This document shows positions 1-57,273 of a stretch of 57,273 nucleotides of DNA, in pieces. Under the pieces are notes generated by a model. It saw only the letters and a list, made by a program, of their open reading frames with translations. It did no database searches and had not been told where the DNA came from. A program made the translations under genes and the position numbers. How positions within the stretch are numbered: the first letter of the stretch is position 1; every line of letters begins with the position of its first letter. Source of the DNA: an archaeon (lineage in GTDB: Archaea; EX4484-52; GLR71); the NCBI GenBank assembly GCA_013138805.1, contig WTCA01000015.1, forward strand, positions 1 to 57,273. Direction: 5' to 3'.

Positions 1-42
1 ATGGATCGCTGGGACAGGGAGATGGGGTGGGTCTCATGTTGA

Positions 43-51
43 CTTATAAAG
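43..51 (+). promoter_or_regulatory. TATA-box-like element (CTTATAAAG) upstream of 73..768
   Basis: TTATAAA core about 22 nt upstream of the ATG at 73. Same core as the recurrent promoter motif in this window. Confidence 0.4.
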
Positions 52-72
52 AGGGGAATGTCATAGTCATGT

Positions 73-768
73 ATGAAGTTCTTTACCAGAGGGAAAGGGA
101 ACAGCAGGAAAATCATTCCTGTGGGTGATATTATAGAAAAGTATGGTGTGAAAAAGCTATCTGTTGGAACTCCTATGGTGCTTACGAAGATGGATAAGAT
201 GTATTTTCACGGTATATTTGATGTGTATGGCTTAATTTTAGCAGATAAGAGGAGATATGATTTCATAGTCAAGAAAGTAGGTAAGGGTGGCTATGATGAC
301 ATGGCTCGGATTCTTAAAGACATCATGGCAGATAGATATGATAAGGCTCTTGTGATCAAGGAAGGTAAATATAAGTTCGGGCTTAAAGATAGACTATCTT
401 TGGATGATGATTATAAGGCTTTTGGGCATCTGGCACATGCTGAAGGCTATGATAAAGATGTTATATATAAGTTCATACATCTTAATATTATGTTTGGCGC
501 AAGAGCACCTGAGGAGTTGAAGCATTTTACTAAAGATATAGAATATGCTGTACCTTTAGATAAAGCTTGGAACTTTGGGCATTATCTTCTCTATGAGAAT
601 CCTAATTATTATGATACTGTCGATGATATCACATCTGGTGAGATTGATGAGTTCAATAGAGACCTGCCAGATGATAGGAGAAAGAACATTGTCGCCAAGA
701 TAGTGAATATGTATAAGGATAAAGCTCCTGAGGATATGCGTATTTTGATTGCGCCTAAGGTCATCTGA
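73..768 (+). CDS. Leader-A family protein (outlying copy), variable body
   Basis: 231 aa ORF. N-terminus MKFFTRGKGNSRKIIPVGD matches the TRFxTKGxGxxRKVIP leader of the 8.4-26.8 kb array. Confidence 0.7.
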   Translation: MKFFTRGKGNSRKIIPVGDIIEKYGVKKLSVGTPMVLTKMDKMYFHGIFDVYGLILADKRRYDFIVKKVGKGGYDDMARILKDIMADRYDKALVIKEGKYKFGLKDRLSLDDDYKAFGHLAHAEGYDKDVIYKFIHLNIMFGARAPEELKHFTKDIEYAVPLDKAWNFGHYLLYENPNYYDTVDDITSGEIDEFNRDLPDDRRKNIVAKIVNMYKDKAPEDMRILIAPKVI

Positions 769-862
769 GATATACTATACTTTCTTCTCTTCTTTCTATT
801 TTGACTGATTTTTAACTGAATCTGCTGTCGGATTTATATAGTTTTCTGTCCCTTCTATTCTT

Positions 863-1432
863 ATGGCAGACCTGCTGATCAGAAAAGCCAATTATTTCGA
901 TATCGATTCGATAGTCAAGATATACAGGGCGCAGATAAATGAGATACGGGCATTCAAGAGATCGTTCATAGATATGTACAGGAAGCACAGGTTCAAGATA
1001 TATGTACTGATACAGGACAAGGACATAATAGGGTTCTATACTGTGGAAGTCATCAACGGTCTGATGCCCCGCAAGTTCGTCAAGGGAGTCAAGACCATAT
1101 GGGTGCATTTCATAGCTGTGTCTGACCATGGCAAGGGCTATGGACGGATATTGATGGACAACATTGAGGTGATGGCGTACCATGACCACTACATAACTGG
1201 GATAGGTCTGCACTCTAACCTGAGATCTTACCCGTTCTACGAGAAGATGGGGCTGGTCATCAAGGGGAAGGTCAAGCACGGGCACCTGAACAAGCTGTAC
1301 ATGTACAAGGATCTTGACAGCGCATCAAAGTATAGGCTGAGGATTGAAGATATGCAGGCTAAGAACTTCACTGCAGAAGATGTGGCTGAAGGGATTGTCA
1401 GGTTAAATAAGCTGAAAGAGATGAGTAAATGA
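863..1432 (+). CDS. GNAT-family N-acetyltransferase
   Basis: 189 aa. The acetyl-CoA motif region IAVSDHGKGYGRILMD and the C-terminal FYEKMGL are typical of the GNAT fold. Confidence 0.7.
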   Translation: MADLLIRKANYFDIDSIVKIYRAQINEIRAFKRSFIDMYRKHRFKIYVLIQDKDIIGFYTVEVINGLMPRKFVKGVKTIWVHFIAVSDHGKGYGRILMDNIEVMAYHDHYITGIGLHSNLRSYPFYEKMGLVIKGKVKHGHLNKLYMYKDLDSASKYRLRIEDMQAKNFTAEDVAEGIVRLNKLKEMSK

Positions 1433-1611
1433 TGAATTACTTTAATGATGATGAAGCTAAGAACCTTCCAAGGAGAGAGCTGTTGCTTCAGGCTGTATTA
1501 GGGATACAGTCCTGCAAGACAAAAGAGGATGGCATAAAGATACTCGATGACATATGGAGCATCGCACAGGATAAGAAAAGGCGTCAGATTATGGGGCATT
1601 GTAAAGATTAG
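1429..1611 (+). CDS. hypothetical protein
   Basis: 60 aa ORF with an ATGA overlap to the upstream gene. Same-strand operon context. Confidence 0.5.
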   Translation: MMNYFNDDEAKNLPRRELLLQAVLGIQSCKTKEDGIKILDDIWSIAQDKKRRQIMGHCKD

Positions 1612-1615
1612 GTGA

Positions 1616-1843
1616 ATGATCATGGGTAATGGCTATGCTAAGATTGAATATATATGCAAAAACTGTCATCTTAAGATGAGTATCAGTGTCACCATGAGTG
1701 AGAAGTTGAGGATCATAGGAAGAATGTTCAGTGGCATCGATCCCTGCGACCCTGATAAGTTCAGAGGAGATACCTTGTATGTACTCAATAACCTGTCAAG
1801 ATGTTGCAGTCATCCTGACTGGCATCGTAAGGATGTGAAGTGA
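1616..1843 (+). CDS. small Cys-rich (zinc-ribbon-like) protein
   Basis: 75 aa. Contains CKNC and a later CC-x-H cluster. GGTGA lies just upstream. Confidence 0.55.
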   Translation: MIMGNGYAKIEYICKNCHLKMSISVTMSEKLRIIGRMFSGIDPCDPDKFRGDTLYVLNNLSRCCSHPDWHRKDVK

Positions 1844-1844
1844 T

Positions 1845-2225
1845 ATGGTCAGGTGTTCGACATGCAATAGAGACGTTGATGATATCAGACCGCAGATCGA
1901 GGGAGTAGGTACATGTTTTGCTTGCAGTGGCAAGCCTATGACAAGGGAAGCGTTGGACAGGTGGATCAAGATAGAGGCTGACAAGAAGAGAGACATAAAG
2001 AAGACGGCAAAGAAGGTATGGGTGACTGGACTGGGTATCTATGATGGTGACCGGAAAGAGACGATGTTCACTGTAACTTTATATGATATACCTCTGACTC
2101 TTGTCACATTTCCTGACCTGAGACAGAGCCAGATGACTATCGCAAGGGATGAGATCTTGCTGTTGAGAGATGCCATAGACAAGATGCTGACAGTAGAGTC
2201 AGGATCAGGTACAGCTAAAGATTAG
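1845..2225 (+). CDS. zinc-ribbon protein
   Basis: 126 aa. CSTC...CFAC (two CxxC pairs) at the N-terminus. Starts 2 nt after the upstream stop. Confidence 0.6.
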   Translation: MVRCSTCNRDVDDIRPQIEGVGTCFACSGKPMTREALDRWIKIEADKKRDIKKTAKKVWVTGLGIYDGDRKETMFTVTLYDIPLTLVTFPDLRQSQMTIARDEILLLRDAIDKMLTVESGSGTAKD

Positions 2226-2241
2226 GGATGTCTGATGTTAT

Positions 2242-2391
2242 ATGGATAAGCAACAATATAGAGAAGACCTGAATACATTGTATACAGATTGCGGGATACT
2301 GAAAAACTGTGATGTCAATGATGACGTAAAGGCTAAGTTGGAGCATATGCAACTTATATTGACGAAGCTGATACTTCAGTTTGATAAATAG
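2242..2391 (+). CDS. hypothetical small protein (49 aa, hand-translated)
   Basis: ATG 2242 to TAG 2389-2391 gives MDKQQYREDLNTLYTDCGILKNCDVNDDVKAKLEHMQLILTKLILQFDK. It fills an otherwise empty same-strand gap. Confidence 0.35.
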   Translation: MDKQQYREDLNTLYTDCGILKNCDVNDDVKAKLEHMQLILTKLILQFDK

Positions 2392-2431
2392 ATATCTAAA
2401 AATATAGATAATAAAAAATAAGTGATGATAC

Positions 2432-3979
2432 ATGGACGACGCTGAGGACAGGAAGGCAGAGCTGGAACGCATCAAGGATCGCATACTCAGCGTCAAGCCT
2501 TCGGATGAGTACAACATTGAGAGAATAAGACCTGAACAGAAAGCTAAGGCTAAGCCTGAACCAAGACCTGAGACAAAGCCTAAGTCTAAGCCTAAGCCTG
2601 AGACAAAGCCTGAACCTAAGCCTAAGCCTGATACAAAGCATGAACCTAAGCCAAAGCCTAAGCCTAAGCCTGTCAAGTCTAGCATACCTAAAAAGCTGGA
2701 ATCCCTGCATAAGCTGTTGGCAAGCGATGTCAATAAGAAAGTCAAGGCTGAACCCAGACAGGAACCCAGACAGGAACCCATACATGAACCTATACAGGAA
2801 CCTAGACAGGAACCTGAACCTGCACCTGAACATGAACTTGATATTGCCAAGACTATGACTGAGATCGATGCCATTGAGAAAGAGATAGCTGAGCTGACAG
2901 AGAAGATAGATGAGATGATGGCTGGTGCCAAGAGACTTGAATCTGAATTAGAGCCTGAACCCAAACCTGAGCCAGAGCCTGAGCCTGTCAAGTCAGGGGC
3001 ACCTGAAGATCAGGATGACCTGCATAAGCTGGTAGATGGCAAAGATGTTGTCGAGTCAGTCCAGTCTGCCAAAGATATGTTCAATGCAGGTACACTCTAT
3101 GAGCCTGTGCCGGTTGCACAGAGACCTAAGACCGTACCCAATCCTGAATTTATAGATATCATAGATGAGATGAAAGCCCGTGCCAAAGAAGGGGTATCCG
3201 AACCTGAAAATGAGCCTGAACAGGAACATGAGAAGGAACAAGAACCTGAACCTGAACCTGATATCACCAAGGTAGAGGCTGACATTGACACCCTAGAGAA
3301 AGAGATGACCAGCCTGCTAGCTAAGATAGACAGGATGATAGCAGGTGTCAAGAATCCTGAACCTGAACCTGATATCACCAAGGCAGAGGCTGACATCGCT
3401 GAATCCATGTCACAGGCACGCCTGAGACATGAGGTGCCTATATTCATTGCACCTGTGGACATCCCAGTCCTGCCTGAACACCAGAGCGATGCATCCAAGT
3501 TTGTGACAGCCCCTAAAGCTGAGCCTGATAAAAGTATACATAAGGATAGGAGACCTAGGCTTGATGTCAAGGTCAAGATAGTCAACATGATCAGGTATCT
3601 TGGGCGTATCAAGAAGAGAATTATGCCTGATGTCAGGGATCCGTCTGACATGGAAGGGTATGTGGCACCTAACATGTTCAGCGACAATGACCGGTTCGTC
3701 GGTGACGATGCCATGACGGTCAAGACATCGGGTGCTGATGCAGGCAAGGACATCGACAGGAAACTTAGCCCTCAGCCTGAGCAGGTCATACAGCCTAGCC
3801 GTGACATGATGTCGGGCAGGAGAAACTGGCAGGCTTCACAGTCTGGACTGGCAGGTGGTATGATGTCTCATGAAGATTATAAGAAAGTTGTTGATGGTAT
3901 TGATGACGATGATGGTAAGGATGAGGATGGGGAAGAAAATGAAAGCGATAAAAAATATGAGAAAGGATTGAAGGAGTAA
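2432..3979 (+). CDS. large intrinsically disordered KP/EP-repeat protein with three coiled-coil-like segments
   Basis: 515 aa. Contains KPEPKPKP and EPRQ tandem repeats. A segment like IDAIEKEIAELTEKIDEMMAGAK / IDTLEKEMTSLLAKIDRMIAGVK is repeated. The tail is acidic. Confidence 0.75.
   Translation: MDDAEDRKAELERIKDRILSVKPSDEYNIERIRPEQKAKAKPEPRPETKPKSKPKPETKPEPKPKPDTKHEPKPKPKPKPVKSSIPKKLESLHKLLASDVNKKVKAEPRQEPRQEPIHEPIQEPRQEPEPAPEHELDIAKTMTEIDAIEKEIAELTEKIDEMMAGAKRLESELEPEPKPEPEPEPVKSGAPEDQDDLHKLVDGKDVVESVQSAKDMFNAGTLYEPVPVAQRPKTVPNPEFIDIIDEMKARAKEGVSEPENEPEQEHEKEQEPEPEPDITKVEADIDTLEKEMTSLLAKIDRMIAGVKNPEPEPDITKAEADIAESMSQARLRHEVPIFIAPVDIPVLPEHQSDASKFVTAPKAEPDKSIHKDRRPRLDVKVKIVNMIRYLGRIKKRIMPDVRDPSDMEGYVAPNMFSDNDRFVGDDAMTVKTSGADAGKDIDRKLSPQPEQVIQPSRDMMSGRRNWQASQSGLAGGMMSHEDYKKVVDGIDDDDGKDEDGEENESDKKYEKGLKE
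2750..2833 (+). repeat. in-frame 12-nt tandem repeat x7 (GAACCCAGACAG, encoding EPRQ/EPIH/EPIQ)
   Basis: Units counted directly: 2750, 2762, 2774, 2786, 2798, 2810, 2822. Confidence 0.85.
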
Positions 3980-3986
3980 GAGCTAA

Positions 3987-4238
3987 ATGTTGAATACTGA
4001 TGGTCTGTTATTGACGGTGATAGGTATTCTTGTACTAAGTATCATCATCGGATACCTGTTGATGTATTGGCATTATAATAAGCTAGAATCTACGCCTGAC
4101 TGTGATTACTGTGTCCATTGCAGAAAGGATATGATGTGCTCTAAGAAGAATGTCGGGGTGGATCATGTCATTATAAAAGATGTCATTGACAATGGCTGTA
4201 AGGATTATGAGTATAGGAAAGGAGACATGTCAGCATGA
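3987..4238 (+). CDS. small membrane protein with Cys-rich tail
   Basis: 83 aa. N-terminal TM segment LLLTVIGILVLSIIIGYLLMYW, then CDYCVHC. Confidence 0.6.
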   Translation: MLNTDGLLLTVIGILVLSIIIGYLLMYWHYNKLESTPDCDYCVHCRKDMMCSKKNVGVDHVIIKDVIDNGCKDYEYRKGDMSA

Positions 4239-4702
4239 TATCTGATGAAGTCAAGGGAGAGGTCAACGAGCTTCATCGCAGGTTCTGTTTCCATTGCAGG
4301 AAAGATCTGGTGTTTCAGGGATATCAGGTAGGCAGGTTCATAGGCATAGACAAGATAACTGTCATATGTCCTGAGTGTGGCGGGGAGACAGGCTGTTTCA
4401 GGTCTCAGGAAGATATCAATTCCAAGAGAGCGTCTATGCTGGTGTTGGACAGTGACATGGCAAAGGTCAAGAGATTTCCTAGCCTGTATAGAGGTAAGAG
4501 GCAGGATGACTGGAAACGCAGGGTATACGGAATCCCTGACATCAAGAGGGAGACCAAGGATGGGTCTATAATGGATTACAGGCATAAGGGTATGTCTGCT
4601 TTCAAGTGTGGTGGCGGTGATGATGAAGATAGTGGTGCAGGTCTGGACAAAGATCTTGATGACTATGATGATGACGATGACGATGAGAGGGGTGTATGTT
4701 GA
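4235..4702 (+). CDS. zinc-ribbon protein with acidic tail
   Basis: 155 aa. CFHC...CPECGGETGC. C-terminal DDYDDDDDDE. ATGA overlap with the upstream gene. Confidence 0.6.
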   Translation: MISDEVKGEVNELHRRFCFHCRKDLVFQGYQVGRFIGIDKITVICPECGGETGCFRSQEDINSKRASMLVLDSDMAKVKRFPSLYRGKRQDDWKRRVYGIPDIKRETKDGSIMDYRHKGMSAFKCGGGDDEDSGAGLDKDLDDYDDDDDDERGVC

Positions 4703-4872
4703 TGATGAGATATCTTATGGTTGCTGTACTGGTATGTGTGCTGGCAGTATCTGGCTGTACTTCGTATGACTCATGCATGGAAGACTGCATGGGTTCTCAT
4801 GATGCTGTCTATGATGCTTCATATATGGAATGTTATGATAGCATAGATTTCAGTGAATGTTTGATAGAATAG
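4702..4872 (+). CDS. small Cys-rich lipobox protein, truncated paralog of 4973..5215
   Basis: Hand-translated 56 aa: MMRYLMVAVLVCVLAVSGCTSYDSCMEDCMGSHDAVYDASYMECYDSIDFSECLIE. Signal peptide plus SGC lipobox. TGATG overlap with the upstream stop. Confidence 0.45.
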   Translation: MMRYLMVAVLVCVLAVSGCTSYDSCMEDCMGSHDAVYDASYMECYDSIDFSECLIE

Positions 4873-4883
4873 ATACTAAACAG

Positions 4884-4973
4884 ATGATCACATGGGAACT
4901 GAATGTATGTAATGTCATGGCGACAGAATCTGTCAATACAGTATGCTATGATGAATGTAGGTGTATGGACTGA
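4884..4973 (+). pseudogene. detached C-terminal fragment of the lipobox-protein paralog
   Basis: The 29-aa frame ends ...SVNTVCYDECRCMD. This aligns with the ...YVNRICYDECRGVD end of 4973..5215. It is in a different frame from 4702..4872. Confidence 0.35.
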
Positions 4974-5215
4974 TGAGATTATATATAATTGCTGTATTGA
5001 TATGCATTCTGGTAATATCTGGCTGTACGTCATATGACTCATGCAGGGGGGACTGCGTAAGGTATCACAATGAAGATTATGACGCTGTGTACTATGAATG
5101 CTATGATAACATCATTCCTGCAGACAGGACTATGTTTGATAAAGGCAACTGCAGAGTTGAAGCGACCAGATATGTCAACAGGATATGCTATGACGAATGC
5201 AGGGGTGTGGACTGA
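4973..5215 (+). CDS. small Cys-rich lipobox (putative lipo)protein
   Basis: Track ORF 4961..5215. The ATG at 4973 gives MRLYIIAVLICILVISGCTSYDSC..., parallel to the paralogs at 4702 and 7953. Confidence 0.6.
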   Translation: MRLYIIAVLICILVISGCTSYDSCRGDCVRYHNEDYDAVYYECYDNIIPADRTMFDKGNCRVEATRYVNRICYDECRGVD

Positions 5216-5547
5216 TGAATGAAGACATGGATTCAAGGAGGAAACCAGTGCATAGACATCACGGGTTCTGGGAATCTTTCAGGGACAGTCTAGGTAAGGT
5301 CAAGGACAGGATCGCTATATATGATGATGTATCTGAGGACACCAAGATATATCTTGTCATGTCATTTAAGCAGTCCTGTGTCTTGATAATAGAATCTGTC
5401 ACATTACTCTTTGTGCTGGTTCGTGCAGTGTGCATGATGTTCTTTTTTGTGGCAGTCCTGATGACAGTCATACTGTTGCGGATAGTCATGGATATCATAG
5501 ACATGGCTATCATGCTCAGCAAAGATAAGCATAATAAACGGAAATGA
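5215..5547 (+). CDS. membrane protein
   Basis: Track ORF 5197..5547. The ATG at 5215 overlaps the upstream stop (TGATG). Two hydrophobic helices in the C-terminal half. Confidence 0.55.
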   Translation: MNEDMDSRRKPVHRHHGFWESFRDSLGKVKDRIAIYDDVSEDTKIYLVMSFKQSCVLIIESVTLLFVLVRAVCMMFFFVAVLMTVILLRIVMDIIDMAIMLSKDKHNKRK

Positions 5548-5957
5548 TATGTATGGATGGCGAAGACCAGAAAGAGTTTGATACTGCATTGAAAGGGGAT
5601 ATAGACAGTATAGACAAGGACGTTATCAGGAAATCATATTATGAGGATTATCCTGCCGGTACATTGAGGGTCAACCTGTTGCCTGTCGAGGTGCAGATAC
5701 TGGTGGTCAGCCTGTATAGTCTCAGGACAGATTCGGATGCAGAGAAAGATATATTCGGGCGGGTGCTCACTGCATATAGAGAATACCGAGATTCTGATAT
5801 CGGTGATGACATCACCATCGAGCTGGTAATATCATTCCTTGATCTGGAGATCATGATGCTCAGCCTGTATGGGTTCGGGTGCAGGGCTGGTGTTGGGCTG
5901 GGCTTGCTGGAATCACTTGATAAGTTGCATAAGAAAGTCAAGGTACAAAGGGGTTAA
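5544..5957 (+). CDS. hypothetical protein
   Basis: 137 aa ORF with an ATGA overlap to the upstream gene. Confidence 0.55.
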   Translation: MICMDGEDQKEFDTALKGDIDSIDKDVIRKSYYEDYPAGTLRVNLLPVEVQILVVSLYSLRTDSDAEKDIFGRVLTAYREYRDSDIGDDITIELVISFLDLEIMMLSLYGFGCRAGVGLGLLESLDKLHKKVKVQRG

Positions 5958-5966
5958 GATATTTAT

Positions 5967-6089
5967 ATGATAACTGCCGAACTGTTCGTGCTGTGCAAGC
6001 TCTTTATCCCGTCAGATGTTGACTGGGTATGGGTGTTGCTGTTCCTGCTGTCTGATTCGATGATGTGGGCTAGCATCAATAAAAAATAA
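5967..6089 (+). CDS. hypothetical mini membrane protein (40 aa, hand-translated)
   Basis: MITAELFVLCKLFIPSDVDWVWVLLFLLSDSMMWASINKK. Fills the gap before 6107. Confidence 0.3.
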   Translation: MITAELFVLCKLFIPSDVDWVWVLLFLLSDSMMWASINKK

Positions 6090-6106
6090 GAGGACGTGAA
6101 TTTTAT

Positions 6107-6388
6107 ATGGACTGGAAAAGGATAAGCAATCGGATGGATATCATAGGCTGTGCAGTCGCATCAGCTCTAGTAGTATTTTATGTGTTTGCAGTGCCTATGT
6201 TATACCTGCTCATGTCAGGCATAGGCATCCTGTATACAGTCATGGTCTTTCTCATGGTCACAGGCATGGTCAGTCTATACATAGGCACTTTCATGTTTCT
6301 CAGGAACCAGACCGCTAAGTTTGACAGGGTGATGGAACGCAGGCAGAGACATAAGAAGGTAATGAAAGGACAGAGGACGTTGGGATGA
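6107..6388 (+). CDS. membrane protein (paralog of 6385..6678)
   Basis: 93 aa with 2 TM helices. Shares the IGCAVASA motif with the next ORF. Confidence 0.6.
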   Translation: MDWKRISNRMDIIGCAVASALVVFYVFAVPMLYLLMSGIGILYTVMVFLMVTGMVSLYIGTFMFLRNQTAKFDRVMERRQRHKKVMKGQRTLG

Positions 6389-6678
6389 TCAGCATGTCAG
6401 TCAAGATCATAGATATATTGGGTCGGCTAGGATGCGCCGTTGCATCTGCCATAGTCACCCTAGACATGTTCATGGTGCTCATCACTGTCCATATGACATC
6501 TGGGTACAGTCTCTGGAACTTGTTGATGGTGATCCTGTTACATATAGGGATGATCACCATGTATCTGTGCCTGTACATATTCTTCATTGATATGCAAAGG
6601 CGTATTCCAGATTATTTCTGGTTCAAGGTAATAGCAGATGTCAATACACAAAAAGAACAAGAAACGGTAGGTGGTTAA
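6385..6678 (+). CDS. membrane protein (paralog of 6107..6388)
   Basis: 97 aa with an LGCAVASA motif and 2-3 TM helices. ATGA overlap. Confidence 0.6.
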   Translation: MISMSVKIIDILGRLGCAVASAIVTLDMFMVLITVHMTSGYSLWNLLMVILLHIGMITMYLCLYIFFIDMQRRIPDYFWFKVIADVNTQKEQETVGG

Positions 6679-6681
6679 ATT

Positions 6682-7947
6682 ATGGCAAGAGACAAGACGA
6701 CATATACAGGGTTCATCAACACGCCCATGAGCGACTACGTCGATGCGCTGAAAGATACCATGACCATGTTTGACGTGCCGGAACAGTTCGCCAAGAAGCA
6801 GGATCCTCACGTGGCATACCAGATATTTGAGAAAGATATACAGTACAGGGTCACGCCGTTGAAGTCTGGTGAGCTGAGGGCTAACCTGAACATCATACTG
6901 AACATATACGGTTCTCAGGGGTCAGGCAAGTCAGTCATAGGTCTGTCCTTATATCACTTGATATGTCAGTATGCAGGCAGGAAGCCAGACATAAGGGAGA
7001 TCTTCTTTTCTATCAATGATATTCATGTATATACCAAGGAGATGGCTGACAAGGGCGACCTGAAATCACGGTGCATACTGCTTGATGAGCAGATGTCGAC
7101 CGAGAGGTACGGCATGGGGTCTGCAGAGAGGGTGGATAAATTGTTTGACATAATCAGGATCATCCGTGACTCACAGGTATCGTTCATAATGATATCGCCC
7201 GATAACGTGTTCAACTTTCCTGCACACTACTGCATCGAGGCATGGCGTAAGAATTTCAGGGAACGTAGCAACCTGTCTTTCCTGATCGAGATGCGGAATA
7301 AGAGACCGATAACTATCATGGCTACACCGTTAATGTTCTCTCTGGAAGGTGACTTCAATCAGGCGTACCTGAAAAAGAAACGTGCATTCATACAGAAGTT
7401 TGCGTCGCAGAAAGAGGATGACATATCCACTGAGATACGGGACAAGGCAGAGAAGATGTGCGCTGAGGACAGGTTCATTAACTGCTACAACAAGATGCTC
7501 CAGCTTGATCTGTACATGCAGATGTTTGGCAAGGCATCCAACGATTTCATGCAGACTGTCTGTGCCAAGGCAGAACAGATGTTGCTCAGCAAGGGTGGGT
7601 TCTTCGAGAAGCCCAAAAGGTTCAGGTCTAAGGGTGCTGGTGGTGGTAAGGCAGATGATCAGGATGACGTGCATGATGCTGGTGCAGACCAGCCTGACCG
7701 GTTCACCGGCGAGACTGATGAAGATAAGCCTAAATCTAAGACTAAGCCTGAGCCTAAGCCTAAGCCTAAGCCCAAAGATATATCTAGGGCAGATGCTGAT
7801 GATGACAGTGACATAGACCTAGACCTGAAAGCCAGCGAAGGTGTCCTGAGCGGGTTTGCAGGTGCCAAGCAGTTAGAGGATCAGATAAAAGGTAAGCCTA
7901 AAGGTAAAGGTAAGAGCAAGGGCAAGAGCAGAAAAGATAAGGAGTGA
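6682..7947 (+). CDS. P-loop NTPase with disordered KP-rich C-terminal tail (possible DNA-translocating/packaging ATPase)
   Basis: Walker A is GSQGSGKS. Walker B is CILLDEQ. The last ~110 aa are low complexity (KPKSKTKPEPKPKPKPK, GKPKGKGKSKGKS). Confidence 0.7.
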   Translation: MARDKTTYTGFINTPMSDYVDALKDTMTMFDVPEQFAKKQDPHVAYQIFEKDIQYRVTPLKSGELRANLNIILNIYGSQGSGKSVIGLSLYHLICQYAGRKPDIREIFFSINDIHVYTKEMADKGDLKSRCILLDEQMSTERYGMGSAERVDKLFDIIRIIRDSQVSFIMISPDNVFNFPAHYCIEAWRKNFRERSNLSFLIEMRNKRPITIMATPLMFSLEGDFNQAYLKKKRAFIQKFASQKEDDISTEIRDKAEKMCAEDRFINCYNKMLQLDLYMQMFGKASNDFMQTVCAKAEQMLLSKGGFFEKPKRFRSKGAGGGKADDQDDVHDAGADQPDRFTGETDEDKPKSKTKPEPKPKPKPKDISRADADDDSDIDLDLKASEGVLSGFAGAKQLEDQIKGKPKGKGKSKGKSRKDKE

Positions 7948-7952
7948 TCAAT

Positions 7953-8207
7953 ATGGATAAGAAGTATATTGTGGTACTGTTGCTGGCTGTATTGTTCATG
8001 TCAGGGTGCGTGTCGGGGAGAACTTCATGCGTGACTGATTGCAGGTATGAACATGCAGATGATTATTTCACTGTAAGGGATGGATGCATTGATGACACTG
8101 AATATGTATATAATGATACCATCGGTGTATATGCCTATTGCGTCTATATAGCCGATGCTGGTCTGGACGAGGACTGTGCCCGCTCTTGCGTAGATATCAA
8201 GAGATAA
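7953..8207 (+). CDS. small Cys-rich lipobox protein (third paralog)
   Basis: Track ORF 7944..8207. The ATG at 7953 gives MDKKYIVVLLLAVLFMSGCVSG.... Cys spacing resembles 4973..5215. Confidence 0.6.
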   Translation: MDKKYIVVLLLAVLFMSGCVSGRTSCVTDCRYEHADDYFTVRDGCIDDTEYVYNDTIGVYAYCVYIADAGLDEDCARSCVDIKR

Positions 8208-8382
8208 GTGTCAATAGGTTTATAAACATGGAATCCTCAGTATTATGTGTGCATGATGCTTTCAGGGTATCACTACACGCAGACGGCATCTGCTGACCGT
8301 TGAATAAATACCAGCACAGGGTCAATAAGAGGTCTCCCTGCCTGATGGCACAGACCCATCAAAGCCTTGTCCTGATTCTTCT

Positions 8383-8400
8383 CATGCTATCTTATAAACA
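8383..8400 (+). promoter_or_regulatory. recurrent promoter motif CATGCTATCTTATAAACA (BRE/TATA-like)
   Basis: Exact motif 34 nt upstream of the ATG at 8434. The same 18-mer occurs at 9997 and 12842. Confidence 0.65.
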
Positions 8401-8433
8401 GACAGATTCAAATAATAGGTAAGGTAATGTTCT

Positions 8434-8673
8434 ATGGTACATAGATTCAGGTCTGATGCACAGCGAAAGGCTGTGATGGGTAATTTTAGATCAAGATTAC
8501 CTAGGGTGGTTGTAGGAAAACATAAAGGGATTAAAGTTAGGCTTAGGTATCCTTCTGAGATGGCAGGCTATATAACCTATACTTTTGCATCCATATCGGA
8601 AGCCAATAGATATTTAGATAGTGGTTGGGTAAGTGACTGGGCTAAAAGGCGGGCAAAGATTACTAGATTATGA
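8434..8673 (+). CDS. Leader-B family protein
   Basis: N-terminus MVHRFRSDAQRKAVMGNF. 79 aa. Confidence 0.8.
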   Translation: MVHRFRSDAQRKAVMGNFRSRLPRVVVGKHKGIKVRLRYPSEMAGYITYTFASISEANRYLDSGWVSDWAKRRAKITRL

Positions 8674-8685
8674 TAAGGGGATTAT

Positions 8686-9189
8686 ATGGCGACAAGATTC
8701 ATGACTAAAGGCAAGGGCAATGGACGTAAAGTCATCCCTCTGAAGGACAGGGCATCTGTCGGGGTTAACCGACATGCTGTTAAGATACATCCTAATAATA
8801 TATCTAAGAATATATTTATATTCGGGGGTAAAGATAAAGATGGTAAAGAGATCATATATCATCTAAAAGATATGTTCTCTCCTGATGCTGTAGATATCGC
8901 AGACAGTTATCATAAGGATATTACTGGTATGGATAGGAATTTTGGTTGGGATTCTTCTGCGAGTGCGACAAAAGAATCTATATCTAGCTATTTTCCAGAT
9001 GGTGTCAGGTTTGTATCTATACCCAAAGATTATAAAGCTAAACCACATAAAAGGGATATCCTTGATGATATCATAGTATATGAATCTGGTGAGATGACTC
9101 CTGCTGAAGAATTAGCATTCTTTAAGAAGAATAAAGATATACTATCTAAGTTACAAGGACATTACGGTAGGCGTATAAGTCGTATGTGA
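8686..9189 (+). CDS. Leader-A family protein
   Basis: N-terminus MATRFMTKGKGNGRKVIPLKD. 167 aa. Confidence 0.8.
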   Translation: MATRFMTKGKGNGRKVIPLKDRASVGVNRHAVKIHPNNISKNIFIFGGKDKDGKEIIYHLKDMFSPDAVDIADSYHKDITGMDRNFGWDSSASATKESISSYFPDGVRFVSIPKDYKAKPHKRDILDDIIVYESGEMTPAEELAFFKKNKDILSKLQGHYGRRISRM

Positions 9190-9194
9190 TACTC

Positions 9195-9545
9195 ATGACA
9201 ACAAGATTCATAACAAAAGGCAAAGGTGCAGGCAGGAGAGTTATCCCTATATCTGCTTCTGTCTCTAATACTGCGCTGGCACGGGTATATAAAGAGATGG
9301 ACAAGACCTTTAAGGTAGGTAAGGAAGATGCATCACTGTATGTACATCTGAACCTTCGTAATGGAGAAGATATTGTATTGGATATCCCTAAAGAAAAGGT
9401 TGCGAAGCTATTGGCGGATATGGATACAGGTAAGTCTAAGAATGTTCTGATATTTGATGATGACTGTGCAGTCAGGATTGCAGATATAGTATCTATACAA
9501 GTAGATGATGCTGAAATGAGTGCTATAAGCCGACCTGAAGATTGA
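9195..9545 (+). CDS. Leader-A family protein
   Basis: Track ORF 9186..9545. The ATG at 9195 gives MTTRFITKGKGAGRRVIPIS. GTGATACTC precedes the ATG, as at 9569. Confidence 0.8.
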   Translation: MTTRFITKGKGAGRRVIPISASVSNTALARVYKEMDKTFKVGKEDASLYVHLNLRNGEDIVLDIPKEKVAKLLADMDTGKSKNVLIFDDDCAVRIADIVSIQVDDAEMSAISRPED

Positions 9546-9568
9546 TTGCATACTGTAAGGTGATACTC

Positions 9569-9970
9569 ATGACGACTAGATTTATGACCCAAGGCAGAGG
9601 TGCTGGCAGGAAAGTCATACCTATGAAAGGAATAGGCAATGGTTCAGTACTGCTTAAAGACATAAAGATTGATATGAGATCAGTCAAGCCTATGTCTGAG
9701 GCAGAGCAACTGTCCCGTATACGTGAACTGGTGAAGGTTCCCAAAGATAAGGATAAGCTTTGGGTCATATATGGTCAGAAAGATATGAAAAGACAGATCA
9801 ATCAGTCAGATGTATTCTTTATAGATTTCTATTTAGGAAAAGATGGTGCAAATAGATTATATACCACATATAAAGATAAGTTGCTTAAGAAATATGGTTA
9901 TGAGAGTGTAGGGGTGGCTAGAATGTTTAATTTCTATAACCCTAGATCACGTAAGTCAAAATATTTTTAG
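9569..9970 (+). CDS. Leader-A family protein
   Basis: Track ORF 9542..9970. The ATG at 9569 gives MTTRFMTQGRGAGRKVIPMKG. SD is AAGGTGA. Confidence 0.8.
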   Translation: MTTRFMTQGRGAGRKVIPMKGIGNGSVLLKDIKIDMRSVKPMSEAEQLSRIRELVKVPKDKDKLWVIYGQKDMKRQINQSDVFFIDFYLGKDGANRLYTTYKDKLLKKYGYESVGVARMFNFYNPRSRKSKYF

Positions 9971-9996
9971 TAAGCAGATGATATAGATATATTTTT

Positions 9997-10014
9997 CATG
10001 CTATCTTATAAACA
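9997..10014 (+). promoter_or_regulatory. recurrent promoter motif CATGCTATCTTATAAACA
   Basis: Exact 18-mer 34 nt upstream of the ATG at 10048. The promoter, 5' UTR and leader (about 115 bp) are duplicated at 12842-12957. Confidence 0.65.
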
Positions 10015-10047
10015 GCCTGATGCATATATCTGGTAGGGATAATCATC

Positions 10048-10617
10048 ATGACGACAGGATTCATGACAAAAGGCAGGGGTGCAGGCAGGAAAGTCATACC
10101 TATGAAAGACAGACCTGAGACTGTCGGGAAAGTCAGGGTCAAGCCTGCAACTGCCAGCCAGAGATTGATGGAAAGCATACATAAGACATGTAACGTCAGG
10201 TCTGCAGATGACCTGTATCCACATAGTGACATTTCACCTAACATGCGTATGGATAAAGATAGCGTAACTGCATATGTCAAGGATGTCAGGAAACCTATTG
10301 ATCCTCCTCATGTCCTAAAGAGGTTTCTGGATAGCATGTTCAAGAGATCTACATCCATCACAGACTTTGAGCCTGTGCCCAGATCAGTCCATCCTGAGGC
10401 TGATGCATTGATGCTGATCAATTCTGATGGCGACAGGACATTCATAGATAAGAGATACCTGAGACATGTCAAGGCTGTATTGGGTGATGATGTATATGTC
10501 CAGTTTGCAGAGAGCGATGCGCCCGTCTTCTTCGTGGACAGGAAGGACAGGGATGCTATCTTGATAGCTCCTATATTTTCTGAGGCACTGAGAAGCTATA
10601 TGTTCTCAAAGATGTAA
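10048..10617 (+). CDS. Leader-A family protein
   Basis: MTTGFMTKGRGAGRKVIPMKD. 189 aa. Confidence 0.8.
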   Translation: MTTGFMTKGRGAGRKVIPMKDRPETVGKVRVKPATASQRLMESIHKTCNVRSADDLYPHSDISPNMRMDKDSVTAYVKDVRKPIDPPHVLKRFLDSMFKRSTSITDFEPVPRSVHPEADALMLINSDGDRTFIDKRYLRHVKAVLGDDVYVQFAESDAPVFFVDRKDRDAILIAPIFSEALRSYMFSKM

Positions 10618-10625
10618 TGATCGAT

Positions 10626-10976
10626 ATGGTACGAAGATTCAAGTCTGAGGCACAGCGCAAGGCTGTCATGAGCAAGATATCCGAAAAAGAGAGTCCGTCA
10701 TATATACCTATATTTAAGAAGGCTCTTGCTGAACATATCAGACAGAAAAAGAAGATTATAGCTGTAGTACGTAGCTCTGATGTACGGGATATGCTGGTTG
10801 AAAATATATTGCATACACCTGAGATGCAAGCTCTCATAAATGAAGATTTTGTACGGATTGAATATCAGGAATCAGATGGTCGGGTGTTCCGTGAATCTAT
10901 ACCACGGAGGCTTTTGTCTAGGACGACTGATGAGTTGATTGATTCAGGCGCAAAGTATGTCGATGTAATTAGGTGA
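10626..10976 (+). CDS. Leader-B family protein
   Basis: Track ORF 10617..10976. The ATG at 10626 gives MVRRFKSEAQRKAVMSKI. Confidence 0.8.
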   Translation: MVRRFKSEAQRKAVMSKISEKESPSYIPIFKKALAEHIRQKKKIIAVVRSSDVRDMLVENILHTPEMQALINEDFVRIEYQESDGRVFRESIPRRLLSRTTDELIDSGAKYVDVIR

Positions 10977-10981
10977 TCATC

Positions 10982-11323
10982 ATGGTATTCAAGTCTCCAG
11001 CACAACGGAAAGCTGTCATGGTCAAGCTTAAAGGCACCCGCAAGCAGAGATTGGTTGAGAGACATCTGGACAACGGTGACATAGGCTCTGCATTCGCAGA
11101 GATCATGACGCAGGCTGGGCTCAGGGACAAGAAGGCAAGAGGCATAGTGTCATCCACAGTGTTCGGCAGGGTACCTCTGGAATATCTGGACGACACCACC
11201 AGAGACTCTGCGATCAAGGGTGTCTGGAACGGTACCAACAAGCAGATGATGGCAAAGAACACAGCTAACATAGTCATCAATGAGGCTATAGCCAAGCCCA
11301 AGCCGAAAGTAAAGAAAAAATAA
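10982..11323 (+). CDS. Leader-B family protein
   Basis: Track ORF 10973..11323. The ATG at 10982 gives MVFKSPAQRKAVMVKL. SD is AGGTGA. Confidence 0.8.
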   Translation: MVFKSPAQRKAVMVKLKGTRKQRLVERHLDNGDIGSAFAEIMTQAGLRDKKARGIVSSTVFGRVPLEYLDDTTRDSAIKGVWNGTNKQMMAKNTANIVINEAIAKPKPKVKKK

Positions 11324-11334
11324 AGGTGATGATA

Positions 11335-11988
11335 ATGGTACTGAGATCTCATGTCAATATGATGCTTGCACTGGTGGTCATGCTGGTGTCCATGTCAGGC
11401 ACCAGCCTTGCATATGTTGAGCTTCTGGATTACAGCTCGTCACCGCTCATGACAGGGCACACCCTCATCCTTGTCGTGCATCAGTTCACTTTAGGATACC
11501 AGCTGTATACCAATGAGACTATAGACAACTGCACCGTCGACTACGCATATATGATATATGAGCCGTATAAGCTGACGCCGTTGACGTTCATAAGATATGA
11601 CACTGTCGTCACTGTCCTGAACAAGACTGACGTCATAGCAGACAATGTCACGTGGAACTACATAACTGTCACCCTGCCCGTCAAGGACGAGGCAGAGTCA
11701 CGGTACATAGCTGATCTTGTATGCACGGACAGCTCAGGGGACTATGTCGAGCTGGGCTGTGTATCTGGATGCCTGTTGCCTGAGACTGACGGCGTGCACA
11801 TATATGACTATACAGAACGTGAGACCACTTTCAAGAACGTGATTGCAGGGTCTGGTCTGGGCGAGATCCCTGCTGGGTTCGTGCTGGGTCTGTCTGAGAA
11901 CGTGTCGATAACCGAGGCAGTCATGCTTCTCATCATACTGGCTGTCCTGTCCACCACTGTCGTGGTAGTCAATAAGATATTTAAATAG
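11335..11988 (+). CDS. secreted protein with GLTEN-type C-terminal anchor module
   Basis: Track ORF 11326..11988. Signal peptide ends ...SGTSLAYV. C-terminus is GLGEIPAGFVLGLSENVSITEAVMLLIILAVLSTTVVVVNKIFK. Confidence 0.75.
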   Translation: MVLRSHVNMMLALVVMLVSMSGTSLAYVELLDYSSSPLMTGHTLILVVHQFTLGYQLYTNETIDNCTVDYAYMIYEPYKLTPLTFIRYDTVVTVLNKTDVIADNVTWNYITVTLPVKDEAESRYIADLVCTDSSGDYVELGCVSGCLLPETDGVHIYDYTERETTFKNVIAGSGLGEIPAGFVLGLSENVSITEAVMLLIILAVLSTTVVVVNKIFK

Positions 11989-11994
11989 CATCTG

Positions 11995-12027
11995 ATCAGT
12001 GACATATCAGTGACTGATCAGCGACTG
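11995..12027 (+). repeat. 3 x 11-bp tandem repeat ATCAG(T/C)GAC(AT/TG)
   Basis: Units at 11995, 12006 and 12017, directly after the stop of 11335..11988. Confidence 0.7.
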
Positions 12028-12046
12028 TTTCTTCTGACCTCATAAA

Positions 12047-12057
12047 GACTTATAAAG
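12047..12057 (+). promoter_or_regulatory. TATA-like box GACTTATAAAG
   Basis: Same core as at 43-51. Upstream of 12137..12553. Confidence 0.35.
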
Positions 12058-12136
12058 TTATCATTGCTAAGATTTAATACAAAGTATCATTTAGTGTTCA
12101 CTGAACATATAATGATACTTGATTGAGATTGATAAT

Positions 12137-12553
12137 ATGAGAAAGAAAGTAACCACAGACATGCTTGTAGATAAGTTGCAGGCACAGTACGATGGCATGG
12201 GTCTGACCTTGCGTGAGCTGGGATCACTGCAACCATCCAAGAACCTGTCGCTGGACAGCATACCTGAATGGGGTAGGCGAAGGTTTGAGGTATGGTGCAG
12301 GATATACAATGAAGGCGGTTCTGTCTCGTTTGACAGGTTCAAGGAGATATGCATCAAGGCAGGATACAGCACTGCTGACGGTGACGGCGGACTCAAGACC
12401 AAAGGTATAGGCGGTCTGTTCTCAGGCGGAAAGAATGCTAGGATACAGTGGGGTGCCAACGGGTCTGATGTGTTCCTGACAGGCTCTGTCAAGGGCTATG
12501 TCGAGGCTTGGACTGGCTTCACCATGGATGAGGTTGCAGGGCTGTTCAAGTAG
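12137..12553 (+). CDS. hypothetical protein (no leader) inside the leader-gene array
   Basis: Track ORF 12119..12553 (TTG). The first ATG at 12137 gives MRKKVTTDML.... 138 aa. Confidence 0.6.
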   Translation: MRKKVTTDMLVDKLQAQYDGMGLTLRELGSLQPSKNLSLDSIPEWGRRRFEVWCRIYNEGGSVSFDRFKEICIKAGYSTADGDGGLKTKGIGGLFSGGKNARIQWGANGSDVFLTGSVKGYVEAWTGFTMDEVAGLFK

Positions 12554-12604
12554 TCCAGCCTAGCTTCATCTTCATCTTCATATTCATCTTTATCTTTTCT
12601 TTTA

Positions 12605-12631
12605 GGGGATTTTTTGTTTATCCCTCCCTTT
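12605..12631 (+). terminator. weak hairpin plus T-tracts (archaeal oligo-T terminator-like)
   Basis: GGGAT-TTTTTGTTT-ATCCC followed by TCCCTTTTTTT, downstream of 12553. Confidence 0.35.
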
Positions 12632-12841
12632 TTTTATAATCCATATTAGAGATATTGAAGCGTTTAGGTGTAGCTGATGAAAAAGATGATGACTAAATGA
12701 AAGGAAGATCCCTATGGTTCTAGAGATGACCCGAACAGGCACCGTAATAGGTTGGAGACTGCAAGGGCAGAGATAAAGAGAAAGTACAGGGATACAGGGC
12801 ATTGGGACTGCTGATGATATGGAAGATGCTGAGATCCATCT

Positions 12842-12859
12842 CATGCTATCTTATAAACA
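12842..12859 (+). promoter_or_regulatory. recurrent promoter motif CATGCTATCTTATAAACA
   Basis: Exact 18-mer 34 nt upstream of the ATG at 12893. Confidence 0.65.
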
Positions 12860-12892
12860 GACCTATGCATATATCTGGTATAGATGATTATC

Positions 12893-13357
12893 ATGGCGAC
12901 TAGATTCATGACCAAAGGCAAGGGTGCAGGCAGGAAAGTCATACCTATGAAAGACAGCGATGCTACCTTGAAACTTAAAATGCCTAAAAAGGTTACACCA
13001 GCAGATATTAAGTCAAGTAAAGATATCTATGTTTTGCAGGATAAGATCAACAGCCTGATATTCGATAGGCAGAAAGGTGCAGTCGACCCAGAGATGCTAC
13101 GGATAGTCATCCTGAATGAGAAAGCATATCATTTCAGGTTCCTGAAAGGGTATACTAAATGGAAAGCCATAGGTACATGGGAGACATATCCTGATGAGAC
13201 CAATACGGTGATAGAGATCATGTACAGAGATACAGAAGATGAAAGAGTAGGCATAGAATTAGTCAAGTTATTAGAGCAGTACAATGAACTTACATCTAAG
13301 GAAGATAAATTATTTGTTGCTACATATCCTATTGAAGAGACTAGCCTGTATACATAG
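12893..13357 (+). CDS. Leader-A family protein
   Basis: Track ORF 12884..13357. The ATG at 12893 gives MATRFMTKGKGAGRKVIPMKD. Confidence 0.8.
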   Translation: MATRFMTKGKGAGRKVIPMKDSDATLKLKMPKKVTPADIKSSKDIYVLQDKINSLIFDRQKGAVDPEMLRIVILNEKAYHFRFLKGYTKWKAIGTWETYPDETNTVIEIMYRDTEDERVGIELVKLLEQYNELTSKEDKLFVATYPIEETSLYT

Positions 13358-13418
13358 ATGCATCAAGATTATTGATATATGATCAAAAGATCAGATATAA
13401 AAAAGATAAGTGATTATC

Positions 13419-14192
13419 ATGGCGACTAGATTCATGACCAAAGGCAAGGGTGATGGCAGGAAGGTCATACCTCTCAAAGGCAGGGCATCTGTCAAGGCTC
13501 CTAAGAACATGGTGCCTAAGTACAGCAAGTTACAGAAGGCTATACTGTCCCTGATGGTCGAGGATACCGGTGCTAACCTATTGGATTCAGGCGGTGCATA
13601 CGGCAGGCACTATGAACGTAACCAGCAGGTCAAGGACTGGACAGCTGTTAAGGATCTCAGCTTTGATGAATTTGGATATACACGTAACCTGTTTCCGTTC
13701 TTGGTACAACAGCTGGATATCAATCCTGAAAGCCAGAAGTTGCAGGGACAGTTTGACAGGATGTCTGCCAAGTCTGACGAGCCGTACCTGAGCGACATGG
13801 AACAGTTCTTGGAGAAGCTGGCTAAGGATGGTAGGCTGGAATCAGATGATTACTTGGTCACTGAAAAACCTACTGTGATCAATACTTACAATGCAGAGTC
13901 TGCACTGTCACAGATACTGCAATATGCCCTGTTCATGGTTGACGGTGAATATTATGTCATATTGCAGGTGCACAACGGCTGTGATGCAAGGGGTGGGTAT
14001 ACCAAGCCTAAGATATTTGCAGTGCCTGACCCTGAATCTTTTATAATCCGTCAGAACGATGCCGATGTCACCACAAAGAAAGGTACATATACGACTGATG
14101 ATACATATAATTTCTATCCTGAGTCAGGTATCTCTGGTGAGCCTAAGCAGTGGGAAGACCTGTGGAAAGAGGGTATAGTGAGGATTAATTGA
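13419..14192 (+). CDS. Leader-A family protein
   Basis: Track ORF 13410..14192. The ATG at 13419 gives MATRFMTKGKGDGRKVIPLKG. The body contains LLDSGGAYGRHYERNQ and HNGCDARGGYTKP motifs. Confidence 0.8.
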   Translation: MATRFMTKGKGDGRKVIPLKGRASVKAPKNMVPKYSKLQKAILSLMVEDTGANLLDSGGAYGRHYERNQQVKDWTAVKDLSFDEFGYTRNLFPFLVQQLDINPESQKLQGQFDRMSAKSDEPYLSDMEQFLEKLAKDGRLESDDYLVTEKPTVINTYNAESALSQILQYALFMVDGEYYVILQVHNGCDARGGYTKPKIFAVPDPESFIIRQNDADVTTKKGTYTTDDTYNFYPESGISGEPKQWEDLWKEGIVRIN

Positions 14193-14193
14193 T

Positions 14194-14967
14194 ATGACAG
14201 CAAGCTTTATCACGAGAGGCAGGGGTGCAGGCAGGAAAGTCATACCTATAGGTATAGGTATACGCAAGCCTGTGGTTGTCAGGTATGAAGGGCTGGGAAG
14301 GGTGGCTCCGTCTAAGGCATATCTTACAGATATCGTAAAAGATGATACGGAACTGGAATACCTGAGCGATATCCATGATGATATGCAGTTCATCAATAAG
14401 ATGCGAAACCTTAAGTCAAGAGTGGTCAAGGCTATAGGACAGTCTGAGTATGATAGATGGATCAAGCTGTACAATGACATTGACTCTGGAGCTTTTGACT
14501 TTGATGAGTATGTCAGGCGTAATAAGGTGCACATATCTCTCTGGAGACATATACGTCACATGAGCGATATCGAGAAGTTTGAGGCAGTGCTAAAGCATAA
14601 GAGATATAGTCCTGATATAATAAGTGATTTTACTGCTATGTATCATTACGATTTCGGGTATCATGACTTGGACGGTGTCTCACGGCTTAAGTTTTTTCAT
14701 GTCGCAAAGCTTGTATATCCGGCAGTCAGGAAATATCTTGATACTGATCTGATAGATGAGGAACCTCAATATTATTATATATCAGGCAAGCGTAGAGAAA
14801 TGTTGCATGAAAAGTTCCTAAGAGAATACAATAATAAATATGGAAACAGGGACGGGTACCAGAGAGTTGAACTGGATGCCAGTGTAGGTACCAAAGAAGG
14901 AGAACCTCCAGAAGATGAGTTTGATGCATCTTTATATGCAGGCGCTATAGCTGGAGGAGCTATCTGA
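14194..14967 (+). CDS. Leader-A family protein (body paralogous to 21275..22015 and 24001..24702)
   Basis: MTASFITRGRGAGRKVIPIG. The body aligns with the two other copies (for example DRWIKLYNDIDSGAFDFDEY vs SGWVKLMCDIDDGSFDADSF). Confidence 0.8.
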   Translation: MTASFITRGRGAGRKVIPIGIGIRKPVVVRYEGLGRVAPSKAYLTDIVKDDTELEYLSDIHDDMQFINKMRNLKSRVVKAIGQSEYDRWIKLYNDIDSGAFDFDEYVRRNKVHISLWRHIRHMSDIEKFEAVLKHKRYSPDIISDFTAMYHYDFGYHDLDGVSRLKFFHVAKLVYPAVRKYLDTDLIDEEPQYYYISGKRREMLHEKFLREYNNKYGNRDGYQRVELDASVGTKEGEPPEDEFDASLYAGAIAGGAI

Positions 14968-14986
14968 ATAATATATGTGAGTACCA

Positions 14987-15775
14987 ATGATTAAAAGATT
15001 CATTACAAAAGGAAAAGGCAAGAGCAGGAAAGTCATACCGCTCAACGATGGAGGGGCTGGTGCCAAGGTGCCTGCAAAACGGTCTGTGAAAGCGGAAGAC
15101 TATACGGATTACAAGACGTCTAAAAGATACCTTGAGAACAAGCTGTCTGATGAGGGCGGTGACCTGTTAGGGAACCATTGGTCTATAGGTCGTACCTTTA
15201 CAGGCATCAAGTTAACCTTAGGCAATATGACCACTGCAGGCTGGTATTGGGTGGGTGAGGCTAAAGACATGGCAGGGTTTCTTGTCCGTATCATAGGTTC
15301 TAGGGTGCGCAAAGAGTTCATAGAGACCATGCGCAGGAACAATGTGGATTTCAGGAAAGTCAAGGGTGTTATGCTAAAGTCAATCTCTGAAGGTGACGGT
15401 CTGTACGAGATGACAGGCGATACTTTAAGATGGAAGTTCGGTACCACTATGCCAGAGGTTGATGAAGATACAGACTTTGATGATTTTGCGCAGGACAGAG
15501 ATGTCACGTTGACTGACGAGTTCAAGGATGAGGTCAGGGACAGGTATTATCCAGACATGCCTGACTATGATCATGTCAAGAAAAGATACATGGCAAGGTA
15601 CAAGGAAGAGATGAGAGAGGCAGTCATGGACTCTGGGTCATTTGAGGAGTTTACGGGCAAGGTGGCTGACATCCAGAAATCATTTGACTATGATATCATT
15701 GAAGATCTCAGCGAGACCATGGGTGCAGGGTTCAGGTCTGTGATGTTTGCTGTGGCAAAAGAGAGGAATATGTGA
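14987..15775 (+). CDS. Leader-A family protein
   Basis: MIKRFITKGKGKSRKVIPLND. 262 aa. Confidence 0.8.
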   Translation: MIKRFITKGKGKSRKVIPLNDGGAGAKVPAKRSVKAEDYTDYKTSKRYLENKLSDEGGDLLGNHWSIGRTFTGIKLTLGNMTTAGWYWVGEAKDMAGFLVRIIGSRVRKEFIETMRRNNVDFRKVKGVMLKSISEGDGLYEMTGDTLRWKFGTTMPEVDEDTDFDDFAQDRDVTLTDEFKDEVRDRYYPDMPDYDHVKKRYMARYKEEMREAVMDSGSFEEFTGKVADIQKSFDYDIIEDLSETMGAGFRSVMFAVAKERNM

Positions 15776-15785
15776 TGTGGTATAT

Positions 15786-16301
15786 ATGGTGAAGACAAGA
15801 TTCATTACGAAAGGCAAGGGTGCTGGTAAGAAAGTAATTCCGCTTAGGAGCATGGCTATATCTCAGGGTAAGAAAAATATATTCAGTAAAGATACTACTG
15901 CCAAAGAACTTCGTATATTTGTCAAGAGTAAGGTAGTGACCCAAGGTCGTAAGGCTGGAATGTCATATTCCTCATTTGATAAAGATGAACAGGTAACTCT
16001 TATGTCAATGGGCGTGACACCATTCTCTTATGTTTCAGTGGTCACGGATGACATGTTTCAGGCTAAGTTGCATAGGCTTGTTGACATGTTCTGGTCTGAT
16101 TCACACAGTGCATTCAAGGATGCATATGATATGTATATAGAGAGGCTACCTATATCAGATAACGCTAAGGAATGGTTCAAGGAAGACACTGTCCTGCAGG
16201 GGAATTTTGAAGAAGGTGCAAGAGATACATATGATATTGAGCAGGATATCATAGACCATTTTCCTGAGATGAAGAAAGTGTCTATGCAACTAAAAAAGTG
16301 A
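15786..16301 (+). CDS. Leader-A family protein
   Basis: Track ORF 15747..16301. The ATG at 15786 gives MVKTRFITKGKGAGKKVIPLRS. Confidence 0.8.
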   Translation: MVKTRFITKGKGAGKKVIPLRSMAISQGKKNIFSKDTTAKELRIFVKSKVVTQGRKAGMSYSSFDKDEQVTLMSMGVTPFSYVSVVTDDMFQAKLHRLVDMFWSDSHSAFKDAYDMYIERLPISDNAKEWFKEDTVLQGNFEEGARDTYDIEQDIIDHFPEMKKVSMQLKK

Positions 16302-16313
16302 TATGTGATATAT

Positions 16314-16829
16314 ATGGTGAAGACAAGATTCATGACAAAAGGCAGGGGTGCAGGACGTAAAGTTATACCTATGAAAGACCGACCTATGGCTGGCAAGGTC
16401 AATGTCAAGGTCAAGATAGACCCTAAGATGCAACTGCTAAAAAATATCAGGAAACGTAACGTCATAACTGAGCAGGAGCTTGGTCTGGTGATGGGACGGT
16501 TGAATAGCAAGGCATACGCTGTCGGTCAGGTCACAGAGATGATAGGGGATGAAGGTCTGGAGCTGACACCTGAACAGTCTCGGAAAGGTTACGGTTACCT
16601 GATGAACCAATGGAAAAGCCCTAAGACTGGTATGGAACGCAAGAACAATCCGTTTGGGTACATTGAACAGGAGATACTCAAGGATTTTGATAGGTTCTGC
16701 CTGAAAGATACATTTGATGCAGGCACAATTAATTTCAGTCATCATATCCCTATATATAAAGTATACTCAAAAATCTATGGATCATTTGAGTATCATATGG
16801 CTGGTGGCAAGGTCAATATCATAGGGTGA
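16314..16829 (+). CDS. Leader-A family protein
   Basis: Track ORF 16305..16829. The ATG at 16314 gives MVKTRFMTKGRGAGRKVIPMKD. Confidence 0.8.
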   Translation: MVKTRFMTKGRGAGRKVIPMKDRPMAGKVNVKVKIDPKMQLLKNIRKRNVITEQELGLVMGRLNSKAYAVGQVTEMIGDEGLELTPEQSRKGYGYLMNQWKSPKTGMERKNNPFGYIEQEILKDFDRFCLKDTFDAGTINFSHHIPIYKVYSKIYGSFEYHMAGGKVNIIG

Positions 16830-16834
16830 ATATC

Positions 16835-17242
16835 ATGACTAGATTCATAACGAAAGGCAGGGGTACTGGCAGGAAAGTCATACCTATCAAAGACAGGAAC
16901 AAGGCTGTCAAGTTCAGTATGGATGATGATGAGCTTGAGAGACCGTCTTTCAAGGACAGGTACCTGCGCAGTCTCAGGGACGATGCCAAGACCATGACAA
17001 CATCTGACCTGCAAGGCGTGGTGGGTGCAAAAGTGCACAGTCTGGCTGATGAGCAAGGCATTGTCCTCAAGGTGCCATTGCAGGCAGAGCTGGAAGACAT
17101 AATGCTCCAGTACGCATATGGTGAGATGGACATCAACTCAGCCCAGAGATTCATGACTGATATAATCATGAAAGCGGACAAGATACCTATCCAGTCAGGA
17201 GATGACAGGGCTAATTATGTATCTGAAGATGGATTATTTTAG
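16835..17242 (+). CDS. Leader-A family protein
   Basis: Track ORF 16826..17242. The ATG at 16835 gives MTRFITKGRGTGRKVIPIKD. Confidence 0.8.
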   Translation: MTRFITKGRGTGRKVIPIKDRNKAVKFSMDDDELERPSFKDRYLRSLRDDAKTMTTSDLQGVVGAKVHSLADEQGIVLKVPLQAELEDIMLQYAYGEMDINSAQRFMTDIIMKADKIPIQSGDDRANYVSEDGLF

Positions 17243-17257
17243 GGAGATGACTGTAAT

Positions 17258-17530
17258 ATGATAACTAAATTCATTACGAAAGGAAAAGGTAAGAGCATGA
17301 AATTTATATCTATAAGAGCTATATTGCTTCTGTTTATTATATGTGGGTCTGTTTTATGTACCATAACTCCTTCAGCTTATGCCTCTGTCGATGATACTAA
17401 GGTCATAGGCGAAATTCCTGCAGGGTTTATTTTGGGTCTGACTGAGAATATCACAATACCTATAGTTATACAACTATTTATTGTAGCTTTTGTGGGGTCT
17501 GTATTATTGATACTTATAATGAAGTTATGA
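17258..17530 (+). CDS. hybrid mini-protein: degenerate leader A + signal peptide + GLTEN anchor module
   Basis: MITKFITKGKGKSMKFISIRAILLLFIICGSVLCTITPSAYA / SVDDTKVIGEIPAGFILGLTENITIPIVIQLFIVAFVGSVLLILIMKL. Confidence 0.75.
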   Translation: MITKFITKGKGKSMKFISIRAILLLFIICGSVLCTITPSAYASVDDTKVIGEIPAGFILGLTENITIPIVIQLFIVAFVGSVLLILIMKL

Positions 17531-17547
17531 ATGGATATGAGGATATT

Positions 17548-18297
17548 ATGACGACAAGGTTCATTACTAAGGGCAAAGGGCAGAGCAGGAAATTCATACC
17601 GCTCAATGACAAGGTGGCAAAGCCTAAGCTAAGTGCCAAGACCAGAAGTCTGATGAAGAGTCCGTTGGCTGACACATTCGACATTGACGTGGTCAAGGCA
17701 GTCACTGATGAGGTAGGTGCAGTCAAGTCTGTTGATGATGAGGGCAAGTTCTGGACGGTCACGACTGAGGACGGCAAGGAATACATGCTGTTTGAGGATA
17801 AAGACTTAGCCAAAGACTTTGCGGTGGAGAGAGTGGCAGATGACCTGAGCGACCAGCCTGAGCTGTTCACCCGTGACTGGCTGATGTCTCATGTTAATGA
17901 GGACGGGTTGCGAGACAGTCTAAGGGCTGATGAAGAGAACATGAATAGGGATTATGTCAATGAGATTGAGGATGAGGAAGATGCTGAGCATGGGACTAGA
18001 CTGAAAGCTGAGCTTATAGAGAGAGGTATCATAAGTGAGGATGCTGATGTCACAGACGAAGTCAAGGAAGATATGGTCGGTCAGATGACGGATGAACGTC
18101 TTGAAGACCCGATGGCTTATCTTGATGAGCTAGGGTATGAGGGTGAGAGACTCATGGATATCCTGACACCTCACATAGACCTTGATGAGGCTTCTGAGGA
18201 TGCAGTAGATACTGATGGTATGGCTCATTTCCTTGCCACCTATGACGGCGAGCAGGTGGACACTGCGACTGAGCATGTACTGTTCAGACAGAATTAG
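17548..18297 (+). CDS. Leader-A family protein (acidic body paralogous to leaderless 22536..23072)
   Basis: Track ORF 17527..18297. The ATG at 17548 gives MTTRFITKGKGQSRKFIPLND. Confidence 0.8.
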   Translation: MTTRFITKGKGQSRKFIPLNDKVAKPKLSAKTRSLMKSPLADTFDIDVVKAVTDEVGAVKSVDDEGKFWTVTTEDGKEYMLFEDKDLAKDFAVERVADDLSDQPELFTRDWLMSHVNEDGLRDSLRADEENMNRDYVNEIEDEEDAEHGTRLKAELIERGIISEDADVTDEVKEDMVGQMTDERLEDPMAYLDELGYEGERLMDILTPHIDLDEASEDAVDTDGMAHFLATYDGEQVDTATEHVLFRQN

Positions 18298-18310
18298 GAT
18301 TTGATTATGT

Positions 18311-18727
18311 ATGACGACGACAAGATTCATGACTAAGGGACGAGGAGCATCACGCAAGGTGATACCTCTTAAGTACGGTACTGCCGTCCAGAGATATAAG
18401 AGACAGAAAGCTGTGGTCTCAGGAGACATAGAACATCTCAAGACCAATAAGGCTAAGCTCATCTCTGAGCTGGGCACTGCAAAGACACATATGATGGATG
18501 TCATGAAAGATACAGGGCATACCCTCAGACTGCTTAGGCTGGATGCTGTGCAGTTGCGGGATACCAATAAGATGGTAGTCATAGCAAAAGTTCAGAAAGG
18601 CAATGATGTGTACCATCACGTCATCGATGACGTTGTCCTGAAAGAGAAGATGCTTGCAGACGATTTTCATAGGCTCATAGAATCCATAAAGTCTAAGTAC
18701 CATAAGACCATAGAGATCTGGAGATGA
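18311..18727 (+). CDS. Leader-A family protein
   Basis: MTTTRFMTKGRGASRKVIPLKY. 138 aa. Confidence 0.8.
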   Translation: MTTTRFMTKGRGASRKVIPLKYGTAVQRYKRQKAVVSGDIEHLKTNKAKLISELGTAKTHMMDVMKDTGHTLRLLRLDAVQLRDTNKMVVIAKVQKGNDVYHHVIDDVVLKEKMLADDFHRLIESIKSKYHKTIEIWR

Positions 18728-18732
18728 TTTGA

Positions 18733-19479
18733 ATGACGAGATTCATAACAGTCACGGGTAAGGCTGGCAGACGGGCAGTGCCGATAGACGGCAAGAAGAG
18801 TTCGGTATGTCCAATCAATATAGTGCCTTCAGGGATGCGTAATCTCAAGAGTGCGGTGACCAAATATCATGAGGGCAGGCTCAATGAAGCACTCAAGAAG
18901 ATAGAGACTGCCGACGGTCTCAAGAATGAGATGGGGTATGAGGGCAAGAAATATGCCGGTGACGATGATGCTGTAAGGGTTAAATTTACCAGATACCTGC
19001 AGACTGCACATGATAAGAAGATAGCTGAAGACATGGATAGGATCAAAGCTGTTGAGGGTGCAGAGGATTTCAAGGATGAGCTTGTCGTGACTGTCGAATG
19101 GAAGAAGAGCAGGATGTGGGGCAATAACCCGACAGCGCATACCAGTGACGGTGACCGGTCTGAAAGCATAGGCGGTTGCGGGTATGATAAGGAGAGCACG
19201 GCGATAGCGCAGGTGCTGAACCAAAACATGCCACTGCTGAAATTGATGTATAGCAGGAAAGACAAGGATCACAGCAGATGGAAAGATTTTGATGATCATA
19301 GTGATTATAACCGCAAGGTGCTGGGCTATGGGTCAGGGTACGGTATACTGCCACAGTTCGAGGGCGGTGTAGGTGTGTCATCGCATCAGAACATAATGAA
19401 GAACATAGGTCTGGAGATGCAACATCTGGTGACTACTGACCGGTCAGATACATATGTGATCAAGAAAGCTGGGAAGTGA
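18733..19479 (+). CDS. Leader-A family protein (degenerate leader)
   Basis: MTRFITVTGKAGRRAVPIDG. The body contains GGCGYDKESTAIAQVLNQ and GYGSGYGILPQFEGGVG motifs. Confidence 0.75.
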   Translation: MTRFITVTGKAGRRAVPIDGKKSSVCPINIVPSGMRNLKSAVTKYHEGRLNEALKKIETADGLKNEMGYEGKKYAGDDDAVRVKFTRYLQTAHDKKIAEDMDRIKAVEGAEDFKDELVVTVEWKKSRMWGNNPTAHTSDGDRSESIGGCGYDKESTAIAQVLNQNMPLLKLMYSRKDKDHSRWKDFDDHSDYNRKVLGYGSGYGILPQFEGGVGVSSHQNIMKNIGLEMQHLVTTDRSDTYVIKKAGK

Positions 19480-19484
19480 TATCT

Positions 19485-19700
19485 ATGGTACGAAAATTCA
19501 GGTCGGATGCACAGCGTAAGGCTGTCATGAGCAAGGTGAAAGATAATATGAATACTGGCTCTAAGAATATAAGTGCTATAACTATAGTGCATGATAAGGT
19601 GATAATGCCTATTAGTGCTGTTGAAGAGCGTGAACGCCTCATAGCTGATGGTTATAAGGTCTTAGAGACTAAGGGCAATGTGGTATATTTATATAAGTGA
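19485..19700 (+). CDS. Leader-B family protein
   Basis: Track ORF 19476..19700. The ATG at 19485 gives MVRKFRSDAQRKAVMSKV. GTGATATCT precedes the ATG, as at 19706. Confidence 0.8.
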   Translation: MVRKFRSDAQRKAVMSKVKDNMNTGSKNISAITIVHDKVIMPISAVEERERLIADGYKVLETKGNVVYLYK

Positions 19701-19705
19701 TATCT

Positions 19706-20125
19706 ATGGTAAGAAAATTCAGGTCGGATGCACAGCGCAAGGCTGTGATGAGCAAGGTCAAGGGCAGGACGGTGACGTTCAGGGTACCTGCCAAGAAGAT
19801 CCCTGAGCATTCTGAACCTATAGATGTTGGCAGGCTGACTTTCGATAAGATGAAGACCATGTCCAGAAAGGCTGGTCTGCACTGGTTCGATAAGGATTCC
19901 ATGAGCTTCTTCAATTCCAAGTTGCATGGGACTGTATTCGTATCTCCCGCCAAGAATGTGTATTTCATATCTTCTGAGACCTTTGAGGAGGACAATCCTG
20001 ACTATCCACGAAAGTATACCATCAGGCAGTTCAATCCCAGAGACGGTTCAGTCAGTGAAGTGGGCGGGTTTCAGGCATATGATACTTTCGGTGATGCAAC
20101 TAAAGATATGGTAAGGTTAGATTGA
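19706..20125 (+). CDS. Leader-B family protein
   Basis: Track ORF 19697..20125. The ATG at 19706 gives MVRKFRSDAQRKAVMSKV. Confidence 0.8.
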   Translation: MVRKFRSDAQRKAVMSKVKGRTVTFRVPAKKIPEHSEPIDVGRLTFDKMKTMSRKAGLHWFDKDSMSFFNSKLHGTVFVSPAKNVYFISSETFEEDNPDYPRKYTIRQFNPRDGSVSEVGGFQAYDTFGDATKDMVRLD

Positions 20126-20126
20126 T

Positions 20127-20579
20127 ATGGTACGAAGATTCATAACTAAAGGCAAGGGCAAGGGCAGGAAAGTCATACCTATATCTGGCAGAGCAACAGA
20201 GGTACCTGTAAAGGTCAAGCCAGACATATTGTCTAAGCCGTTCACTGAAGATATAACTTTATCAGGCAATGACTTCTTTATCGAGTATGATCCTAAGCAT
20301 AAAGGACTGTACCTGACTGAGAGGACAGACTACGTGTCTGGAGAAGATGATGAAGAAGAGATGGATGATTCATCTTATCCATATGAGACTTTTGACTTTG
20401 AACTGGTCAAGGACTCTAAGGTACTGGATAGGTTGATCAGGTCAGAGCTGGAATCGATAGTATCATCCACTGTTGTCGTGGACGGTCAGATACTGCGTGT
20501 GGACTGGTATCCTGAAGGTGAGGTGCTGGTCTTGGTATCTCTGCCTGACAACACAAAATATATATTCAAGGAAGTATAA
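20127..20579 (+). CDS. Leader-A family protein
   Basis: MVRRFITKGKGKGRKVIPISG. Note the MVRRF start, which is shared with leader B. Confidence 0.8.
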   Translation: MVRRFITKGKGKGRKVIPISGRATEVPVKVKPDILSKPFTEDITLSGNDFFIEYDPKHKGLYLTERTDYVSGEDDEEEMDDSSYPYETFDFELVKDSKVLDRLIRSELESIVSSTVVVDGQILRVDWYPEGEVLVLVSLPDNTKYIFKEV

Positions 20580-20598
20580 TAAAAGATAGGTGACCTCT

Positions 20599-21258
20599 AT
20601 GGTACGAAGATTCAAGTCGGATGCACAGCGCAAGGCTGTCATGAGCAAGATAAATGATAGAGGTAGCCCTACCATCAAGTACAGGACACCTAAGAGACAT
20701 CTGGATCTGGATGTCCGTGCGTATGAACTGGGCAACCTGAGAGTGTCCAAGGGCGGTAACTTTGAGAGGTTTCTGGATAATCTGATACGGTATTATAGGT
20801 CTGACAGCAAAGGTTCTGCTGTGCTGAGACTGAACCCATCCCAACGTGAATACATAGATATGAACCTTGATTCCTATGAGCTGGGCAATCTTGAGATATC
20901 TGAGGGCGGTAACTTCAAGAACTGGTTACAGAACCTGATACAGTTTTATATGCGTGACACAGGTCAGGATAAGGAGTACATGAAAGATGTCAAGGAACAG
21001 AGGGTCAGGGTAGAACGTCGCAGGAAGGTTGAGAGAGACATAAGACCTATGCTGGACAGGTTCAAGGAGATGACCGCATCTGCACTAGACCCTGAGCATG
21101 TCAGCGGTGGCGGTCTGACAGTGACTAAGGATGGAGAACTCATAAGCATGTTGCATTACAAAGGAACCCTTATGGAGAAAGAAGCACTGGCGGTGCTGAG
21201 ACCTGCACTGGAGAAGAAGGGGCTGAAGGTCTATGAGGAAGACCTGTGGTATCCATGA
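20599..21258 (+). CDS. Leader-B family protein with internal ~45-aa duplication
   Basis: Track ORF 20590..21258. The ATG at 20599 gives MVRRFKSDAQRKAVMSKI. YELGNLRVSKGGNFERFLDNLIRYY and YELGNLEISEGGNFKNWLQNLIQFY are duplicated. Confidence 0.8.
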   Translation: MVRRFKSDAQRKAVMSKINDRGSPTIKYRTPKRHLDLDVRAYELGNLRVSKGGNFERFLDNLIRYYRSDSKGSAVLRLNPSQREYIDMNLDSYELGNLEISEGGNFKNWLQNLIQFYMRDTGQDKEYMKDVKEQRVRVERRRKVERDIRPMLDRFKEMTASALDPEHVSGGGLTVTKDGELISMLHYKGTLMEKEALAVLRPALEKKGLKVYEEDLWYP

Positions 21259-21274
21259 TATATGATGTTAATAT

Positions 21275-22015
21275 ATGATGAAGGATATGGTTAAGATGAC
21301 AGGTACAAGATTTATCACGAAAGGCAGAGGGACGGGTAGGAAAGTCATACCTATGACCAGCAAGTCCAGATCTAAGGTTCCTGCACTGGACATGTCAGAT
21401 AGGTTCTATTCAATGCCTCAGTATATATTGCACATGACCCTTGATGAAGATGAACGTATATATCTACAGAAACTGCATGAGAATTATCAGCTCCTCAATC
21501 ATCTCAGGTTGGCTAAGAGAGATCTGATAGGTCATATAGGAGATGATACATATTCTGGCTGGGTCAAGCTGATGTGTGACATAGATGACGGCTCCTTTGA
21601 TGCAGATAGTTTCCTTAAGTCCAAAGGTGCATATAGATATCATCTCTTCACAGTATCTGTCGATCATAAGTTCAGGGCTGTGCTCAGGGCACAGGGTGTA
21701 GGGGACAGGTTCATAGATGATTTCCTGTATATCTATGGACGGCATTATAAGTTTGTGGGCATAGATGGACTCAGCTATGATATCAAGTTTCCTCTAGCGC
21801 ATTACGGTGACATGATAATGACATCTATGAAACCTGCATTCAATAAGTATATTGGGATGAGTTCTATATTTTATTTTAGGGATGATGATGATTTTAAAAG
21901 ATATACTGTATTCATTGACTTATCTTTTAAGGACAGATGGAAATCTTTATCTTCAATGATGGATAAAAAGTATCATGAAGCATATAAGGATAAGAAAGGA
22001 TATCTTAAGGTATGA
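21275..22015 (+). CDS. Leader-A family protein (body paralog of 14194 and 24001 genes)
   Basis: MMKDMVKMTGTRFITKGRGTGRKVIPMTS. The start could also be 21287 or 21296. Ends KYHEAYKDKKGYLKV. Confidence 0.8.
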   Translation: MMKDMVKMTGTRFITKGRGTGRKVIPMTSKSRSKVPALDMSDRFYSMPQYILHMTLDEDERIYLQKLHENYQLLNHLRLAKRDLIGHIGDDTYSGWVKLMCDIDDGSFDADSFLKSKGAYRYHLFTVSVDHKFRAVLRAQGVGDRFIDDFLYIYGRHYKFVGIDGLSYDIKFPLAHYGDMIMTSMKPAFNKYIGMSSIFYFRDDDDFKRYTVFIDLSFKDRWKSLSSMMDKKYHEAYKDKKGYLKV

Positions 22016-22038
22016 GCATCAAAGATAGGTGATTTGAT

Positions 22039-22503
22039 ATGAAATTCGTAAACGACAGACAGCGAAAGGCTGTCATGAGCCGGCTGAGGACGTACAGGGT
22101 TCAGGTACCTGTGTATAACGAGATCGAGGTCTTGGTGAAGGCGCCGGAGGGCGATCTTGGCAAGATAATGGATAAGGCGGTCAAGCAGGCTGAGATAGAT
22201 GAGCCTAAGACACCTTGGATGTATGACGAGGACAGTGCGGACGCATCTGAATGGGATATTGTAAAGATGGAAGATAGAGATGACAATGACAGACCTGTCA
22301 GTAAAGCATATTCTGTCAAAGGACTCAAGAAAGAGTATGCTGAAGATATTGCGAAGGTAGAAGCCCGCAAGGATGTCAGCACCTCTGAGAAAGAAGATAT
22401 AAAGAAGCGACTGAAACTTCTGCTGGATACGAATATCAAGATTGTCTCAAGAGATACAGGAGATACGAAGACCAGATTGGTCTCAACAGAGGTACCGAGA
22501 TAG
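22039..22503 (+). CDS. Leader-B family protein (short leader variant)
   Basis: MKFVNDRQRKAVMSRL. SD is TAGGTGA. Confidence 0.8.
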   Translation: MKFVNDRQRKAVMSRLRTYRVQVPVYNEIEVLVKAPEGDLGKIMDKAVKQAEIDEPKTPWMYDEDSADASEWDIVKMEDRDDNDRPVSKAYSVKGLKKEYAEDIAKVEARKDVSTSEKEDIKKRLKLLLDTNIKIVSRDTGDTKTRLVSTEVPR

Positions 22504-22535
22504 AGACAGGATCGAATAATCAAAGATGATGTTAC

Positions 22536-23072
22536 ATGACAGGTCAGATAGGTGACTGGTTCAGTCTAGATGTAGTCAGGGCAGTCACCGAGGTGACAGG
22601 CAAGATAAGGTCTGTTGACCGTGAAGACTATGAGGAAGATAGAGAGGGGCAAGAAAGAGAAAATAAGAGGGTATGCTGGCGGATCATCACTGATGACGGC
22701 TGTGAATACATGATGTTTGAAGACATCAGGTCTGCAGAGAGGTTCACAGTATGTCATGTCAGGGAAGAGATCAGGACTGAGCCTGAGATGTTCGACCATG
22801 ACTGGCTCATCACTTTCATTGACCTGCAAGGTATCTGTGATGATCACAGGGCTGATATGGCAGACGCTGACATAGGCGGTGACCCTGTCCAGCAACTTAA
22901 TGATGCAGGGTACTACGGCGAGAACCTGACCGATATGCTAGGATCTCGGCTTGATCTTGACAGGGCATCACAGGACATGGTTGATAAGGTAGGCTACAGG
23001 CATTTCCTGACAGGCGATGTGGACAGCATCGAGGTCACTGTCAGGACAGGGCATGTAATATTGAAGGTGTAG
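22536..23072 (+). CDS. leaderless paralog of the 17548..18297 body
   Basis: SLDVVRAVTEVTGKIRSVD...CEYMMFEDIRSAERF...PEMFDHDWL aligns with DIDVVKAVTDEVGAVKSVD...KEYMLFEDKDLAKDF...PELFTRDWL. Confidence 0.75.
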   Translation: MTGQIGDWFSLDVVRAVTEVTGKIRSVDREDYEEDREGQERENKRVCWRIITDDGCEYMMFEDIRSAERFTVCHVREEIRTEPEMFDHDWLITFIDLQGICDDHRADMADADIGGDPVQQLNDAGYYGENLTDMLGSRLDLDRASQDMVDKVGYRHFLTGDVDSIEVTVRTGHVILKV

Positions 23073-23077
23073 ATGAT

Positions 23078-23611
23078 ATGGTATTTAAGAACGATAGGCA
23101 GAGAAAGGCTGTCATGTGCAAGATAGGTCTTAAGCATGGCGGTAAGCTGGACAGCATGTTTGACCGGATACAGCTGGACAAGGGTACCAAGATAGAGATG
23201 GAACACACGGATGACAGGGCTGTGGCTGGGGCGATAGCCAAGGCGCACCTGATCGAGAACCCTAAATATTACCTGTACCTTGAGATGATGGAAGCGCAGA
23301 TGAAAGGCGATGCTAGGCTTGATGCCAAGATAGGCAAGGGCGACACGGTAAGGTTCCTTGACCTGTACGGACAGCTGAAGGAAGGCAAGGTCACAGGGTT
23401 CAGGACAGCCGATGACACTGACAGGACATCTGTGGTAGACATAAGGTCTGACGGCATACTGTACGGTGCGCCGAGAGAGAAGGTCATGAAGACAGGCAAT
23501 CCTCTAGGAAGCTATAAGGACTTTTCATCCTGTGTCAGTGCCAATCTGGACAAGAGAGACCCGAAAGCGTACTGCGGTGCGATCAGGCATAAGGTAGAAG
23601 GAAGGCGTTGA
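23078..23611 (+). CDS. Leader-B family protein (short leader variant)
   Basis: MVFKNDRQRKAVMCKI. The body has an EMEHTDDRAVAGAIAKAHLIENPKYYLYLEMME motif of the kind seen in some phage hypothetical proteins (recollection only). Confidence 0.8.
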   Translation: MVFKNDRQRKAVMCKIGLKHGGKLDSMFDRIQLDKGTKIEMEHTDDRAVAGAIAKAHLIENPKYYLYLEMMEAQMKGDARLDAKIGKGDTVRFLDLYGQLKEGKVTGFRTADDTDRTSVVDIRSDGILYGAPREKVMKTGNPLGSYKDFSSCVSANLDKRDPKAYCGAIRHKVEGRR

Positions 23612-23613
23612 CC

Positions 23614-23994
23614 ATGGCATTCAAGAATGACAGGCAGAGGAAGAAGGTCATGATGACATTGAAGTCAGGCATCAAGCCTGTGAATAGTTTTAAGGCATAT
23701 TCACCTGAACAGCTCAGGTCTAAGGCTGTCAGTGTATACATGACAGACAAGGTAGGCAGTAGTGTCATAGATGCATATCTTCAAGATAATCTTGACTTGG
23801 TCAACCATAAGGACTATGAGCTTATAACCAACCAGACCCTGTCAGGAAAACCTGTCAATGTTCTGGTCGTACTGACACAGAAAGCAGGGTATCGCATAGC
23901 TGACAGCAGGATATCTTCACAGTCTAAGATATGGGATATGAATATTACGACCATCAAAGACCTGACAGATTCAGGTTATGGATTATGGAAATGA
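23614..23994 (+). CDS. Leader-B family protein (short leader variant)
   Basis: Track ORF 23608..23994. The ATG at 23614 gives MAFKNDRQRKKVMMTL. Confidence 0.75.
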   Translation: MAFKNDRQRKKVMMTLKSGIKPVNSFKAYSPEQLRSKAVSVYMTDKVGSSVIDAYLQDNLDLVNHKDYELITNQTLSGKPVNVLVVLTQKAGYRIADSRISSQSKIWDMNITTIKDLTDSGYGLWK

Positions 23995-24000
23995 TACAGC

Positions 24001-24702
24001 ATGACGACAAGGTTCATGACCAAGGGCAAAGGACAGAGCAGGAAAATCATACCTATGAAAGGTAGGCAGGAGCCAAAGCCTAAAGGTATACGTCGTGATG
24101 TATCTGAACAGTTTTATGATATCCCTAAATATATACGGGATATTACTCTTTATGAGAATGAACGAGGTTATCTTATGGCTCTGCATAAGGATAGGCAACT
24201 GCTCAATCATCTCAGGAACATACAGGCTGGGTTGATATCCAATATAGGTGCAGTTGAGTATCATAGGCTTGTCGGTCTGTATGTTGACGTGCAACTGTCT
24301 GTCTTTGACATAGGTAAATATATGCGATCAAAAGGTATACCTGCCCTTATGTATTGGTTGCTTTCAACCTCAGATAAGTTTAAGATGATGCTCAGGACAA
24401 AAGGATTGTCTGATAAAGATATATCTGATTTTATGTATCTTCATGGCAATGATTATAAGTTTACAGGTATTGACGGCAATCAATATAAGCTCAGATCTTC
24501 AATCTTCTCTAGAGATACCATTACAGAAGACATGCAACCGTCTTTTGATAGATATCTTAATATGAGAACAACATTTCCTATAGGTGTCACAAAGAGAGGT
24601 AGATATGTGAAAGATGATAAGAGGATAGACCAGCTTAAGACCCTCTCTGATAAGATCTATCATAAGGCTTATAAGGACAAGAGAGGATACCTTAAGGATT
24701 GA
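24001..24702 (+). CDS. Leader-A family protein (body paralog of 14194 and 21275 genes)
   Basis: MTTRFMTKGKGQSRKIIPMKG. Ends KIYHKAYKDKRGYLKD. Confidence 0.8.
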   Translation: MTTRFMTKGKGQSRKIIPMKGRQEPKPKGIRRDVSEQFYDIPKYIRDITLYENERGYLMALHKDRQLLNHLRNIQAGLISNIGAVEYHRLVGLYVDVQLSVFDIGKYMRSKGIPALMYWLLSTSDKFKMMLRTKGLSDKDISDFMYLHGNDYKFTGIDGNQYKLRSSIFSRDTITEDMQPSFDRYLNMRTTFPIGVTKRGRYVKDDKRIDQLKTLSDKIYHKAYKDKRGYLKD

Positions 24703-24709
24703 TGATATT

Positions 24710-24985
24710 ATGACGACAAGGTTCATGACAAAGAACAAGAGACGGATACCCATCACCGACAGGTCTGCATCGCTCAAGCTCAGGGTACCCGCCCTGCCGT
24801 CATCAGGCACTGTCAAGAAGACCGTCAAGGTCAGCAAGGCTTTCGCCGGCGACAATGATTTCTGGCTGGTTCAGGAAGTGCATACTGCGGGCAAGGATGT
24901 CATAGCAGTCCCTGAATCCCAGATAGTCAAGGGGAAAGATAAGGCGGAAGCTTTGAAGAGACTGTATGAGAAACATCTGGGCTGA
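24710..24985 (+). CDS. Leader-A family protein (leader with internal deletion)
   Basis: MTTRFMTKNKRRIPITD. 91 aa. Confidence 0.7.
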   Translation: MTTRFMTKNKRRIPITDRSASLKLRVPALPSSGTVKKTVKVSKAFAGDNDFWLVQEVHTAGKDVIAVPESQIVKGKDKAEALKRLYEKHLG

Positions 24986-24996
24986 GAAGAAGTGTT

Positions 24997-25014
24997 CATG
25001 CTATCTTATATAGA
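24997..25014 (+). promoter_or_regulatory. recurrent promoter motif variant CATGCTATCTTATATAGA
   Basis: Ends 20 nt upstream of the ATG at 25035. Confidence 0.6.
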
Positions 25015-25034
25015 GAGAAAAGAAATGATTGTGT

Positions 25035-25325
25035 ATGGTACAGAAGTTCAGGTCGGATGCACAGCGCAAGACTGTGATGGCTAAGTTGGTCAGGAAAGAT
25101 AAGGTCATAAGACCTAAATCACCCGTATACAGACCATCATCTGCAGTGGCGTATATGGATACTAAGGATGGTAAGATAAAAGGTGTTGTAAAATACAATG
25201 ATTTCTATGAAAGATATAATTTGTTCATTGATGGGTCTCATTATGGTCAGTTCAAGAATTTTAATGATGGTGTTGATGAACTGAAAAGGTCGGGGTTCAA
25301 GAAGATAACGATAAGGGTACCGTGA
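25035..25325 (+). CDS. Leader-B family protein
   Basis: Track ORF 25029..25325 (TTG). The ATG at 25035 gives MVQKFRSDAQRKTVMAKL. Confidence 0.8.
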   Translation: MVQKFRSDAQRKTVMAKLVRKDKVIRPKSPVYRPSSAVAYMDTKDGKIKGVVKYNDFYERYNLFIDGSHYGQFKNFNDGVDELKRSGFKKITIRVP

Positions 25326-25330
25326 TTATC

Positions 25331-25657
25331 ATGACGACAGGATTCATAACGAAAGGAAAAGGTGCAGGCAGGAAAGTCATACCTATGTTTGACTTTCGCA
25401 AGGGCAAGGTCAAGCAGACAGTGGCAAGATCCAAGAAAGTCAAGATCAAGCCAGAGCCATGGGCTGTCATAATCGGTGAAGAGGTGAATGTCTTTGGCAG
25501 TCGCAAGGAAGCCATGGATTCTCTGGCTGACTATTCAGACACAGGTTATGTGTCTCTGGGCAAGAGACAGAAAGACGGGTCTTATGCTGTAAAGGTGCCA
25601 AGTCAGTACGGTGACGATGGGACTGCTACATTGATACTGACACCTTATGAGGAATGA
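25331..25657 (+). CDS. Leader-A family protein
   Basis: Track ORF 25322..25657. The ATG at 25331 gives MTTGFITKGKGAGRKVIPMFD. Confidence 0.8.
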   Translation: MTTGFITKGKGAGRKVIPMFDFRKGKVKQTVARSKKVKIKPEPWAVIIGEEVNVFGSRKEAMDSLADYSDTGYVSLGKRQKDGSYAVKVPSQYGDDGTATLILTPYEE

Positions 25658-25676
25658 TCTAAGAGCTGTGATTGTG

Positions 25677-25946
25677 ATGACAAGATTCAAGAGTGACAGG
25701 CAACGGAAGGCTGTGATGAGCAGGCTGTCAAGGGCTGGCATTGCAACAGGAATACATGATGATAAACCTGTTGAGTTCTCTATCGATCTGGTGCAGGCTG
25801 AGTTCATGAATGACGATACTGACATCAGCAACGTATGGGACTGGAAGAGCGGACAGAACCTGACAAGGATCATGGACGGTAGCCAGTGGGTCATAGCCAA
25901 TGTGGACAGGTACCCTGAAAGCAGTATACAGCTGATAAAGAAATGA
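25677..25946 (+). CDS. Leader-B family protein (A/B chimeric start MTRFKSD)
   Basis: Track ORF 25647..25946. The ATG at 25677 gives MTRFKSDRQRKAVMSRL. Confidence 0.75.
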   Translation: MTRFKSDRQRKAVMSRLSRAGIATGIHDDKPVEFSIDLVQAEFMNDDTDISNVWDWKSGQNLTRIMDGSQWVIANVDRYPESSIQLIKK

Positions 25947-25960
25947 TGATAGTGATATGC

Positions 25961-26449
25961 ATGACGACAGGATTCATAACGAAAGGCAGGGGTGCAGGCA
26001 GGAAGGTCATACCTATCAAGGACAGGCATACTGTCGCAGAGCCGAAAGTGACCAAGGACAAGAGCTACAATAAGGTGCTGTGGCAGGATATAGTCACCAA
26101 GGGCAGGAAGAGAGAGCCAACCGCACTGACTGGCGGTATGAACCATCTGGACGATTCTGAGATCACTACGATAGTCGCCACCATGGAGTTCTTCGATGCC
26201 ACCGACATCTGGATGAAGCAGACCGTGTTTGATCTGGGAGGCTTGCCTAGGTTCAGGGTGTTTGACTGGCTAGCCATGAATGTCATGGGCAGGAACGATG
26301 ATGACAGGCGACAGAATGAGCAGGCTCTGAAAGTGCTGGTTCATGCATGGACAAAGGCTGATGGAGATGTCAAGGGCTTCATCAGGAACCTGCGTGAAGA
26401 CGACTATGATGTTGACCGTAGCTGGGAAAAGATACAGATCGATATATGA
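25961..26449 (+). CDS. Leader-A family protein
   Basis: Track ORF 25943..26449. The ATG at 25961 gives MTTGFITKGRGAGRKVIPIKD. Confidence 0.8.
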   Translation: MTTGFITKGRGAGRKVIPIKDRHTVAEPKVTKDKSYNKVLWQDIVTKGRKREPTALTGGMNHLDDSEITTIVATMEFFDATDIWMKQTVFDLGGLPRFRVFDWLAMNVMGRNDDDRRQNEQALKVLVHAWTKADGDVKGFIRNLREDDYDVDRSWEKIQIDI

Positions 26450-26463
26450 TTCAAGTGATATGA

Positions 26464-26754
26464 ATGACAAGGTTCAAGAGTGATAGGCAGAGAAAGGCTG
26501 TCATGTCCAAGGTCAAGAACGGGCAGGGTCTGGTGTCAGCCGTCAGGAAGGCTGTCGGTCTGGAGATGTCTGCTGATGAGCGCAAGAGACTGATCAAGGC
26601 GTATGAGCGTGAGATAGAGGCTGACAAGAGGTTGATCAAGGCAGGCAAGGACTTGCCATCCACATTATTGGGCGAGGCGCTGACAGTCACTGGAAAGATC
26701 AGGCTCAGGAATGACCAGAAATTCTTGGACAGGTTGAGGAAGAAAAGAAAGTGA
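26464..26754 (+). CDS. Leader-B family protein (A/B chimeric start MTRFKSD)
   Basis: MTRFKSDRQRKAVMSKV. 96 aa with a basic tail. Confidence 0.8.
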   Translation: MTRFKSDRQRKAVMSKVKNGQGLVSAVRKAVGLEMSADERKRLIKAYEREIEADKRLIKAGKDLPSTLLGEALTVTGKIRLRNDQKFLDRLRKKRK

Positions 26755-26766
26755 ACTGAGCCATAA

Positions 26767-26780
26767 GCTATCTTATAAAC
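26767..26780 (+). promoter_or_regulatory. recurrent promoter motif variant GCTATCTTATAAAC
   Basis: About 22 nt upstream of the ATG at 26802. This implies a leaderless or near-leaderless mRNA. Confidence 0.55.
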
Positions 26781-26801
26781 TATCAGGTCTCATTATCATA
26801 C

Positions 26802-27044
26802 ATGGGTTTCTTGACTTCTTACCTCCAGTTCTGGGACACCCTATGGTACATCATGTTCAGTGGCATGGTCAAGATAGCAAACATCATAACATTCAGCCCT
26901 GAACTTGCACCGCTCAATGTCATAGGTCAACCCACTCCTATCCTTGCGCCGTCCGGCGAGTTTCAGATATCGGTATATTTCTTCATGACATTCATACTGC
27001 ACTTCATAGTGCTGGTCGCACTGATGGACAAGGGCAAGCGTTGA
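26802..27044 (+). CDS. small membrane protein
   Basis: 80 aa with two hydrophobic segments and a KGKR tail. Has its own promoter motif and a T-rich tract after the stop. Confidence 0.6.
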   Translation: MGFLTSYLQFWDTLWYIMFSGMVKIANIITFSPELAPLNVIGQPTPILAPSGEFQISVYFFMTFILHFIVLVALMDKGKR

Positions 27045-27060
27045 AATCTTTTGTTTTTCT
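27041..27060 (+). terminator. oligo-T terminator-like tract
   Basis: TTGAAATCTTTTGTTTTTCT, overlapping and following the stop of 26802..27044. Confidence 0.35.
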
Positions 27061-27072
27061 ACATGCAATAAA

Positions 27073-27233
27073 GGTAAATCTCCATAAGAAATCAAGGTCA
27101 ATCTCCATAGGAAATCAAGGTAAATATCCATAAGAAATCAGGGTAAATCTCCATAGGAAATCAGGGTAAATCTCCATAGGAAATCAAGGTAAATCTCCAT
27201 AGGAAATAAGGGTATGTCTGCATGAGGTAGGGG
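27073..27233. repeat. 23-bp tandem repeat x6 plus one degenerate unit (GGTAAATCTCCATAGGAAATCAR), iteron-like
   Basis: Units counted at 27073, 27096, 27119, 27142, 27165 and 27188, plus a degenerate unit at 27211. Head-to-tail, with no spacers. Lies in a convergent intergenic region. Confidence 0.9.
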
Positions 27234-27396
27234 TGGAGCCGGAAGCCCTGACTTGCCGTGCATCAGGCGCTCCTGACATCCAAGGGTACTCTGCCGACAT
27301 ATATGAACAGGTATGATCGTGTGCTATGTGGACAGGACATATAATTATATCTCTGATGCTTATATACCTGCAGAGATGGATGTATATAAAGTTAAT

Positions 27397-27717
27397 TTAG
27401 ATGATCTGTAGGACACAGCAATGGCAGTCACACCTGTGCTCTCTCCTGTCACCCTTGAAGCGTCCGACAGGATGCACGGCACCGTGACTGCATGTCCAGC
27501 CTATGCCACCGTCAGGATCATGGGACAGGTCAGATTCCCTGAGTCCGTACATGTGTGCTGTCCTTCTCAGCATGTCTCCTCTGGTCTCTTTGAGTATCCC
27601 CAGATCGACAAGGTCGATGTGCTGTCCTGCCGTATGTCCTGACCTCTTGCAGATGGAGCACCAGTTAGAATTGTCTCTGTCTGATGCCGTGTCTGTCTGG
27701 GCGTACATGATGATCAT
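27397..27717 (-). CDS. Cys/His-rich protein with zinc-knuckle-like motif
   Basis: 106 aa. CSICKRSGHTAGQH (CX2CX4HX4H) and HRCDCHCC. ATGA overlap with the upstream minus-strand gene. Confidence 0.55.
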   Translation of the reverse strand: MIIMYAQTDTASDRDNSNWCSICKRSGHTAGQHIDLVDLGILKETRGDMLRRTAHMYGLRESDLSHDPDGGIGWTCSHGAVHPVGRFKGDRREHRCDCHCCVLQII

Positions 27718-27947
27718 CTCTCAGCTATTCTTGATCTTAATGCTTCTTTGATCGCTGATTTCAGACCTTTTATCCTGAGACTATCTTCATGTAGCACTCT
27801 GTCATTTGTCTTCATGTAACCGTTTAATGATACACAGCTGTCAACAGAGATCAGGTGCAGTAGATCTTCCGCTTCTTCAATTGTTTCCAGCTTGATTATG
27901 ATCGGTACGAACGGTTCAGTCTCTCTTTCAATTCTCATCATTTTCAC
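27714..27947 (-). CDS. hypothetical protein
   Basis: 77 aa ORF in the minus-strand operon. Confidence 0.5.
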   Translation of the reverse strand: MKMMRIERETEPFVPIIIKLETIEEAEDLLHLISVDSCVSLNGYMKTNDRVLHEDSLRIKGLKSAIKEALRSRIAER

Positions 27948-28323
27948 CTGTATTCAATAATTCTGGATTCTTGAACCTGTTTCCTATGATGACATACGCA
28001 TTTTTTGAGACGTAGTGCCATAGGCTGTCATTCCCTAGACAGAACATGCCATACTCTAAAGTGACGACCTTCTTACTTGCATCTTTATGTCCTTCAAATT
28101 GCAGTATGTCACCTACATAGATATCTTTGCCGTCCTTGTCTTGGAGTCCTGTGAACTGTACAAGGTCAACACGTTCTGCAGTGACAAATTCATTACAGTA
28201 TCTATTTTGGATCTCTATGATGAAAGTTGATTTACCATACTCTGTGATATATCTTATGCTGTTTACTCTCTTGAACAGTTTTTCTTTTTTGTCCCATGCC
28301 TTAAATTGTGGGTGTGCTTCCAT
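27928..28323 (-). CDS. YopX-family protein
   Basis: 131 aa. DKDGKDIYVGDIL ... IIGNRFKNPELL is the characteristic YopX pattern. Confidence 0.75.
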   Translation of the reverse strand: MEAHPQFKAWDKKEKLFKRVNSIRYITEYGKSTFIIEIQNRYCNEFVTAERVDLVQFTGLQDKDGKDIYVGDILQFEGHKDASKKVVTLEYGMFCLGNDSLWHYVSKNAYVIIGNRFKNPELLNTGENDEN

Positions 28324-28362
28324 GATATATCATCTATTATCTGATAAAAATTGGAGAGTTGT

Positions 28363-28393
28363 CAGGAACCCCTGAGAAGACTGAGGGTTCCTG
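28363..28393 (-). terminator. 9-bp stem hairpin (CAGGAACCC/GGGTTCCTG) followed by a T-tract on the minus strand
   Basis: Perfect inverted repeat with a 13-nt loop, between the stop of 28471..28950 and the start of the YopX gene. Confidence 0.45.
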
Positions 28394-28470
28394 ATAACTT
28401 GGATCTGTCCACGACATCCCCTTCACAGGATATCAGGTGAACTATGATATGTGATATGTGTGCGACTTCC

Positions 28471-28950
28471 TTATATGTCCTGAAGCCTTCTCATGTACAG
28501 TCCCATCATGCACACTAAGATAGGTATCATGGCGCTGGAGAACTCAGGTATCGCCACATCCTCTTCAGGCTCGCCGTTCGATGACGATGATGACAGGCTG
28601 TATGAACTACCGCCACCGGAGAACGATCCGCATGAGTTGGTCTTGTTGTGCAGGTACAGTATGCATACCTCTCCGTCTGACAGGTCTGGGTCTATGGGAT
28701 TGCTGAGCACGATATATTCATCTGTGTCTGGCTCAGGCTCTGGCTCTGGCTCTGGCTCTGGCATGTCCATCATGCCTTCTATGGCATCTGCAAGGTCAGG
28801 GGTAAGGTCTGAGGCAAGGGCTACTGTGTCATTGTCAGGATCCTGATGCCGGCTCACCATGTTGTTGTCATTGATTATATAGAACAGGGAAAGGGTTATG
28901 CATAGCACTGATACGATCGCTATTGTGATCAGCTTTCCTTTAATCTCCAT
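28471..28950 (-). CDS. membrane/secreted protein with PEF-CTERM-like sorting tail
   Basis: N-terminal TM segment, a (PE)6 repeat and a Ser-rich linker. C-terminus IPEFSSAMIPILVCMMGLYMRRLQDI is a PEF motif, then a TM helix, then RR. Confidence 0.65.
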   Translation of the reverse strand: MEIKGKLITIAIVSVLCITLSLFYIINDNNMVSRHQDPDNDTVALASDLTPDLADAIEGMMDMPEPEPEPEPEPDTDEYIVLSNPIDPDLSDGEVCILYLHNKTNSCGSFSGGGSSYSLSSSSSNGEPEEDVAIPEFSSAMIPILVCMMGLYMRRLQDI

Positions 28951-28965
28951 GTCATCTCATCCTCA

Positions 28966-29544
28966 TCATTGATTTATAGAGATATCTTTAAATCCTTTGT
29001 GTAGCATCTTCAGGTGTGACATGTCTACCACGGCGCCATGCCTGATGAAGACGTCATGAAATCTCTCATAATGATCGCCCCAGTAGATCATGGCACATGC
29101 CATAGGGGCACCCTTCCCTATGTCCTCTCCATCCTCTAAAAATCTTAGGCGGGTGTCAGACAAGAAGCAGACAGCGTTCGCTCTCCCATAGATGCTCCTT
29201 TTCCAATGTCCTGTGTTCGTGGCTACGGGGACAAGCGCCATGACCTCTGAACCGTATTCTTCATGTGCCTGCGCACATCTCTCTAACCATTGCCCTATCG
29301 TCGTCTTTCTCTCTCTGTCTCTTCCGTACGGTGGGTTGACATAGATGTTCAGATAGTTCCAAGACTCTTTCAGCCCATCTTTTTCAGGCAGGGTATATTC
29401 TATGTCGGCGTCGGTGATCGAGTGCTTATTTGAGCAGGGATCTAAGGCTATGTCTGCCCTGAACACTTCTCTGACAGCATCAACATACTTTTTAGGTGTG
29501 CCCCATTCTTTATTCTTTGAGATGACTTCTCTTCCTGCGGTCAT
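28966..29544 (-). CDS. DNA N6-adenine methyltransferase (phage Dam-type)
   Basis: EWGTPKKYVDAVREVF..IALDPCS and the catalytic NPPYG motif. 192 aa. Confidence 0.8.
   Translation of the reverse strand: MTAGREVISKNKEWGTPKKYVDAVREVFRADIALDPCSNKHSITDADIEYTLPEKDGLKESWNYLNIYVNPPYGRDRERKTTIGQWLERCAQAHEEYGSEVMALVPVATNTGHWKRSIYGRANAVCFLSDTRLRFLEDGEDIGKGAPMACAMIYWGDHYERFHDVFIRHGAVVDMSHLKMLHKGFKDISINQ
28977..29015. repeat. 39-bp perfect direct repeat, copy 1
   Basis: TAGAGATATCTTTAAATCCTTTGTGTAGCATCTTCAGGT. Identical to 29567-29605. Encodes LKMLHKGFKDIS at the 3' end of the methyltransferase gene. Confidence 0.95.
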
Positions 29545-29555
29545 CTTTTACCCCA

Positions 29556-29852
29556 TCATAAAATTTTAGAGATATCTTTAAATCCTTTGTGTAGCATCTT
29601 CAGGTATATTCTTAGCATCCTGACAGGCATGTAACGTAGGTCTTTGCACCTTGTCCTGTATCCTGCGATCAGCTCCATGCTATCGCAGGTGACAGGGTTC
29701 CTGAGACGGGCATACAGATTGTCAGTCCACTTTGAGCTGTTGGCACACCTGTTCTGGTATATGCATAGCGGGCACCATCTAGGTCTTTTCAGACCATAGG
29801 TACTGAAATCTGTACTGCTCTTCGTACTGCTCCTGTGCTTGTCTATAGCCAT
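29556..29852 (-). CDS. Cys-rich hypothetical protein
   Basis: 98 aa. The C-terminal 12 codons are identical to those of the Dam gene (39-bp repeat). Confidence 0.55.
   Translation of the reverse strand: MAIDKHRSSTKSSTDFSTYGLKRPRWCPLCIYQNRCANSSKWTDNLYARLRNPVTCDSMELIAGYRTRCKDLRYMPVRMLRIYLKMLHKGFKDISKIL
29567..29605. repeat. 39-bp perfect direct repeat, copy 2
   Basis: Identical to 28977-29015. Confidence 0.95.
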
Positions 29853-29889
29853 GGTCTCATATCATATTTGGTGTCTGTCCTTATTAAAT

Positions 29890-29911
29890 CTTGTACATTC
29901 AGATGTACAAG
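29890..29911. promoter_or_regulatory. operator-like palindrome CTTGTACAT-TCAG-ATGTACAAG
   Basis: Perfect 9-bp arms. Lies in the divergent intergenic region. Confidence 0.6.
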
Positions 29912-29923
29912 ACTATATAAATG

Positions 29924-29945
29924 CTTATACATTATAATGTATAAG
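29924..29945. promoter_or_regulatory. operator-like perfect 22-bp palindrome CTTATACATTATAATGTATAAG
   Basis: Self-complementary over all 22 nt. Related half-site to the palindrome at 29890. TATATAAA lies between the two. Confidence 0.6.
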
Positions 29946-30022
29946 TTTTGACCAAAATATTTATGACTTTACAGTGATAGATACATTTATAAAGGTATAT
30001 GTCCTATATATAATTAATAGGA

Positions 30023-30036
30023 CTTATAAATCCTAT
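30023..30036 (+). promoter_or_regulatory. TATA-like promoter CTTATAAATCCTAT
   Basis: Followed by AAAGGAG (SD) and the ATG at 30049. The TATAAATCCTAT string recurs at 32805-32819. Confidence 0.5.
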
Positions 30037-30048
30037 AAAGGAGATTCG

Positions 30049-30381
30049 ATGATCATGCAAGATACAAGAGATGTGCCTGCCAAAGAGAAGATGGTAGACC
30101 TGACTGACGCTCTGGAAAGATATACCGTAGAGGCGACCAGAGAGTTTCTGGAGAACCTGAAGAAGAGCGATATCATGGAGATGAGCTTTAATCACGGCGA
30201 GATAATCATAGTACGAGTTCTAGAGGAAGATCTGGGATCCACGCCTGATGACATGAAATATGTCGTGGAGGTCTTATATGTAATCAGGTCAGAAGGGGTG
30301 ACCAATGAATCCCATAAGGTCGGGGACAGGAGATGGGTCAGGGTCTACAACCTGAAAAGGTGCGGGTCAATCAAGACCTGA
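30049..30381 (+). CDS. hypothetical protein
   Basis: Track ORF 29974..30381. The ATG at 30049 follows the GGAG SD and gives MIMQDTRDVPAKEK.... Confidence 0.6.
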   Translation: MIMQDTRDVPAKEKMVDLTDALERYTVEATREFLENLKKSDIMEMSFNHGEIIIVRVLEEDLGSTPDDMKYVVEVLYVIRSEGVTNESHKVGDRRWVRVYNLKRCGSIKT

Positions 30382-30415
30382 TAACCTTGACCTTATATAT
30401 GAGGGGCTGATTATT

Positions 30416-30523
30416 ATGGAAGAGAAGAAAAATATGATCAAGGTGTATATCTTGAAGCATATGGCTGAGGAGCTGAGAGCCTGCGACCATGATGTCATGG
30501 AAGGTCATGCCGATCTGGGCTGA
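30416..30523 (+). CDS. hypothetical small protein (35 aa, hand-translated)
   Basis: MEEKKNMIKVYILKHMAEELRACDHDVMEGHADLG. GAGGGG lies upstream. Confidence 0.35.
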   Translation: MEEKKNMIKVYILKHMAEELRACDHDVMEGHADLG

Positions 30524-30533
30524 TGGAGGATTG

Positions 30534-30848
30534 ATGGATATGAAATTGATTGAACTGCTGAAAGGCATGGAAGAGTTTGACGGTAGGCTGATAGTCAAGG
30601 ATGCGTTTGAGAGCCGGTTCGGCTTCTGCTGGGGCAATGACACGACCGTCACAGCCGAGGGCTTGGACAGGTTCAGGAAGATGCTCAATTCAGAGATAAA
30701 GATAGACGGCAACGTGATAATATTGCTGGATGAGACCATAGAGGAAGACGAGTATGACTTCTTCATGTCAACCTTTGCAGGGTTCGGGTCTGCGAAGGAC
30801 TATGACAGATGGTTCAAGGAAGAAGGCATAGATTATACCAGAGACTGA
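30534..30848 (+). CDS. hypothetical protein
   Basis: Track ORF 30489..30848. The ATG at 30534 is preceded by GGAGGA. Confidence 0.55.
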   Translation: MDMKLIELLKGMEEFDGRLIVKDAFESRFGFCWGNDTTVTAEGLDRFRKMLNSEIKIDGNVIILLDETIEEDEYDFFMSTFAGFGSAKDYDRWFKEEGIDYTRD

Positions 30849-30858
30849 GGCAATTTAT

Positions 30859-31335
30859 ATGGCAGAAGACGACAAGGCAGAGGAAGGCGAGATGACAGCA
30901 TTGAGATATGCAGGTCAGGACAGGGAGAGACAGCTATGGCTGACTGCGGAACAGACAGAGAACCTAAAGTCATTCATGGCACAGGATCATGTATACTCGG
31001 CTGACGGGACGTGCCATGTACGGTACGTGGCAGACTTTGGGACATTGTACATATCACCTGTCAATAGATGTGGCTCATTCATGTTCTTAGGGACTAAGAG
31101 ACATAGGGACGATCTATGTCAAAGAGAGATTGTGCAGAGAGATACAGAACTGCGAGATGCCATCATCAAGGCTGAATCAATACTTAAAGCCAATATCATA
31201 GATGCAGACAAGGCATTCAAGGCAGGGCTGATAACAGATGATCAGAAATATATGCTCATCCGCATCTGCCAGAAAGAGGTCGATATCCTGAAGAAGAGGG
31301 CTATGGTGCTTAACATAGATATAGGAGGTAAGTGA
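30859..31335 (+). CDS. hypothetical protein
   Basis: 158 aa ORF in a same-strand operon. Confidence 0.6.
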   Translation: MAEDDKAEEGEMTALRYAGQDRERQLWLTAEQTENLKSFMAQDHVYSADGTCHVRYVADFGTLYISPVNRCGSFMFLGTKRHRDDLCQREIVQRDTELRDAIIKAESILKANIIDADKAFKAGLITDDQKYMLIRICQKEVDILKKRAMVLNIDIGGK

Positions 31336-31336
31336 C

Positions 31337-32209
31337 ATGGTGAATAGCAAGTGCAGGACAGAAGACATGTACGGCATGGTCACCGACAGGCTGATAGCTG
31401 AGATCGAGAAAGGAGGTCTCAGGTGGGTCAAGGGCTGGACTCAGACAGGTCTGCCTATGAACGGTGCCACCAAGACCAGTTACAGAGGCATCAACATGCT
31501 ATGGCTCATGATGGAGATACGGGACAAGGGCTATAAGTCTAACAGGTTCTACACCTACAGGCAGGTCAAGGGACTCAAAGGGCATGTGATCGCAGGGTCT
31601 AAGGGACTGCCTATATTCTTCTACAAGCCGATCGAGATATCTGTTGAGAACAAGGAGACGGGCAAGCAGGAGATCAAGAGGATACCTATGTTGCGCAGTT
31701 TCATCGTGTTCAACCAAGACCAGACATCGCTGAAAGGCATGGATGCTGATGCGGTGAGAGAGCCGGTGGAGATCATCAAGATCTGCGAGGACATAGCAGG
31801 ATGGTCTGACAGTCCCAGAATGATGACTGACAGCTCGGCATATTACATGTCTAGGTGGGATATCATAGGGATTCCAGACATGCAGTCGTTCCGCACTGCT
31901 GAGATGTATTACGCCACGCTGTTCCATGAGATGATCCATAGCACTGGGTCTAAGGGCAGGCTGAACCGTGACGGTATCGTCAAGACCAATGCGTTCGGCT
32001 CAGACATGTATTCAAGAGAGGAGATCATAGCCGAGCTGGGTGCCAGTATACTGTGTGCCAAGGCAGGAATATTTGAGGACAATGTCAGCAACAGCAGTGC
32101 ATATATAGACAGCTGGCTCAGGAGCCTCAAGAAAGATAAGAGATTCATATTCAAGGTGATGAGTCAGGTGCAGGCATCTGTCGACCTCATCACAGGTACA
32201 GGATCGTAG
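31337..32209 (+). CDS. ardC: ArdC-like antirestriction protein (ssDNA-binding N-domain + zincin metallopeptidase domain)
   Basis: N-terminal GGLRWVKGW...PMNGATKTSYRGINMLWL and C-terminal LFHEMIHSTGSKGRLNRD (HExxH) match the ArdC architecture. Confidence 0.8.
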   Translation: MVNSKCRTEDMYGMVTDRLIAEIEKGGLRWVKGWTQTGLPMNGATKTSYRGINMLWLMMEIRDKGYKSNRFYTYRQVKGLKGHVIAGSKGLPIFFYKPIEISVENKETGKQEIKRIPMLRSFIVFNQDQTSLKGMDADAVREPVEIIKICEDIAGWSDSPRMMTDSSAYYMSRWDIIGIPDMQSFRTAEMYYATLFHEMIHSTGSKGRLNRDGIVKTNAFGSDMYSREEIIAELGASILCAKAGIFEDNVSNSSAYIDSWLRSLKKDKRFIFKVMSQVQASVDLITGTGS

Positions 32210-32226
32210 AGGGATAGGTGTAAATT

Positions 32227-32541
32227 ATGAAGACTGTAGATAAAGAGAACAGCAGGATCACTATTGAGCTGGCGGATGATACGGACGGACAATCTGCGCT
32301 GGTGCATATATCATTGAAGTCACATAAGGATGCCAGACAGATCATCAAGGTACTGGACAATGTCAAGAGACGCATGATAGAAATATCTGAGAAAGGCATA
32401 GGCTTGGACAGGGTCAGGGAATGTCTAAAAGACGATGTTGATGCAGGTAGCTCTCAGTCCTATGAGGAAGACCTGTCCAAGCTGGTCGGGGATGATAAGG
32501 ACATGGATGATGGCAAGGGCAAGAGAAAGGAACGGAGCTGA
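32227..32541 (+). CDS. hypothetical protein
   Basis: 104 aa ORF. Confidence 0.55.
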   Translation: MKTVDKENSRITIELADDTDGQSALVHISLKSHKDARQIIKVLDNVKRRMIEISEKGIGLDRVRECLKDDVDAGSSQSYEEDLSKLVGDDKDMDDGKGKRKERS

Positions 32542-32542
32542 T

Positions 32543-32755
32543 ATGACGATGATACTGATAGACAATGACCAGAAAGCCTTGATAGGCGTGACCCAGACAT
32601 CGTACTTGCTTGATCTGGACGGCGGTCTGTCCGACAGGCTGAGAGCATTGCTCAGACATGAGTTGCTGGCTATACTGAAGTCTAAAGGGATAACTGATGT
32701 CAACAAGCTAGATGTATCGATCAGCGCACACATAATGGCGGTCACGAAAGAGTAA
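32543..32755 (+). CDS. hypothetical protein
   Basis: Track ORF 32435..32755. The ATG at 32543 starts 2 nt after the upstream stop and gives MTMILIDNDQK.... Confidence 0.5.
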   Translation: MTMILIDNDQKALIGVTQTSYLLDLDGGLSDRLRALLRHELLAILKSKGITDVNKLDVSISAHIMAVTKE

Positions 32756-32804
32756 TCACCAGACAGGAACACTTATAAAGATATTCAGTGAACCTATATT
32801 AAGA

Positions 32805-32819
32805 ATATATAAATCCTAT
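32805..32819 (+). promoter_or_regulatory. TATA-like promoter ATATATAAATCCTAT
   Basis: Same TATAAATCCTAT string as at 30025. Followed by GGAGAG and the ATG at 32838. Confidence 0.5.
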
Positions 32820-32837
32820 TGGAGAGTTGAGATACAT

Positions 32838-33017
32838 ATGACTATGACAAACTTTAAGCTTGCACAGAAGCAAGAGGACATATTGGTGGATGCACTGTCT
32901 AACGTACCGCTGAACCAGATAAAGCTAAGCTATACAGACATGACATCACTGATTCATATAGTTCGGGACTATGGTATGATTAGCCGTAGATCTGAAGGTG
33001 GAAAGGAGACTGAGTAA
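32838..33017 (+). CDS. hypothetical small protein (59 aa, hand-translated)
   Basis: MTMTNFKLAQKQEDILVDALSNVPLNQIKLSYTDMTSLIHIVRDYGMISRRSEGGKETE. Promoter and SD lie upstream. Confidence 0.5.
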   Translation: MTMTNFKLAQKQEDILVDALSNVPLNQIKLSYTDMTSLIHIVRDYGMISRRSEGGKETE

Positions 33018-33018
33018 G

Positions 33019-33570
33019 ATGGGATACGAGACAGAGTTGATATTCATACAGGTGAACCATAGATTGAAAGGGTTTCAGAGAGTGATAGCTACCCTTCAGA
33101 TGGGTAAGATATGCTATGGTAAAATATACCAGCTGGTGCAAGAGTCAAAGGTGCATGACAAAGACCAGAAGCTTGGGGCTGAGATAGATGCATATGAGAG
33201 ACAGGCAGGAAGATGTTACATAGCTGACGGTGATTATACAGAGACCCTGAAGAAGATGCCTGAACAGGAGCGCAAGGCTGAGATAGACAAGCTGTTGAAG
33301 ATGTCAGCCACGCTGGACAGGAAACTGTGCTACATATATCGTGACTCAGACAGGCAGTGCTATACAGATAAATGCGGAGACATATTGATGGTGGTCAGTC
33401 TGAGCAACCTATACGCTACACTGATTGAGGAACAGGCTAGACTGATTTCAGAAGGTGAATTTGAAGTGGGATACAGACGGTTTGAGATGGCTATCAGGAT
33501 GATAGACAAATTCATGGACAAGAAGATCTGGGGGAACGAAGAACTCAAGGTCATAATGTGGGGTCATTGA
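33019..33570 (+). CDS. hypothetical protein
   Basis: Track ORF 32998..33570 (GTG). The ATG at 33019 follows AAGGAG. Confidence 0.6.
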   Translation: MGYETELIFIQVNHRLKGFQRVIATLQMGKICYGKIYQLVQESKVHDKDQKLGAEIDAYERQAGRCYIADGDYTETLKKMPEQERKAEIDKLLKMSATLDRKLCYIYRDSDRQCYTDKCGDILMVVSLSNLYATLIEEQARLISEGEFEVGYRRFEMAIRMIDKFMDKKIWGNEELKVIMWGH

Positions 33571-33571
33571 T

Positions 33572-34288
33572 ATGGATAATGATAAACTGAAAAAGATGAA
33601 ATTTTTATTTCACCTGAAAGAAGAACTGGATGCCGTGAGCATGACAGCTGATGAGCTGGTAGCCATATTGTCTGAGACCGATGGGCATGATAAGATAGAT
33701 GTTGCAGGCAGAGAATCTGTTGACAGGATCCCAGAGACATTGAAAGATAAGGATTGTGGGATCTCATCAACTGCGGTACAGCCCGATATAGATACTGGTG
33801 GCAATGCATCAGCCAAAGATTTAGGTGGCAATGCATCAGCAGACGCCAGAGCAGTTATATCTACGTTCCTGAGACGGACAGTATTGGCAGATGACCTGAC
33901 CGACGTCGCCAAGGACTTGATACATATGACATTTTTTGAAGGGCTTGATGATGATGACAATATCATCACTCCTGCTGTATCTATGCATAGGGCTATGATG
34001 CACAGGACAGGCAAGGACTTTGATATAGGGCTGGTATACAGCCTGCGGACTTGCTACAGTAAGTATCTGAAACAGACAGGACGTAAGGCAGTCAGTCTCA
34101 GGCGTGCTCATGACTTACGTACTATAGATAAAGATAACAGTATCCGTAACCTGCTCTATGACCTGCTGAACGACAGTGTGAGGAATAAAGATGTGATCAA
34201 AGTAATCAAGAAAAAGTTTGGTGTTGACATCACCAAGGAACAGGTCAAGTATTTCAAGAAGGTCAAGGAGAGCTACATAAAGAAATAG
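33572..34288 (+). CDS. hypothetical protein, paralog of the next gene
   Basis: MDNDKLKKMKFLFHLKEELDAVSMTADELVAILS resembles the next gene's N-terminus. C-terminal KKKFGVDITKEQVKYF motif. Confidence 0.65.
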   Translation: MDNDKLKKMKFLFHLKEELDAVSMTADELVAILSETDGHDKIDVAGRESVDRIPETLKDKDCGISSTAVQPDIDTGGNASAKDLGGNASADARAVISTFLRRTVLADDLTDVAKDLIHMTFFEGLDDDDNIITPAVSMHRAMMHRTGKDFDIGLVYSLRTCYSKYLKQTGRKAVSLRRAHDLRTIDKDNSIRNLLYDLLNDSVRNKDVIKVIKKKFGVDITKEQVKYFKKVKESYIKK

Positions 34289-34291
34289 GTG

Positions 34292-35551
34292 ATGCGTATG
34301 ACTATGAATGATACTGAAATTGAGAAGATGCGGTTTATCTTCAATCTGGGAAATAGGATAGAACATGTAGGATTGACTGCAGATGACCTGATCAAGATCT
34401 TGTCAGGTATCCATGAAGAACCTGTCAGTGAACCTGCCAGTGAACCTGTCAGTGAACCTGTCAGTGAACCTGTCAGTGAACCTGTCAGTGAACCTGTCGG
34501 TGAACCTGTCGCTGTAGATGTCAAGGGACTTATGGCTATGGACAGGATATCACCCACCAAGAATAAAGATAAGTTGGTAAGGCAGTATATCCACAGGTTC
34601 TTGATGCGGACTAAGTACACCAAAGATCTTGACTCGACAGACATAGGCAAGATAGAGTCTATGTTCTGTGCCAGTCTCGACAGCCGAGGACATCTGATAC
34701 CTGCATCTGACATGGTAGACATGATCGAGGCAGGTCTGGAAGGTATACATATAGACTGCTTTCTTGTATACGGTCTGCGCAGTGCGTACAGGAACTCTGT
34801 CAGGGATATCAAGCGTATAGCCATACCTAGGGTTGTACCCATAAGACCTTCAAAGTACAGGATGTCAGGCAAGCCTACCATGAAAGTTCTGGACAGGACA
34901 GGCAACATACGTAAGTTCATACTGACAGGTATCAATCTTGAGCTGTCCTGCAAGAAGGTCAAGCAGGCTGTCAAGAAAAAGTTTGGTGTTGACATGACAG
35001 TCAAACAGGTATCTACTGTCAGGTATATGGACAGGCTCAGTAAGGATACCAAGAGAACTATGCCTAAGCTTGAGACAGGCAAGACATACAAGGCAGATAA
35101 GACTGACAAGGCAGACAAGACTGATAAGACTGACAAGATAGATAAGCAACGTAGCATAATAACCATGCCTAAAGAACTGTCTGATGACAGGAGACTTAGG
35201 ATCAGCAGGTTCATCATAGCTCGGCATCATGACAATGTTCATGCCAAGGACATAGTCACCAAGGTCAAGGAAGTGTTCGGGGTAGACATCAACCTGCAGA
35301 GAGTATATGACACGACGTATGAAGACAGGAAGAGACGCAAGGAAAAGACTGCTGATAGGTTCAGCGCAAAGGATCCTGACACTGCCAAGGGCTATAAAGA
35401 TAGGAAGACTTACATAGATAAAGATAAAGACAAGGATAATGATAAGGATAAGGATAAAGATAAGGATAAGGATACAGGCAAGAGCCGTAAGCGTGGCAAG
35501 AAGGTCAGCGTGTTCATGGGGCAGGTCAGCAAAGTCATAAGTAGACAATAG
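34292..35551 (+). CDS. hypothetical protein with SEPV and KD tandem repeats, paralog of 33572..34288
   Basis: Track ORF 34289..35551. The start is ambiguous (34292, 34298 or 34304). KKKFGVDMTVKQV and KEVFGVDINLQRV motifs. Confidence 0.65.
   Translation: MRMTMNDTEIEKMRFIFNLGNRIEHVGLTADDLIKILSGIHEEPVSEPASEPVSEPVSEPVSEPVSEPVGEPVAVDVKGLMAMDRISPTKNKDKLVRQYIHRFLMRTKYTKDLDSTDIGKIESMFCASLDSRGHLIPASDMVDMIEAGLEGIHIDCFLVYGLRSAYRNSVRDIKRIAIPRVVPIRPSKYRMSGKPTMKVLDRTGNIRKFILTGINLELSCKKVKQAVKKKFGVDMTVKQVSTVRYMDRLSKDTKRTMPKLETGKTYKADKTDKADKTDKTDKIDKQRSIITMPKELSDDRRLRISRFIIARHHDNVHAKDIVTKVKEVFGVDINLQRVYDTTYEDRKRRKEKTADRFSAKDPDTAKGYKDRKTYIDKDKDKDNDKDKDKDKDKDTGKSRKRGKKVSVFMGQVSKVISRQ
34418..34513 (+). repeat. 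in-frame 12-nt tandem repeat x8 (GAACCTGTCAGT, encoding EPVS)
   Basis: Units at 34418, 34430, 34442, 34454, 34466, 34478, 34490 and 34502. Units 1 and 3-6 are identical to each other. Confidence 0.9.
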
Positions 35552-35571
35552 ATCATAGGAGATGATTGTGT

Positions 35572-36468
35572 ATGGATGTCAAGATCAAGATGGATGAAGA
35601 CCCTGTACTGGCTAAGTTCATGCACAGGCTTTATCAGTTGCCACCGTATCATTTCACGATAGCGTACTATGAGCATACCCTGACAGATGAGATACTTGAC
35701 ACTGTCGAGGAAAGAGGAGTGCGGGAATCACAGGTCAGGACGTTCAAGAGACTAAGGTCACCACAGCTCAGGCTGGTCGATCTGGATATGAGACTGGTCG
35801 GCATGATCGAGAACACTGATAATTCCATATTTTACAGACCTCTGTTCCATCCTAATATATTCATCAATAACGAGTTCATGTATCTTGAACATATCATCAA
35901 AGGCATCATGATAACTGAGTATGAGACCCATGCAGACACTAAGGACTGGATGGTCAGTTTCGTGGCTGTCGGTCTGAGAGACGGTATCTTGACAGGGCTA
36001 GATTATACAGGTAGCATAAAGCTCATAGAGTCAGACATAGAGCATAAGACCATGAAAGACGGTGCCAAGCAGTCAACGTATAACAAGATATGCAAGAGAG
36101 TACGGGTGCTGGCGGTCAACATAATCGATATGGTAGAGAATGAGAATGATTATCTGGGCATCCAGACTGTCAGCAGGTCACCTGAACAGAACGCCAAACG
36201 TGTCAAGAGAGGACAGATACCGATACCTACGACAGTCAAGATAAGACCTATAGGCGGGTTCATATCACAGGTGGAGAGCTTCAATGCGCATCTTGATGAT
36301 CACAGGAATAACAGGGCATACTCGCATAAGTTCATGGTGCGAGGTCACTGGCGACATTTCAGGTCTGAGAGATACAGCGATAAGAAGAGAGGCACTAAGA
36401 CATGGGTGTTCCCGTTCTATAAAGGGACAGGACTGATGGTCACCAAAGATTACGAGGTCAGGATCTGA
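35572..36468 (+). CDS. hypothetical protein
   Basis: Track ORF 35566..36468 (TTG). ATG at 35572. C-terminal HKFMVRGHWRHFRSERY...TWVFPFYKG motif of unknown meaning. Confidence 0.6.
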   Translation: MDVKIKMDEDPVLAKFMHRLYQLPPYHFTIAYYEHTLTDEILDTVEERGVRESQVRTFKRLRSPQLRLVDLDMRLVGMIENTDNSIFYRPLFHPNIFINNEFMYLEHIIKGIMITEYETHADTKDWMVSFVAVGLRDGILTGLDYTGSIKLIESDIEHKTMKDGAKQSTYNKICKRVRVLAVNIIDMVENENDYLGIQTVSRSPEQNAKRVKRGQIPIPTTVKIRPIGGFISQVESFNAHLDDHRNNRAYSHKFMVRGHWRHFRSERYSDKKRGTKTWVFPFYKGTGLMVTKDYEVRI

Positions 36469-36473
36469 TACAT

Positions 36474-37157
36474 ATGGCACATGATAGATCTGAGCTATAC
36501 ATCCTTATGATAGTCATTGTCATCGTTCCTATAGCTACCTTGTATGTCAACCATGAGACTGCACAGAGATACGCATCATTGACAGCAGACCATGAGGCTA
36601 CACTGGACAGGCTGGCTGTCATAGGTCAGGATCTTGAGCACATGACCGAACTGCATGAGATTGAGCGGGACATCAAGGTCAGGGAGATAGAGACACTGTC
36701 AGGAGACCTGAAAGAGGTCACCCACGAAAATTTTAACCTGAAACGAGAGCTGAGAGACAATGAGATACAGTTTTATGAGACCTATGACCTCAAGACCAGC
36801 CCGACATATGCAGATGTCATAGAGTTCATAGACGCAGATGACACAGATAGGCTTTCATATGTACTCCATGACCATGACTGCACGCAGTTCTCTAATACAG
36901 TTATACGGAACGCATTGACATCGGGACTGTTTGCCTGCGCAGTGGACATCAGCCTTGACTCTGACGCAGATGGTATAGTGGATATGGGTCATGCTATCGT
37001 GGCATTCAATACTGTTGACCGAGGCATAATATATATAGAGCCTCAAGATGACAGGGTACTGGATATGCATATAGGCATGATCATTAACAGGCTTCAAGTA
37101 CTGCAATATGATTCTTGTTTTGAAATGAGACATATGGGACATTTTATGGGACATTGA
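36474..37157 (+). CDS. membrane-anchored protein with transglutaminase-like/papain-fold Cys-His-Asp candidate domain
   Basis: N-terminal TM segment, then a coiled-coil, then DHDCTQFSNTVIRNAL...GHAIVAFNTVDRGIIYIEPQDD. This is the C...H...D order typical of transglutaminase-like peptidases. Confidence 0.4.
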   Translation: MAHDRSELYILMIVIVIVPIATLYVNHETAQRYASLTADHEATLDRLAVIGQDLEHMTELHEIERDIKVREIETLSGDLKEVTHENFNLKRELRDNEIQFYETYDLKTSPTYADVIEFIDADDTDRLSYVLHDHDCTQFSNTVIRNALTSGLFACAVDISLDSDADGIVDMGHAIVAFNTVDRGIIYIEPQDDRVLDMHIGMIINRLQVLQYDSCFEMRHMGHFMGH

Positions 37158-37158
37158 G

Positions 37159-37335
37159 ATGATGGGTATGGTACGGACAAAGGAACAATTAGAAGAGTAT
37201 TTCAGGCAACAAGAAAAGATTGAGACTGAAGAATTGAGACAGGTAATAAATTTCATGATATTCCTTACAGAAAAATATGATCTGAGAGGTATTGACCTGT
37301 TAGAATTAGAAGGGATGTTACCGCCGGAAAACTGA
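37159..37335 (+). CDS. hypothetical small protein (58 aa, hand-translated)
   Basis: MMGMVRTKEQLEEYFRQQEKIETEELRQVINFMIFLTEKYDLRGIDLLELEGMLPPEN. Confidence 0.4.
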   Translation: MMGMVRTKEQLEEYFRQQEKIETEELRQVINFMIFLTEKYDLRGIDLLELEGMLPPEN

Positions 37336-37345
37336 TGTGATAGAT

Positions 37346-38026
37346 ATGGCAGAGACCAAGATACATAAGAGAAAGACTGATCTGGAAAAGGCAGACATCA
37401 AGCTCAAGAGAGATATGTCTGAGTTCATGGGCATCTGGAAATGGGTAGGCATACTGATAATATTGACCTTGATATTCTCAGGTGGCACAGAGATAGTCGA
37501 GATAGAGGTACCCAAGATAGTTCAGACAGTCTCTACGATGACTCTCCTGAGCGATGTGACCGGCAGTGTAGATATCAAGTGCTACAATGACAGTGCAGGA
37601 GATGACAGTGAACCTTACAGGTATTTCTATGACATCCCCATACTGAACGATGACCTAAGCCCTGACCTGTCTAAGGTGCGGACAGAAGCCATAGATACCT
37701 TGCCGAAAGGTTCTCTGACACAGATAGATACATTTATGTATCCTGTCATAGAAGAACCGTACGTGGACACTTATGTGGCTGTATATGACTATGATTCCTG
37801 TGCATTGACCAAGATACATATAAGGTATAATCTGGTCAGGTACATAGACAATATCAAGGTGATCGATATAGACACGTCCAGCTATGGACATATATCACCA
37901 TCCTCAGGTGATTTCTGCAATGATGATGACTCATATGAGATCCATAGATGCCTTAACGACCAGCTGTCTGAGTATGTTGACCTGACATCTGTACAGGGCT
38001 GGAAAGATATAATATATGAAATGTGA
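37346..38026 (+). CDS. membrane protein
   Basis: Track ORF 37337..38026 (GTG). ATG at 37346. TM segment WKWVGILIILTLIFSGG. Confidence 0.6.
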   Translation: MAETKIHKRKTDLEKADIKLKRDMSEFMGIWKWVGILIILTLIFSGGTEIVEIEVPKIVQTVSTMTLLSDVTGSVDIKCYNDSAGDDSEPYRYFYDIPILNDDLSPDLSKVRTEAIDTLPKGSLTQIDTFMYPVIEEPYVDTYVAVYDYDSCALTKIHIRYNLVRYIDNIKVIDIDTSSYGHISPSSGDFCNDDDSYEIHRCLNDQLSEYVDLTSVQGWKDIIYEM

Positions 38027-38035
38027 TAGGTGTAA

Positions 38036-39145
38036 ATGATGGAATTTGACTTGAGCAAGAAAGCGACTGATGAAAGGTTACATGAATTTGCTGAGAAGAT
38101 ACAGGCTCTGTCTAGACAGATAGGGTTTAAGGTCTCTGCTAGAGGTTGGGCGTACCAGCTTGAGACAGAACGACTGGTCAACAAGGATGAGTTCGACAAG
38201 GTAGAATCTTGGATCAATAGGTGTAGACGAAATGGTATATTGCCTATAGATTTCACTGCTGAGGAAGAGGGCAGAAAATTCAGCGGTGTCGAGGTTCCAG
38301 AATCTAGGTCACCAAAAAAGTATCTGAGGTCATGGATAGACCAGACCATGAGAGCTGAAAAATGGTATGTACCAGATTGGTGGACGGGTGAAAAGTATTA
38401 TATACAGATGCTGGTCGAGAAAGTAGACCTGAAGACATTATTTATGCCTATATGTGAAGAGTTCCATATCCCTATCGCAACCAGCAAAGGTTGGAGCAGT
38501 ATGTTGCAGAGATCTGAATATGCACGGAGATTCAAGGAAGCTGAGGATAAGGGTCTTAAATGTGTCCTGCTATACTGTGGCGATTTTGACCCTGACGGAC
38601 TCAGGATATCTGAGCATATCAGAAAAAATCTATCAGACCTGAAGAACGTGAGATGGGATGATAGGGTACAAGGATACAATCCTAAGAACCTGATAATAGA
38701 GCGGTTCGGTCTTGAGCATGACTTCATACAGAAACATGGACTGACATGGATAGATAACCTGATCACGGGAAGCGGTTGTGAACTGGCAAGAGTTGTAGAC
38801 GGAAAGATCGTTGCAGGTCTGAACAAGAAACATCAACCCCACAAGAATTTTGGTATGATATATCTTCAGGAGTACCTGAAAAATTATGGGGTACGGAAAT
38901 GTGAAGCTAACGCATTGATCGTGTTGCCAGACATAGCCAGAGAGCTGGTGAAAGATACCATAATCGAGTATCTCGGTACAGGCGCACTGGAAAGGTTCGA
39001 TAATAAGAAACAGAATATTGTGGACAGGTTCAATGATTTCAGGGCTAGGTCAGGTCTGCAGGAATCATTGCAGAATGCATTGGACTTGATAGATGAAGAT
39101 GAAGATGACGCTGAGGATGAGGATGAAGATACTTATGAAATGTGA
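38036..39145 (+). CDS. Top6A/Spo11-like Toprim-domain protein (orphan)
   Basis: MLVEKVDLKTLF (Toprim Glu) and LLYCGDFDPDGLRI (DxDPxG) match the Topo VI-A/Spo11 Toprim signature. Acidic tail. Confidence 0.5.
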   Translation: MMEFDLSKKATDERLHEFAEKIQALSRQIGFKVSARGWAYQLETERLVNKDEFDKVESWINRCRRNGILPIDFTAEEEGRKFSGVEVPESRSPKKYLRSWIDQTMRAEKWYVPDWWTGEKYYIQMLVEKVDLKTLFMPICEEFHIPIATSKGWSSMLQRSEYARRFKEAEDKGLKCVLLYCGDFDPDGLRISEHIRKNLSDLKNVRWDDRVQGYNPKNLIIERFGLEHDFIQKHGLTWIDNLITGSGCELARVVDGKIVAGLNKKHQPHKNFGMIYLQEYLKNYGVRKCEANALIVLPDIARELVKDTIIEYLGTGALERFDNKKQNIVDRFNDFRARSGLQESLQNALDLIDEDEDDAEDEDEDTYEM

Positions 39146-39278
39146 ATTAACAATAGAGGGTATACTTATTATTGAATCTGAAAGTGATATTGAAGAATAT
39201 GCTCTCAGGAGATGGAAAGAAAAAAATGAATATGACACCTATTTTACTGATGTTATAAAGATTAAAAAAAGGCGATGA
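39135..39278 (+). CDS. hypothetical small protein
   Basis: The ATG at 39135 overlaps the end of the previous gene. 47 aa. Confidence 0.35.
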   Translation: MKCELTIEGILIIESESDIEEYALRRWKEKNEYDTYFTDVIKIKKRR

Positions 39279-39297
39279 ATGTGATAGGTGACAATGA

Positions 39298-39849
39298 ATG
39301 GTACTAAAGACAATCAAGATAGATGGCTATGATATTAATTCTGATGATGTCTGGATGTACATCCAGCATTTTGGAAAAGATAGATCAAATCTGAACGCTT
39401 GGGAAAAGATGCGCAGAGCATTGCATGACTATATATTTGAAAACCTGAACCTTGACAGACATTCAGATGAAGGACTAAAGTTTGGAAAACAGTTTGATGC
39501 TTGGGCAGAGCCACATATATTGAAATATGACCCGATCTCCGCCAAGGCTAAGAGATTAGCGACTGCAGATACAGATACAGAGATAGAAGCATCTCAGATG
39601 ATGTTAAAGATAGAGATAGAAAGACAAAAAATGTTAGATAGATCTGGTGGACGAAATTTCACAGTCAATGATAAGAACTTCTGCAGGATCTGTGACAGAG
39701 AGTTGGTAGACTGTGTGGGTCGCATGAATGATCATCTTATGTGTCCGACAGGTTTTGATCCTATAGATGCCCCGATCTGTCTGGACTGCGCACATAAAAA
39801 TCCAGATGAGTATCATATTGCATTCAAAAAACAATCTATACAACGGTGA
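39298..39849 (+). CDS. Cys-rich (zinc-binding-like) protein
   Basis: 183 aa. CRICDRELVDC...CPTG...CLDCAH cluster. Confidence 0.6.
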   Translation: MVLKTIKIDGYDINSDDVWMYIQHFGKDRSNLNAWEKMRRALHDYIFENLNLDRHSDEGLKFGKQFDAWAEPHILKYDPISAKAKRLATADTDTEIEASQMMLKIEIERQKMLDRSGGRNFTVNDKNFCRICDRELVDCVGRMNDHLMCPTGFDPIDAPICLDCAHKNPDEYHIAFKKQSIQR

Positions 39850-39851
39850 AG

Positions 39852-40232
39852 ATGATGGAGATAATATTTGAGGGACGAAGAGAAGATAAAGATGAATTGG
39901 TCAAGGGCAATCTAGTGGTAGGCTCGCAGGAAGGACATGCATTGCATAGGATCGTGAATCAGGACACTGAACAAGAAGTGACAGGCGAATTTACGAGCTA
40001 TTCAGTCATTCCATCAACAGTCAGACAGATAAAGACATCTAGGATGCTGTTGGATGAAGCGATAGCGCAGTTCATAGGATTTGTATTATGCAACGGCGGT
40101 TTTGATATAGTTGAACTTGTCAGTGGCATGGGCTTGAAACATGATGAATGGATGACCATAAAAGAGGAGACCAGCAATCTAGATGAAGGACAGGTCAAGG
40201 AAATAGATGATTATTTCAAGGAGCGTGATTGA
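39852..40232 (+). CDS. hypothetical protein
   Basis: Track ORF 39846..40232 (GTG). ATG at 39852. Confidence 0.55.
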   Translation: MMEIIFEGRREDKDELVKGNLVVGSQEGHALHRIVNQDTEQEVTGEFTSYSVIPSTVRQIKTSRMLLDEAIAQFIGFVLCNGGFDIVELVSGMGLKHDEWMTIKEETSNLDEGQVKEIDDYFKERD

Positions 40233-40233
40233 C

Positions 40234-40581
40234 ATGTCAATACTGAATGCTTGCTCGACAGATATACCAGAGGTCATATCTATGTTGATAGATAAGATGG
40301 GCAATAAATCGAGCATATATACAGGCTCGCCGGTGAGCCTTGTACTGGATGACCTTGAGGCAGGTATGATGGCTCTTGCCAATGTGCAGATAAATAAGGA
40401 AGGTGGCAAGGACAGGATATCTGACATGCTCATCAGAGAGATCGATGATGCCAAAGGCAAAGAGGCAGAGTTGGATACATTGATAGAGGACATGACAGTC
40501 AAGTTCTTTGTCATCAAGATAATACAGGCGCTGGTCGAGAAAGAAAATCTAAGGAGAGCTAAGGGGTCATATATATGTTGA
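40234..40581 (+). CDS. hypothetical protein
   Basis: Track ORF 40207..40581. The ATG at 40234 starts 2 nt after the upstream stop. Confidence 0.55.
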   Translation: MSILNACSTDIPEVISMLIDKMGNKSSIYTGSPVSLVLDDLEAGMMALANVQINKEGGKDRISDMLIREIDDAKGKEAELDTLIEDMTVKFFVIKIIQALVEKENLRRAKGSYIC

Positions 40582-40799
40582 TAGAGAAATATGATACATG
40601 GGACACGTTTGACTCAGTCATGAACGTGCTGTTGAGGTTAGAGGCTGAGAAATACAGGATATTGTCAGACAGTCCTGAGCAGGTGCCGGCAATACAGTAT
40701 ATACTGATGGAAGTCAGACTGCAAGACATTGAGATGGCACAACAGAAAGGTCTGGATTATGTACACGGATTTCTGGAGAGACATTTTGCAGGGTGCTGA
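40575..40799 (+). CDS. hypothetical protein
   Basis: 74 aa ORF. Confidence 0.5.
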   Translation: MLIEKYDTWDTFDSVMNVLLRLEAEKYRILSDSPEQVPAIQYILMEVRLQDIEMAQQKGLDYVHGFLERHFAGC

Positions 40800-40800
40800 C

Positions 40801-40995
40801 ATGTTAAGATGCTTGTTGCTGGGTCATGACTGGCTGTACTATGACAAGGCGCAGTTTATCAGGACATATCCTGACAGAGACGTTGCGCCTGTCATAAGAT
40901 ATAAACACTGCAAGAGACGGTGTATCAGGTGCAGACGGAAAGAGGAGACTGTCAGTGGTGGGATATACGGGATGAAATGGAAGAGGATAGGATAA
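40801..40995 (+). CDS. small Cys-rich prophage-type protein (DUF1660-like, from memory)
   Basis: MLRCLLLGHDWLYYD...HCKRRCIRCRRKE. The C-x-x-x-G-H-x-W start plus a late CxxC resembles that small prophage family. Confidence 0.45.
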   Translation: MLRCLLLGHDWLYYDKAQFIRTYPDRDVAPVIRYKHCKRRCIRCRRKEETVSGGIYGMKWKRIG

Positions 40996-40997
40996 AT

Positions 40998-41264
40998 ATG
41001 ATAGAGAATGAATTGTTGCTGAACCTCATGACACCTTATGTGTACATGTTCATAGGGATCGTATGTGGATACATGATAGGTATCAGGACAGGAATAATCA
41101 GGTGCTGGTCTGACCTGTGGTACGCATTCTTTCCGTTACAGACAGTGCCCATGACAGACTGGGAGATTGAGTCTGAGAGACAGAGGGTCAATAATATAGG
41201 CTACGGTATCTTATGCTTCATCTTGGCTGTGACCTGTTTTGTGCTTGCAGTATTTATGAGGTAA
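40998..41264 (+). CDS. membrane protein
   Basis: Track ORF 40920..41264. ATG at 40998. Two TM helices. Confidence 0.5.
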   Translation: MIENELLLNLMTPYVYMFIGIVCGYMIGIRTGIIRCWSDLWYAFFPLQTVPMTDWEIESERQRVNNIGYGILCFILAVTCFVLAVFMR

Positions 41265-41269
41265 ATTAT

Positions 41270-41524
41270 ATGAGAGACAAGATACGGATCACAGGACAGC
41301 CACATAAGATGTGGGCTGTGTTCAGGAGATGCACCACATACACCGAATGGTCTCTCCAAGAGATCTGTGAGGAAAGCACAGCCAGAGCAATGCTCAGGTT
41401 CGAGGATTTTGTGGGTGGCAAGATGTCCAACACAGTCAGGCTGATAGGTCTTGAAAGACAGATATTGCCAGTCACTGTGACACTGAAGAGACGGAGACAC
41501 AGCAAGGCTGGGGACAGTGCATGA
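41270..41524 (+). CDS. hypothetical protein
   Basis: Track ORF 41213..41524. ATG at 41270. Confidence 0.5.
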   Translation: MRDKIRITGQPHKMWAVFRRCTTYTEWSLQEICEESTARAMLRFEDFVGGKMSNTVRLIGLERQILPVTVTLKRRRHSKAGDSA

Positions 41525-41526
41525 AA

Positions 41527-41688
41527 TGGATTATAAGAGAGCATGGGATACCTTGAAAGCCGAGTCTGGGTACAGGGATACCAAGAGCGGATCTCATATC
41601 AGCGATGTATCTCTCCTAGAGCTGATGGAAGCCATGGAACTGAGGATCAGGCACGAAGATAAACTGAAAAGGACGGATAAGATATGAG
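41527..41688 (+). CDS. hypothetical small protein (53 aa, hand-translated)
   Basis: MDYKRAWDTLKAESGYRDTK.... ATGA overlap with the next gene. Confidence 0.4.
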
Positions 41689-42424
41689 TCTAAGCGACAG
41701 GTACAGAAAGATGCTGGACATGACCATAGATTTCTGTGACATGTATCCGTTGACGGTACTGAGATACGGGATAGTCTCACATCCCCTGTTCACCAGTTTG
41801 ACCTGTAGAGATATAGAGACAGGCAAGATAGTCATCTTATGCCCTGATAACATCAAAGAGCAGAAGACCAAGATATATGACAGGATGTCTGAAAGGCTGA
41901 CACGGTCGCCTGATATAGGGAGTATCATGACATTCATACAGAAACCGTATAAGATACCGTTACTGCTACTGCTGGAACGGTACATGACCTGTAAGCAGTT
42001 CAGTGTCTATGCCATAGCACTCTGGACTCAGACTGAGTTTCCGCATCAGAACGGTCAGAAGACCATGATGTCTATGTTCGATAAGACTGAGCGCAGGCAT
42101 ATCATGACCGAATCTGACAGGGAAGCATATGACATGTTGCCTGATCAGGTCAAGGTATACAGGGGTCTCCAGAAAGATGCTATGAAGAGAGGTCTGTCAT
42201 GGACGGTCAGCCTCAGTGTGGCAGAATGGTTCGCTGACAGGTTCAGTCGCAAGGGACAGGTACTTGTCGCCATGATACCTAAGGACAGGATATACGCATT
42301 CATAAAGAGCAGGCATGAAGATGAGATAATACTCAACCCATTGCATCTCAGGTCTGTCAGGATCCTTGACAGGTCAGAAGATCCTGAGGAACCTGAACCT
42401 GAGCCTGAGATTGAGGTGACATGA
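41684..42424 (+). CDS. putative ADP-ribosyltransferase-like protein (R-S-ExE motif order)
   Basis: VYRG ... GLSWTVSLSVAEWFA ... RHEDEIILNP resembles the R / STS / ExE(V/I)(L/I)LN triad of C3-like ARTs. The Arg-to-Ser spacing is unusually short. Confidence 0.4.
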   Translation: MSLSDRYRKMLDMTIDFCDMYPLTVLRYGIVSHPLFTSLTCRDIETGKIVILCPDNIKEQKTKIYDRMSERLTRSPDIGSIMTFIQKPYKIPLLLLLERYMTCKQFSVYAIALWTQTEFPHQNGQKTMMSMFDKTERRHIMTESDREAYDMLPDQVKVYRGLQKDAMKRGLSWTVSLSVAEWFADRFSRKGQVLVAMIPKDRIYAFIKSRHEDEIILNPLHLRSVRILDRSEDPEEPEPEPEIEVT

Positions 42425-42425
42425 C

Positions 42426-42607
42426 ATGTCATATGCAGTAGCGTATAGACTGGCAAGCGATAAGCATGAAGGACAGCTTAGATGGGATGGCACCACCACA
42501 ATGTCTCATGCCATCGCAGTCGCATCTCAGTTCGTCGATGTGAAAGTCTGGAAGTATGCGTGACAAGTATCTGATGGCACTGCATATGCTGGGAGAAGAT
42601 ATCTGAT
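42426..42607 (+). pseudogene. possible frameshifted remnant of an HD-domain (SpoT-like hydrolase) gene
   Basis: Frame 1 reads AYRLASDKHEGQLRWDGTTTMSHAIAVA, like the H..GQ.R..G.PY..H...VA start of HD hydrolases. The next frame reads YLMALHMLGEDI, like LLHD..ED but with HD changed to HM. Confidence 0.25.
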
Positions 42608-42755
42608 GGGTCTTGAATGTCCAGCCTATGCATCCAACAGTACATATGACCATTGCATAGGCGGTATCATGTTGACAGACCCAGTCATAGCCTATGTATT
42701 ATGTCTATGCCTTGTCGCCATCATGTTATACATGCTATCAAATCTGGATAATTGA
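42606..42755 (+). CDS. hypothetical small membrane protein (49 aa, hand-translated)
   Basis: MGLECPAYASNSTYDHCIGGIMLTDPVIAYVLCLCLVAIMLYMLSNLDN. Confidence 0.3.
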   Translation: MGLECPAYASNSTYDHCIGGIMLTDPVIAYVLCLCLVAIMLYMLSNLDN

Positions 42756-42760
42756 TAAAG

Positions 42761-42771
42761 ATATATAAATA
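42761..42771 (+). promoter_or_regulatory. TATA-like box ATATATAAATA
   Basis: About 24 nt upstream of the ATG at 42795. Confidence 0.4.
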
Positions 42772-42794
42772 CAAGAACACCATTAAGGATTTAT

Positions 42795-43124
42795 ATGGTT
42801 TCTATTGCCCGCACAGTTCCCAGACCTAGACATCACCCTAAGACAGCTCTTGACATACCATGCTATGTCATGTTGCTGGCACTCATGGCAGATAGACCTG
42901 ACCTGTGCACCAAGCTGACCGACATGTCCAAGGTGATGGATGTCACCTACTCTCATGTGCAGAGTATCAGGGACAGGCTGATACGTCTGGGCTACGTCAA
43001 CAAGCATAGAGATGGACGGAATGTAGGCATGACACTGACCGTCAGAGGCAAGGCACTGGCTGTCATCTGCAACAGGCTGGTCACTGAACTGACGATTAAA
43101 AAATATAAAGAAAAGCAAAAGTAA
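42795..43124 (+). CDS. winged helix-turn-helix (MarR-like) transcriptional regulator
   Basis: LCTKLTDMSKVMDVTYSHVQSIRDRLIRLGYVNKHRDGRNVGMTLTVRGKAL is the typical wHTH recognition helix plus wing. Confidence 0.7.
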   Translation: MVSIARTVPRPRHHPKTALDIPCYVMLLALMADRPDLCTKLTDMSKVMDVTYSHVQSIRDRLIRLGYVNKHRDGRNVGMTLTVRGKALAVICNRLVTELTIKKYKEKQK

Positions 43125-43136
43125 AGATCAAGACAG

Positions 43137-43307
43137 TCATTTCATTCTTTTCTTGCCCTTGTTCAGGTAGTACATGCCTATGCCTAGTATAGGAAGCACT
43201 ATGAGAACAAAGATACCGTCAGCGACTGTCAGGTTCTCGGTAACGCCAAGGATGATACCGGACGGTATCTCACCTATGGCTTTTGTATCTTCTACGACAG
43301 ATGACAT
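43137..43307 (-). CDS. GLTEN-module mini-protein (56 aa, hand-translated)
   Basis: MSSVVEDTKAIGEIPSGIILGVTENLTVADGIFVLIVLPILGIGMYYLNKGKKRMK. Confidence 0.7.
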   Translation of the reverse strand: MSSVVEDTKAIGEIPSGIILGVTENLTVADGIFVLIVLPILGIGMYYLNKGKKRMK

Positions 43308-43338
43308 GATAGATCACATATAAAGATTAAGATTCTAT

Positions 43339-43375
43339 AAAAAAAAAACAAAAAAGGTCGGGTCTCTGAGACCCG
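43339..43375 (-). terminator. hairpin (CGGGTCTC/GAGACCCG) followed by a long T-tract on the minus strand
   Basis: Directly downstream of the stop of 43386..43562. The minus-strand RNA reads ...CGGGUCUCAGAGACCCGACCUUUUUUGUUUUUUUUUU. Confidence 0.7.
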
Positions 43376-43385
43376 AAAGGTTCAC

Positions 43386-43562
43386 TTATTTTACAAGCTT
43401 ACCTTTCTTTGCATTTCCGTAGAAATACATACCGCCACCGATGACAGCAAGCAGGATACCGAATGTTATTGCTGTACCGATGCTGACATTCTCAGTCATA
43501 CCAAGAATTGCACCTGCTGGGATCTCTCCCAGTGCTTTAGTTCCGTTCAGAGTTTCAGACAT
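43386..43562 (-). CDS. GLTEN-module mini-protein (58 aa, hand-translated), candidate abundant membrane/structural protein
   Basis: MSETLNGTKALGEIPAGAILGMTENVSIGTAITFGILLAVIGGGMYFYGNAKKGKLVK. Has its own TATA region and a strong terminator. Confidence 0.75.
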   Translation of the reverse strand: MSETLNGTKALGEIPAGAILGMTENVSIGTAITFGILLAVIGGGMYFYGNAKKGKLVK

Positions 43563-43622
43563 AGTAGTTCACCAAATATTGCGACTGATCATGAGTCACT
43601 GTATATCAGTTGGGCACCAGAG

Positions 43623-43659
43623 TTTATAAAACAGTATCAGCACTATACTGTTTTATAAA
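43623..43659. promoter_or_regulatory. perfect 15-bp inverted repeat built from two TATA boxes (TTTATAAAACAGTAT-N7-ATACTGTTTTATAAA)
   Basis: Arms at 43623-43637 and 43645-43659. Lies between the mini-protein genes. CAGTAT recurs at 43661-43666. Confidence 0.6.
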
Positions 43660-43670
43660 GCAGTATAGTT

Positions 43671-43832
43671 CTAGCGGTTTCCAGCCCTGTCTTTCCTGCC
43701 CATCAGCAGTATCAGACCACCCACAGCCAATAGTATGATAAAGGTAGCTGTGAACAGGTCGACAGACTCTGTGACACCAGTCATGAACCCACCCACTGTG
43801 TTGCTGAAATCTAGCATGAACGTATTTTCCAT
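43671..43832 (-). CDS. GLTEN-module mini-protein, divergent variant (53 aa)
   Basis: Track ORF 43671..43865. An internal ATG gives MENTFMLDFSNTVGGFMTGVTESVDLFTATFIILLAVGGLILLMGRKDRAGNR. Confidence 0.55.
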   Translation of the reverse strand: MENTFMLDFSNTVGGFMTGVTESVDLFTATFIILLAVGGLILLMGRKDRAGNR

Positions 43833-43895
43833 CTGATACACCTCAAAGAGTAATACCCTTTTCAAAGGATGGTCATTGACCAGCCTTGACCTTTA

Positions 43896-45446
43896 TTATG
43901 ACTTTCTATTAGATGCTTCTGAAAACACGAATATACTGAAACCGATTATGATAGCTAATATACCCATATAGATAGCATCTGATATAGCTAAGTTCTCAGT
44001 CAGACCCAGTATGGCTCCTGCCGGCACCTCACCTATCGCCTTGGTCGCCGTGATGGTGGCTATGGATTCAAGGTATGCCTGATAAGACTGATATTCACTG
44101 GTTACAGCCCTCGTATCTGTGCAGTTGATGTTGCCTGCAGTGTCATTGACGCAGGCATAATATGTATATGACCCATCTGCACCGAATGTCTTGACCGTCT
44201 CAAAGCCAGTCACGGTCTCGTTGGTGCCATTCCAGTTCAGCGTGACTGTATCTATGTCAGCATCTATGACTGACAGGTTGACTGTCATCGAAGCTGTCTG
44301 GACAGTCGAGCTGTCGTCAGGCGTAGGGGCTATGAAATCTATGGTGGGCACTATCGTATCGACAGTGAAATATATGGTCTCATCCTCAACCAGACCCGCA
44401 TAGGTCACTGAATACATATATATCTTATTTATACCTTCAACAGCTGTCAATGTAGAGTTATAGATATCCCACCTGAACCCTGTATCCATATTATAATATT
44501 TATTTCCGCTGAGGAGATAATGATACCCATCAATGTCATACACTGTAGTGTCCAGATACATGCGTGATACTACACCTTCATCTATGTGCCCTGCATCACT
44601 CTGCCATGAGCCTGTTGTACTATTATACATGTATCCTACCGCTACATACGGTGCGAAACTACTGGCTGAAATGAGAAGATATTGGACATCATTGAACTTG
44701 AATGCTTCAGGCTGTGCATAATTGACCCCTGCAGGTGCCTCGGGGCTAGGTCTTATAGAATCATCAGACTGCCAAGCAGTCCCAGTCCAGTTGAAACCAA
44801 ATACATTACTGTCAGACCTATATATGAGCATGTAACTGACATCATCTATATCAAACACTACTGGATCTGCATGCCTTGTGTATGTCCCATAAGCACCATC
44901 TAACCCAGACACTATCGCACTGTCTTCCTGCCAAGAGCTACCAGTCCAGTTATATCCTATAAGATCATTGGTCTCATTGCCTTTTATGAAGTACCATATA
45001 TCTGATATATTGAATACAGTCTGACCTGATGGAACTGTGTTAGATTCATAAGTATAATATGTACCTAGACCAGTCACTATAGCAGTATCAGACAGCCAAG
45101 CTGTCCCAGTCCAGTTATATCCATGAAAACTGCCACCATATCCTTGAATAAGATACTGTGTACTGTCTTTATACAGACCTGTATAACTAGATATATACTG
45201 ACCTGTCACACCTGCCCTCTTAGACTCATCAGCCAGCCACTTGATAGCATAAGTATATTCATTATCGTTAAGCCTATATTTGACATCATCATAGCCTATT
45301 GATGAACTTAGAGATAGAGGTATTGATACAGTACTATAAGATATGTTCTGAGGGCTGTCTATCGTCAATGCAGGCACTGCATACGCAGGCATGGACAGCA
45401 ATAAGATTGCTGTCATAAGAGCAGATAGGACAATGCTATATCTCAT
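43896..45446 (-). CDS. secreted repeat protein (GYNWTG-x-WQSD repeats) with GLTEN anchor, adhesin/receptor-binding-like
   Basis: Signal peptide ends ...SMPAYAVP. About 6 repeats of the F/GYNWTGTAWQSD..I..GL type. C-terminus KAIGEVPAGAILGLTENLAISDA-TM-NRKS. Confidence 0.8.
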   Translation of the reverse strand: MRYSIVLSALMTAILLLSMPAYAVPALTIDSPQNISYSTVSIPLSLSSSIGYDDVKYRLNDNEYTYAIKWLADESKRAGVTGQYISSYTGLYKDSTQYLIQGYGGSFHGYNWTGTAWLSDTAIVTGLGTYYTYESNTVPSGQTVFNISDIWYFIKGNETNDLIGYNWTGSSWQEDSAIVSGLDGAYGTYTRHADPVVFDIDDVSYMLIYRSDSNVFGFNWTGTAWQSDDSIRPSPEAPAGVNYAQPEAFKFNDVQYLLISASSFAPYVAVGYMYNSTTGSWQSDAGHIDEGVVSRMYLDTTVYDIDGYHYLLSGNKYYNMDTGFRWDIYNSTLTAVEGINKIYMYSVTYAGLVEDETIYFTVDTIVPTIDFIAPTPDDSSTVQTASMTVNLSVIDADIDTVTLNWNGTNETVTGFETVKTFGADGSYTYYACVNDTAGNINCTDTRAVTSEYQSYQAYLESIATITATKAIGEVPAGAILGLTENLAISDAIYMGILAIIIGFSIFVFSEASNRKS

Positions 45447-45477
45447 GGTATCTCACTGACTGTATATTTGACACGGC

Positions 45478-45495
45478 TGTTTATAAGGTAGCATC
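45478..45495 (-). promoter_or_regulatory. recurrent promoter motif (minus strand GATGCTACCTTATAAACA)
   Basis: 32 nt upstream of the ATG at 45446. Overlaps the stop codon of 45494..46987. Confidence 0.6.
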
Positions 45496-46987
45496 AGCGT
45501 CTCTTAGACCATGCGGTGTACCCGAATATCCCGAACCCTATGATGGTCAGGATTATGACCGCATTGATGCCGTCTGCCACAGACACGTTCTCAGTCAGAC
45601 CAAGGATCGCTCCGGCAGGCAGTTCACCCAATGCTTTGGTAGAGTCTATGGTGCTCTGCACCTCAGCTTCAGGTATGGTGTCCACAGTGAATGAGACAGA
45701 TGAGTAGCCCATGTCATCTGATGTGTTGGTAGCATAGACGACAATGTCATTGGCACCTTCCTGTGCAGTGATGGTCTTGTTGAGGAATGCCTTGTCCGCT
45801 TCAAGCCATGCCATGCGCAGGTATGTATCAGTATCATCCCAATAGCTGAAATAGATATTGTCATCTGAATCAGTCACAGATGCCAGACCCAAGCCAGTAG
45901 CAGAATCACTGTCCACTGTATTGATAGTCCATGATGCACCATCCCATACAGCCACACTCAGGTTACCTGTCGTCTCAGCCGTAAATCCTATGTATATATT
46001 GTTGTCAGAATCCATGGTCATAGATGAATGATCACCAGATATAGGAGTCACAGTCTCTATGTTCCATGTACCGTTCCACTTAGCGAACTTAAGGTCTGCA
46101 TTGGTGACATCATGGTAACTTATGTAGATATCGCCTTCAGGATGAACTGCAGTAGATGTGATCTCACCTACACTGCCTGTGCTGTCGACAGTCTCAGTGT
46201 TCCATGTACCGTTCCACTTAGCGAACTTGAGGTCAAGGTTGGTAACATCATAGTAGCTTATGTATACCTCGCTGTTATCAGGGCTGGTTGCGATTGACGT
46301 ATATATCCCTACACTGCCTGCGCTGTCCACAGTCTCTATGTTCCAGCTACCGTTCCACTTGGCATATTTAAGGGCAGTATTAGGGGTGTCTCTGTAACTT
46401 ATATGTATGGTGTCATCAGAGTCTATCTCCATAGCAGGATAGTCACCTACATTGCTTGTGCTGTCCACAGTCTCTATGTTCCAGCTACCGTTCCATTTAG
46501 CCAGATTAAGAGTTCCTGCAGTCCCGTCAGTGTAAGCGATATATATGTAATCGTTAGAATCAGTTGCTACTGCACTGAACAGACCGACGTCACCGTCACT
46601 GTCAACAGTCTCCAATGTCCAACTGCCGTTCCATCTAGCTATCTTGAGGTCTCCACCTACACTGTCATAATAGCCTATAAAGACATTACCTTCAGAATCT
46701 GTCGCAATCCCTGTAAATTCCTGCACTTCAGATACATTGTCACCAGTCATGGTAACCCATGTATCTCCTGCTCCTGAATATGTGAACAGGCTGATGTTAT
46801 CTGCATCATTCAATGAATAGTATGCATCACTCAGTGTCTCGTCAGCTGACCAGTTAAGGTCGATTGTCGCATTGTCATAGGTGGTCGCAGTCGGGCTGTC
46901 TATGGTGACAGTCGGGACTGCATATGCAGACATGGACAGTAACATGAATGTTACGAGGATGACAGGCAATATATTACTGTATTTCAT
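45494..46987 (-). CDS. secreted beta-propeller-like repeat protein with GLTEN anchor
   Basis: About 7-8 repeats of ~44 aa (L-K-F/Y-A-K-W-N-G-S/T-W-N-I/T-E-T-V-D-S...Y-I-S-Y). The N- and C-terminal ~60-90 aa are near-identical to 47035..48324. Confidence 0.8.
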   Translation of the reverse strand: MKYSNILPVILVTFMLLSMSAYAVPTVTIDSPTATTYDNATIDLNWSADETLSDAYYSLNDADNISLFTYSGAGDTWVTMTGDNVSEVQEFTGIATDSEGNVFIGYYDSVGGDLKIARWNGSWTLETVDSDGDVGLFSAVATDSNDYIYIAYTDGTAGTLNLAKWNGSWNIETVDSTSNVGDYPAMEIDSDDTIHISYRDTPNTALKYAKWNGSWNIETVDSAGSVGIYTSIATSPDNSEVYISYYDVTNLDLKFAKWNGTWNTETVDSTGSVGEITSTAVHPEGDIYISYHDVTNADLKFAKWNGTWNIETVTPISGDHSSMTMDSDNNIYIGFTAETTGNLSVAVWDGASWTINTVDSDSATGLGLASVTDSDDNIYFSYWDDTDTYLRMAWLEADKAFLNKTITAQEGANDIVVYATNTSDDMGYSSVSFTVDTIPEAEVQSTIDSTKALGELPAGAILGLTENVSVADGINAVIILTIIGFGIFGYTAWSKRR

Positions 46988-47018
46988 AAGGACTCACTGT
47001 ATATATATTTGACATGAG

Positions 47019-47036
47019 TATTTATAAGATAGCATC
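47019..47036 (-). promoter_or_regulatory. recurrent promoter motif (minus strand GATGCTATCTTATAAATA)
   Basis: 32 nt upstream of the ATG at 46987. Overlaps the stop of 47035..48324. Confidence 0.6.
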
Positions 47037-48324
47037 AGCCTCTCTTAGACCATACCGTGAACATGAACATCCCGAAACCTAAGATAACAGCCAGTATGCC
47101 TATACGGATCCCGTCTGCCACAGACACGTTCTCAGTCAGACCAAGGATCGCTCCGGCAGGCAGTTCACCCAATGCCTTGGCAGAGTCTATGTTGCTCTGC
47201 ACCCCAGTATCAAGGATGGCGTCCACAGTGAATGAGACAGATGAGTAGCCCATGTCATCTGATGTGTTGGTAGCATAGATGACCACTGTATTCTGTCCTT
47301 CAATACCAGTTATTGTTGTATTGATAAAATTATAATCAAGAGATTGTGTAATATTATATCCTTTAAATGTTCCTGTATAATCCAATGATAAAAAATACAT
47401 CGTATCATTCAGTTCATAGATAACTGGTGATGTGTATATATTTGCTGTTGCAAGACCTCCAATAATAGCCGTATCGCTCTGCCAAGATGTACCTGTCCAA
47501 TTATATCCATAAAAATTGCCACTAGATTCACCTGATATAAGATACCAGTACCCATTCATCTCAAATACATTGGGTGTTGAAATTTGACCAATATCACTAA
47601 GTCCATTTACGATAGCAGTATCGCTTTGCCATGTATTGCCTGTCCAATTATAACCATTGAAAGTACCAGCTTGGTTACCTTGAATTGCATACCATACATT
47701 ATCTTTCTCAAATACAGTTATTGCACTGTTAGTTGAACTGGATATCCCACTTATCACAGAAGAATTGGTCTGCCATATAGTCCCATTCCATGTAAAGCCA
47801 TATCTTGTTGCACCGTCACCAGTACCCATTATCATGTGCAACTGACTGTCCCAATAAAAAGTTTCTGGAACAGCCGAACTTCTACCACCGATTAAACTAT
47901 AAAGACCGTTATCTATGCTACCATTAAGTTGCCATACAGCCCCATCCCATGTAAGTGCATCTTTAGTGGAATCCAGACCACCGTATAAAAAACCCCCAAG
48001 AATAAGATGCCATTGACTGCCATAATAAAATACCGTTCCAGATTGTTGTGCATTTGCGACCATGCTACTGAGGATATAATCATCGCTTGTCCAATTACCT
48101 GTATATATTAAATTTCCTTCAGCTAAACTGACATTGCTGGCATCATTCAATGAATAGTATGCATCACCTAAGGTCTCGTCAGCTGACCAGTTAAGGTCGA
48201 TTGTCGCATTGTCATATGTGGTCGCAGTCGGGCTGTCTATGGTGACAGTCGGGACTGCATATGCAGACATGGACATTAACATGAATGTTGCGAAGATGAC
48301 AGGCAATATATTACTGTATTTCAT
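47035..48324 (-). CDS. secreted repeat protein (YNWTG-x-WQSD repeats) with GLTEN anchor
   Basis: Same ends as 45494..46987, but the core is of the 43896..45446 repeat type. Confidence 0.8.
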   Translation of the reverse strand: MKYSNILPVIFATFMLMSMSAYAVPTVTIDSPTATTYDNATIDLNWSADETLGDAYYSLNDASNVSLAEGNLIYTGNWTSDDYILSSMVANAQQSGTVFYYGSQWHLILGGFLYGGLDSTKDALTWDGAVWQLNGSIDNGLYSLIGGRSSAVPETFYWDSQLHMIMGTGDGATRYGFTWNGTIWQTNSSVISGISSSTNSAITVFEKDNVWYAIQGNQAGTFNGYNWTGNTWQSDTAIVNGLSDIGQISTPNVFEMNGYWYLISGESSGNFYGYNWTGTSWQSDTAIIGGLATANIYTSPVIYELNDTMYFLSLDYTGTFKGYNITQSLDYNFINTTITGIEGQNTVVIYATNTSDDMGYSSVSFTVDAILDTGVQSNIDSAKALGELPAGAILGLTENVSVADGIRIGILAVILGFGMFMFTVWSKRG

Positions 48325-48356
48325 AAAAATCCCTGTACGATATATTTATTGTCTAT

Positions 48357-48374
48357 CATTTATAAGGTAGCATC
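48357..48374 (-). promoter_or_regulatory. recurrent promoter motif (minus strand GATGCTACCTTATAAATG)
   Basis: About 33 nt upstream of the ATG at 48324. Immediately downstream of the stop of the 48377 gene. Confidence 0.6.
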
Positions 48375-48376
48375 AA

Positions 48377-50863
48377 TCACTTAAACACCAGCAGGAATCC
48401 ACCTATGACCAGTCCCATGACCACTATGGCGACCGCAAGGTTAGTGTTCTCGACAATGCCTGTCACCAGACCGCCTGCTTTGGCAGTGGCATCATATCCC
48501 TTGCTGTGCGTCAGTATGGTCTCAGGGATGAATATGGTCAGGTTACGTGCATTGCTGACTGTACCTGTACCGAACTCGTCCCTGCACTGTCCCACAGCGC
48601 TCCAGACATCACCGTACCCAGTGCTACCCGATGGTATGGTGACCAGATTAACTGACGTGTCAGGCAACATGAATCCTGACCCAGACAGGGATCCCACCAC
48701 TGCACCGTTCCTTGTCACGTTCCATACAGCAGTCAGCAATGCACCCGCATCTGCGTCAGTGCAGTGCATGTGCAGGTATATGTTATTGTATGTGTATGCC
48801 GTATCATTGTCGAACGGGTCGAACGCTATGTCTGTCATCGCAAACGCAATGATCTCGGCAGGACTGTTGATTATATATGTATAGTCAGATATGTCGACAG
48901 GACTGATGTCTGTACCGTCACCGCAGGTCGTATACGCCCTGACAAACTGACTGCCACTGAATGTATGTTCAGGCACTGTCTTGACCAGTGTGGACTCGCT
49001 GTCATTGACTGTCATGCTACCCGACAGGTCAGGCAATAACGATATGCCTGCATAGATGTCCCAGTAAGCTGTCAATGTCTCCCCAGAATCTGAGTCTGAG
49101 CATGTCACGGTCAGGTTCAGAGTCTCATTGTTATACATGCTGTCAGGGTACAGGTCATTCTCAGATACCACAGGCACTGCATTGACGACAGTGAAATCAT
49201 ATAGTGCACTGGATGACTGGTGCCCTGCAGTATCATTGACGTAGTACCTGTAATAGACGATGTCGCCCTTGGCATATCCCGTATGGCTCATGACATGCCA
49301 GTATTCGTCCACTGAATATGTCAAGATCGTGTAATTGGTCGTCTGGTTGTACTCGAACAGGACAGTGTCTATGTCAGTCTCTATGACGGTCACGTTGAAC
49401 ATAGTATCTTGGTCAGTGGTGGGTGTGGCATTGATGGTCACTGCAGACAAGACTGGATATGTATTGTCTATCCTCATGGTACTGCTTAATATATCTGATG
49501 ATACTGCGATGCCGTCGGTCACGTTGGCAAGGACATAATAGTCAGCGTCTGGCACAGTATTCGTATCCCATTCATAGTAGCAGGTACCGTAGCTGGCGTT
49601 CAGCTCAAACACGGACAGGATCGTCCTGTTCGGGCTGAGGTCATCGTTCAGAAGATAGTAACTGCAATTTACCCAGTCCTGATTAGGGTCTGACACAGTC
49701 GTGTTGATCCATATGATGCCTGTCTCGGATATGCCCGTACCTGAGTATATGGTAGGAAACCCACCCCTGACACTGTCGGTATGCAACGTGAGTGCAGGTG
49801 GCAGGTTATCCAGCTGTCCTATCAGGTCATATATGACTTCGCCGGCATTATTATATACAGTGTCATTGACCTTGACCCTGAACTCACCCTGAAACCCGTT
49901 AAAGAATGTCAGGTGATGATTGCCACAGGATCCGGTCACGTCATTCCAAGTGACACCGTAATCTGCAGATAACTGATACTTGTCAGGGCATGAGATACCA
50001 TCGGTAGCCCAGACATCCCAGCTCTGTTCAAGGTTATTGGCATTGAAGCTGGTACCGATAGCATACATGGTATCTGTCACCTCGATGCCGTTGAAGGTGC
50101 CATTCTCGTCAGTGACGAAATTGAGGTTGTAATATGTCCCTTCATCATACAGGTCACCCACGCTGACTGCATCAGCAGGTGTGCAGACATCACTCAGCCT
50201 TACGTCTCCTGTGACATATGACTTATTGCATCCGTACACCACAAAGTCTATGGCTGTGGACACTGAGTTCTCGTCCGCCTGAAACCTGAACACGTAACTT
50301 GTATTGGCTGACACGGTCACGTTATTGATCTGCACCTTGACTATGTTACCCTGATACGCATTGATGGATGTGTCCTTGGATACGTTATCGGGATGAAAAT
50401 TGAATGTGGTCGGCATCCATTCATGAGCACCGGTCAGGTTAAGGCTGACCCGCACTGTCGTATTGTCAGGATTGCCCGCCACGAAACCGCAGTCCTTGTT
50501 GAGCCACCCGTCACTGTCCAGTGCAGGGTTCAGTGACCCGTTGATGAAAGACCAGTTGGCTTGGTATGAGTCTATGATGTCATATGCACGGTATGATACA
50601 CTGCATGACGACAGGTCTAGGTTAGGATCTGACAGGTTCCATCTAGCGTACAGCCCGCCCGTGACCGTCTCGTTCAGGTCGATGGGTGAATAGTAATGAT
50701 CTGTAAGGGCATAGTCAGATATGACAGGTGCAGTATTGTCCACCTCTATGCTGTAATATTCAGTCTGAGTATTGAGACCTCCTATGACTATGGCAGAGGC
50801 TGATGAAGACAATGACAGTAATACTATCAGGCTGACTGCTAAATATATAGTCATCTTATCCAT
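48377..50863 (-). CDS. large secreted surface protein with divergent GLTEN-like anchor
   Basis: Track ORF 48377..50872 (GTG). ATG at 50863. Signal peptide ends ...SSSASA. C-terminus KAGGLVTGIVENTNLAVAIVVMGLVIGGFLLVFK. Confidence 0.75.
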   Translation of the reverse strand: MDKMTIYLAVSLIVLLSLSSSASAIVIGGLNTQTEYYSIEVDNTAPVISDYALTDHYYSPIDLNETVTGGLYARWNLSDPNLDLSSCSVSYRAYDIIDSYQANWSFINGSLNPALDSDGWLNKDCGFVAGNPDNTTVRVSLNLTGAHEWMPTTFNFHPDNVSKDTSINAYQGNIVKVQINNVTVSANTSYVFRFQADENSVSTAIDFVVYGCNKSYVTGDVRLSDVCTPADAVSVGDLYDEGTYYNLNFVTDENGTFNGIEVTDTMYAIGTSFNANNLEQSWDVWATDGISCPDKYQLSADYGVTWNDVTGSCGNHHLTFFNGFQGEFRVKVNDTVYNNAGEVIYDLIGQLDNLPPALTLHTDSVRGGFPTIYSGTGISETGIIWINTTVSDPNQDWVNCSYYLLNDDLSPNRTILSVFELNASYGTCYYEWDTNTVPDADYYVLANVTDGIAVSSDILSSTMRIDNTYPVLSAVTINATPTTDQDTMFNVTVIETDIDTVLFEYNQTTNYTILTYSVDEYWHVMSHTGYAKGDIVYYRYYVNDTAGHQSSSALYDFTVVNAVPVVSENDLYPDSMYNNETLNLTVTCSDSDSGETLTAYWDIYAGISLLPDLSGSMTVNDSESTLVKTVPEHTFSGSQFVRAYTTCGDGTDISPVDISDYTYIINSPAEIIAFAMTDIAFDPFDNDTAYTYNNIYLHMHCTDADAGALLTAVWNVTRNGAVVGSLSGSGFMLPDTSVNLVTIPSGSTGYGDVWSAVGQCRDEFGTGTVSNARNLTIFIPETILTHSKGYDATAKAGGLVTGIVENTNLAVAIVVMGLVIGGFLLVFK

Positions 50864-50868
50864 GTATA

Positions 50869-52989
50869 TCACTCAAGCTTGCATCTTTCTCCTACAGCCA
50901 CGTCACAGTATGCTGTGCTGGTATATATGACATGATACTGTACAGTCTCAATATATGTTATCGGGAACCCTGTACCCAATAGGTCTTCAAAGTCTATGTA
51001 CCAGTCACGCCATATGAAATGACCAGTACCAGTATCTCTCACAGTCATCAATGATTTCGGTATAGCAAAACCGAACAGGACATCTGTGGCAGGTCTGTCA
51101 AATTCCATATTGAAAACATACTCACCGTTACCTGTATCATATATGCCTGCAGTCACATTGAAATTGGTCACCTGTGCAGGTGTCAGGACATGATATTCAC
51201 CGCCTGAATAATACCCAAAATAGATCTTCTTGCACACTGCACCCTTGCAGAAATTGATGCCGTCTATCTGGATATCATAGGTCAGACCACACAGGTCACC
51301 GTAAGTATGATCATCCGTCGCAGACAGCTCAACCGTGTAATCACCGTCATCCCAACCACTCGTATCTATGACATGCCCGAAACTGAATATGGTGGTGTTC
51401 CAGTCATCGGTGTAATTGCTGTGCTTGACCGCATCGTACTGGTCAGTCACGTTGAGGAGTATACGGTACAGGTTAGCGTCATTGACTGATGCGTCCCATG
51501 TCACGCTGTCCGCCACGACTGTGCTGTTGTCATAGGCTGGATATGAACCCAGTGTCCAGTCTGGATATACGGTATCGATGGTGACATTGTAATATGCAGA
51601 CCATGAACCGTAACCGTTACCTAGAGTATCATTGGCTCTGACATGCCAGTGATACAGACCGTCACCCAGCTCGTCCACGGCTGTCAGTGCATTGTACAGG
51701 TCATAGATGCTATCTATGTCAGTGGTTATGTTGCCCGCCTCAAAACCGGTGCTGTTGGATACCTGCAACTGATATGCGTCCACACTGGTCTGGTCATATG
51801 GCTGTGTCCAAGTAAAGTTAGTCTGGTTGACATTGGTATGGTCAGTGTCATAGGGCAACAGGTTGACCGGCATTGCCGGTGGCAATGTATCCACGCTGAA
51901 ATGTACAGTGGCAGATATGTTCTGGTTGTCAGCCGTGTCATTGCACATGAAATATACCTGATGACTGCCCTGTGTCATGGTAGAGTTCTCACCGTAATAA
52001 TCGTCACCGTACCCAGCGTAAGGCAGGTGTATGTAGCCAACACTGTCAAGGTCATACCAGCAGGTGTCCAAGTTGATGTCTATGGCGGTCACGTTAAAGG
52101 CGATTGTGGTTGACGGGTATGTCGTGTTGAACGGTGAATTGACGGTCAGTACAGGATATATTGTATCTACTGTCAGCGTATATGCACCTGACCAGCTACC
52201 AAAACCGTTACCCTCAGTATCATTGGCACGGACTCGCCAATGATAGATGCTGTCGTCTAACGATTCAGGAGCAGTCACTGTATAATCACTGTCTGATATG
52301 TCATCCCTGTCAAGGGTCAGGTTACCAGCCTCAAACCCTGTGCTGTTAGATACCTGCAACTGATACACGTCAATGCCTGTCCTGTCATACGGTTCAGTCC
52401 AGTCAAGATATGGCGTGTCAGTATTGATGAGAGACCCGTTATCTGGCGATACCAATACGGGCGCTTCAGGAGGTGCAATGTCTGGAGGGCGTGTGACATC
52501 AAGATATATATGGTCATAACTCACACTGACACCTATCATGTATGCCTGAACTTCCAAGCCGTTCAGCTCTGAGCCAGTATCGACACTGCAGTTGCCTGTC
52601 AGGTTGCAGGAGTACAGTCCAGTAAAGCCCACTGCAGTCATACAAGACCCGCACTGGCTATGTGACCCAGTCACATTCGTATATATATATGTGTAAGCAT
52701 TCGGGTGCGTAAAATCAATCTCGACGTATATCATGACTGATGGCAATACCTCTCCTGCTTCGACGGTACCGTTCCAACCATGGACTGTTATGTTCTCACT
52801 GTCAGCAAGAGAGTACAGGACACCATCTGACTGGTTGACTCTAGATGTCACATCAGTTGCACCACCGTCATAGGCTGTCGCATCGGTAGGTATCCATGTC
52901 TCAGATACTGCCATGACAGGGTAGGATAGTGACAGGATAGCTAAGGCTACTATGACATAGACCCATCGTGATCTTGATACCCTGTACAT
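50869..52989 (-). CDS. large secreted protein with duplicated ~100-aa Ig/FN3-like modules
   Basis: Track ORF to 52992 (TTG). The ATG at 52989 is preceded by GAGGTGA. The YQLQVSNSTGFEAGN...YHWRVRANDTEGNGFGSWS module occurs twice. No TM anchor. Confidence 0.75.
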   Translation of the reverse strand: MYRVSRSRWVYVIVALAILSLSYPVMAVSETWIPTDATAYDGGATDVTSRVNQSDGVLYSLADSENITVHGWNGTVEAGEVLPSVMIYVEIDFTHPNAYTYIYTNVTGSHSQCGSCMTAVGFTGLYSCNLTGNCSVDTGSELNGLEVQAYMIGVSVSYDHIYLDVTRPPDIAPPEAPVLVSPDNGSLINTDTPYLDWTEPYDRTGIDVYQLQVSNSTGFEAGNLTLDRDDISDSDYTVTAPESLDDSIYHWRVRANDTEGNGFGSWSGAYTLTVDTIYPVLTVNSPFNTTYPSTTIAFNVTAIDINLDTCWYDLDSVGYIHLPYAGYGDDYYGENSTMTQGSHQVYFMCNDTADNQNISATVHFSVDTLPPAMPVNLLPYDTDHTNVNQTNFTWTQPYDQTSVDAYQLQVSNSTGFEAGNITTDIDSIYDLYNALTAVDELGDGLYHWHVRANDTLGNGYGSWSAYYNVTIDTVYPDWTLGSYPAYDNSTVVADSVTWDASVNDANLYRILLNVTDQYDAVKHSNYTDDWNTTIFSFGHVIDTSGWDDGDYTVELSATDDHTYGDLCGLTYDIQIDGINFCKGAVCKKIYFGYYSGGEYHVLTPAQVTNFNVTAGIYDTGNGEYVFNMEFDRPATDVLFGFAIPKSLMTVRDTGTGHFIWRDWYIDFEDLLGTGFPITYIETVQYHVIYTSTAYCDVAVGERCKLE

Positions 52990-53019
52990 CAACTTTCACC
53001 TCTTTCGTCCTTTCAATCG

Positions 53020-53424
53020 TCAGCCTTCATCTCTCCGAAGATACCTGTCTGGCGGTCTGTCCTGTTGCCTGTCTTCATACACAGGTTCCGGTTCCGGTTC
53101 AGCCACTTCATCATCACCGTCAGACATCCGTTTAAGTCTCTCTATCAGGTTTTGGTCTATCCAGTCCACACCTTGCATTACTATAGGATATATGTTCAAT
53201 ATAGCTTTAATGCCCCTGTAATATACCCAGAAGAATAGGTATATCATCCCCAGTGCGACTGCTATGACAGTTATCAATATGATCCAGTACGCCAGTGACG
53301 TGACAAAGAAAGACACTGCCTGCGTAGATGTCTGGATGAATGTTGACAGTGAATCAAAAGATGTACTGACCGCCTTGAAGCTCAGGTCACTCACTGTCAC
53401 ATTGTCAATAGCCATATTTGACAC
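53020..53424 (-). CDS. membrane protein
   Basis: 134 aa with 2 TM helices and a PEPEP tail. Confidence 0.6.
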   Translation of the reverse strand: MSNMAIDNVTVSDLSFKAVSTSFDSLSTFIQTSTQAVSFFVTSLAYWIILITVIAVALGMIYLFFWVYYRGIKAILNIYPIVMQGVDWIDQNLIERLKRMSDGDDEVAEPEPEPVYEDRQQDRPPDRYLRRDEG

Positions 53425-53430
53425 CCCTCG

Positions 53431-54249
53431 TCATCTCTGTGTCATCCTCTTGGACAGGAACCTGACGCCTATCAGGATAGATAACAGCAGTGCAGGGAAC
53501 AGGATGTACTTGACCAGTATGAGCAGTATGGTTATGGTCACATAATATACCAGTGCCACTATGTTGATCAGGTACTGGCTTATCTTCTGGATGATGACCA
53601 GCCAGCTGTTGACCGTCTTCTTCTGGCAGACTAGGACGCTCTCTGACGCATCAAACACTGAGTAGTCATATATAGAATCCTTGACTGTGTATATGACTTC
53701 AAGGGTGACATCATAGTGGGGGACGAACAGGCAGAAATCTGAGCTGATACCATTTGCGTCAGGCAACGGTAACTGATAAGCCATGTAATAACTGCCCGTG
53801 CTGGCATATGTAGATCCCTGAGATATGTCTATCACATATTTCGCAGACATACCGCACCTGATATATACAGGATTGTACACAGACGTGTTATAGGTACCTG
53901 TACTGTCCGTGAACTTGAACAGCACCAGCCTGTTCTTGCCGGTCACGTCCATGACTATGAACTGATATGGCGGTGCGGATATCAGTGTATCATTGGCGAT
54001 CTCATTGGCACCAAAGTCATATACTGTGTCACCCGTACCACTGAATACCATGGCAAGGTCAAACAGCCAGTCATACTCGTCATATGTCCGTGCTATGCTG
54101 TCCAGCGAGTCGTCGTCTATGTACTCAGCAGACTCATTGAACGGCGTGGCATAGACTGATGTGGCTGAGGCTGACAATGACAGCAGTATGATGAACAGCA
54201 ATGCTGTGACAGTATATGATCTTTTTGTTACATCTTTAAATGTTATCAT
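53431..54249 (-). CDS. membrane protein (signal anchor + C-terminal TM pair)
   Basis: 272 aa. ATGA overlap with the upstream gene. Confidence 0.65.
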   Translation of the reverse strand: MITFKDVTKRSYTVTALLFIILLSLSASATSVYATPFNESAEYIDDDSLDSIARTYDEYDWLFDLAMVFSGTGDTVYDFGANEIANDTLISAPPYQFIVMDVTGKNRLVLFKFTDSTGTYNTSVYNPVYIRCGMSAKYVIDISQGSTYASTGSYYMAYQLPLPDANGISSDFCLFVPHYDVTLEVIYTVKDSIYDYSVFDASESVLVCQKKTVNSWLVIIQKISQYLINIVALVYYVTITILLILVKYILFPALLLSILIGVRFLSKRMTQR

Positions 54250-54959
54250 ACCAATACCCCCTGCAACGTAGTCCAGCCCTCGATTAGCACCTTGATGACG
54301 ACAGCCAGTATGATCGCCTTGCCTAGACCCTGACCAGTACCTACCATGACACCTATCACGGCAAGGAGCAGGAATATCTGAAGCGCTGACTTATACTCGT
54401 TGTAATAATACCTGAACGGATTGACCGTCGCCTCATCAATGCTGAAGTCATATGAATATATGCCCTTGTCAAGCACGTCCAGCTCACCCACGACAATCTG
54501 CTGTGTCAATGAGCTGATGTCAGGTGTCTGGTTATATGCCACCCACCTATAACTGCCTTTGATCAGGTATGTGTCATAGGTACCGAAAGATGATATGTTG
54601 ACGCAGGACTGACCATCCCTGTATATGTTGTGGTACGCTTCCTGCGGTGTGTATTCCTTGGTGAAGTTAAGTGACAGTAGCTTACCTATGCTCTTGCCCC
54701 AGTCATACCCGTCATCATATGCATCCACGTCAGGAGCTACTCTCTTGATGAACACGATGTCCATGAAATCGTTGTAATAAGGTCTGTCTCTCAGCTCGGA
54801 CATGTTGACAGATGACGCATTGACGACGTAGCCGTATACGCAGATCTCAGTGTAGTTGGCGTCTGTGACACCTGTCGACACTGCTGACACTGTGCATGGC
54901 ATCATAATGGTCAGTGCCAGTATCATAAGACCTATGACTATCAGATTATACCTTGACAT
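54246..54959 (-). CDS. secreted/membrane protein
   Basis: 237 aa. Signal peptide ends ...CTVSAVS. C-terminal TM helices. Confidence 0.65.
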   Translation of the reverse strand: MSRYNLIVIGLMILALTIMMPCTVSAVSTGVTDANYTEICVYGYVVNASSVNMSELRDRPYYNDFMDIVFIKRVAPDVDAYDDGYDWGKSIGKLLSLNFTKEYTPQEAYHNIYRDGQSCVNISSFGTYDTYLIKGSYRWVAYNQTPDISSLTQQIVVGELDVLDKGIYSYDFSIDEATVNPFRYYYNEYKSALQIFLLLAVIGVMVGTGQGLGKAIILAVVIKVLIEGWTTLQGVLV

Positions 54960-54960
54960 A

Positions 54961-57117
54961 TCAGATCCGACCTCCCTTTTTCCTGAACAGGTTGAACAGG
55001 TCGATAAAGATGTAGAATATTGTCACCAGCAACGCAATCGAAAATATTATCATCATTATGTTGGCAAAGGGTGACCACAGCACCGAGTCGACGTACAGTA
55101 TGGTGGCATGTATCTCCTCAGCCCAGTATACGTTATCGCTCTCCACACAGGTCGATCTTCGGTATACCTTGGGCACTGCCTCATGGCAAGTGTTGATATC
55201 CACGCAGGTCTGGGTCTTCTGACTATTGACGCAGTCTGACCATTGCGTACATTCATACTGTGGCTGGCATGTGGTGTACAATATATAGGTCTGCAGGTCA
55301 CCTGACCCTACCAGAGACGTATTGATGCCAGTCACAGGGTCATATCCTTCAACATCACAGGTCTGCGTGGTGTCTGGCTTATATATCTCAGTACCGCAAG
55401 CGTTCAGGTCAGTGACTGTCCGTGTCTGGATACCCAGCGAGCACAGGCTCCATGCACCAGTGTACCAGTTTTCAGTGCAGGTCAATGGCGACACAGTATC
55501 TACCTTAGATGTCGAGTATACCGTGAACCCTGTAGACCCTGCAAATAGCATGTCCTGATTTTCAGTCAAAGGTTCCACTATGTTATATTCACCGTCCAGA
55601 TTGGTATTGAGTCCTACATTGGGCAGAGACAGGTACCCTGCTACATGCTCAGGGAAATCCTCGTAACCGACAGTGTACCTGTATATGATTATACCCTCAT
55701 CATTCTGGAATATGACCTCTGGTATGTTACCGAACATGGTCGACTTGCCCATTGTAGAGATGTCTGTGAGCGTTATCGTCATGCTACCTGAATATACACC
55801 GCCGTAAATCATGTTATAATTATTGTCATCAGTGATAAATGATATCTCGGCACCGTCTGAACGCACGTCAAAGTTATCGACATCTATATTGTTATATGTC
55901 ACCTGCGGTTCATATATGTCTGCACCTATTATTGTCTCTGAAAGGTTATTGTATACGTCATCCACCTTGACAGATATCAGTCCTGACTTGGCAAGGCTAT
56001 CTATATAGAACAGAAAATTGACCTCTGAATAACCATCAAAATTAGTGTCGCCTACACCCACACCGTAGATGCCTTCCAGATAATCTGCACTGACATTGCC
56101 TGACTCAGTGAACTCAAATATCTGGCTGATCGTACTTGAGCTTATCCTGTATCCGTACACACCGCACAGTGCCCCCAGACTGTAATTCTCGCACATGGAA
56201 TATATCACGTCAACATAGTCATAATCGACGAACTTACCTATGTCTGCACCTGTTATGACACCGCCCTGAGCTATATACGGCAGGACTGGTATAGTATCAT
56301 TGGACTGCTCGACAAGGCTGGTATCCAACAGTGCCACGTTACCGCTCGTCACACCTACCTGTGCATCTCCAGTATGAACTATTATCACGTTGTCATCATA
56401 GTTATCATATATGAGATTGATGATGCCTGTGTAATCTGAATTGACCTTATTGACCAGCCCTGTAGCCTTGTCTACCCTTGCCACTGTAGTAGATGTCGCA
56501 TAGTATAGGTACCCTGAATCCTGTGACCCGTCAATGCTGACCAGACCAGTCACAGGCACTGAGTACAGTTCTTCCAGCTGATATGACGAGAACCGTGAAG
56601 GCTCATCTTCGTCTGTCTGGATATATGCCAGTATATTGATGTGACCATCACCAGTCTGAGGTTCTGCAGATGATATAGATACATGAGCATAACTGCCATC
56701 TGTCGTAATCATGTCAAATACATTATATTGCGTGTTGCAGTTGCTCAGGGTTATATCCCAATCTACCTGAGTCAGCAGGCTATCGTTTATATTTGAGCCT
56801 ATGACCTTATCTGTAATAGGTAAGCTACCGAAAGATATATGGTTCATCAGAGATACATTAAGCATGTCCAGATGCCGATTAGCAGAGCATCCGCCTGTCC
56901 TAAGTATCTGAAACGAGAAGTCATCAATGCTATCAGAATCTATATCAAAATAATATACAGATGTAGTGGTCGCCAGATTGATATCTGAATGTATATCTAT
57001 GTCTCCGTACAGATAGCCTACATCAATGGATGCAGACCCGACAGGACATATCATGAGAAGTATCAATAATGCCACAAAAAATGATTTACATACATTGGAT
57101 GTCATGACGATAACCAT
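54961..57117 (-). CDS. large surface protein: FG-GAP/VCBS-like Ca-binding loops, two Cys-rich TSP1-like repeats, C-terminal TM anchor
   Basis: Signal peptide ends ...CPVGSA. DIDSDSIDD and DTNFDGYSE loops. CTENWYTGAWSLCSLGIQTRTVTDLNACG and CTQWSDCVNSQKTQTCVDINTCH repeats. A TM helix and RKKGGRI tail. Confidence 0.7.
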   Translation of the reverse strand: MVIVMTSNVCKSFFVALLILLMICPVGSASIDVGYLYGDIDIHSDINLATTTSVYYFDIDSDSIDDFSFQILRTGGCSANRHLDMLNVSLMNHISFGSLPITDKVIGSNINDSLLTQVDWDITLSNCNTQYNVFDMITTDGSYAHVSISSAEPQTGDGHINILAYIQTDEDEPSRFSSYQLEELYSVPVTGLVSIDGSQDSGYLYYATSTTVARVDKATGLVNKVNSDYTGIINLIYDNYDDNVIIVHTGDAQVGVTSGNVALLDTSLVEQSNDTIPVLPYIAQGGVITGADIGKFVDYDYVDVIYSMCENYSLGALCGVYGYRISSSTISQIFEFTESGNVSADYLEGIYGVGVGDTNFDGYSEVNFLFYIDSLAKSGLISVKVDDVYNNLSETIIGADIYEPQVTYNNIDVDNFDVRSDGAEISFITDDNNYNMIYGGVYSGSMTITLTDISTMGKSTMFGNIPEVIFQNDEGIIIYRYTVGYEDFPEHVAGYLSLPNVGLNTNLDGEYNIVEPLTENQDMLFAGSTGFTVYSTSKVDTVSPLTCTENWYTGAWSLCSLGIQTRTVTDLNACGTEIYKPDTTQTCDVEGYDPVTGINTSLVGSGDLQTYILYTTCQPQYECTQWSDCVNSQKTQTCVDINTCHEAVPKVYRRSTCVESDNVYWAEEIHATILYVDSVLWSPFANIMMIIFSIALLVTIFYIFIDLFNLFRKKGGRI

Positions 57118-57143
57118 AATACTCTATATTTTAGAATCCTCTC

Positions 57144-57159
57144 TATATAAGATAACATC
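57144..57159 (-). promoter_or_regulatory. recurrent promoter motif variant (minus strand GATGTTATCTTATATA)
   Basis: About 27 nt upstream of the ATG at 57117, so the mRNA is probably near-leaderless. Heads the six-gene minus-strand operon. Confidence 0.55.
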
Positions 57160-57273
57160 AACGTGACCTGACCGACATAGCTTTCATGCATATCATGTGA
57201 TATCATATGATTTACATTGCAATATACACTGTTTCAGCATAGAGGATCAGCTGACATTGAACTTATCTATCTT

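Follow-up and report, generated by a model that had tools for sequence, protein, structure and literature searches.

Why would a mobile element place one of two short basic peptides at the start of dozens of otherwise unrelated proteins? The question is raised by the window, i.e., the whole stretch of 57,273 nucleotides analysed here, which is probably a mobile element from an archaeon, belongs to a cold-seep lineage and is likely an archaeal virus; this 57-kb element holds 33 small tandem genes bearing such leaders within positions 8434-26754.

Composition of the accessory-gene array

Six-frame motif scans and an ORF listing identified 22 forward-strand ORFs starting with leader A (consensus MxTRF[IM]TKG[KR]GxGRKVIP) and 12 starting with leader B (consensus MxxF[KR]SD[AR]QRKAVM), exactly the counts given by a sequence-only reading of the same DNA, and the scans found zero ORFs with either leader on the reverse strand. 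As that reading had also stated, 33 of these co-oriented genes lie at 8.4-26.8 kb, plus an outlier with leader A (MKFFTRGKGNSRKIIPV) at 73-768 (231 aa), which opens a long forward-strand block. Searched for as a degenerate DNA pattern, leader A matched 17 times, with 0 expected from 100 shuffles. The array (8434-26754, + strand) is tightly packed, with intergenic gaps of mostly 1-23 nt, and includes three genes without a leader; the leader-bearing products have 71-262 aa. In its appearance, it resembles an early or accessory gene block.

All array genes are on the + strand. The first carries leader B (8434-8673, 79 aa) and is followed by four leader A genes, at 8686-9189 (167 aa, the C-terminus weakly matching DUF7417/phrog_3908), 9195-9545 (116 aa), 9569-9970 (133 aa) and 10048-10617 (189 aa). 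Leader B returns at 10626-10976 (116 aa) and at 10982-11323 (113 aa), the latter with the short variant MVFKSPAQRKAVM, replaced by MTRQQQRAMFRRF in the L014 orthologue. Two leaderless genes come next: 11326-11988 encodes a membrane protein with a C-terminal GEIPAGFVLGLSEN and a TM anchor, and 12119-12553 a protein of 144 aa that is conserved in L014. Leader A then heads every gene up to position 19479: 12893-13357 (154 aa); 13419-14192 (257 aa, NOQ37574.1), whose body belongs to the widespread phage family phrog_11344; 14194-14967 (257 aa); 14987-15775 (262 aa); 15786-16301 (171 aa); 16314-16829 (171 aa); 16835-17242 (135 aa); 17258-17530 (90 aa); 17548-18297 (249 aa), with a very acidic body (net charge -46); 18311-18727 (138 aa); and 18733-19479 (248 aa). 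Three copies of leader A are degenerate, namely those at 17258, at 18733 (MTRFITVTGKAGRRAVPI) and, further downstream, at 24710.

In the remaining part the two leaders are interspersed. Leader B occurs at 19485-19700 (71 aa, NOQ37584.1), 19706-20125 (139 aa) and 20599-21258 (219 aa), and leader A at 20127-20579 (150 aa), with the B-like start MVRRFITKGKG, and at 21296-22015 (239 aa), which has additional in-frame ATGs at 21275 and 21287. Short variants of leader B are found at 22039-22503 (MKFVNDRQRKAVM, 154 aa), 23078-23611 (177 aa) and 23614-23994 (126 aa); the product of 23078-23611 aligns with DUF5661-bearing orthologues at L013:7625 and L016:11099. The third leaderless gene, 22536-23072, lies between the first two of them. 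Leader A heads 24001-24702 (233 aa) and, truncated to MTTRFMTKNKRRIPITD, 24710-24985 (91 aa), a variant shared with L013:8500; then come 25035-25325 (B, 96 aa), 25331-25657 (A, 108 aa), 25677-25946 (B, 89 aa), 25961-26449 (A, 162 aa) and 26464-26754 (B, 96 aa), which closes the array. Few sets of paralogous bodies exist, as had been noticed: the window has 14194/21296/24001 and 17548/22536, the last being leaderless.

The leaders as translated and portable peptides

The promoter-like repeat CATGCTATCTTATAAACAG lies 51 nt before the first gene of the array, at 8383-8401 (+), with further copies at 9997, 12842 and 24997 (+) and at 45495-45477 and 47036-47018 (-); these six copies in the window compare with 0.04 expected, and the motif precedes four sub-operons of the array and two surface-glycoprotein genes. 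SD-like GTGAT/GGTGA elements are found upstream of 30 of the 34 leader ORFs, and public gene calls in relatives begin at the same leader residues, so translation very likely initiates at the leaders, which would be true N-termini. Of 49 database representatives, 48 have the leader at their very N-terminus.

As for the level at which the leaders are conserved, each invariant T, G, R, S, V or P position is encoded by 3-6 different synonymous codons; the invariant Arg uses both CGN and AGR, the invariant Ser both TCN and AGY, and the same peptides are encoded at loci of 32% to 72.5% GC. Codon diversity and persistence in such different genomes indicate that selection acts on the peptide. These data bear on the proposal that some 20 initial codons or residues are kept as an aid to initiation, early elongation or common translational control of foreign genes in a tight operon, new genes being inserted in frame after a start already present. 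The short gaps with an SD-like element for each gene agree with it, as do a codon skew (ATA 34/41, CCT 35/41, GCT 18/20) and a leader swap, described below, whose junction resembles an in-frame replacement; however, synonymous variation and a peptide kept at 32%-72% GC speak against an element acting at the RNA level, early-elongation effects would not require 18 constrained residues that have a predicted fold, and leaderless genes share the same operon. Overall, this proposal has a small chance of being correct.

Comparison of the bodies points to modularity. The body of the window gene at 25331 (leader A) is 62% identical to that of L013:11170 (leader B), and the homologous bodies of 16314 (A) and L017:10390 (B) also differ in their leaders. 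The body at 19706 has leader B in the window and leader A in L013, where the 56% identical homologue is annotated as Pfam DUF7447 on record, and the junction falls directly after MVRKF; 17548 (A) and 22536 (leaderless) have paralogous bodies in one array. For the 13419 protein, only the 4 closest among 61 aligned homologues, drawn from 236 matches, have the leader. On homologous bodies the tags are thus exchanged (A, B or none), which marks them as modular, and the earlier description of constant leaders on unrelated bodies translates, from the body comparisons and the codon analysis, into short portable N-terminal modules under selection as peptides. The view of the leaders as portable peptide tags on varied cargo is well supported; we infer that such a tag is an address label that confers the same binding property on dozens of unrelated accessory proteins. 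The same comparisons largely refute the idea that the leaders are functionless N-termini left by tandem duplication or gene conversion. Some DNA-level similarity among the copies and two nearly identical upstream regions (9997 and 12842) would fit such relics, but the unrelated bodies, the leader swaps, the diverse synonymous codons, the homologues elsewhere without leader and the conservation of the peptides across distant elements and GC contents make this hardly credible.

Leader structure and occurrence in other elements

A check for one ordinary domain family found none for leaders A and B in Pfam, NCBIfam, PHROGs or PDB, nor was there a literature match, in line with the sequence-only reading, which recognised neither as a described family. 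Neither leader is a Sec, Tat or class III signal, as it had stated; the accompanying claim that no hydrophobic h-region follows them is valid in general, with the exception of 17258-17530, where a hydrophobic stretch resembling a signal peptide follows the degenerate leader A and a membrane-anchor motif stands at the C-terminus. With the first β-hairpin of SpoVT/AbrB swapped-hairpin domains (GRVVIPI..R), leader A has in common G-R-x-V-I-P-I-x-x-R and a predicted β-hairpin, but it lacks the second hairpin and the helix of the domain and has no Pfam or PDB match. The match covers only 6-10 residues (4-5 bits) and is regarded as chance or convergent.

Leader A is predicted to be a basic β-hairpin (RF[IM]TK, G-rich turn, RKVIP); leader B is predicted to begin in extended form and to continue as a basic amphipathic helix (DxQRKAVMxK). 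In the AF2 model of the 13419 protein, the only full-length one for leader A, the hairpin is at E5-8/E15-18 with pLDDT 60-72, the linker 19-36 is disordered (pLDDT about 57), and the body exceeds 90; for leader B, AF2 gave a helix at residues 8-20 with pLDDT about 80. Each leader is self-contained, about 20 residues long, and has a charge of +3 to +7; residues 20-40 behind it are basic, mostly positive and K/V/S/P-rich (17% K behind leader A). Many leader A bodies are net acidic, the lowest value being the -46 given above. No conserved cleavage motif occurs at the boundary between leader and linker.

Arrays with both leaders occur in at least three related cold-seep elements, and in L013 and L014/L015 they are followed by ArdC; arrays with leader B only are found in the small elements L016 and L017 and in the tailed bacteriophage L021, where leader B heads a sigma-70 factor, a P-loop NTPase and multi-TM proteins encoded just before terminase. 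In a Thaumarchaeota integrated element (L003/L011) and in L006, variants of leader A head ArdC-like proteins that contain the zincin motif HExxH; L007 has such a variant on an HExxH protein. The D5 primase, SNF2 helicase, Dam, MT-A70 and topoisomerase-like protein of the same elements have no tags. No non-cargo gene is common to the tag-using element families, most elements being seen as fragments only, so that no element-encoded receptor is evident.

The main rival to packaging is an intracellular tether: the basic tags would bind a universal polyanion or hub, cellular or viral (DNA/RNA, ribosome or an Hsp70-type chaperone), and concentrate accessory proteins at the replicating genome or hub in the infected cell, with no packaging. 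Tags in both probable archaeal elements and a bacteriophage with sigma-70 imply a partner that is universal or absent, in line with the lack of a common element-encoded one; most of the proteins are strongly basic across tag plus linker, in L008 and L012 leader A continues into about 60 aa that are very rich in lysine, and both leaders have a hydrophobic core with basic flanks, presumably resembling chaperone-binding motifs. However, the replication and DNA-modifying enzymes are untagged, G, P, Q and M are more strictly invariant than charge-driven binding would require, and the leaders have no significant similarity to nucleic-acid-binding domains; a tether is somewhat unlikely.

Downstream of the array, at 31337-32209 (+), the window encodes an ArdC-like protein (ArdC-N plus MPTase-PolyVal zincin) without leader, and the gene has the same position in L013 and L014. 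MPTases have been proposed to process co-delivered proteins (PMC5512222), and this zincin, like the extreme N-terminal position of the leaders, would suit tags recognised by a protease or unfoldase, of the host or the element's own zincin, setting a shared timed lifetime or maturation. Against this stand the missing cleavage motif, the absence of an ArdC-type MPTase zincin from L016, L017 and the read part of L021, and the need for two recognition modes with two structurally different tags; a role in turnover or processing has little probability.

Possible co-delivery and comparison with known systems

The preferred reading, to which we give a probability of about 0.4, is that the tags mediate co-delivery or packaging with the element DNA. 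Each tag would bind its accessory protein to the element genome, or to the forming particle or transfer assembly; the tagged proteins would travel with the DNA and act on entry to the next cell, in anti-restriction and host take-over, a strategy like that of T4 internal proteins, P1 Dar and polyvalent proteins, here with one separate tagged gene per cargo. Hints at co-delivery are the leader A variants on the ArdC-like/HExxH proteins elsewhere (L003/L011, L006, L007) and the array motif before two surface-glycoprotein genes; together with the acidic bodies, these also hint circumstantially that the bodies may be anti-defence effectors. A further hint is in the product of 23078-23611, whose C-terminal 36 aa are a mini-domain that also starts the HFTV1 scaffolding/protease. 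Several points argue against packaging: in L021, leader B is on proteins without obvious packaging need (sigma-70, NTPase, membrane proteins); the ArdC of the window itself is leaderless; no capsid, portal, terminase, secretion or conjugation genes are recognisable in the window; neither a cleavage motif behind the leaders nor a partner gene common to different element families is conserved; and an early or accessory block, as the array appears to be, would need no packaging.

The T4 internal proteins IPI-III and Alt are unrelated proteins with an N-terminal capsid targeting sequence (CTS), which the phage injects together with its DNA and which counteract host defences; the CTS, present on few proteins, attaches to the prohead scaffold, and the prohead protease removes it at an L/I-x-E site. 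The likeness lies in a short N-terminal peptide common to otherwise unrelated proteins, which in leader B, as in the CTS, is a short amphipathic helix. In contrast, the array has 33 genes and two unrelated tags with no sequence similarity to the CTS, and the window lacks the cleavage motif and prohead, scaffold or protease genes. Alt and IPI are mentioned in PMC5512222, the study that describes polyvalent proteins, in which 2-15 domains are joined in one giant polypeptide (Iyer et al. 2017, PMC5512222). Like these and P1 Dar, the array would have a mobile element deploy diverse accessory or anti-defence activities together; ArdC-N and MPTase are part of the polyvalent repertoire and occur in the window and its relatives, and ArdC-like and zincin proteins of other elements carry leader A. 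The difference is that here each activity has its own small tagged gene.

Constant N-terminal modules on variable C-terminal cargo, with clustered cargo genes, are also seen in extracellular contractile injection systems, T6SS and polymorphic toxins. Their packaging signals, MIX and trafficking domains have 50 to several hundred residues and are accompanied by sheath, tube, baseplate, VgrG or PAAR genes, whereas the tags have about 20 residues and the window yielded no such genes. Arrays of RiPP precursors, for instance prochlorosins, likewise have tandem genes with a conserved leader and a divergent rest, but with longer leaders, short core peptides and a linked modifying enzyme; the bodies here are proteins of about 50-240 aa, one of them modelled with pLDDT above 90, and some have leaderless phage homologues.

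A portable N-terminal tag on unrelated bodies

The sequence-only reading had counted 22 open reading frames (ORFs) beginning with leader A and 12 beginning with leader B, and an ORF listing combined with a six-frame motif scan returned exactly these numbers. All 34 are on the + strand, 33 in the array (8434-26754) and one at 73-768. The consensus of leader A is M-x-T-R-F-[IM]-T-K-G-[KR]-G-x-G-R-K-V-I-P, with three degenerate copies in genes 17258, 18733 and 24710 (named by their start coordinates), and its degenerate DNA pattern had 17 matches in the window versus none in shuffles; that of leader B is M-(V-R)-[RK]-F-[KR]-S-D-[AR]-Q-R-K-A-V-M, with a short form, M-x-F-K-N-D-R-Q-R-K. The array products have 71-262 aa and the intergenic gaps are mostly 1-23 nt; three leaderless genes are found inside the array, at 11326-11988, 12119-12553 and 22536-23072. 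In whole-protein alignments of the tagged proteins, conservation is confined to the first ~18 residues.

As for expression, the repeat CATGCTATCTTATAAACAG occurs six times in the window against 0.04 expected, at 8383-8401, 9997-10015, 12842-12860 and 24997-25015 (+) and at 45495-45477 and 47036-47018 (-), 38-51 nt 5' of start codons and with a TATA-like box inside; it precedes four sub-operons of the array and two surface-glycoprotein genes, and is probably the promoter of the element. A scan of the array for bacterial promoters and terminators gave no excess over shuffles.

Regarding the bodies, that is, the protein parts after the leader, the leader-trimmed sequences from the window and from related loci were clustered and then aligned pairwise; many body families resulted, and the same family can have leader A, leader B or no leader, in line with the unrelated bodies first read from the sequence. 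Of two bodies with 62% identity, the one in the window (25331) follows leader A and the one in L013, a metagenomic locus, follows leader B, while one body family has leader A in the window and in L013, and leader B in the unrelated element L017. In the window, the DUF7447 family, assigned by Pfam on its L013 members, has leader B (19706), and in L013 some members have B and others A; its sequences split right after a common M-V-R-K-F and reunite at ...VTFRVPAK. Another body has leader A in 17548 and none in 22536, and both states occur in the window and in L013. Finally, the 257-aa protein of gene 13419 had 236 homologues (E <= 1e-5), among them proteins of mycobacteriophage, Gordonia phage and Methanobacterium virus; of the 61 that were aligned, leader A is confined to the four closest, which all come from related elements, and the others begin with the body. 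Homologous bodies exchange leader A, leader B and no leader. Leader and body do not form a single ordinary domain family, since the bodies are unrelated and the leader is swapped, and the leaders are portable N-terminal tags, selected as peptides, that many unrelated bodies have in common.

In the AlphaFold2 model of the 13419 protein, built from the 61-sequence alignment, leader A is predicted to be a β-hairpin (residues 5-8 and 15-18, pLDDT 60-72), followed by a linker of low confidence (residues 19-36, pLDDT ~57) and by a confidently folded body (pLDDT >90; mean 89.6); Foldseek found no neighbour of this model in the PDB at E <= 0.001. Leader B, modelled from the 12 window copies, is predicted to have an extended start and then a helix at residues 8-20 (pLDDT ~80). 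The net charge of the leaders is +3 to +7 and the 20 residues that follow are rich in K, V, S and P and mostly positive; among the leader-A bodies many are acidic, down to -46 in 17548-18297, and leader-B bodies are near neutral. Taken together, the predicted hairpin and helix, the low-confidence linker, the folded body and the charge pattern point to a design made of a tag, a flexible basic linker and an independent body.

One body contains a two-Cys mini-domain, [YF]-x-D-F-x-x-C-V-x-x-N-x-D-K-x-D-P-x-A-Y-C-x-x-I, which constitutes the C-terminal 36 aa of the 23078 protein (23501-23611). The same mini-domain stands alone behind leader B in P0060, and it forms the very N-terminus of the Haloferax tailed virus 1 scaffolding/protease (HFTV1; gp17, L022 2498-2608) and of Halorubrum tailed virus proteins; it is a mobile module.

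Translation of the leaders and relation to known systems

Translation from the leader starts, on which the sequence-only reading relied, agrees with two observations: a Shine-Dalgarno-like match of at least 4 nt occurs at most 18 nt upstream of 30 of the 34 leader ATGs, versus 43% of all ATGs in the region, and the relatives in public data begin at the same residues in independent gene calls. An exhaustive leader profile search of 1.84 billion representative proteins gave 49 matches (E <= 0.001), ~12 from the window itself and ~37 from elsewhere, and in 48 of them the leader begins no later than residue six. Codon choice at the invariant residues is free: Thr occurs with each of its four codons; at the two invariant Gly positions, three to four codons are found in the window and the full set of four among the relatives; the invariant Arg of leader B is written with six codons, drawn from both Arg families; and Ser is encoded by both TCN and AGY. 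Furthermore, the same peptides are encoded in loci of 32%, 40%, 45%, 64% and 72.5% GC. Because of this synonymous diversity and this GC range, a DNA- or RNA-level repeat is ruled out as the main cause of the leaders; Rfam found no family in the window. The leaders are very likely translated and are selected as peptides, and their being a neutral relic is essentially refuted.

Sec, Tat and class III signals have a hydrophobic h-region of ~10-20 residues after a charged n-region. The absence of such a region behind the leaders, claimed earlier, holds for the charged post-leader residues of all proteins except one, 17258-17530, in which a signal-like hydrophobic stretch comes after a degenerate leader A. 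Both leader alignments also lack the twin-arginine motif of Tat signals, S/T-R-R-x-F-L-K, and the class III [KR]G|[FAL] cleavage site with its hydrophobic helix, so that the exclusion of these three signal types stands.

The sequence-only reading recognised neither leader as a described family, and Pfam, NCBIfam and PHROGs searches with all 34 proteins gave nothing covering either leader, and the matches were isolated and in the bodies (DUF7447, DUF5661, phrog_11344, phrog_4655 and a weak DUF7417/phrog_3908). The leader A alignment, used as a profile, had no match in the PDB at E <= 10, and PDB sequence searches with four bodies found nothing; the motif strings and such arrays were not found in full-text literature searches, and the ANME-1 virome paper describes nothing similar. 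As far as Pfam, NCBIfam, PHROGs, the PDB and the searchable literature show, the two tags are undescribed.

Two candidate relationships were rejected. Leader A resembles the first hairpin of SpoVT/AbrB (PF04014) through GRKVIPI..R; this family is a full ~45-residue swapped-hairpin DNA-binding domain with two hairpins and a helix, and the GRxVIPI motif alone matches, at 4-5 bits against AbrB sequences, with no Pfam match, AbrB domain included, at E <= 0.1 in 22 proteins. As for a common origin of leaders A and B, hhalign of the two alignments showed no relationship, and by eye they are alike only in the M-x-[RK]-[RK]-F start.

That diverse cargo can share a targeting peptide is known from other systems; the closest are the T4 capsid-targeting sequence, P1 Dar, the polyvalent proteins, the payload signals of contractile injection systems and the RiPP leader arrays; the leaders are set apart from each of them because at least one tested defining feature is lacking. 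The T4 sequence is cut by the prohead protease at a conserved L/I-x-E site, and the leader alignments have no conserved acidic cleavage motif after VIP[LMI] or KAVMxK; moreover, the T4 system comes with a procapsid and a scaffold/protease core encoded in the same element, whereas the window has no counterpart recognised by Pfam or PHROGs, unlike the leader-B phage L021, which has a recognised terminase and capsid protein. RiPP arrays combine a short hypervariable core peptide with a linked modifying enzyme; the array bodies instead have ~50-240 aa, the modelled one is confidently folded, some have leaderless phage homologues, and no RiPP enzyme was found in the window. Effectors of contractile injection systems and T6SS have linked sheath, tube, baseplate, VgrG or PAAR genes, none of which was found among the larger ORFs of the window. 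A polyvalent protein is a single polypeptide with 2 to 15 disparate domains, often including an MPTase (Iyer et al. 2017, PMC5512222), whereas the array proteins have at most one family match each; the ArdC-N + MPTase protein of the window, encoded downstream of the array (31337-32209), is a minimal two-domain polyvalent form. What appears to be new is that the tags are interchangeable, that most genes of an 18-kb array are tagged, and that the tags occur in probable archaeal elements and in a bacteriophage.

Leaders in other elements and their possible role

Other elements have sets of tagged genes as well. L013, a 23.5-kb contig (Logan SRR3715698), has a syntenic array of 15 A and 8 B genes that ends a few kb upstream of ArdC, as in the window; the cold-seep contigs L014/L015 (38 and 56.8 kb) have 11 A and 10 B genes, with an SNF2 helicase within the array and ArdC downstream, and the 56.8-kb contig is ERZ23498665 scaffold_260; and in the locus L001 five to six tagged genes lie beside a D5-type primase-helicase and an MT-A70 methylase.

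Other elements have leader B only. Two are small, AT-rich and have a Zot-like ATPase: L017, with 13 consecutive B genes that start with MRFK[SN]DRQRKAVMA, and L016, with nine or ten. The third is the tailed bacteriophage L018/L021 (IMGVR_UViG_3300045922_001059; 56.4 kb, 72.5% GC), with at least eight co-oriented consecutive B genes at 1004-11871, directly upstream of the terminase large subunit and with the major capsid protein farther on; among the products of these B genes are a sigma-70 factor with Pfam regions 2 and 4, a P-loop NTPase and membrane proteins. Variants of leader B, FATDAQRRAFFA in one L021 copy and QQQRAMF in one L014 copy, suggest that it is part of a broader [ST]-x-x-Q-[QR]-[RK]-A-[VMF]-[MF] motif class.

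As for leader A, variants (MTEFFTRGKGENRKVIPI and similar) start three genes in an integrated element of a Thaumarchaeota MAG, on contig JAEHJW020001806.1; the element further encodes an integrase, a methylase-Mrr fusion and an HNH protein, and among the three tagged genes one encodes an ArdC-like protein with the HExxH zincin motif. On other metagenome contigs, ArdC-like or HExxH proteins and one protein very rich in lysine begin with leader-A variants. In the short metagenome contigs L008 (437-) and L012 (465-), ~60 extremely K/R/P-rich residues, similar to the tail of histone H1, come after leader A, and a small conserved domain follows. The strict leader A pattern had no match in IMG/VR; a looser one gave a single doubtful match, AFFTQGSGSSRKVIPI, internal to a coiled-coil-rich protein of >690 aa on the viral contig L020 (IMGVR_UViG_3300034061_006808, 3581-3621), which may be a chance match or an internal motif copy in a polyprotein-like virion protein. 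The short leader peptides, used as tblastn queries against cultured or deposited phages and archaeal viruses, had no match, in a search that is insensitive for such queries.

We infer that the tag is an address label giving unrelated bodies a common interaction. The reading that we favour, with a probability of about 0.4, is co-delivery: the tag would tie the proteins to the genome, or to a particle or transfer complex during its formation, and the tagged proteins would then enter the next cell together with the DNA. It is favoured because acidic bodies, a trait of DNA-mimic anti-restriction proteins, are numerous, because the 23078 body ends with the mini-domain that starts the HFTV1 scaffolding/protease, and because the array adjoins ArdC in three elements; the sharing of CATGCTATCTTATAAACAG by array sub-operons and surface-glycoprotein genes suggests co-expression and is counted on the same side. 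A further reason is the zincin-containing ArdC-like proteins among the tagged ones elsewhere, since such proteins are archetypal in travelling with the DNA (bioRxiv 10.1101/361121; PMC5512222).

However, the ArdC of the window is itself untagged, in phage L021 the tag is on a sigma factor, an NTPase and membrane proteins, and BLASTP comparison, mostly of element fragments, found no non-cargo gene, such as a receptor, common to the element families. The main alternative is that the tag acts inside the cell, as a tether to a universal partner, e.g. nucleic acid, ribosome or chaperone, which we consider unlikely; a turnover or processing tag ranks below it as improbable, and so, to the same degree, does an expression device. 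Even as a tether, a degron or an expression device, an invariant peptide on dozens of unrelated proteins would indicate a strongly selected interaction.

Leader B forms arrays both in a tailed bacteriophage and in small AT-rich elements, and leader A is found on ArdC-like proteins of Thaumarchaeota; these occurrences suggest a principle that crosses host domains. We propose, tentatively, that viruses and plasmids of archaea and bacteria share a minimal address-tag system, in which a graftable hairpin and helix of ~20 residues route unrelated accessory proteins to one destination. If so, the most exciting destination would be the particle or the genome, for co-delivery, and the tags would correspond to secretion signals, here carried by viruses, and would offer a ready handle for loading cargo into such particles. 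As address labels, they would mark at once a whole set of jointly deployed proteins (~33 here and dozens in relatives), almost all without known fold or function, and would provide a simple sequence rule for spotting such proteins in metagenomes. A 20-residue tag that works on many bodies would be potentially useful for cargo loading or localisation.

The element that carries the array

The window is the entire 57,273-bp NCBI contig, from a MAG labelled only 'archaeon', with locus tags of the GQ472_ series and proteins such as NOQ37574.1 and NOQ37584.1. Beyond the array, it encodes the ArdC-like protein (ArdC-N + MPTase-PolyVal zincin), a Dam-type methylase, YopX, GNAT, a topoisomerase-like PHROG and a P-loop NTPase. 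The - strand carries, at 43.9-57.1 kb, a block of genes for large proteins that have a hydrophobic segment at the N-terminus, contain many N-x-S/T sites and give Ig/PKD-like matches. Pfam and PHROGs recognised no HK97-fold capsid, portal, terminase, prohead protease or conjugation gene, the window has no tRNAs, and the contig has no terminal repeats; among cultured or deposited phages and archaeal viruses, the array DNA had no match and the ATPase and a 300-aa protein had no protein match. For these reasons the window is regarded as an uncharacterised mobile element, virus or plasmid. Its host is likely archaeal because of the MAG label, the GTGAT/GGTGA-type ribosome-binding sites and the TATA-like repeats ~50 nt upstream of starts; the relatives closest to it are from the Site-F cold seep in the South China Sea (PMC9357000).

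Seven proteins of the element share a second terminal module, K-[AV]-[IL]-G-E-[ILV]-P-[AS]-G-x-[IV]-L-G-[LMV]-[TS]-E-N, at the C-terminus and followed by a transmembrane helix and a basic tail: at 11851-11988 and 17399-17530 (+) and, on the - strand, at the C-termini of 43896-45446, 45494-46987 and 47035-48324 and of two small ORFs near 43.1-43.6 kb. The module may serve to anchor proteins in a membrane or a particle, or to sort the surface glycoproteins; to our knowledge, it is not a known PGF-CTERM-type sorting signal. In three small Cys-rich paralogues (4696-4872, 4961-5215 and 7944-8207, +), the mature part starts with a lipobox-like [LVM]-x-S-G-C; they have S-C/D-C/Y-E-C-Y motifs in common and may be secreted or lipid-anchored.

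Many unrelated proteins of the window contain runs of EP/KP dipeptides or (S/E/P/V) repeats, e.g. PEPKPKPKP, EPEPEPEP and SEPVSEPVSEP (2432-3979, 7700-7947, 28471-28950 (-), 34289-35551 and 42380-42424), which are low-complexity linkers typical of this element. The tandem paralogues 33572-34288 and 34289-35551 (+) share an N-terminal M-[KR]-F-[LI]-F-[HN]-L-...-T-A-D-[ED]-L-[VI]-x-I-L-S region and a C-terminal KKKFGVD[IM]T, and a relative is found at the end of the cold-seep contig L014. Finally, GC skew is strongly positive (~+0.2) on the coding strand of the + blocks (1-27000 and 30000-42000), falls to ~0 or negative values in the - strand blocks, and its positive bias is common to all 33 array genes.

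Follow-up and report, generated by a model that had tools for sequence, protein, structure and literature searches.

Two families of short, basic leader peptides recur at the starts of 34 genes in a probable archaeal mobile element

Introduction

All that the diverse internal proteins of T4 have in common is a 10-residue capsid-targeting sequence (PMC3012670, PMC9026906), which provides context for the tags proposed here. The locus described lies in a window, by which we mean the whole stretch of 57,273 nucleotides analysed, and its genes belong to a rare and uncharacterised mobile element (virus or plasmid) with a probably archaeal host. Known relatives of the element come from cold-seep metagenomes.

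Results

The repeats map to the translation starts of 34 genes, all on the plus strand, and cover the ribosome-binding site together with the first ~17-20 codons. The product of each gene carries at its N-terminus a short, strongly basic peptide of ~20 residues from one of two families (net charge +4 to +6; Table 1). Leader A (n = 22) has the consensus M-x-T-R-F-I/M-T-K-G-K/R-G-x-G-R-K-V-I-P and leader B (n = 12) the consensus M-V-R-K-F-R/K-S-D-A/R-Q-R-K-A-V-M. The tagged array is far larger than the interval 9997-12957 given in the first-pass annotation, running from 8434 to 26754 with three untagged members (starts 11335, 12137 and 22536), and one further leader-A gene sits outside it, starting at 73. 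Using nhmmer, leader DNA was found nowhere but at ORF starts. A degenerate leader-A DNA pattern had 15 matches in the window and 0 in 100 shuffles, and 103 of 130 self-BLAST HSPs were leader handles, typically running from -10 to +64 as counted from the ATG.

A variable linker of ~15-25 residues, with many K, R, P, S, A and V, joins each leader to its body, and the bodies are mostly without relation to one another. BLASTP among the bodies detected no kinship except within one trio (14194, 21296, 24001; 25-40% body identity). The bodies are small and for the most part ORFans or DUFs, and some belong to families known elsewhere without a leader (DUF7447, DUF5661 and PHROG families). Other genes of the element encode an ArdC-like anti-restriction/metallopeptidase and a phage-type N6-adenine methyltransferase, and the element invests heavily in surface proteins. 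Of 1.84 billion representative proteins, just 51 matched leader A, 49 of them at residues 1-30. In a set of 69 distinct leader-A proteins, T and both G never vary, 66-68 members keep F, I and P, and F is residue 5 in 41; the spacing between Met1 and the motif is fixed.

Table 1. Positions in the window of the gene array, the leaders, the promoter elements and a peptidase domain.
Feature	Position	Strand	Gene or context
Gene array	8434..26754	+	36 co-oriented genes; 33 tagged (21 leader A, 12 leader B)
Leader A (MKFFTRGKGNSRKIIPV)	73..123	+	73-768, outside array
Leader A	8686..8742	+	8686-9189
Leader A	9195..9251	+	9195-9545
Leader A	9569..9625	+	9569-9970; E3 orthologue has leader B
Leader A	10048..10104	+	10048-10617
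Leader A	12893..12949	+	12893-13357
Leader A	13419..13475	+	13419-14192
Leader A	14194..14250	+	14194-14967; body paralogous to 21296, 24001
Leader A	14987..15043	+	14987-15775
Leader A	15786..15845	+	15786-16301
Leader A	16314..16373	+	16314-16829
Leader A	16835..16888	+	16835-17242
Degenerate leader A (MITKFITKGKGKSMKFISI)	17258..17314	+	17258-17530, chimeric; membrane segment fused on
Leader A	17548..17604	+	17548-18297; leaderless paralogue 22536-23072
Leader A	18311..18370	+	18311-18727
Divergent leader A (MTRFITVTGKAGRRAVPI)	18733..18786	+	18733-19479; canonical leader in relatives (P0022)
Hybrid leader: B-type head (ATGGTACGAAGATTC), A-type rest	20127..20183	+	20127-20579
Leader A	21296..21355	+	21296-22015
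Leader A	24001..24057	+	24001-24702
Short leader-A variant (MTTRFMTKNKRRIPI)	24710..24754	+	24710-24985; Gly-rich loop deleted
Leader A	25331..25387	+	25331-25657
Leader A	25961..26017	+	25961-26449
Leader B	8434..8487	+	8434-8673
Leader B	10626..10679	+	10626-10976
Leader B	10982..11029	+	10982-11323
Leader B	19485..19538	+	19485-19700
Leader B	19706..19759	+	19706-20125; DUF7447 body
Leader B	20599..20652	+	20599-21258; leader A in E3, E5 orthologues
Leader B (N-D-R-Q-R-K variant)	22039..22086	+	22039-22503
Leader B	23078..23125	+	23078-23611
Leader B	23614..23661	+	23614-23994
Leader B	25035..25088	+	25035-25325
Leader B with A-type head (M-T-R-F; ATGACAAGATTC)	25677..25727	+	25677-25946
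Leader B with A-type head	26464..26514	+	26464-26754
Promoter, 5' UTR and leader A block	9997..10112	+	10048-10617; twin 12842..12957
Promoter, 5' UTR and leader A block	12842..12957	+	12893-13357; twin 9997..10112
Promoter 18-mer ATGCTATCTTATAAACAG, TATA-like box CTTATAAA	8384..8401	+	before leader-B gene 8434
Promoter 18-mer	9998..10015	+	before leader-A gene 10048
Promoter 18-mer	12843..12860	+	before leader-A gene 12893
CTTATAAA box	43..50	+	before leader-A gene at 73
Generic CTTATAAA box	12049..12056	+	before leaderless gene 12137
Generic CTTATAAA box	26772..26779	+	beyond array end
Generic CTTATAAA box	30023..30030	+	before leaderless gene 30049
Generic CTTATAAA box	32772..32779	+	intergenic
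Generic promoter box (GATGCTACCTTATAAA)	48359..48366	-	before leaderless surface-protein gene 47035-48324
Generic promoter box	47021..47028	-	before leaderless surface-protein gene 45494-46987
Generic promoter box	45480..45487	-	before leaderless surface-protein gene 43896-45446
Zincin-like peptidase domain	31337-32209		conserved in relatives

The repeats described at first pass are real, but the counts of shared strings and the role of the promoter had been overstated. The V-I-P codon string GTCATACCT does occur exactly 10 times, always on the plus strand and always as the V-I-P codons of leader A. By contrast, the 33-mer said to be shared by most leader-A copies is exact in 2/22 and within 3 mismatches in 6/22, and the 41-mer proposed as common to leader B is present within 3 mismatches in 3/12 copies. 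Exact occurrences number three for ATGCTATCTTATAAACAG (8384, 9998, 12843) and for GGCAGGGGTGCAGGCAGG, and two apiece for TGCATATATCTGGTA, GTGATACTCATG and GTGATATCTATG. The two copies of the 116-nt block match at 104 positions without gaps, as reported, and identity falls to the random level (0.2-0.3) within 20-40 nt of either edge. This pair (10048/12893) is the only one in which promoter, UTR and leader are shared as a single block, and it represents one recent duplication that included the promoter by chance. The promoter and Shine-Dalgarno motifs, which had been counted as part of the leader handle, are general expression signals of the element and lie outside it. Intergenic DNA contains 11 copies of the CTTATAAA box, which is also found before leaderless genes on both strands (three of the 11 precede leaderless surface-protein genes on the minus strand), and GTGA/GGTG-type Shine-Dalgarno sequences precede 20/34 leader genes versus 21/45 non-leader genes, the GTGAT ribosome-binding site being generic.

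Leader conservation is due mainly to purifying selection on the peptide, with pN at 0.135 versus a pS of 0.545 in leader A (pN/pS about 0.25, Nei-Gojobori; pS from 19 canonical window copies). Conservation of the peptide itself (invariant F, T, G, G, I and P) had been overlooked in the earlier reading of this DNA. The silent-site conservation emphasised there stands insofar as codon identity exceeds the expectation from codon usage, but it is modest on average, as the pS value indicates. At same-amino-acid positions, codon identity in leader A is 0.584 versus 0.384 expected from window codon usage (z = 10) or 0.366 from 5'-end-specific usage (z = 13.6), and in leader B it is 0.632 versus 0.43 (z = 5.7). 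Leader pS is low (0.14-0.25) in a subgroup comprising genes 10048, 12893, 13419, 16835, 25331, 25961 and 14194. The supposition that leaders diverge less than bodies at silent sites did not hold between orthologues, where pS is about equal (0.62 in leaders, 0.68 in bodies).

Comparison with related elements revealed that leaders group by element, not by orthologue. For 31/49 copies the closest other leader belongs to the same element (14 expected), and leader nucleotide distance is 0.255 within and 0.307 between elements (permutation p = 1e-4). Same-amino-acid codon differences are 0.445 within and 0.509 between elements, a small homogenisation effect, and signature dipeptides vary by element, with AG in the window (9/20) and PG in E5 (9/14). 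Among 28 leader-bearing multi-member body families, five mix leaders A and B and four mix leader A with leaderless members. The clearest swap is on the DUF7447 body (MVRKF/RSDAQRKAVMSKVKGR/TVTFRVPAK versus MVRKF/ITKGRGSSRKVIPLKDK/AVTFRVPAK), a family that in element E6 occurs with leader A too. The body of gene 12893-13357 has a leaderless homologue (P0006) and short-leader orthologues (P0004, P0005). Hybrid heads are also present: the B-type head of 20127 (ATGGTACGAAGATTC) is identical to those of 10626 and 20599, and a 15-mer is identical across A/B hybrid heads. The leader regions of 19485 and 19706 are 94% identical from -11 to +55. The cassette reordering that had been suggested as a check was indeed found, in that gene order differs among the window, E2 and E3; gene 10982-11323 and the next two genes downstream are syntenic in E2 and E3, and a search of the relatives for an orthologue of cassette 10048-10617 found none.

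Discussion

Taken as a whole, these data are best, and rather probably, explained by leaders that act as peptide tags and whose DNA serves as a handle for recombination. The ~60-75-bp handles are direct repeats and recombine with one another, homogenising leaders inside an element and generating A/B hybrid heads, replacing leader A with B or removing the leader on the same body, and inserting, deleting or reordering whole cassettes between related elements; any ORF arriving behind a handle would acquire translation signals together with a tag. Such recombination and shuffling, already proposed at first pass, find support in the clustering by element, the order changes, the leader swaps and the hybrid heads, and the excess silent similarity of the leaders fits them as well. 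This part of the earlier interpretation is upheld, whereas the proposed role for the RNA or DNA as such and the promoter/Shine-Dalgarno handle are not supported.

Because the leaders are interchangeable and modular, keep a constant distance to Met1 and precede bodies with leaderless homologues, we infer that A and B are address or docking tags, through which a large and fast-turning-over set of accessory proteins would reach one common partner or destination. Our best guess is that they route cargo to a common destination, which would most likely be the transmissible particle or transfer apparatus of the element, so that tagged proteins would accompany the DNA when it enters the next host. A lead in this direction is P0046, the sole internal leader-A-like match (a single match, E = 7e-5), which in a tailed virus lies beside the genes for scaffold and major head. 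Counting against this reading, searches of the window with Pfam, PHROGs and NCBIfam detected no capsid, portal, terminase or prohead-protease genes, and no conserved cleavage motif was found after the leader in the 69 distinct leader-A proteins. In addition, AlphaFold modelled one leader protein with low confidence (pLDDT 52), and no amphipathicity was detected for leader B as a helix.

The same modularity and interchangeability could also reflect tags that do not load a particle, a reading that we regard as possible though distinctly less probable. Here the leaders would dock on a host hub (ribosome, nucleic acid, replication or degradation machinery), direct non-Sec export, or act as a regulated degron or pro-peptide processed by the ArdC-like metallopeptidase. 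Their strong basicity, the lack of detected capsid genes in the window, the zincin-like peptidase domain kept in relatives and the wealth of surface proteins are all in line with this. However, the leaders lack a conserved cleavage site behind them, Pfam gave no known hub-binding motif, and the hub, export and degron/pro-peptide destinations are equally compatible with the data. Sec and Tat export are ruled out, since the leaders lack both a hydrophobic h-region and a twin-arginine motif.

It is unlikely that the leaders are conserved as a functional RNA or DNA element, such as a translational-control structure, an antisense target, a G-quadruplex or an enzyme-recognised recombination site. 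Codon identity above expectation would agree with this, as would the use of AAA at two Lys positions (14/17 and 15/18 window copies versus 0.30 genome-wide), which is seen again in element E2, and a 4-6-bp hairpin (CACAGC/GCUGUG) favoured by leader-B codons in 29 copies from 4 elements, with 4.59 of 6 possible pairs versus 3.49 +/- 0.17 in synonymous recodings (0/2000). Against it, several columns freely use 3-4 synonymous codons, the first 20 codons of non-leader genes also shift to A-ending codons (AAA 0.41 versus 0.29), the terminal pair of the hairpin lacks covariation, and leader and body pS are nearly equal between orthologues. The proposed RNA fold was no better than shuffles, with 10/12 regions at z -0.5 to +0.75 and no common structure, and an Rfam search of the leaders matched no family. 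Likewise, the suggested two-tetrad G-quadruplex is not supported, with GG-run motifs in 11/20 leaders versus 12.3 +/- 1.4 when the same peptides are recoded synonymously, and no GGG-run motif in the leaders. The family-wide preferences for AAA at the two Lys positions and for GCT at the leader-B Ala may nonetheless signify some nucleotide-level constraint.

Similarly improbable is a history free of ongoing recombination, in which old tandem duplications were followed by divergence of the bodies past recognition, the leader being kept by peptide selection alone. The high within-window mean leader pS (0.545) and the one demonstrably paralogous trio (25-40% body identity) are what such a history would leave, but leader type differs on orthologous bodies between elements, leaderless homologues exist, some bodies match leader-free families (DUF7447, DUF5661, PHROG families), and leader clusters follow the element rather than the orthologue. 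The hybrid heads, the leader pS of 0.14-0.25 on unrelated bodies and the sharp edges of the 116-nt block likewise argue against it. Finally, leaders acting in cis as nascent-chain regulators, with uniform ribosome-tunnel control of translation across many genes, would account for a body-independent, amino-acid-level motif that has a constant spacing from Met1 and an I-P end, but we think this very improbable, as A and B are unrelated sequences yet interchangeable, orthologues tolerate a 4-residue loop deletion, and to our knowledge there is no precedent for arrest peptides on dozens of functional proteins.

Among the expression signals, the promoter 18-mer at 8384..8401 is also kept in a related element (L002 4330-4425, 82%).

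Extent and composition of the tagged array

The repeats that the first-pass annotation had described at 9997-12957 are real, but this interval is too small: the array of tagged genes runs from 8434 to 26754, and a further tagged gene lies at 73-768. Here, leader A and leader B denote two families of short basic N-terminal peptides (net charge +4 to +6), the handle is the ~60-75 bp of DNA encoding a leader, the body is the protein part behind leader and linker, and a cassette is one tagged gene, named by its start position. Within the array, 33 of 36 genes carry a leader (21 leader A, 12 leader B), and the window holds 34 tagged genes when gene 73 is counted. Self-BLAST of the window identified 5′ handles as 103 of 130 repeat HSPs, typically spanning about -10 to +64 relative to the ATG, and in the nhmmer search every stretch of leader DNA was at the start of a + strand ORF, orphan fragments being absent. 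The full-length tagged products are of 71-262 aa with predicted folded regions. Their bodies are mutually unrelated by BLASTP, one trio excepted, and are mostly ORFans; a few match DUFs or PHROG families without assigned function. Gene 73-768 (MKFFTRGKGNSRKIIPV; leader at 73-123) lies right at the beginning of the window, 7.7 kb before the main array, and has its own TATA-like CTTATAAA box at 43-50.

The strings reported earlier are present. The exact leader-A string GTCATACCT is present ten times, the promoter 18-mer three times, the 5′ UTR 15-mer twice, each SD context twice and the GGCAGGGGTGCAGGCAGG tract three times in the window. The blocks 9997-10112 and 12842-12957 agree at 104 of 116 positions, with sharp edges on both sides and the 3′ edge at about codon 22. 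The statement that most leader-A copies share a 33-mer was overstated, as two copies are exact and six lie within three mismatches, while the sharing of a 41-mer by leader-B copies holds, within three mismatches, for three of them.

Coordinates of features in the window, and loci of the related elements
Feature	Location	Remark
GNAT acetyltransferase	window	recognisable family
ArdC-N + zincin-peptidase protein	31337-32209	family match
Phage-type N6-adenine methyltransferase	window	recognisable family
YopX-like protein	window	recognisable family
P-loop NTPase/ATPase	6682-7947	family match
PHROG 'topoisomerase' family member	window	PHROG match
Possible leader-B hairpin, examples	19730-19747, 8458-8475, 22057-22074	
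Three tandem 11-12-nt units (CTGATCAGTGAC), overlapping palindromes	11992-12025	just past stop codon of 11335-11988
19-nt inverted repeat	12082-12120	in 5′ UTR of gene 12137
T-rich runs resembling an archaeal terminator	12556-12640	ahead of the 12843 promoter
Surface-protein paralogue trio, - strand	43896-45446, 45494-46987, 47035-48324	
Related element E2	L008 + L002	56.8-kb contig
Related element E3	L006	from 97-kb contig
Related element E4	L003	
Related element E5	L011	from 71-kb contig
Related element E6	L013	

Conservation of the leaders as peptides and at silent sites

The conservation of the leaders is mainly at the peptide level. Among the 19 canonical leader-A copies, nonsynonymous differences per site (pN) amount to 0.135 and synonymous ones (pS) to 0.545, and synonymous choice is free in some columns, which use three to four codons (e.g. 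ACT, ACA, ACC and ACG for Thr). When 1.84 billion representative proteins were searched exhaustively with a profile, 51 leader-A matches were obtained at E <= 0.001, 49 of them at residues 1-30 of proteins of 61-273 aa. The core derived from 69 distinct proteins, [RK]-F-[IM]-T-K-G-[RK]-G-x-[GS]-R-K-V-I-P-[LIM], has T and both G invariant in 69 of 69 and F, I and P kept in 66-68; its F is residue 5 in 41 of the 69. The linker behind it is enriched in K, R, P, S, A and V, and beyond +17 neither a conserved or informative position nor a cleavage motif was found in the 69 leader-A proteins. Orthologues of 12893 tolerate a four-residue deletion in the Gly-rich middle (TKNK--KVIP), which suggests that leader A may be a two-part, hairpin-like motif; a low-confidence AlphaFold model of the 12893 protein (pLDDT 52) also shows two short strands.

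Codon identity does exceed expectation. Pairs of leader-A copies with the same amino acid use identical codons in 58.4% of cases against 38.4% expected (z = 10), or 36.6% under a null specific to 5′ ends (z = 13.6); in leader B, 63.2% are identical where 43% would be expected. Part of this excess stems from a preference for A-ending codons at 5′ ends in general, which leaderless genes share, and part from a young subgroup of leaders (10048, 12893, 13419, 16835, 25331, 25961 and 14194) with pS of 0.14-0.25 and unrelated bodies. The first-pass annotation had expected the leaders to be more conserved than the bodies at silent positions. Between orthologues of the window and of E2, one of the related elements, pS is 0.62 in leaders and 0.68 in bodies, both near saturation, and we therefore see no strong silent-site constraint across elements. 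In the paralogous body trio, leader pS is 0.40-0.61 (from just 12-15 synonymous sites) against 0.67-0.71 in the bodies.

Promoters and possible functions of the RNA or DNA

The first-pass annotation had also included the promoter and the SD context in the handle, and neither proved specific to leaders. The CTTATAAA box occurs 11 times in the window, six of these inside ATGCTAYCTTATAAA; all 11 copies are intergenic, most of them ~25-90 nt upstream of a gene start. Since the box also precedes leaderless + strand genes and three - strand surface-protein genes, and the motif is kept in E2 and E3, it is the general promoter of the element. Likewise, GGTGA-type SDs are equally common before leaderless genes. 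Promoter, UTR and leader were recently duplicated as one unit in the 10048/12893 pair only. As the CTTATAAA box is absent between 12850 and 26772, the ~27 tightly packed genes at 13410-26754 may form one very long transcription unit read from the 12843 promoter.

The proposal that the leader RNA or DNA itself is functional was not upheld for folding or for G-quadruplexes. Folding of twelve leader regions (100 nt, SD included) was not more stable than that of shuffled sequences, with z from -0.5 to +0.75 for ten and about -2 for two, and the structures differ. Rfam gave no matches at the gathering threshold over the whole window on both strands. Of 20 leader-A copies, 11 contain four GG-runs; synonymous recodings give 12.3 +/- 1.4, so that the 'G4-prone' tract is a by-product of Gly and Arg codons; three-tetrad motifs were absent from the leader-A copies. 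In leader B, the A/R-Q-R-K-A-V codons (GCA/AGA-CAG-CGN-AAG-GCT-GTN) can form a 4-6-bp hairpin (CACAGC/GCUGUG), with 4.59 of 6 pairs formed against 3.49 +/- 0.17 in recodings (0/2000; 29 copies from four elements). This signal is due mainly to Ala as GCT and Arg as CGN, and its outer pair showed no covariation.

Recombination at the handles

Five related elements (E2-E6) were recovered, all with dense arrays of A- and B-tagged genes, and comparing them with the window allowed exchange at the handles to be assessed. Leaders group by element rather than by orthologue, with 31 of 49 copies having their closest neighbour in the same element, against 14 expected; both nucleotide distance (0.255 within elements, 0.307 between) and codon differences at the same amino acid (0.445 and 0.509) are lower within elements (permutation p = 1e-4 for each). 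The variable leader-A dipeptide is AG in 9 of 20 window copies and PG in 9 of 14 from E5. AG is also the family-wide consensus and was dropped as proof of conversion, so that the argument is built on the permutation tests together with the PG signature of E5.

Hybrid heads also occur, and leader swaps are common. Leader-A gene 20127 begins with ATGGTACGAAGATTC, as do leader-B genes 10626 and 20599, and leader-B genes 25677 and 26464 have an A-type M-T-R-F head; an M-x-x-[RK]-F head is common to A and B, so that its R-F codons offer a crossover point. The 28 multi-member body families that carry a leader comprise 13 with A only, six with B only, five with both A and B, and four that include leaderless members. 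Gene 9569 carries leader A and its E3 orthologue leader B, and the reverse is true of gene 20599, whose E3 and E5 orthologues carry leader A. The DUF7447 body follows leader B in the window (MVRKF, then RSDAQRKAVMSKVKGR, then TVTFRVPAK) and leader A in E6 (MVRKF, then ITKGRGSSRKVIPLKDK, then AVTFRVPAK). Two leaderless homologues of tagged bodies, the database protein P0006 and gene 22536, start ~40 residues in, which identifies leader plus linker as the add-on unit.

Cassette order also varies among the relatives. A few syntenic blocks are retained (e.g. 10982-11335-12137), other cassettes having been inserted, deleted or moved, and for the pair 10048 and 10626, the site of the first block in the first-pass annotation, none of the recovered relatives has an orthologue. 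Together, the clustering by element, the hybrid heads, the leader swaps, the variable order and the chimera 17258-17530 point to exchange at the handles, which appears to rely on homologous or illegitimate recombination. The earlier suggestion of cassette shuffling is thereby borne out on the ground that the first-pass annotation had itself chosen, breakpoints being abundant at leaders; silent divergence taken alone would nearly overturn it.

The chimera 17258-17530 is a small membrane protein in which a degenerate leader-A head precedes a signal-like hydrophobic segment; the C-terminal tail behind this segment, IGEIPAGFILGLTEN plus TM, is homologous to the C-terminal anchor of the 11335-11988 family. 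Its E5 orthologue (L011 2679-2927) is identical to the neighbouring leader-A gene (3014) over 18 nt upstream and MMVRKFI. We also note that E2 encodes a 656-aa DEAD/SNF2 helicase with HNH repeats (L002 2373-4343) between the conserved 10982-12553 block and the next promoter, where the window has intergenic DNA only (12553-12842).

Searches for the leaders elsewhere

Outside these elements the leaders appear to be rare. Querying 50,697 records of phages and archaeal viruses with both leaders by tblastn yielded no meaningful match, a degenerate leader-A DNA pattern had no matches in IMG/VR, GTDB genomes or JGI metagenomes, and a search with the leader alignment found no related locus. A word-indexed profile search of 5.8 billion proteins, a method that missed leader-A members found by the exhaustive search, added a single leader-A protein. 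Pfam held no consistent family for either leader, giving weak single matches such as Ribosomal_L28 (E = 0.018) for one leader-B member. The leader peptide strings were not found in the literature text searched, and our search for literature on ANME viruses with shared N-termini returned none. A shared N-terminal tag on diverse accessory proteins and conserved, recombining 5′ ends are already known from other systems; what is new here is the presence of two interchangeable tags, the scale, the logic of a translated capture handle and the likely archaeal host.

Function of the tags

By analogy with known targeting peptides, we infer that the leaders would act as address or docking peptides, as an N-terminal position at a fixed distance from Met1, basic charge, modularity, interchangeability, a spacer and unrelated bodies are the signature of such peptides. 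A common destination is favoured, most plausibly a transmissible particle, with delivery alongside the DNA. More specifically, leaders A and B might form a combined address-label and capture-handle platform that loads cargo into a particle or vesicle, in an undescribed cold-seep lineage with probably archaeal hosts, an account that we put forward tentatively and consider rather unlikely in its entirety. An ORF recombined behind a ~60-bp handle would gain a ribosome-binding site and one of the two interchangeable tags, and the tag would load the protein into the transmissible particle or vesicle of the element for co-delivery with its DNA. Gene capture by such a platform would be integron-like, using a translated repeat, and the tags would functionally parallel the capsid-targeting sequence (CTS) of T4 at about ten times the scale.

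Several findings speak against a particle as the destination. Scans of the window covered ~25 non-leader ORFs (including all those >400 aa) and the 34 leader genes and detected no capsid, scaffold or portal; nor was a prohead protease detected in the window proteins using Pfam, PHROGs and NCBIfam, and the tagged proteins have no cleavage motif. Thirty-four cargo species would also be unprecedented. A weak lead that fits particle routing comes from the database protein P0046 (L012 1637-2212), which is encoded next to head genes. It carries the leader-A-like FFTKGRGASRKVIPLS at residues 71-92 (E = 7e-5), the sole internal leader-A-like match among the 1.84 billion representative proteins, and its gene lies in a tailed-virus fragment, flanked by a portal-sized ORF and by scaffold (phrog_4866) and major head (phrog_267, 2e-20) genes.

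As alternatives to the particle, the same N-terminal, basic tags could be a motif for docking to a host hub or a signal for export by a non-Sec route, could serve the ArdC-like peptidase as a degron or pro-peptide, or could act as a nascent-chain regulator. Conventional signals were rejected as candidates. Behind the leaders comes a basic Pro/Ser-rich linker that lacks the hydrophobic stretch required of a Sec signal, the chimera 17258-17530 being the sole exception; where a Tat signal combines a twin-arginine S/T-R-R-x-F-L-K motif with an h-region, the leaders have a single R, an offset motif and no h-region; and leader B has the wrong spacing and lacks the aromatic pair of a PCNA-binding PIP box. 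Likenesses to KOW-like or AbrB-like hairpins, and of GRKVIPMKD to the histone L2 loop, had no Pfam support, and the helical hydrophobic moment of leader B falls inside the shuffle distribution, so that it was also dismissed as an amphipathic-helix encapsulation peptide.

If the leaders are address labels, they would represent a new and very compact protein-targeting code in which two unrelated ~20-residue peptides serve the same use. The elements come from methane seeps, and their hosts are probably uncultured archaea; the ~120 tagged proteins over six elements would then be a catalogue of candidate co-delivered effectors, for example anti-defence or host-takeover proteins, and the tags could be used as tools to load cargo into archaeal particles. 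The translated handle would be a natural example of gene capture, expression signals and protein routing combined in one short repeat, and its cassette turnover and leader swapping are directly testable in long-read metagenomes.

Comparison with known systems

The closest precedent is the T4 CTS, a 10-residue tag that is the sole feature common to diverse internal proteins. On its own this tag brings foreign proteins into the head, and it is considered a means by which the phage recruits varied proteins (PMC3012670, PMC9026906). As in T4, a short N-terminal peptide is the only common part of diverse, fast-evolving accessory proteins of a mobile element. The window differs in having 34 tagged genes and two interchangeable tags, where T4 has a handful of genes and one tag, and in tags that measure 17-20 residues and are followed by a linker; neither tag resembles the T4 CTS in sequence, the host is probably an archaeon, and a cleavage motif, prohead protease, scaffold and capsid were not detected in the scanned window ORFs. 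Repoila et al. (1994) reportedly proposed the conserved 5′ ends of T-even internal-protein genes as recombination substrates.

In the Mycoplasma vsp and vlp loci, near-identical 5′ regions (promoter plus signal peptide) on divergent tandem genes recombine to generate variation, and the leader array likewise has near-identical, recombining 5′ regions on divergent tandem genes. The Mycoplasma leaders are Sec or lipoprotein signals on surface antigens, whereas leaders A and B have no hydrophobic core or lipobox, and the closer analogue in the window is the - strand surface-protein trio at 43896-48324. Integron cassettes resemble the array in forming long co-oriented series of small, unrelated, promoterless ORFs with one repeat each, and in relatives that differ by cassette gain, loss and reordering. 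The attC site, however, is a 3′ imperfect palindrome, while the repeat in the window is direct, 5′, translated and under peptide-level selection; no integrase family, the IntI tyrosine recombinase of integrons included, was detected among the proteins scanned.

Rhs, CdiA, MuF, LXG and MIX proteins have N-terminal trafficking domains of hundreds of residues, swappable C-termini and immunity genes. They share with the array a conserved N-terminal routing module, swappable C-terminal modules and recombination at the junction; in the window the module has ~20 residues, none of the bodies is recognisable as a toxin, and pairing with immunity genes is not evident. A second precedent is offered by the encapsulation peptides of bacterial microcompartments, whose linker to the cargo is disordered. 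Like the cargo-loading peptides of encapsulins, they are terminal, have a poorly conserved linker and direct unrelated cargo to a common container (PMC4594438, PMC12339742). The short terminal tags with linkers on unrelated proteins in the window are similar, but the microcompartment and encapsulin peptides are amphipathic helices that bind shell proteins, whereas leader A looks like a two-strand hairpin motif, and they are not conserved as DNA repeats. Shell or encapsulin families were not detected in scans of the window proteins. Unlike RiPP precursors such as prochlorosins, the window products are of 71-262 aa and not short core peptides, and RiPP modification enzymes were not detected in the window.

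Gene content of the contig

We regard the window as an uncharacterised mobile element, a virus or plasmid, that is probably archaeal. Its 57,273 bp have a G+C content of 44%, genes lie on the + strand up to ~42.4 kb, and large - strand genes follow from 43.9 to 57.1 kb. The promoters resemble archaeal TATA boxes and the ribosome-binding sites are of GGTGA type; NCBI labels the proteins NOQ37573.1 and NOQ37562.1 'hypothetical protein [archaeon]', and the related contigs are from South China Sea Site F cold-seep metagenomes (PMC9357000). There are no tRNA genes in the window, no direct or inverted terminal repeats at its ends, no terminase gene detected in it and no nucleotide match to GenBank phages by megablast of 8-28 kb. 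Most window ORFs match no family in Pfam, PHROGs or NCBIfam, and recognisable genes are few (see table). Searches for relatives of the P-loop ATPase in GTDB, JGI and IMG/VR found none, its AlphaFold model has a pLDDT of 37, and PDB sequence searches with this protein and the PHROG 'topoisomerase' were empty.

The low-complexity C-terminal third of the ATPase forms a long tail whose end, KGKPKGKGKSKGKSRK, is similar to the Gly/Lys loop in leader A. PEPKPKPKPK repeats are common to this tail (7719-7775) and to the 515-aa protein at 2432-3979 (2576-2667). Several small paralogous lipoprotein-like genes with a lipobox-like SGC lie at 4696-5215 and 7953-8207; their mature parts are Cys-rich (MRLYIIAVLICILVISGCTSYDSC...), and the family is also present in E2 and E3.

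Finally, the - strand at 43896-57117 has eight genes for secreted proteins with signal peptides, rich in N-x-S/T sequons. Towards the C-terminus, five of the eight carry (E/G)[LVI]PAGAILGLTEN, in one case as a looser related version, and then a membrane helix and basic tail, an arrangement that resembles a PGF-CTERM/archaeosortase sorting signal. The trio of paralogues among them is a second, separate instance of conserved gene ends: the promoter and signal-peptide 5′ ends have ~90% nucleotide identity (46803-47037 against 48140-48375), and the 3′ anchors are shared as well.

What the first reader, a model, noticed from the sequence alone, without database searches (positions are those of the whole stretch)
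20127..26754. Leader-A and leader-B genes interleave as A-then-B neighbours, and A/B chimeric leaders exist
Seen in sequence:
- Adjacent A-then-B junctions with gaps of 5-49 nt occur at 10617/10626, 19479/19485, 20579/20599, 22015/22039, 24985/25035, 25657/25677 and 26449/26464. A further junction at 23072/23078 follows the leaderless gene.
- Leaders at 25677 and 26464 start MTRFKSDRQRKAVM, which is an A-type MTRF start fused to a B core.
- The leader at 20127 starts MVRRF (B-type) and continues ITKGKGKGRKVIP (A-type).

Inference: the two leaders share an M-x-x-R-F stem and recombine there. The A-then-B pairing could reflect two-gene cassettes such as effector plus partner. However, the pairing is not strict in the 12.9-19.5 kb run, which is all A.
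Basis: partly seen in the sequence, partly recalled or inferred. Interest (0 to 1): 0.6.

Follow-up and report, generated by a model that had tools for sequence, protein, structure and literature searches.

The report
Swappable protein tags, not gene pairs
In this uncultivated archaeal virus-like element the alternating "A then B" genes are not two-gene units: they are single genes that each carry one of two interchangeable N-terminal peptide tags, and their order is no different from chance.

Summary
The A-then-B pattern is not more than chance. In the 33-gene array there are 7 A->B junctions against 7.6 expected, and the longest alternating stretch (6) turns up in 34% of shuffles. Over seven related elements like tags cluster (27 A->B junctions against 36.7 expected).

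None of the four testable A->B pairs stays adjacent in relatives. Three of the B "partners" have no homologue in them. One "pair" is split by a promoter. A->B gaps are not tighter than other gaps.

Tag exchange is real. At least 8 of about 35 body families carry A in one element and B in another. The few residues between Met and the invariant Phe are shared by both tags and are homogenised between neighbouring genes.

Tag B is widespread: 363 protein clusters, including tandem B-only arrays. So A/B co-dependence is excluded, and "MTRF + B core" need not be a chimera.

The tags are under peptide-level selection (pN/pS about 0.25, pS about 0.6) and are modelled as flexible. Their function is unknown; I favour an address label like T4's capsid-targeting sequence.

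The scan noted this array before on the same DNA (e1-3691857, e1-3691858) and similar tag arrays on other DNA.

The parts
8434..26754 (+). Whole array: 21 tag-A genes, 12 tag-B genes and 3 untagged genes. Order: BAAAABB--AAAAAAAAAAABBABAB-BBAABABAB
20127..20579 (+). Tag-A gene with a B-like stem (MVRRF + ITKGKGKGRKVIP). Its orthologues start MAKRF or MKRF.
   Evidence: In relatives it is followed by other A genes, not by the 20599 family.
20599..21258 (+). Tag-B gene. The same body carries tag A in L032:11381 and L040:10879.
21296..22015 (+). Tag-A gene, paralogue of 14194 and 24001.
   Evidence: In L032 and L035 the orthologue lies after the 22039 family, not before it.
22039..22503 (+). Tag-B gene. 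Always followed by the untagged 22536 family wherever both are present.
22536..23072 (+). Untagged paralogue of the tag-A gene 17548. It is untagged in all three elements that have it.
23078..23611 (+). Tag-B gene with a DUF5661 body.
23614..23994 (+). Tag-B gene. Its body has no homologue in the related elements.
24001..24702 (+). Tag-A gene (family of 14194 and 21296).
24710..24985 (+). Gene with a shortened A tag (FMTKNKRRIPI). The same short form is kept in orthologues L032:15685 and L033:12081.
24998..25014 (+). Archaeal-type promoter motif ATGCTATCTTATATAGA inside the 49-nt gap. It separates 24710 and 25035 into different transcription units.
25035..25325 (+). Tag-B gene, first gene of the last transcription unit of the array.
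25331..25657 (+). Tag-A gene. Its orthologue L033:14751 (56-62% identical body) carries tag B.
25677..25946 (+). Tag-B gene with an MTR stem. Its body has no homologue in relatives.
25961..26449 (+). Tag-A gene. In L033 its orthologue (14249) is followed by the 25331 orthologue, not by the 26464 family.
26464..26754 (+). Tag-B gene with an MTR stem. Orthologues start MVRQF (L032) and MAF (L033). It is the conserved last tagged gene of the array.
10048..10976 (+). A->B junction outside the finding region. The 10048 body carries tag B in L033:1167. The 10626 body is unique to the window.
18733..19700 (+). A->B junction outside the finding region. 18733 is conserved in five relatives, but the 19485 body is unique to the window.
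12843..12859 (+). Promoter motif heading the 22-gene unit 12893-24985. Further copies lie at 8384, 9998 and 26765.

Best explanation
The A-then-B neighbours are not two-gene cassettes.

The block 8.4-26.8 kb is a hypervariable array of single-gene units in an uncultivated archaeal virus-like element. Four archaeal-type promoters head its transcription units, and a fifth lies just beyond its last tagged gene.

Each unit begins with one of two short, basic N-terminal peptide tags:
- A: [RK]-F-[IM]-T-K-G-[RK]-G-x-G-R-K-V-I-P
- B: F-[KR]-S-D-[AR]-Q-R-K-A-V-M

Shown:
- The tags are kept by selection on the peptide.
- In the two structure models made they are modelled with low confidence, apart from the folded body.
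- They can be absent in paralogues.
- They are interchangeable: one and the same body carries A in one element and B in another.
- A mixed order of two tags gives A->B junctions at the chance rate in this window. Over the family they are fewer than chance, because like tags cluster.
- The 'chimeric' leaders reflect a third, separately evolving piece: the 1-4 residues between Met and the invariant Phe, plus the ribosome-binding region just upstream. Both tags share it, and it is homogenised between neighbouring genes.

Inferred: that homogenisation happens by short-tract exchange.

Inferred, about 35%: the tags are alternative address labels. They would dock a fast-changing set of small, mostly basic proteins to one conserved partner, most likely for incorporation into the particle or travel with the transferred DNA, as the capsid-targeting sequence does for phage T4 internal proteins.
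For: Order:
- 7 A->B junctions against 7.64 expected.
- Longest alternation 6, P=0.34.
- Pooled over seven elements: 27 against 36.7, P(<=obs)=0.001; 63 runs against 80.4.

Synteny:
- 0 of 4 testable A->B junctions are kept in relatives. By contrast 3 of 3 B->untagged and 2 of 7 A->A junctions are kept.
- The bodies of 10626, 19485 and 25677 have no homologue in relatives.

Operons: a promoter motif lies inside the 24985/25035 gap.

Spacing: the A->B median gap is 14-19 nt, against 5-12 nt for the other junction types.

Interchange:
- The body families of 9569, 10048, 18311, 19706 (DUF7447), 20599 and 25331, and two more families in relatives, carry A and B in different elements.
- A leaderless paralogue is conserved in three elements.

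Selection: in the tag cores pS is 0.58-0.69 and pN is 0.16-0.19.

Flexibility:
- AlphaFold pLDDT is below 50 for tag-A residues 1-26.
- It is about 48 for the tag-B helix 8-17.

Stem:
- Identical stems in neighbours occur 17 times against 6.2 expected, P<5e-5.
- Extra identity between neighbours is confined to about -30..+15 around the Phe codon.

Independence of B from A:
- 363 representative proteins carry tag B, nearly all of the 150 listed at residues 1-30.
- Tandem B-only arrays occur in L038, L039, L053, L054, L057 and L059.
- Tag A was found only in this element family.

Address-label reading:
- Tag-B bodies are small and very basic (median 129 aa, pI 9.9), as T4 internal proteins are (PMC9026906).
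- In L038 the B genes sit in one operon with giant FG-GAP/Laminin-G proteins.
- The element encodes an ArdC-N + zincin-peptidase protein. ArdC is described as travelling with invading DNA (PMC5512222, PMC6222260).
Against: - The elements compared are relatives of one another, so the pooled P values overstate independence.
- No protein-protein prediction could be run, so physical interaction of neighbours is untested.
- No capsid, portal, prohead protease or packaging ATPase was recognised in the window. A particle into which the tag could sort is therefore not shown.
- No tag-binding partner is identified, and no cleavage site is defined.
Confidence: 0.8

Rival explanations
1. A-then-B neighbours are two-gene cassettes (effector plus partner, toxin plus neutraliser) that move and work together.
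For: - In 20127-26754, five of six A genes are directly followed by a B gene.
- Several pairs combine an acidic and a basic body: 20127 pI 4.2 with 20599 pI 9.1; 25961 pI 5.2 with 26464 pI 10.5.
Against: - The frequency is at chance, and below chance over the family.
- 0 of 4 testable pairs are kept in relatives.
- Three of the partners are unique to the window.
- The same body switches between A and B.
- A promoter splits one pair.
- Spacing is not tighter.
- B-only arrays exist.
- Paralogues 14194, 21296 and 24001 have unrelated downstream neighbours.
Confidence: 0.03
2. The three flagged leaders (20127, 25677, 26464) are not recombinants. The Met-to-Phe stem simply drifts by point mutation and small indels, and it looks alike in both tags because of a common translation-start context.
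For: - Stems differ between orthologues that keep the same core and body: 20127 MVRR against MAKR and MKR; 26464 MTR against MVRQ and MA.
- Stem divergence of 20127 from its L032 orthologue (3/15 nt) is no greater than core divergence (12/39).
- MRF, MTF and MVRRF stems on B cores also occur outside the fetched family loci, and MRF/MTF occur in B-only contigs.
- Cross-type neighbour identity is 1 against 0.6 expected.
Against: - The stem of 20127 is identical over 15 nt to B genes 10626 and 20599, and 19/24 nt identical to 10626.
- Neighbours share stems far above chance.
- A clean core swap behind a shared stem exists in the DUF7447 family.
- Long stems on B cores are about 10-fold enriched where A tags co-occur.
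Confidence: 0.3
3. The leaders are conserved mainly as DNA: a recombination handle for cassette capture, in the manner of integron attC sites. The peptide would be incidental.
For: - Genes are gained, lost and reordered between elements at leader boundaries.
- The array is co-oriented and mostly promoterless behind a few promoters.
Against: - Synonymous sites in the cores are near saturation (pS 0.58-0.69) while amino acids are kept (pN 0.16-0.19).
- Third-position identity of neighbouring cores equals that of distant cores (0.49 against 0.49).
- Mean core DNA identity is only about 0.68-0.77.
- Tag B is held at the peptide level over 363 protein clusters.
Confidence: 0.08
4. If true two-gene modules exist in the array, they are 'B-tagged gene followed by an untagged gene' (10982+11335, 22039+22536, 26464+26802). 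The tagged protein might carry the untagged one.
For: - These are the only junction class kept in every relative that has both bodies (3 of 3, in 2-5 relatives each).
- 22536 is an untagged paralogue of the tagged 17548.
Against: - There are only three cases.
- They may simply be the conserved backbone of the array.
- 26802 has its own promoter motif.
- No interaction test was possible.
Confidence: 0.2
5. The tags are not sorting labels. They might be a nucleic-acid-binding arm, a propeptide removed by the element's ArdC-like zincin peptidase, or a timing or degradation signal.
For: - The tags are Lys/Arg-rich and modelled with low confidence.
- The bodies are mostly basic.
- An ArdC-N + MPTase gene is present in the window and in L035.
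Against: - There is no direct evidence for any of these.
- Near-invariant non-basic positions (Phe, Thr and Pro in A; Gln, Val and Met in B) argue for a specific protein partner rather than plain charge.
Confidence: 0.25

Closest known systems
Capsid-targeting sequence (CTS) of phage T4 internal proteins IPI, IPII, IPIII and Alt, and the variable internal-protein loci of T4-like phages (PMC9026906; Mullaney & Black 1996, as cited there)
   Same: - A short N-terminal peptide is shared by otherwise unrelated, mostly small basic proteins.
- The peptide is detachable from the fold.
- The cargo set varies between related elements.
   Different: - Here there are two unrelated tags, and orthologues swap them.
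- There are about 33 tagged genes in one array rather than a handful.
- The setting is an archaeal element with no recognisable capsid, scaffold or prohead protease.
- Packaging and cleavage are untested.
Polyvalent proteins of phages and conjugative elements, with ArdC-N and MPTase domains (Iyer et al. 2017, PMC5512222)
   Same: - A diverse, fast-changing set of conflict modules.
- An ArdC-N + zincin peptidase gene is present in this element.
- The idea of delivery together with the invading DNA.
   Different: There the modules are fused into one giant polypeptide. Here they are separate small genes, each with its own tag.
Toxin-antitoxin, effector-immunity and polymorphic-toxin cassettes (conserved N-terminal trafficking part, variable toxin, adjacent immunity gene)
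   Same: Tight tandem small genes, a conserved N-terminus and variable bodies.
   Different: - There is no conserved pairing.
- Partners are not kept in relatives.
- The same body switches tag.
- There is no translational coupling specific to A->B.
- No toxin or antitoxin domain was found.
Integron gene cassettes
   Same: A co-oriented, largely promoterless array behind a few promoters, with gain, loss and reordering of single-gene units.
   Different: - The repeated element is translated and conserved as a peptide, with synonymous sites nearly saturated.
- It lies at the 5' end of each gene.
- No integrase was recognised.

Membership tests
Two-gene cassette (toxin-antitoxin or effector-partner) | The two genes stay adjacent, in the same order, in related elements | tested here: not met
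   0 of 4 testable A->B junctions are kept. Three further partners have no homologue in relatives.
Two-gene cassette (toxin-antitoxin or effector-partner) | Non-random 1:1 alternation of the two classes | tested here: not met
   7 against 7.64 expected. Longest alternation P=0.34. Pooled over elements, fewer than chance.
Two-gene cassette (toxin-antitoxin or effector-partner) | Co-transcription and tight or overlapping coupling specific to the pair | tested here: not met
   The A->B median gap (14-19 nt) is the largest of the four junction types. A promoter lies inside one pair.
Two-gene cassette (toxin-antitoxin or effector-partner) | Physical interaction or neutralisation between the two products | not testable with these tools
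   No multimer prediction is available and no experiment was possible.
T4-type capsid-targeting sequence / internal proteins | A short N-terminal peptide shared by unrelated proteins and separable from the fold | tested here: met
   Leaderless paralogues.
T4-type capsid-targeting sequence / internal proteins | Cargo set variable between related viruses | tested here: met
T4-type capsid-targeting sequence / internal proteins | Element encodes a capsid with a scaffold core and a prohead protease that removes the tag | tested here: inconclusive
   No capsid, portal or protease family was hit among the roughly 30 larger ORFs outside the array scanned with Pfam and PHROGs, or the two sent to PDB sequence search. 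Archaeal virion proteins often escape such searches.
T4-type capsid-targeting sequence / internal proteins | Tagged proteins are found inside particles | not testable with these tools
   Needs particle proteomics.
Integron-like cassette array | Repeat conserved as DNA or structure and acted on by a site-specific recombinase | tested here: not met
   pS 0.58-0.69 against pN 0.16-0.19. No integrase was seen among the ORFs scanned.
Any curated family covering the tags (Pfam, incl. DUF3008; PHROGs) | A profile match over the tag residues | tested here: not met
   No family at E<=10 covers tag B residues 1-20. Nothing was found for A or B proteins except body domains DUF5661 and DUF7447.

The most novel reading that the evidence does not exclude
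Tags A and B are two interchangeable address labels that load a hypervariable arsenal of more than 30 small proteins into the particle of an archaeal virus-like element, or onto its transferred DNA. Tag B (M-x-F-K-S-D-R-Q-R-K-A-V-M-A-K-L) would then be a widespread, undescribed sorting signal of uncultivated viruses, present on at least 363 protein clusters. On this reading the tags themselves evolve by short-tract exchange at the Met-Phe stem, so genes can be re-addressed without touching the protein body.
Probability: 0.3. Interest if true: 0.8.

Novelty: new variant of a known kind. Interest (0 to 1): 0.45.

Why it matters
The specific claim, A+B gene pairs, turns out to be ordinary chance and can be dropped.

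What remains matters for how viruses of poorly known archaea organise accessory proteins.
- Two unrelated 15-20-residue tags serve as exchangeable front ends on dozens of unrelated proteins.
- One of the two tags recurs on hundreds of protein clusters in elements that IMG/VR does not hold.
- If the tags are sorting signals, they give a sequence-only way to list the delivered or virion-associated proteome of uncultivated viruses.
- They would also be a ready-made handle for loading foreign proteins.
- The local homogenisation of the start region shows a fine-scale exchange process acting on only about 45 nt.

Tried and rejected
- **ArdA-like DNA mimic for the acidic 17548/22536 family.** The AlphaFold model is fair (pLDDT 77), but Foldseek against PDB gave nothing (best E 0.42). 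PDB sequence hits were at chance level.
- **DUF7447 body.** Model pLDDT 77, no PDB fold match (best E 0.14).
- **Tags A and B as diverged homologues.** hhalign found no similarity (P 0.94).
- **Tag B as DUF3008 or another Pfam family.** No match at E<=10.
- **Tag-A DNA pattern.** 0 hits in IMG/VR, GTDB genome contigs, JGI metagenomes and 42 genomes of the same order.
- **Tag-B DNA pattern.** 0 hits in IMG/VR and 1 in genome contigs.
- **Literature string search for the tag sequences.** Nothing found.
- **Radical-SAM partner** (lead from e1-120421). A B12/radical-SAM gene flanks the arrays of L032 and L033. No radical-SAM family was hit among the window ORFs scanned, so it is not a general partner.
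- **Neighbour cores more alike than distant cores** (recent tandem duplication). Not seen for A (0.695 against 0.679) and weak for B.
- **Terminal repeats or circular closure of the contig.** None found.

Full report
**Setting.** The window is the whole 57,273-bp contig C37 (GC 0.444) of a 1.33-Mb, 103-contig archaeal bin. The bin has ribosomal protein L21e and an archaeal 16S fragment. The contig carries mobile-element genes:
- an ArdC-N + zincin peptidase gene;
- a Dam-type methylase and a YopX-like gene;
- a GNAT gene and a STAND-type NTPase;
- large Ig-like/PKD surface proteins.

No capsid, portal or terminase family was recognised. A strong archaeal-type promoter motif (ATGCTAYCTTATAWA) occurs 13 times against 3.1 expected.

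**Checking the observation.** From 8434 to 26754, all on the + strand, I count 21 genes with leader A, 12 with leader B and 3 without a leader.
- Leader A consensus: [RK]-F-[IM]-T-K-G-[RK]-G-x-G-R-K-V-I-P.
- Leader B consensus: F-[KR]-S-D-[AR]-Q-R-K-A-V-M.
- Order: BAAAABB--AAAAAAAAAAABBABAB-BBAABABAB.
- The DNA just before the Phe codon of 20127 resembles B genes most (19/24 nt with 10626). That of 25677 and 26464 resembles A genes most. Within this window the 'wrong-type' starts are therefore real.

**Is the A-then-B order more than chance?** No.
- With 21 A and 12 B genes, 7.64 A->B junctions are expected and 7 are seen (P>=obs 0.80). There are 15 runs against 16.3 expected.
- The longest alternating stretch (6) appears in 34% of shuffles. 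The 11-A run is the less likely feature (P=0.024).
- A->B and B->A counts can never differ by more than one, so the reading frame of the 'pairs' is arbitrary.
- In the last transcription unit (B25035, A25331, B25677, A25961, B26464) the tightest junction is B->A (5 nt).
- A->B gaps (median 19 nt in the window, 14 nt over all elements) are the widest of the four junction types, not the tightest.
- The 49-nt gap 24985/25035 contains a full promoter motif (24998-25014). That 'pair' therefore lies in two transcription units.

**Related elements.** A profile of the A proteins found relatives only on a handful of metagenomic contigs. I fetched L032 (97 kb), L033 (23.6 kb), L034/L035 (38 and 57 kb), L036, L037 and L040 (71 kb). 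Contig C9 of the same bin also carries B,B,B,A,A,A.
- Their tag orders show runs rather than alternation, for example BBBAAAAAAAABBB..., AABBBAAABBBAAABAA and BBBBAAAAAAABB.
- Pooled over seven elements there are 27 A->B junctions against 36.7 expected (P<=0.001), and 63 runs against 80.4. The result holds without the window.
- The elements are relatives, so these P values are optimistic. Even so, all seven lie at or below expectation.

**Synteny of the pairs.** I clustered leader-trimmed bodies and ran tblastn of the window's bodies against the relatives.
- Of the seven A->B junctions, three have a B partner with no homologue in any relative (10626, 19485, 25677).
- The other four are never adjacent in the same order:

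| Window pair | What relatives show |
|---|---|
| 20127 / 20599 | One or two other A genes lie between them. In L032 and L040 the 20599 body carries tag A. |
| 21296 / 22039 | In L032 and L035 the 21296 family lies after 22039. |
| 24710 / 25035 | Separated by another B gene (L032). |
| 25961 / 26464 | In L033, three genes lie between them, among them the 25331 orthologue, which there carries tag B. |

- By contrast, all three B->untagged junctions are kept in every relative holding both bodies (10982->11335, 22039->22536, 26464->26802). Two of seven A->A junctions are also kept.
- Paralogues 14194, 21296 and 24001 have unrelated downstream neighbours.

**Tag interchange.** Orthologous bodies (37-62% identical) carry A in one element and B in another in at least eight of about 35 multi-member families. 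These are the families of 9569, 10048, 18311, 19706 (DUF7447), 20599 and 25331, plus two families seen only in relatives.
- DUF7447 bodies outside this element family carry tag B. The A-tagged versions are therefore the derived state.
- The cleanest event is window 19706 against L033:12662. The ribosome-binding region and stem are shared (ATGGTAAGAAA[A/G]TTC = MVRKF), the body is shared from '..VTFRVPAK', and only the core between them is replaced.
- Tags can also be absent. 22536 and its orthologues are conserved leaderless paralogues of A-tagged 17548.
- A division of labour 'A = effector, B = partner' is hard to reconcile with this.

**The stem.**
- Over about 120 leaders, the residues between Met and the invariant Phe come from one overlapping pool: MATR, MVRK, MTR, MK, MAGK and others occur on both cores.
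- Stems change between orthologues that keep core and body. 20127 has MVRR against MAKR and MKR. 26464 has MTR against MVRQ and MA.
- Neighbouring genes share identical stems 17 times against 6.2 expected in within-type shuffles (P<5e-5).
- The excess DNA identity of neighbours peaks in the 15 nt before the Phe codon (0.63 against 0.52, P=1e-4). It is gone 15 nt into the core. The cores of neighbours are no more alike than those of distant genes.
- Among the B-tagged proteins retrieved by the two tag-B searches, 'M-x-F' is the rule (139 of 167 outside the fetched family loci). Long stems are about 10-fold enriched in the loci where A tags co-occur (21 long against 14 short there, 21 against 139 outside; Fisher P=3e-8).
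- Together this supports short-tract exchange around the start codon and stem, including between tag types.
Cross-type neighbour identity is 1 against 0.6 expected. MRF, MTF and MVRRF stems on B cores also occur outside the fetched family loci, and MRF/MTF occur in B-only contigs.

**What the tags are.**
- In the cores, synonymous sites are nearly saturated (pS 0.58-0.69) while amino acids are held (pN 0.16-0.19; pN/pS 0.23-0.29). Selection therefore acts on the peptide and not on a DNA handle.
- Profile comparison shows no relationship between the A and B cores.
- In AlphaFold models the A tag (residues 1-26 of 17548) has pLDDT below 50. The B tag of 19706 is a low-confidence detached helix.
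- Tag A was found only in this element family.
- Tag B is widespread. A 34-position profile finds 363 representative proteins (50% clusters) at E<=1e-3 among 1.84 billion. Nearly all of the 150 listed match at residues 1-30.
- Of the 221 tag-B hits held from the two searches, the 207 with a clear core have a median length of 129 aa and a median body pI of 9.9.
- Tag B occurs in tandem B-only arrays on other contigs: L038, L039, L053, L054, L057 and L059. In L038 these genes share an operon with giant FG-GAP/Laminin-G proteins near a Zot-like ATPase.
- No Pfam, PHROG or literature record covers either tag.

**Mechanism.**
- Shown: these are single-gene units with interchangeable, peptide-selected, flexibly modelled tags. 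A/B order is at chance locally and clustered over the family. Exchange is centred on the start and stem.
- Inferred (about 35%): the tags are alternative address labels for one conserved partner. They would most likely bring small basic proteins into the particle or along with the DNA, like the T4 capsid-targeting sequence (PMC9026906). This fits the presence of an ArdC-type protein, described as transmitted with invading DNA (PMC5512222, PMC6222260).
- Against this: no capsid or protease was recognised and no partner is identified.
- Alternatives remain open: a nucleic-acid-binding arm, a propeptide for the ArdC-like peptidase, or a timing signal.

**Relation to earlier notes of this scan.** My results agree with the latter on swapping. 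They differ on emphasis, because the DNA of the cores is too diverged to be the main recombination handle. Similar shared-tag arrays were noted on other DNA (e1-2847532, e1-2046662, e1-3281549).

**Verdict.** The sequence facts are right. The cassette reading is refuted. The recombination reading is supported in general, but not proven for the three named leaders. The finding adds detail to an already noted, still unexplained tag system.

Noticed in passing
window 10982-11988, 22039-23072, 26464-27044: The only junction class kept in every relative that has both bodies is 'B-tagged gene followed by an untagged gene' (3 of 3). These may be backbone genes of the array or true two-gene modules.
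   Followed up: partly
window 1-59 and contig C9 761-819 of the same bin: The two stretches share 59 bp at 100% identity, including a promoter-like motif (window 36-52). After it C37 continues with a tag-A gene (73) and C9 with a tag-B gene (845). This looks like an assembly-graph fork between two variants of the element at the start of a variable block.
   Followed up: partly
window 24710-24985; L032:15685; L033:12081: A shortened A tag (F-[IM]-T-K-N-K-[RK]-[RK]-I-P-I, lacking the G-x-G-x-G part) is stably kept in orthologues of three elements. It amounts to a third tag form.
   Followed up: partly
L032 19987-20585; L033 16593-17559: In two relatives the array is followed on the minus strand by a cytidylate-kinase-like gene and a B12-binding radical-SAM gene. 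The window has other genes there (YopX-like, Dam methylase).
   Followed up: partly
L038 (NCBI GCA_004196255.1, SDBU01001083.1) 4152-10417: Seven tandem tag-B genes and no tag A. They are interleaved with and followed by giant FG-GAP/Laminin-G proteins (794, 1287 and 336 aa). A Zot-like ATPase lies nearby on the other strand.
   Followed up: partly
proteins P0045, P0055, P0072, P0052; P0099, P0114, P0118: Several tag-B proteins from other elements end in a common C-terminal motif (..KKEEPGFFGI, ..GISFFGIR) after a long coiled-coil-like Lys/Glu/Arg stretch. Others end in a hydrophobic anchor. This hints at sub-families with a second shared end module.
   Followed up: no
all elements: Tag-B proteins are shorter and more basic than tag-A proteins (median 113 against 162 aa; body pI 9.3 against 7.3). 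Part of the pI difference may come from where I cut the tag.
   Followed up: partly
IMG/VR and GTDB collections: Neither tag's DNA pattern occurs in IMG/VR. Only one GTDB representative genome contig (a Planctomycetota bin) has the tag-B pattern. These elements seem to escape current virus catalogues.
   Followed up: partly
L032:5992, L033:3375: B cores reading F-I-S-D-A-Q-R-K (Ile at +1, as in tag A) sit on a body that carries a full A tag in L040:17596.
   Followed up: no
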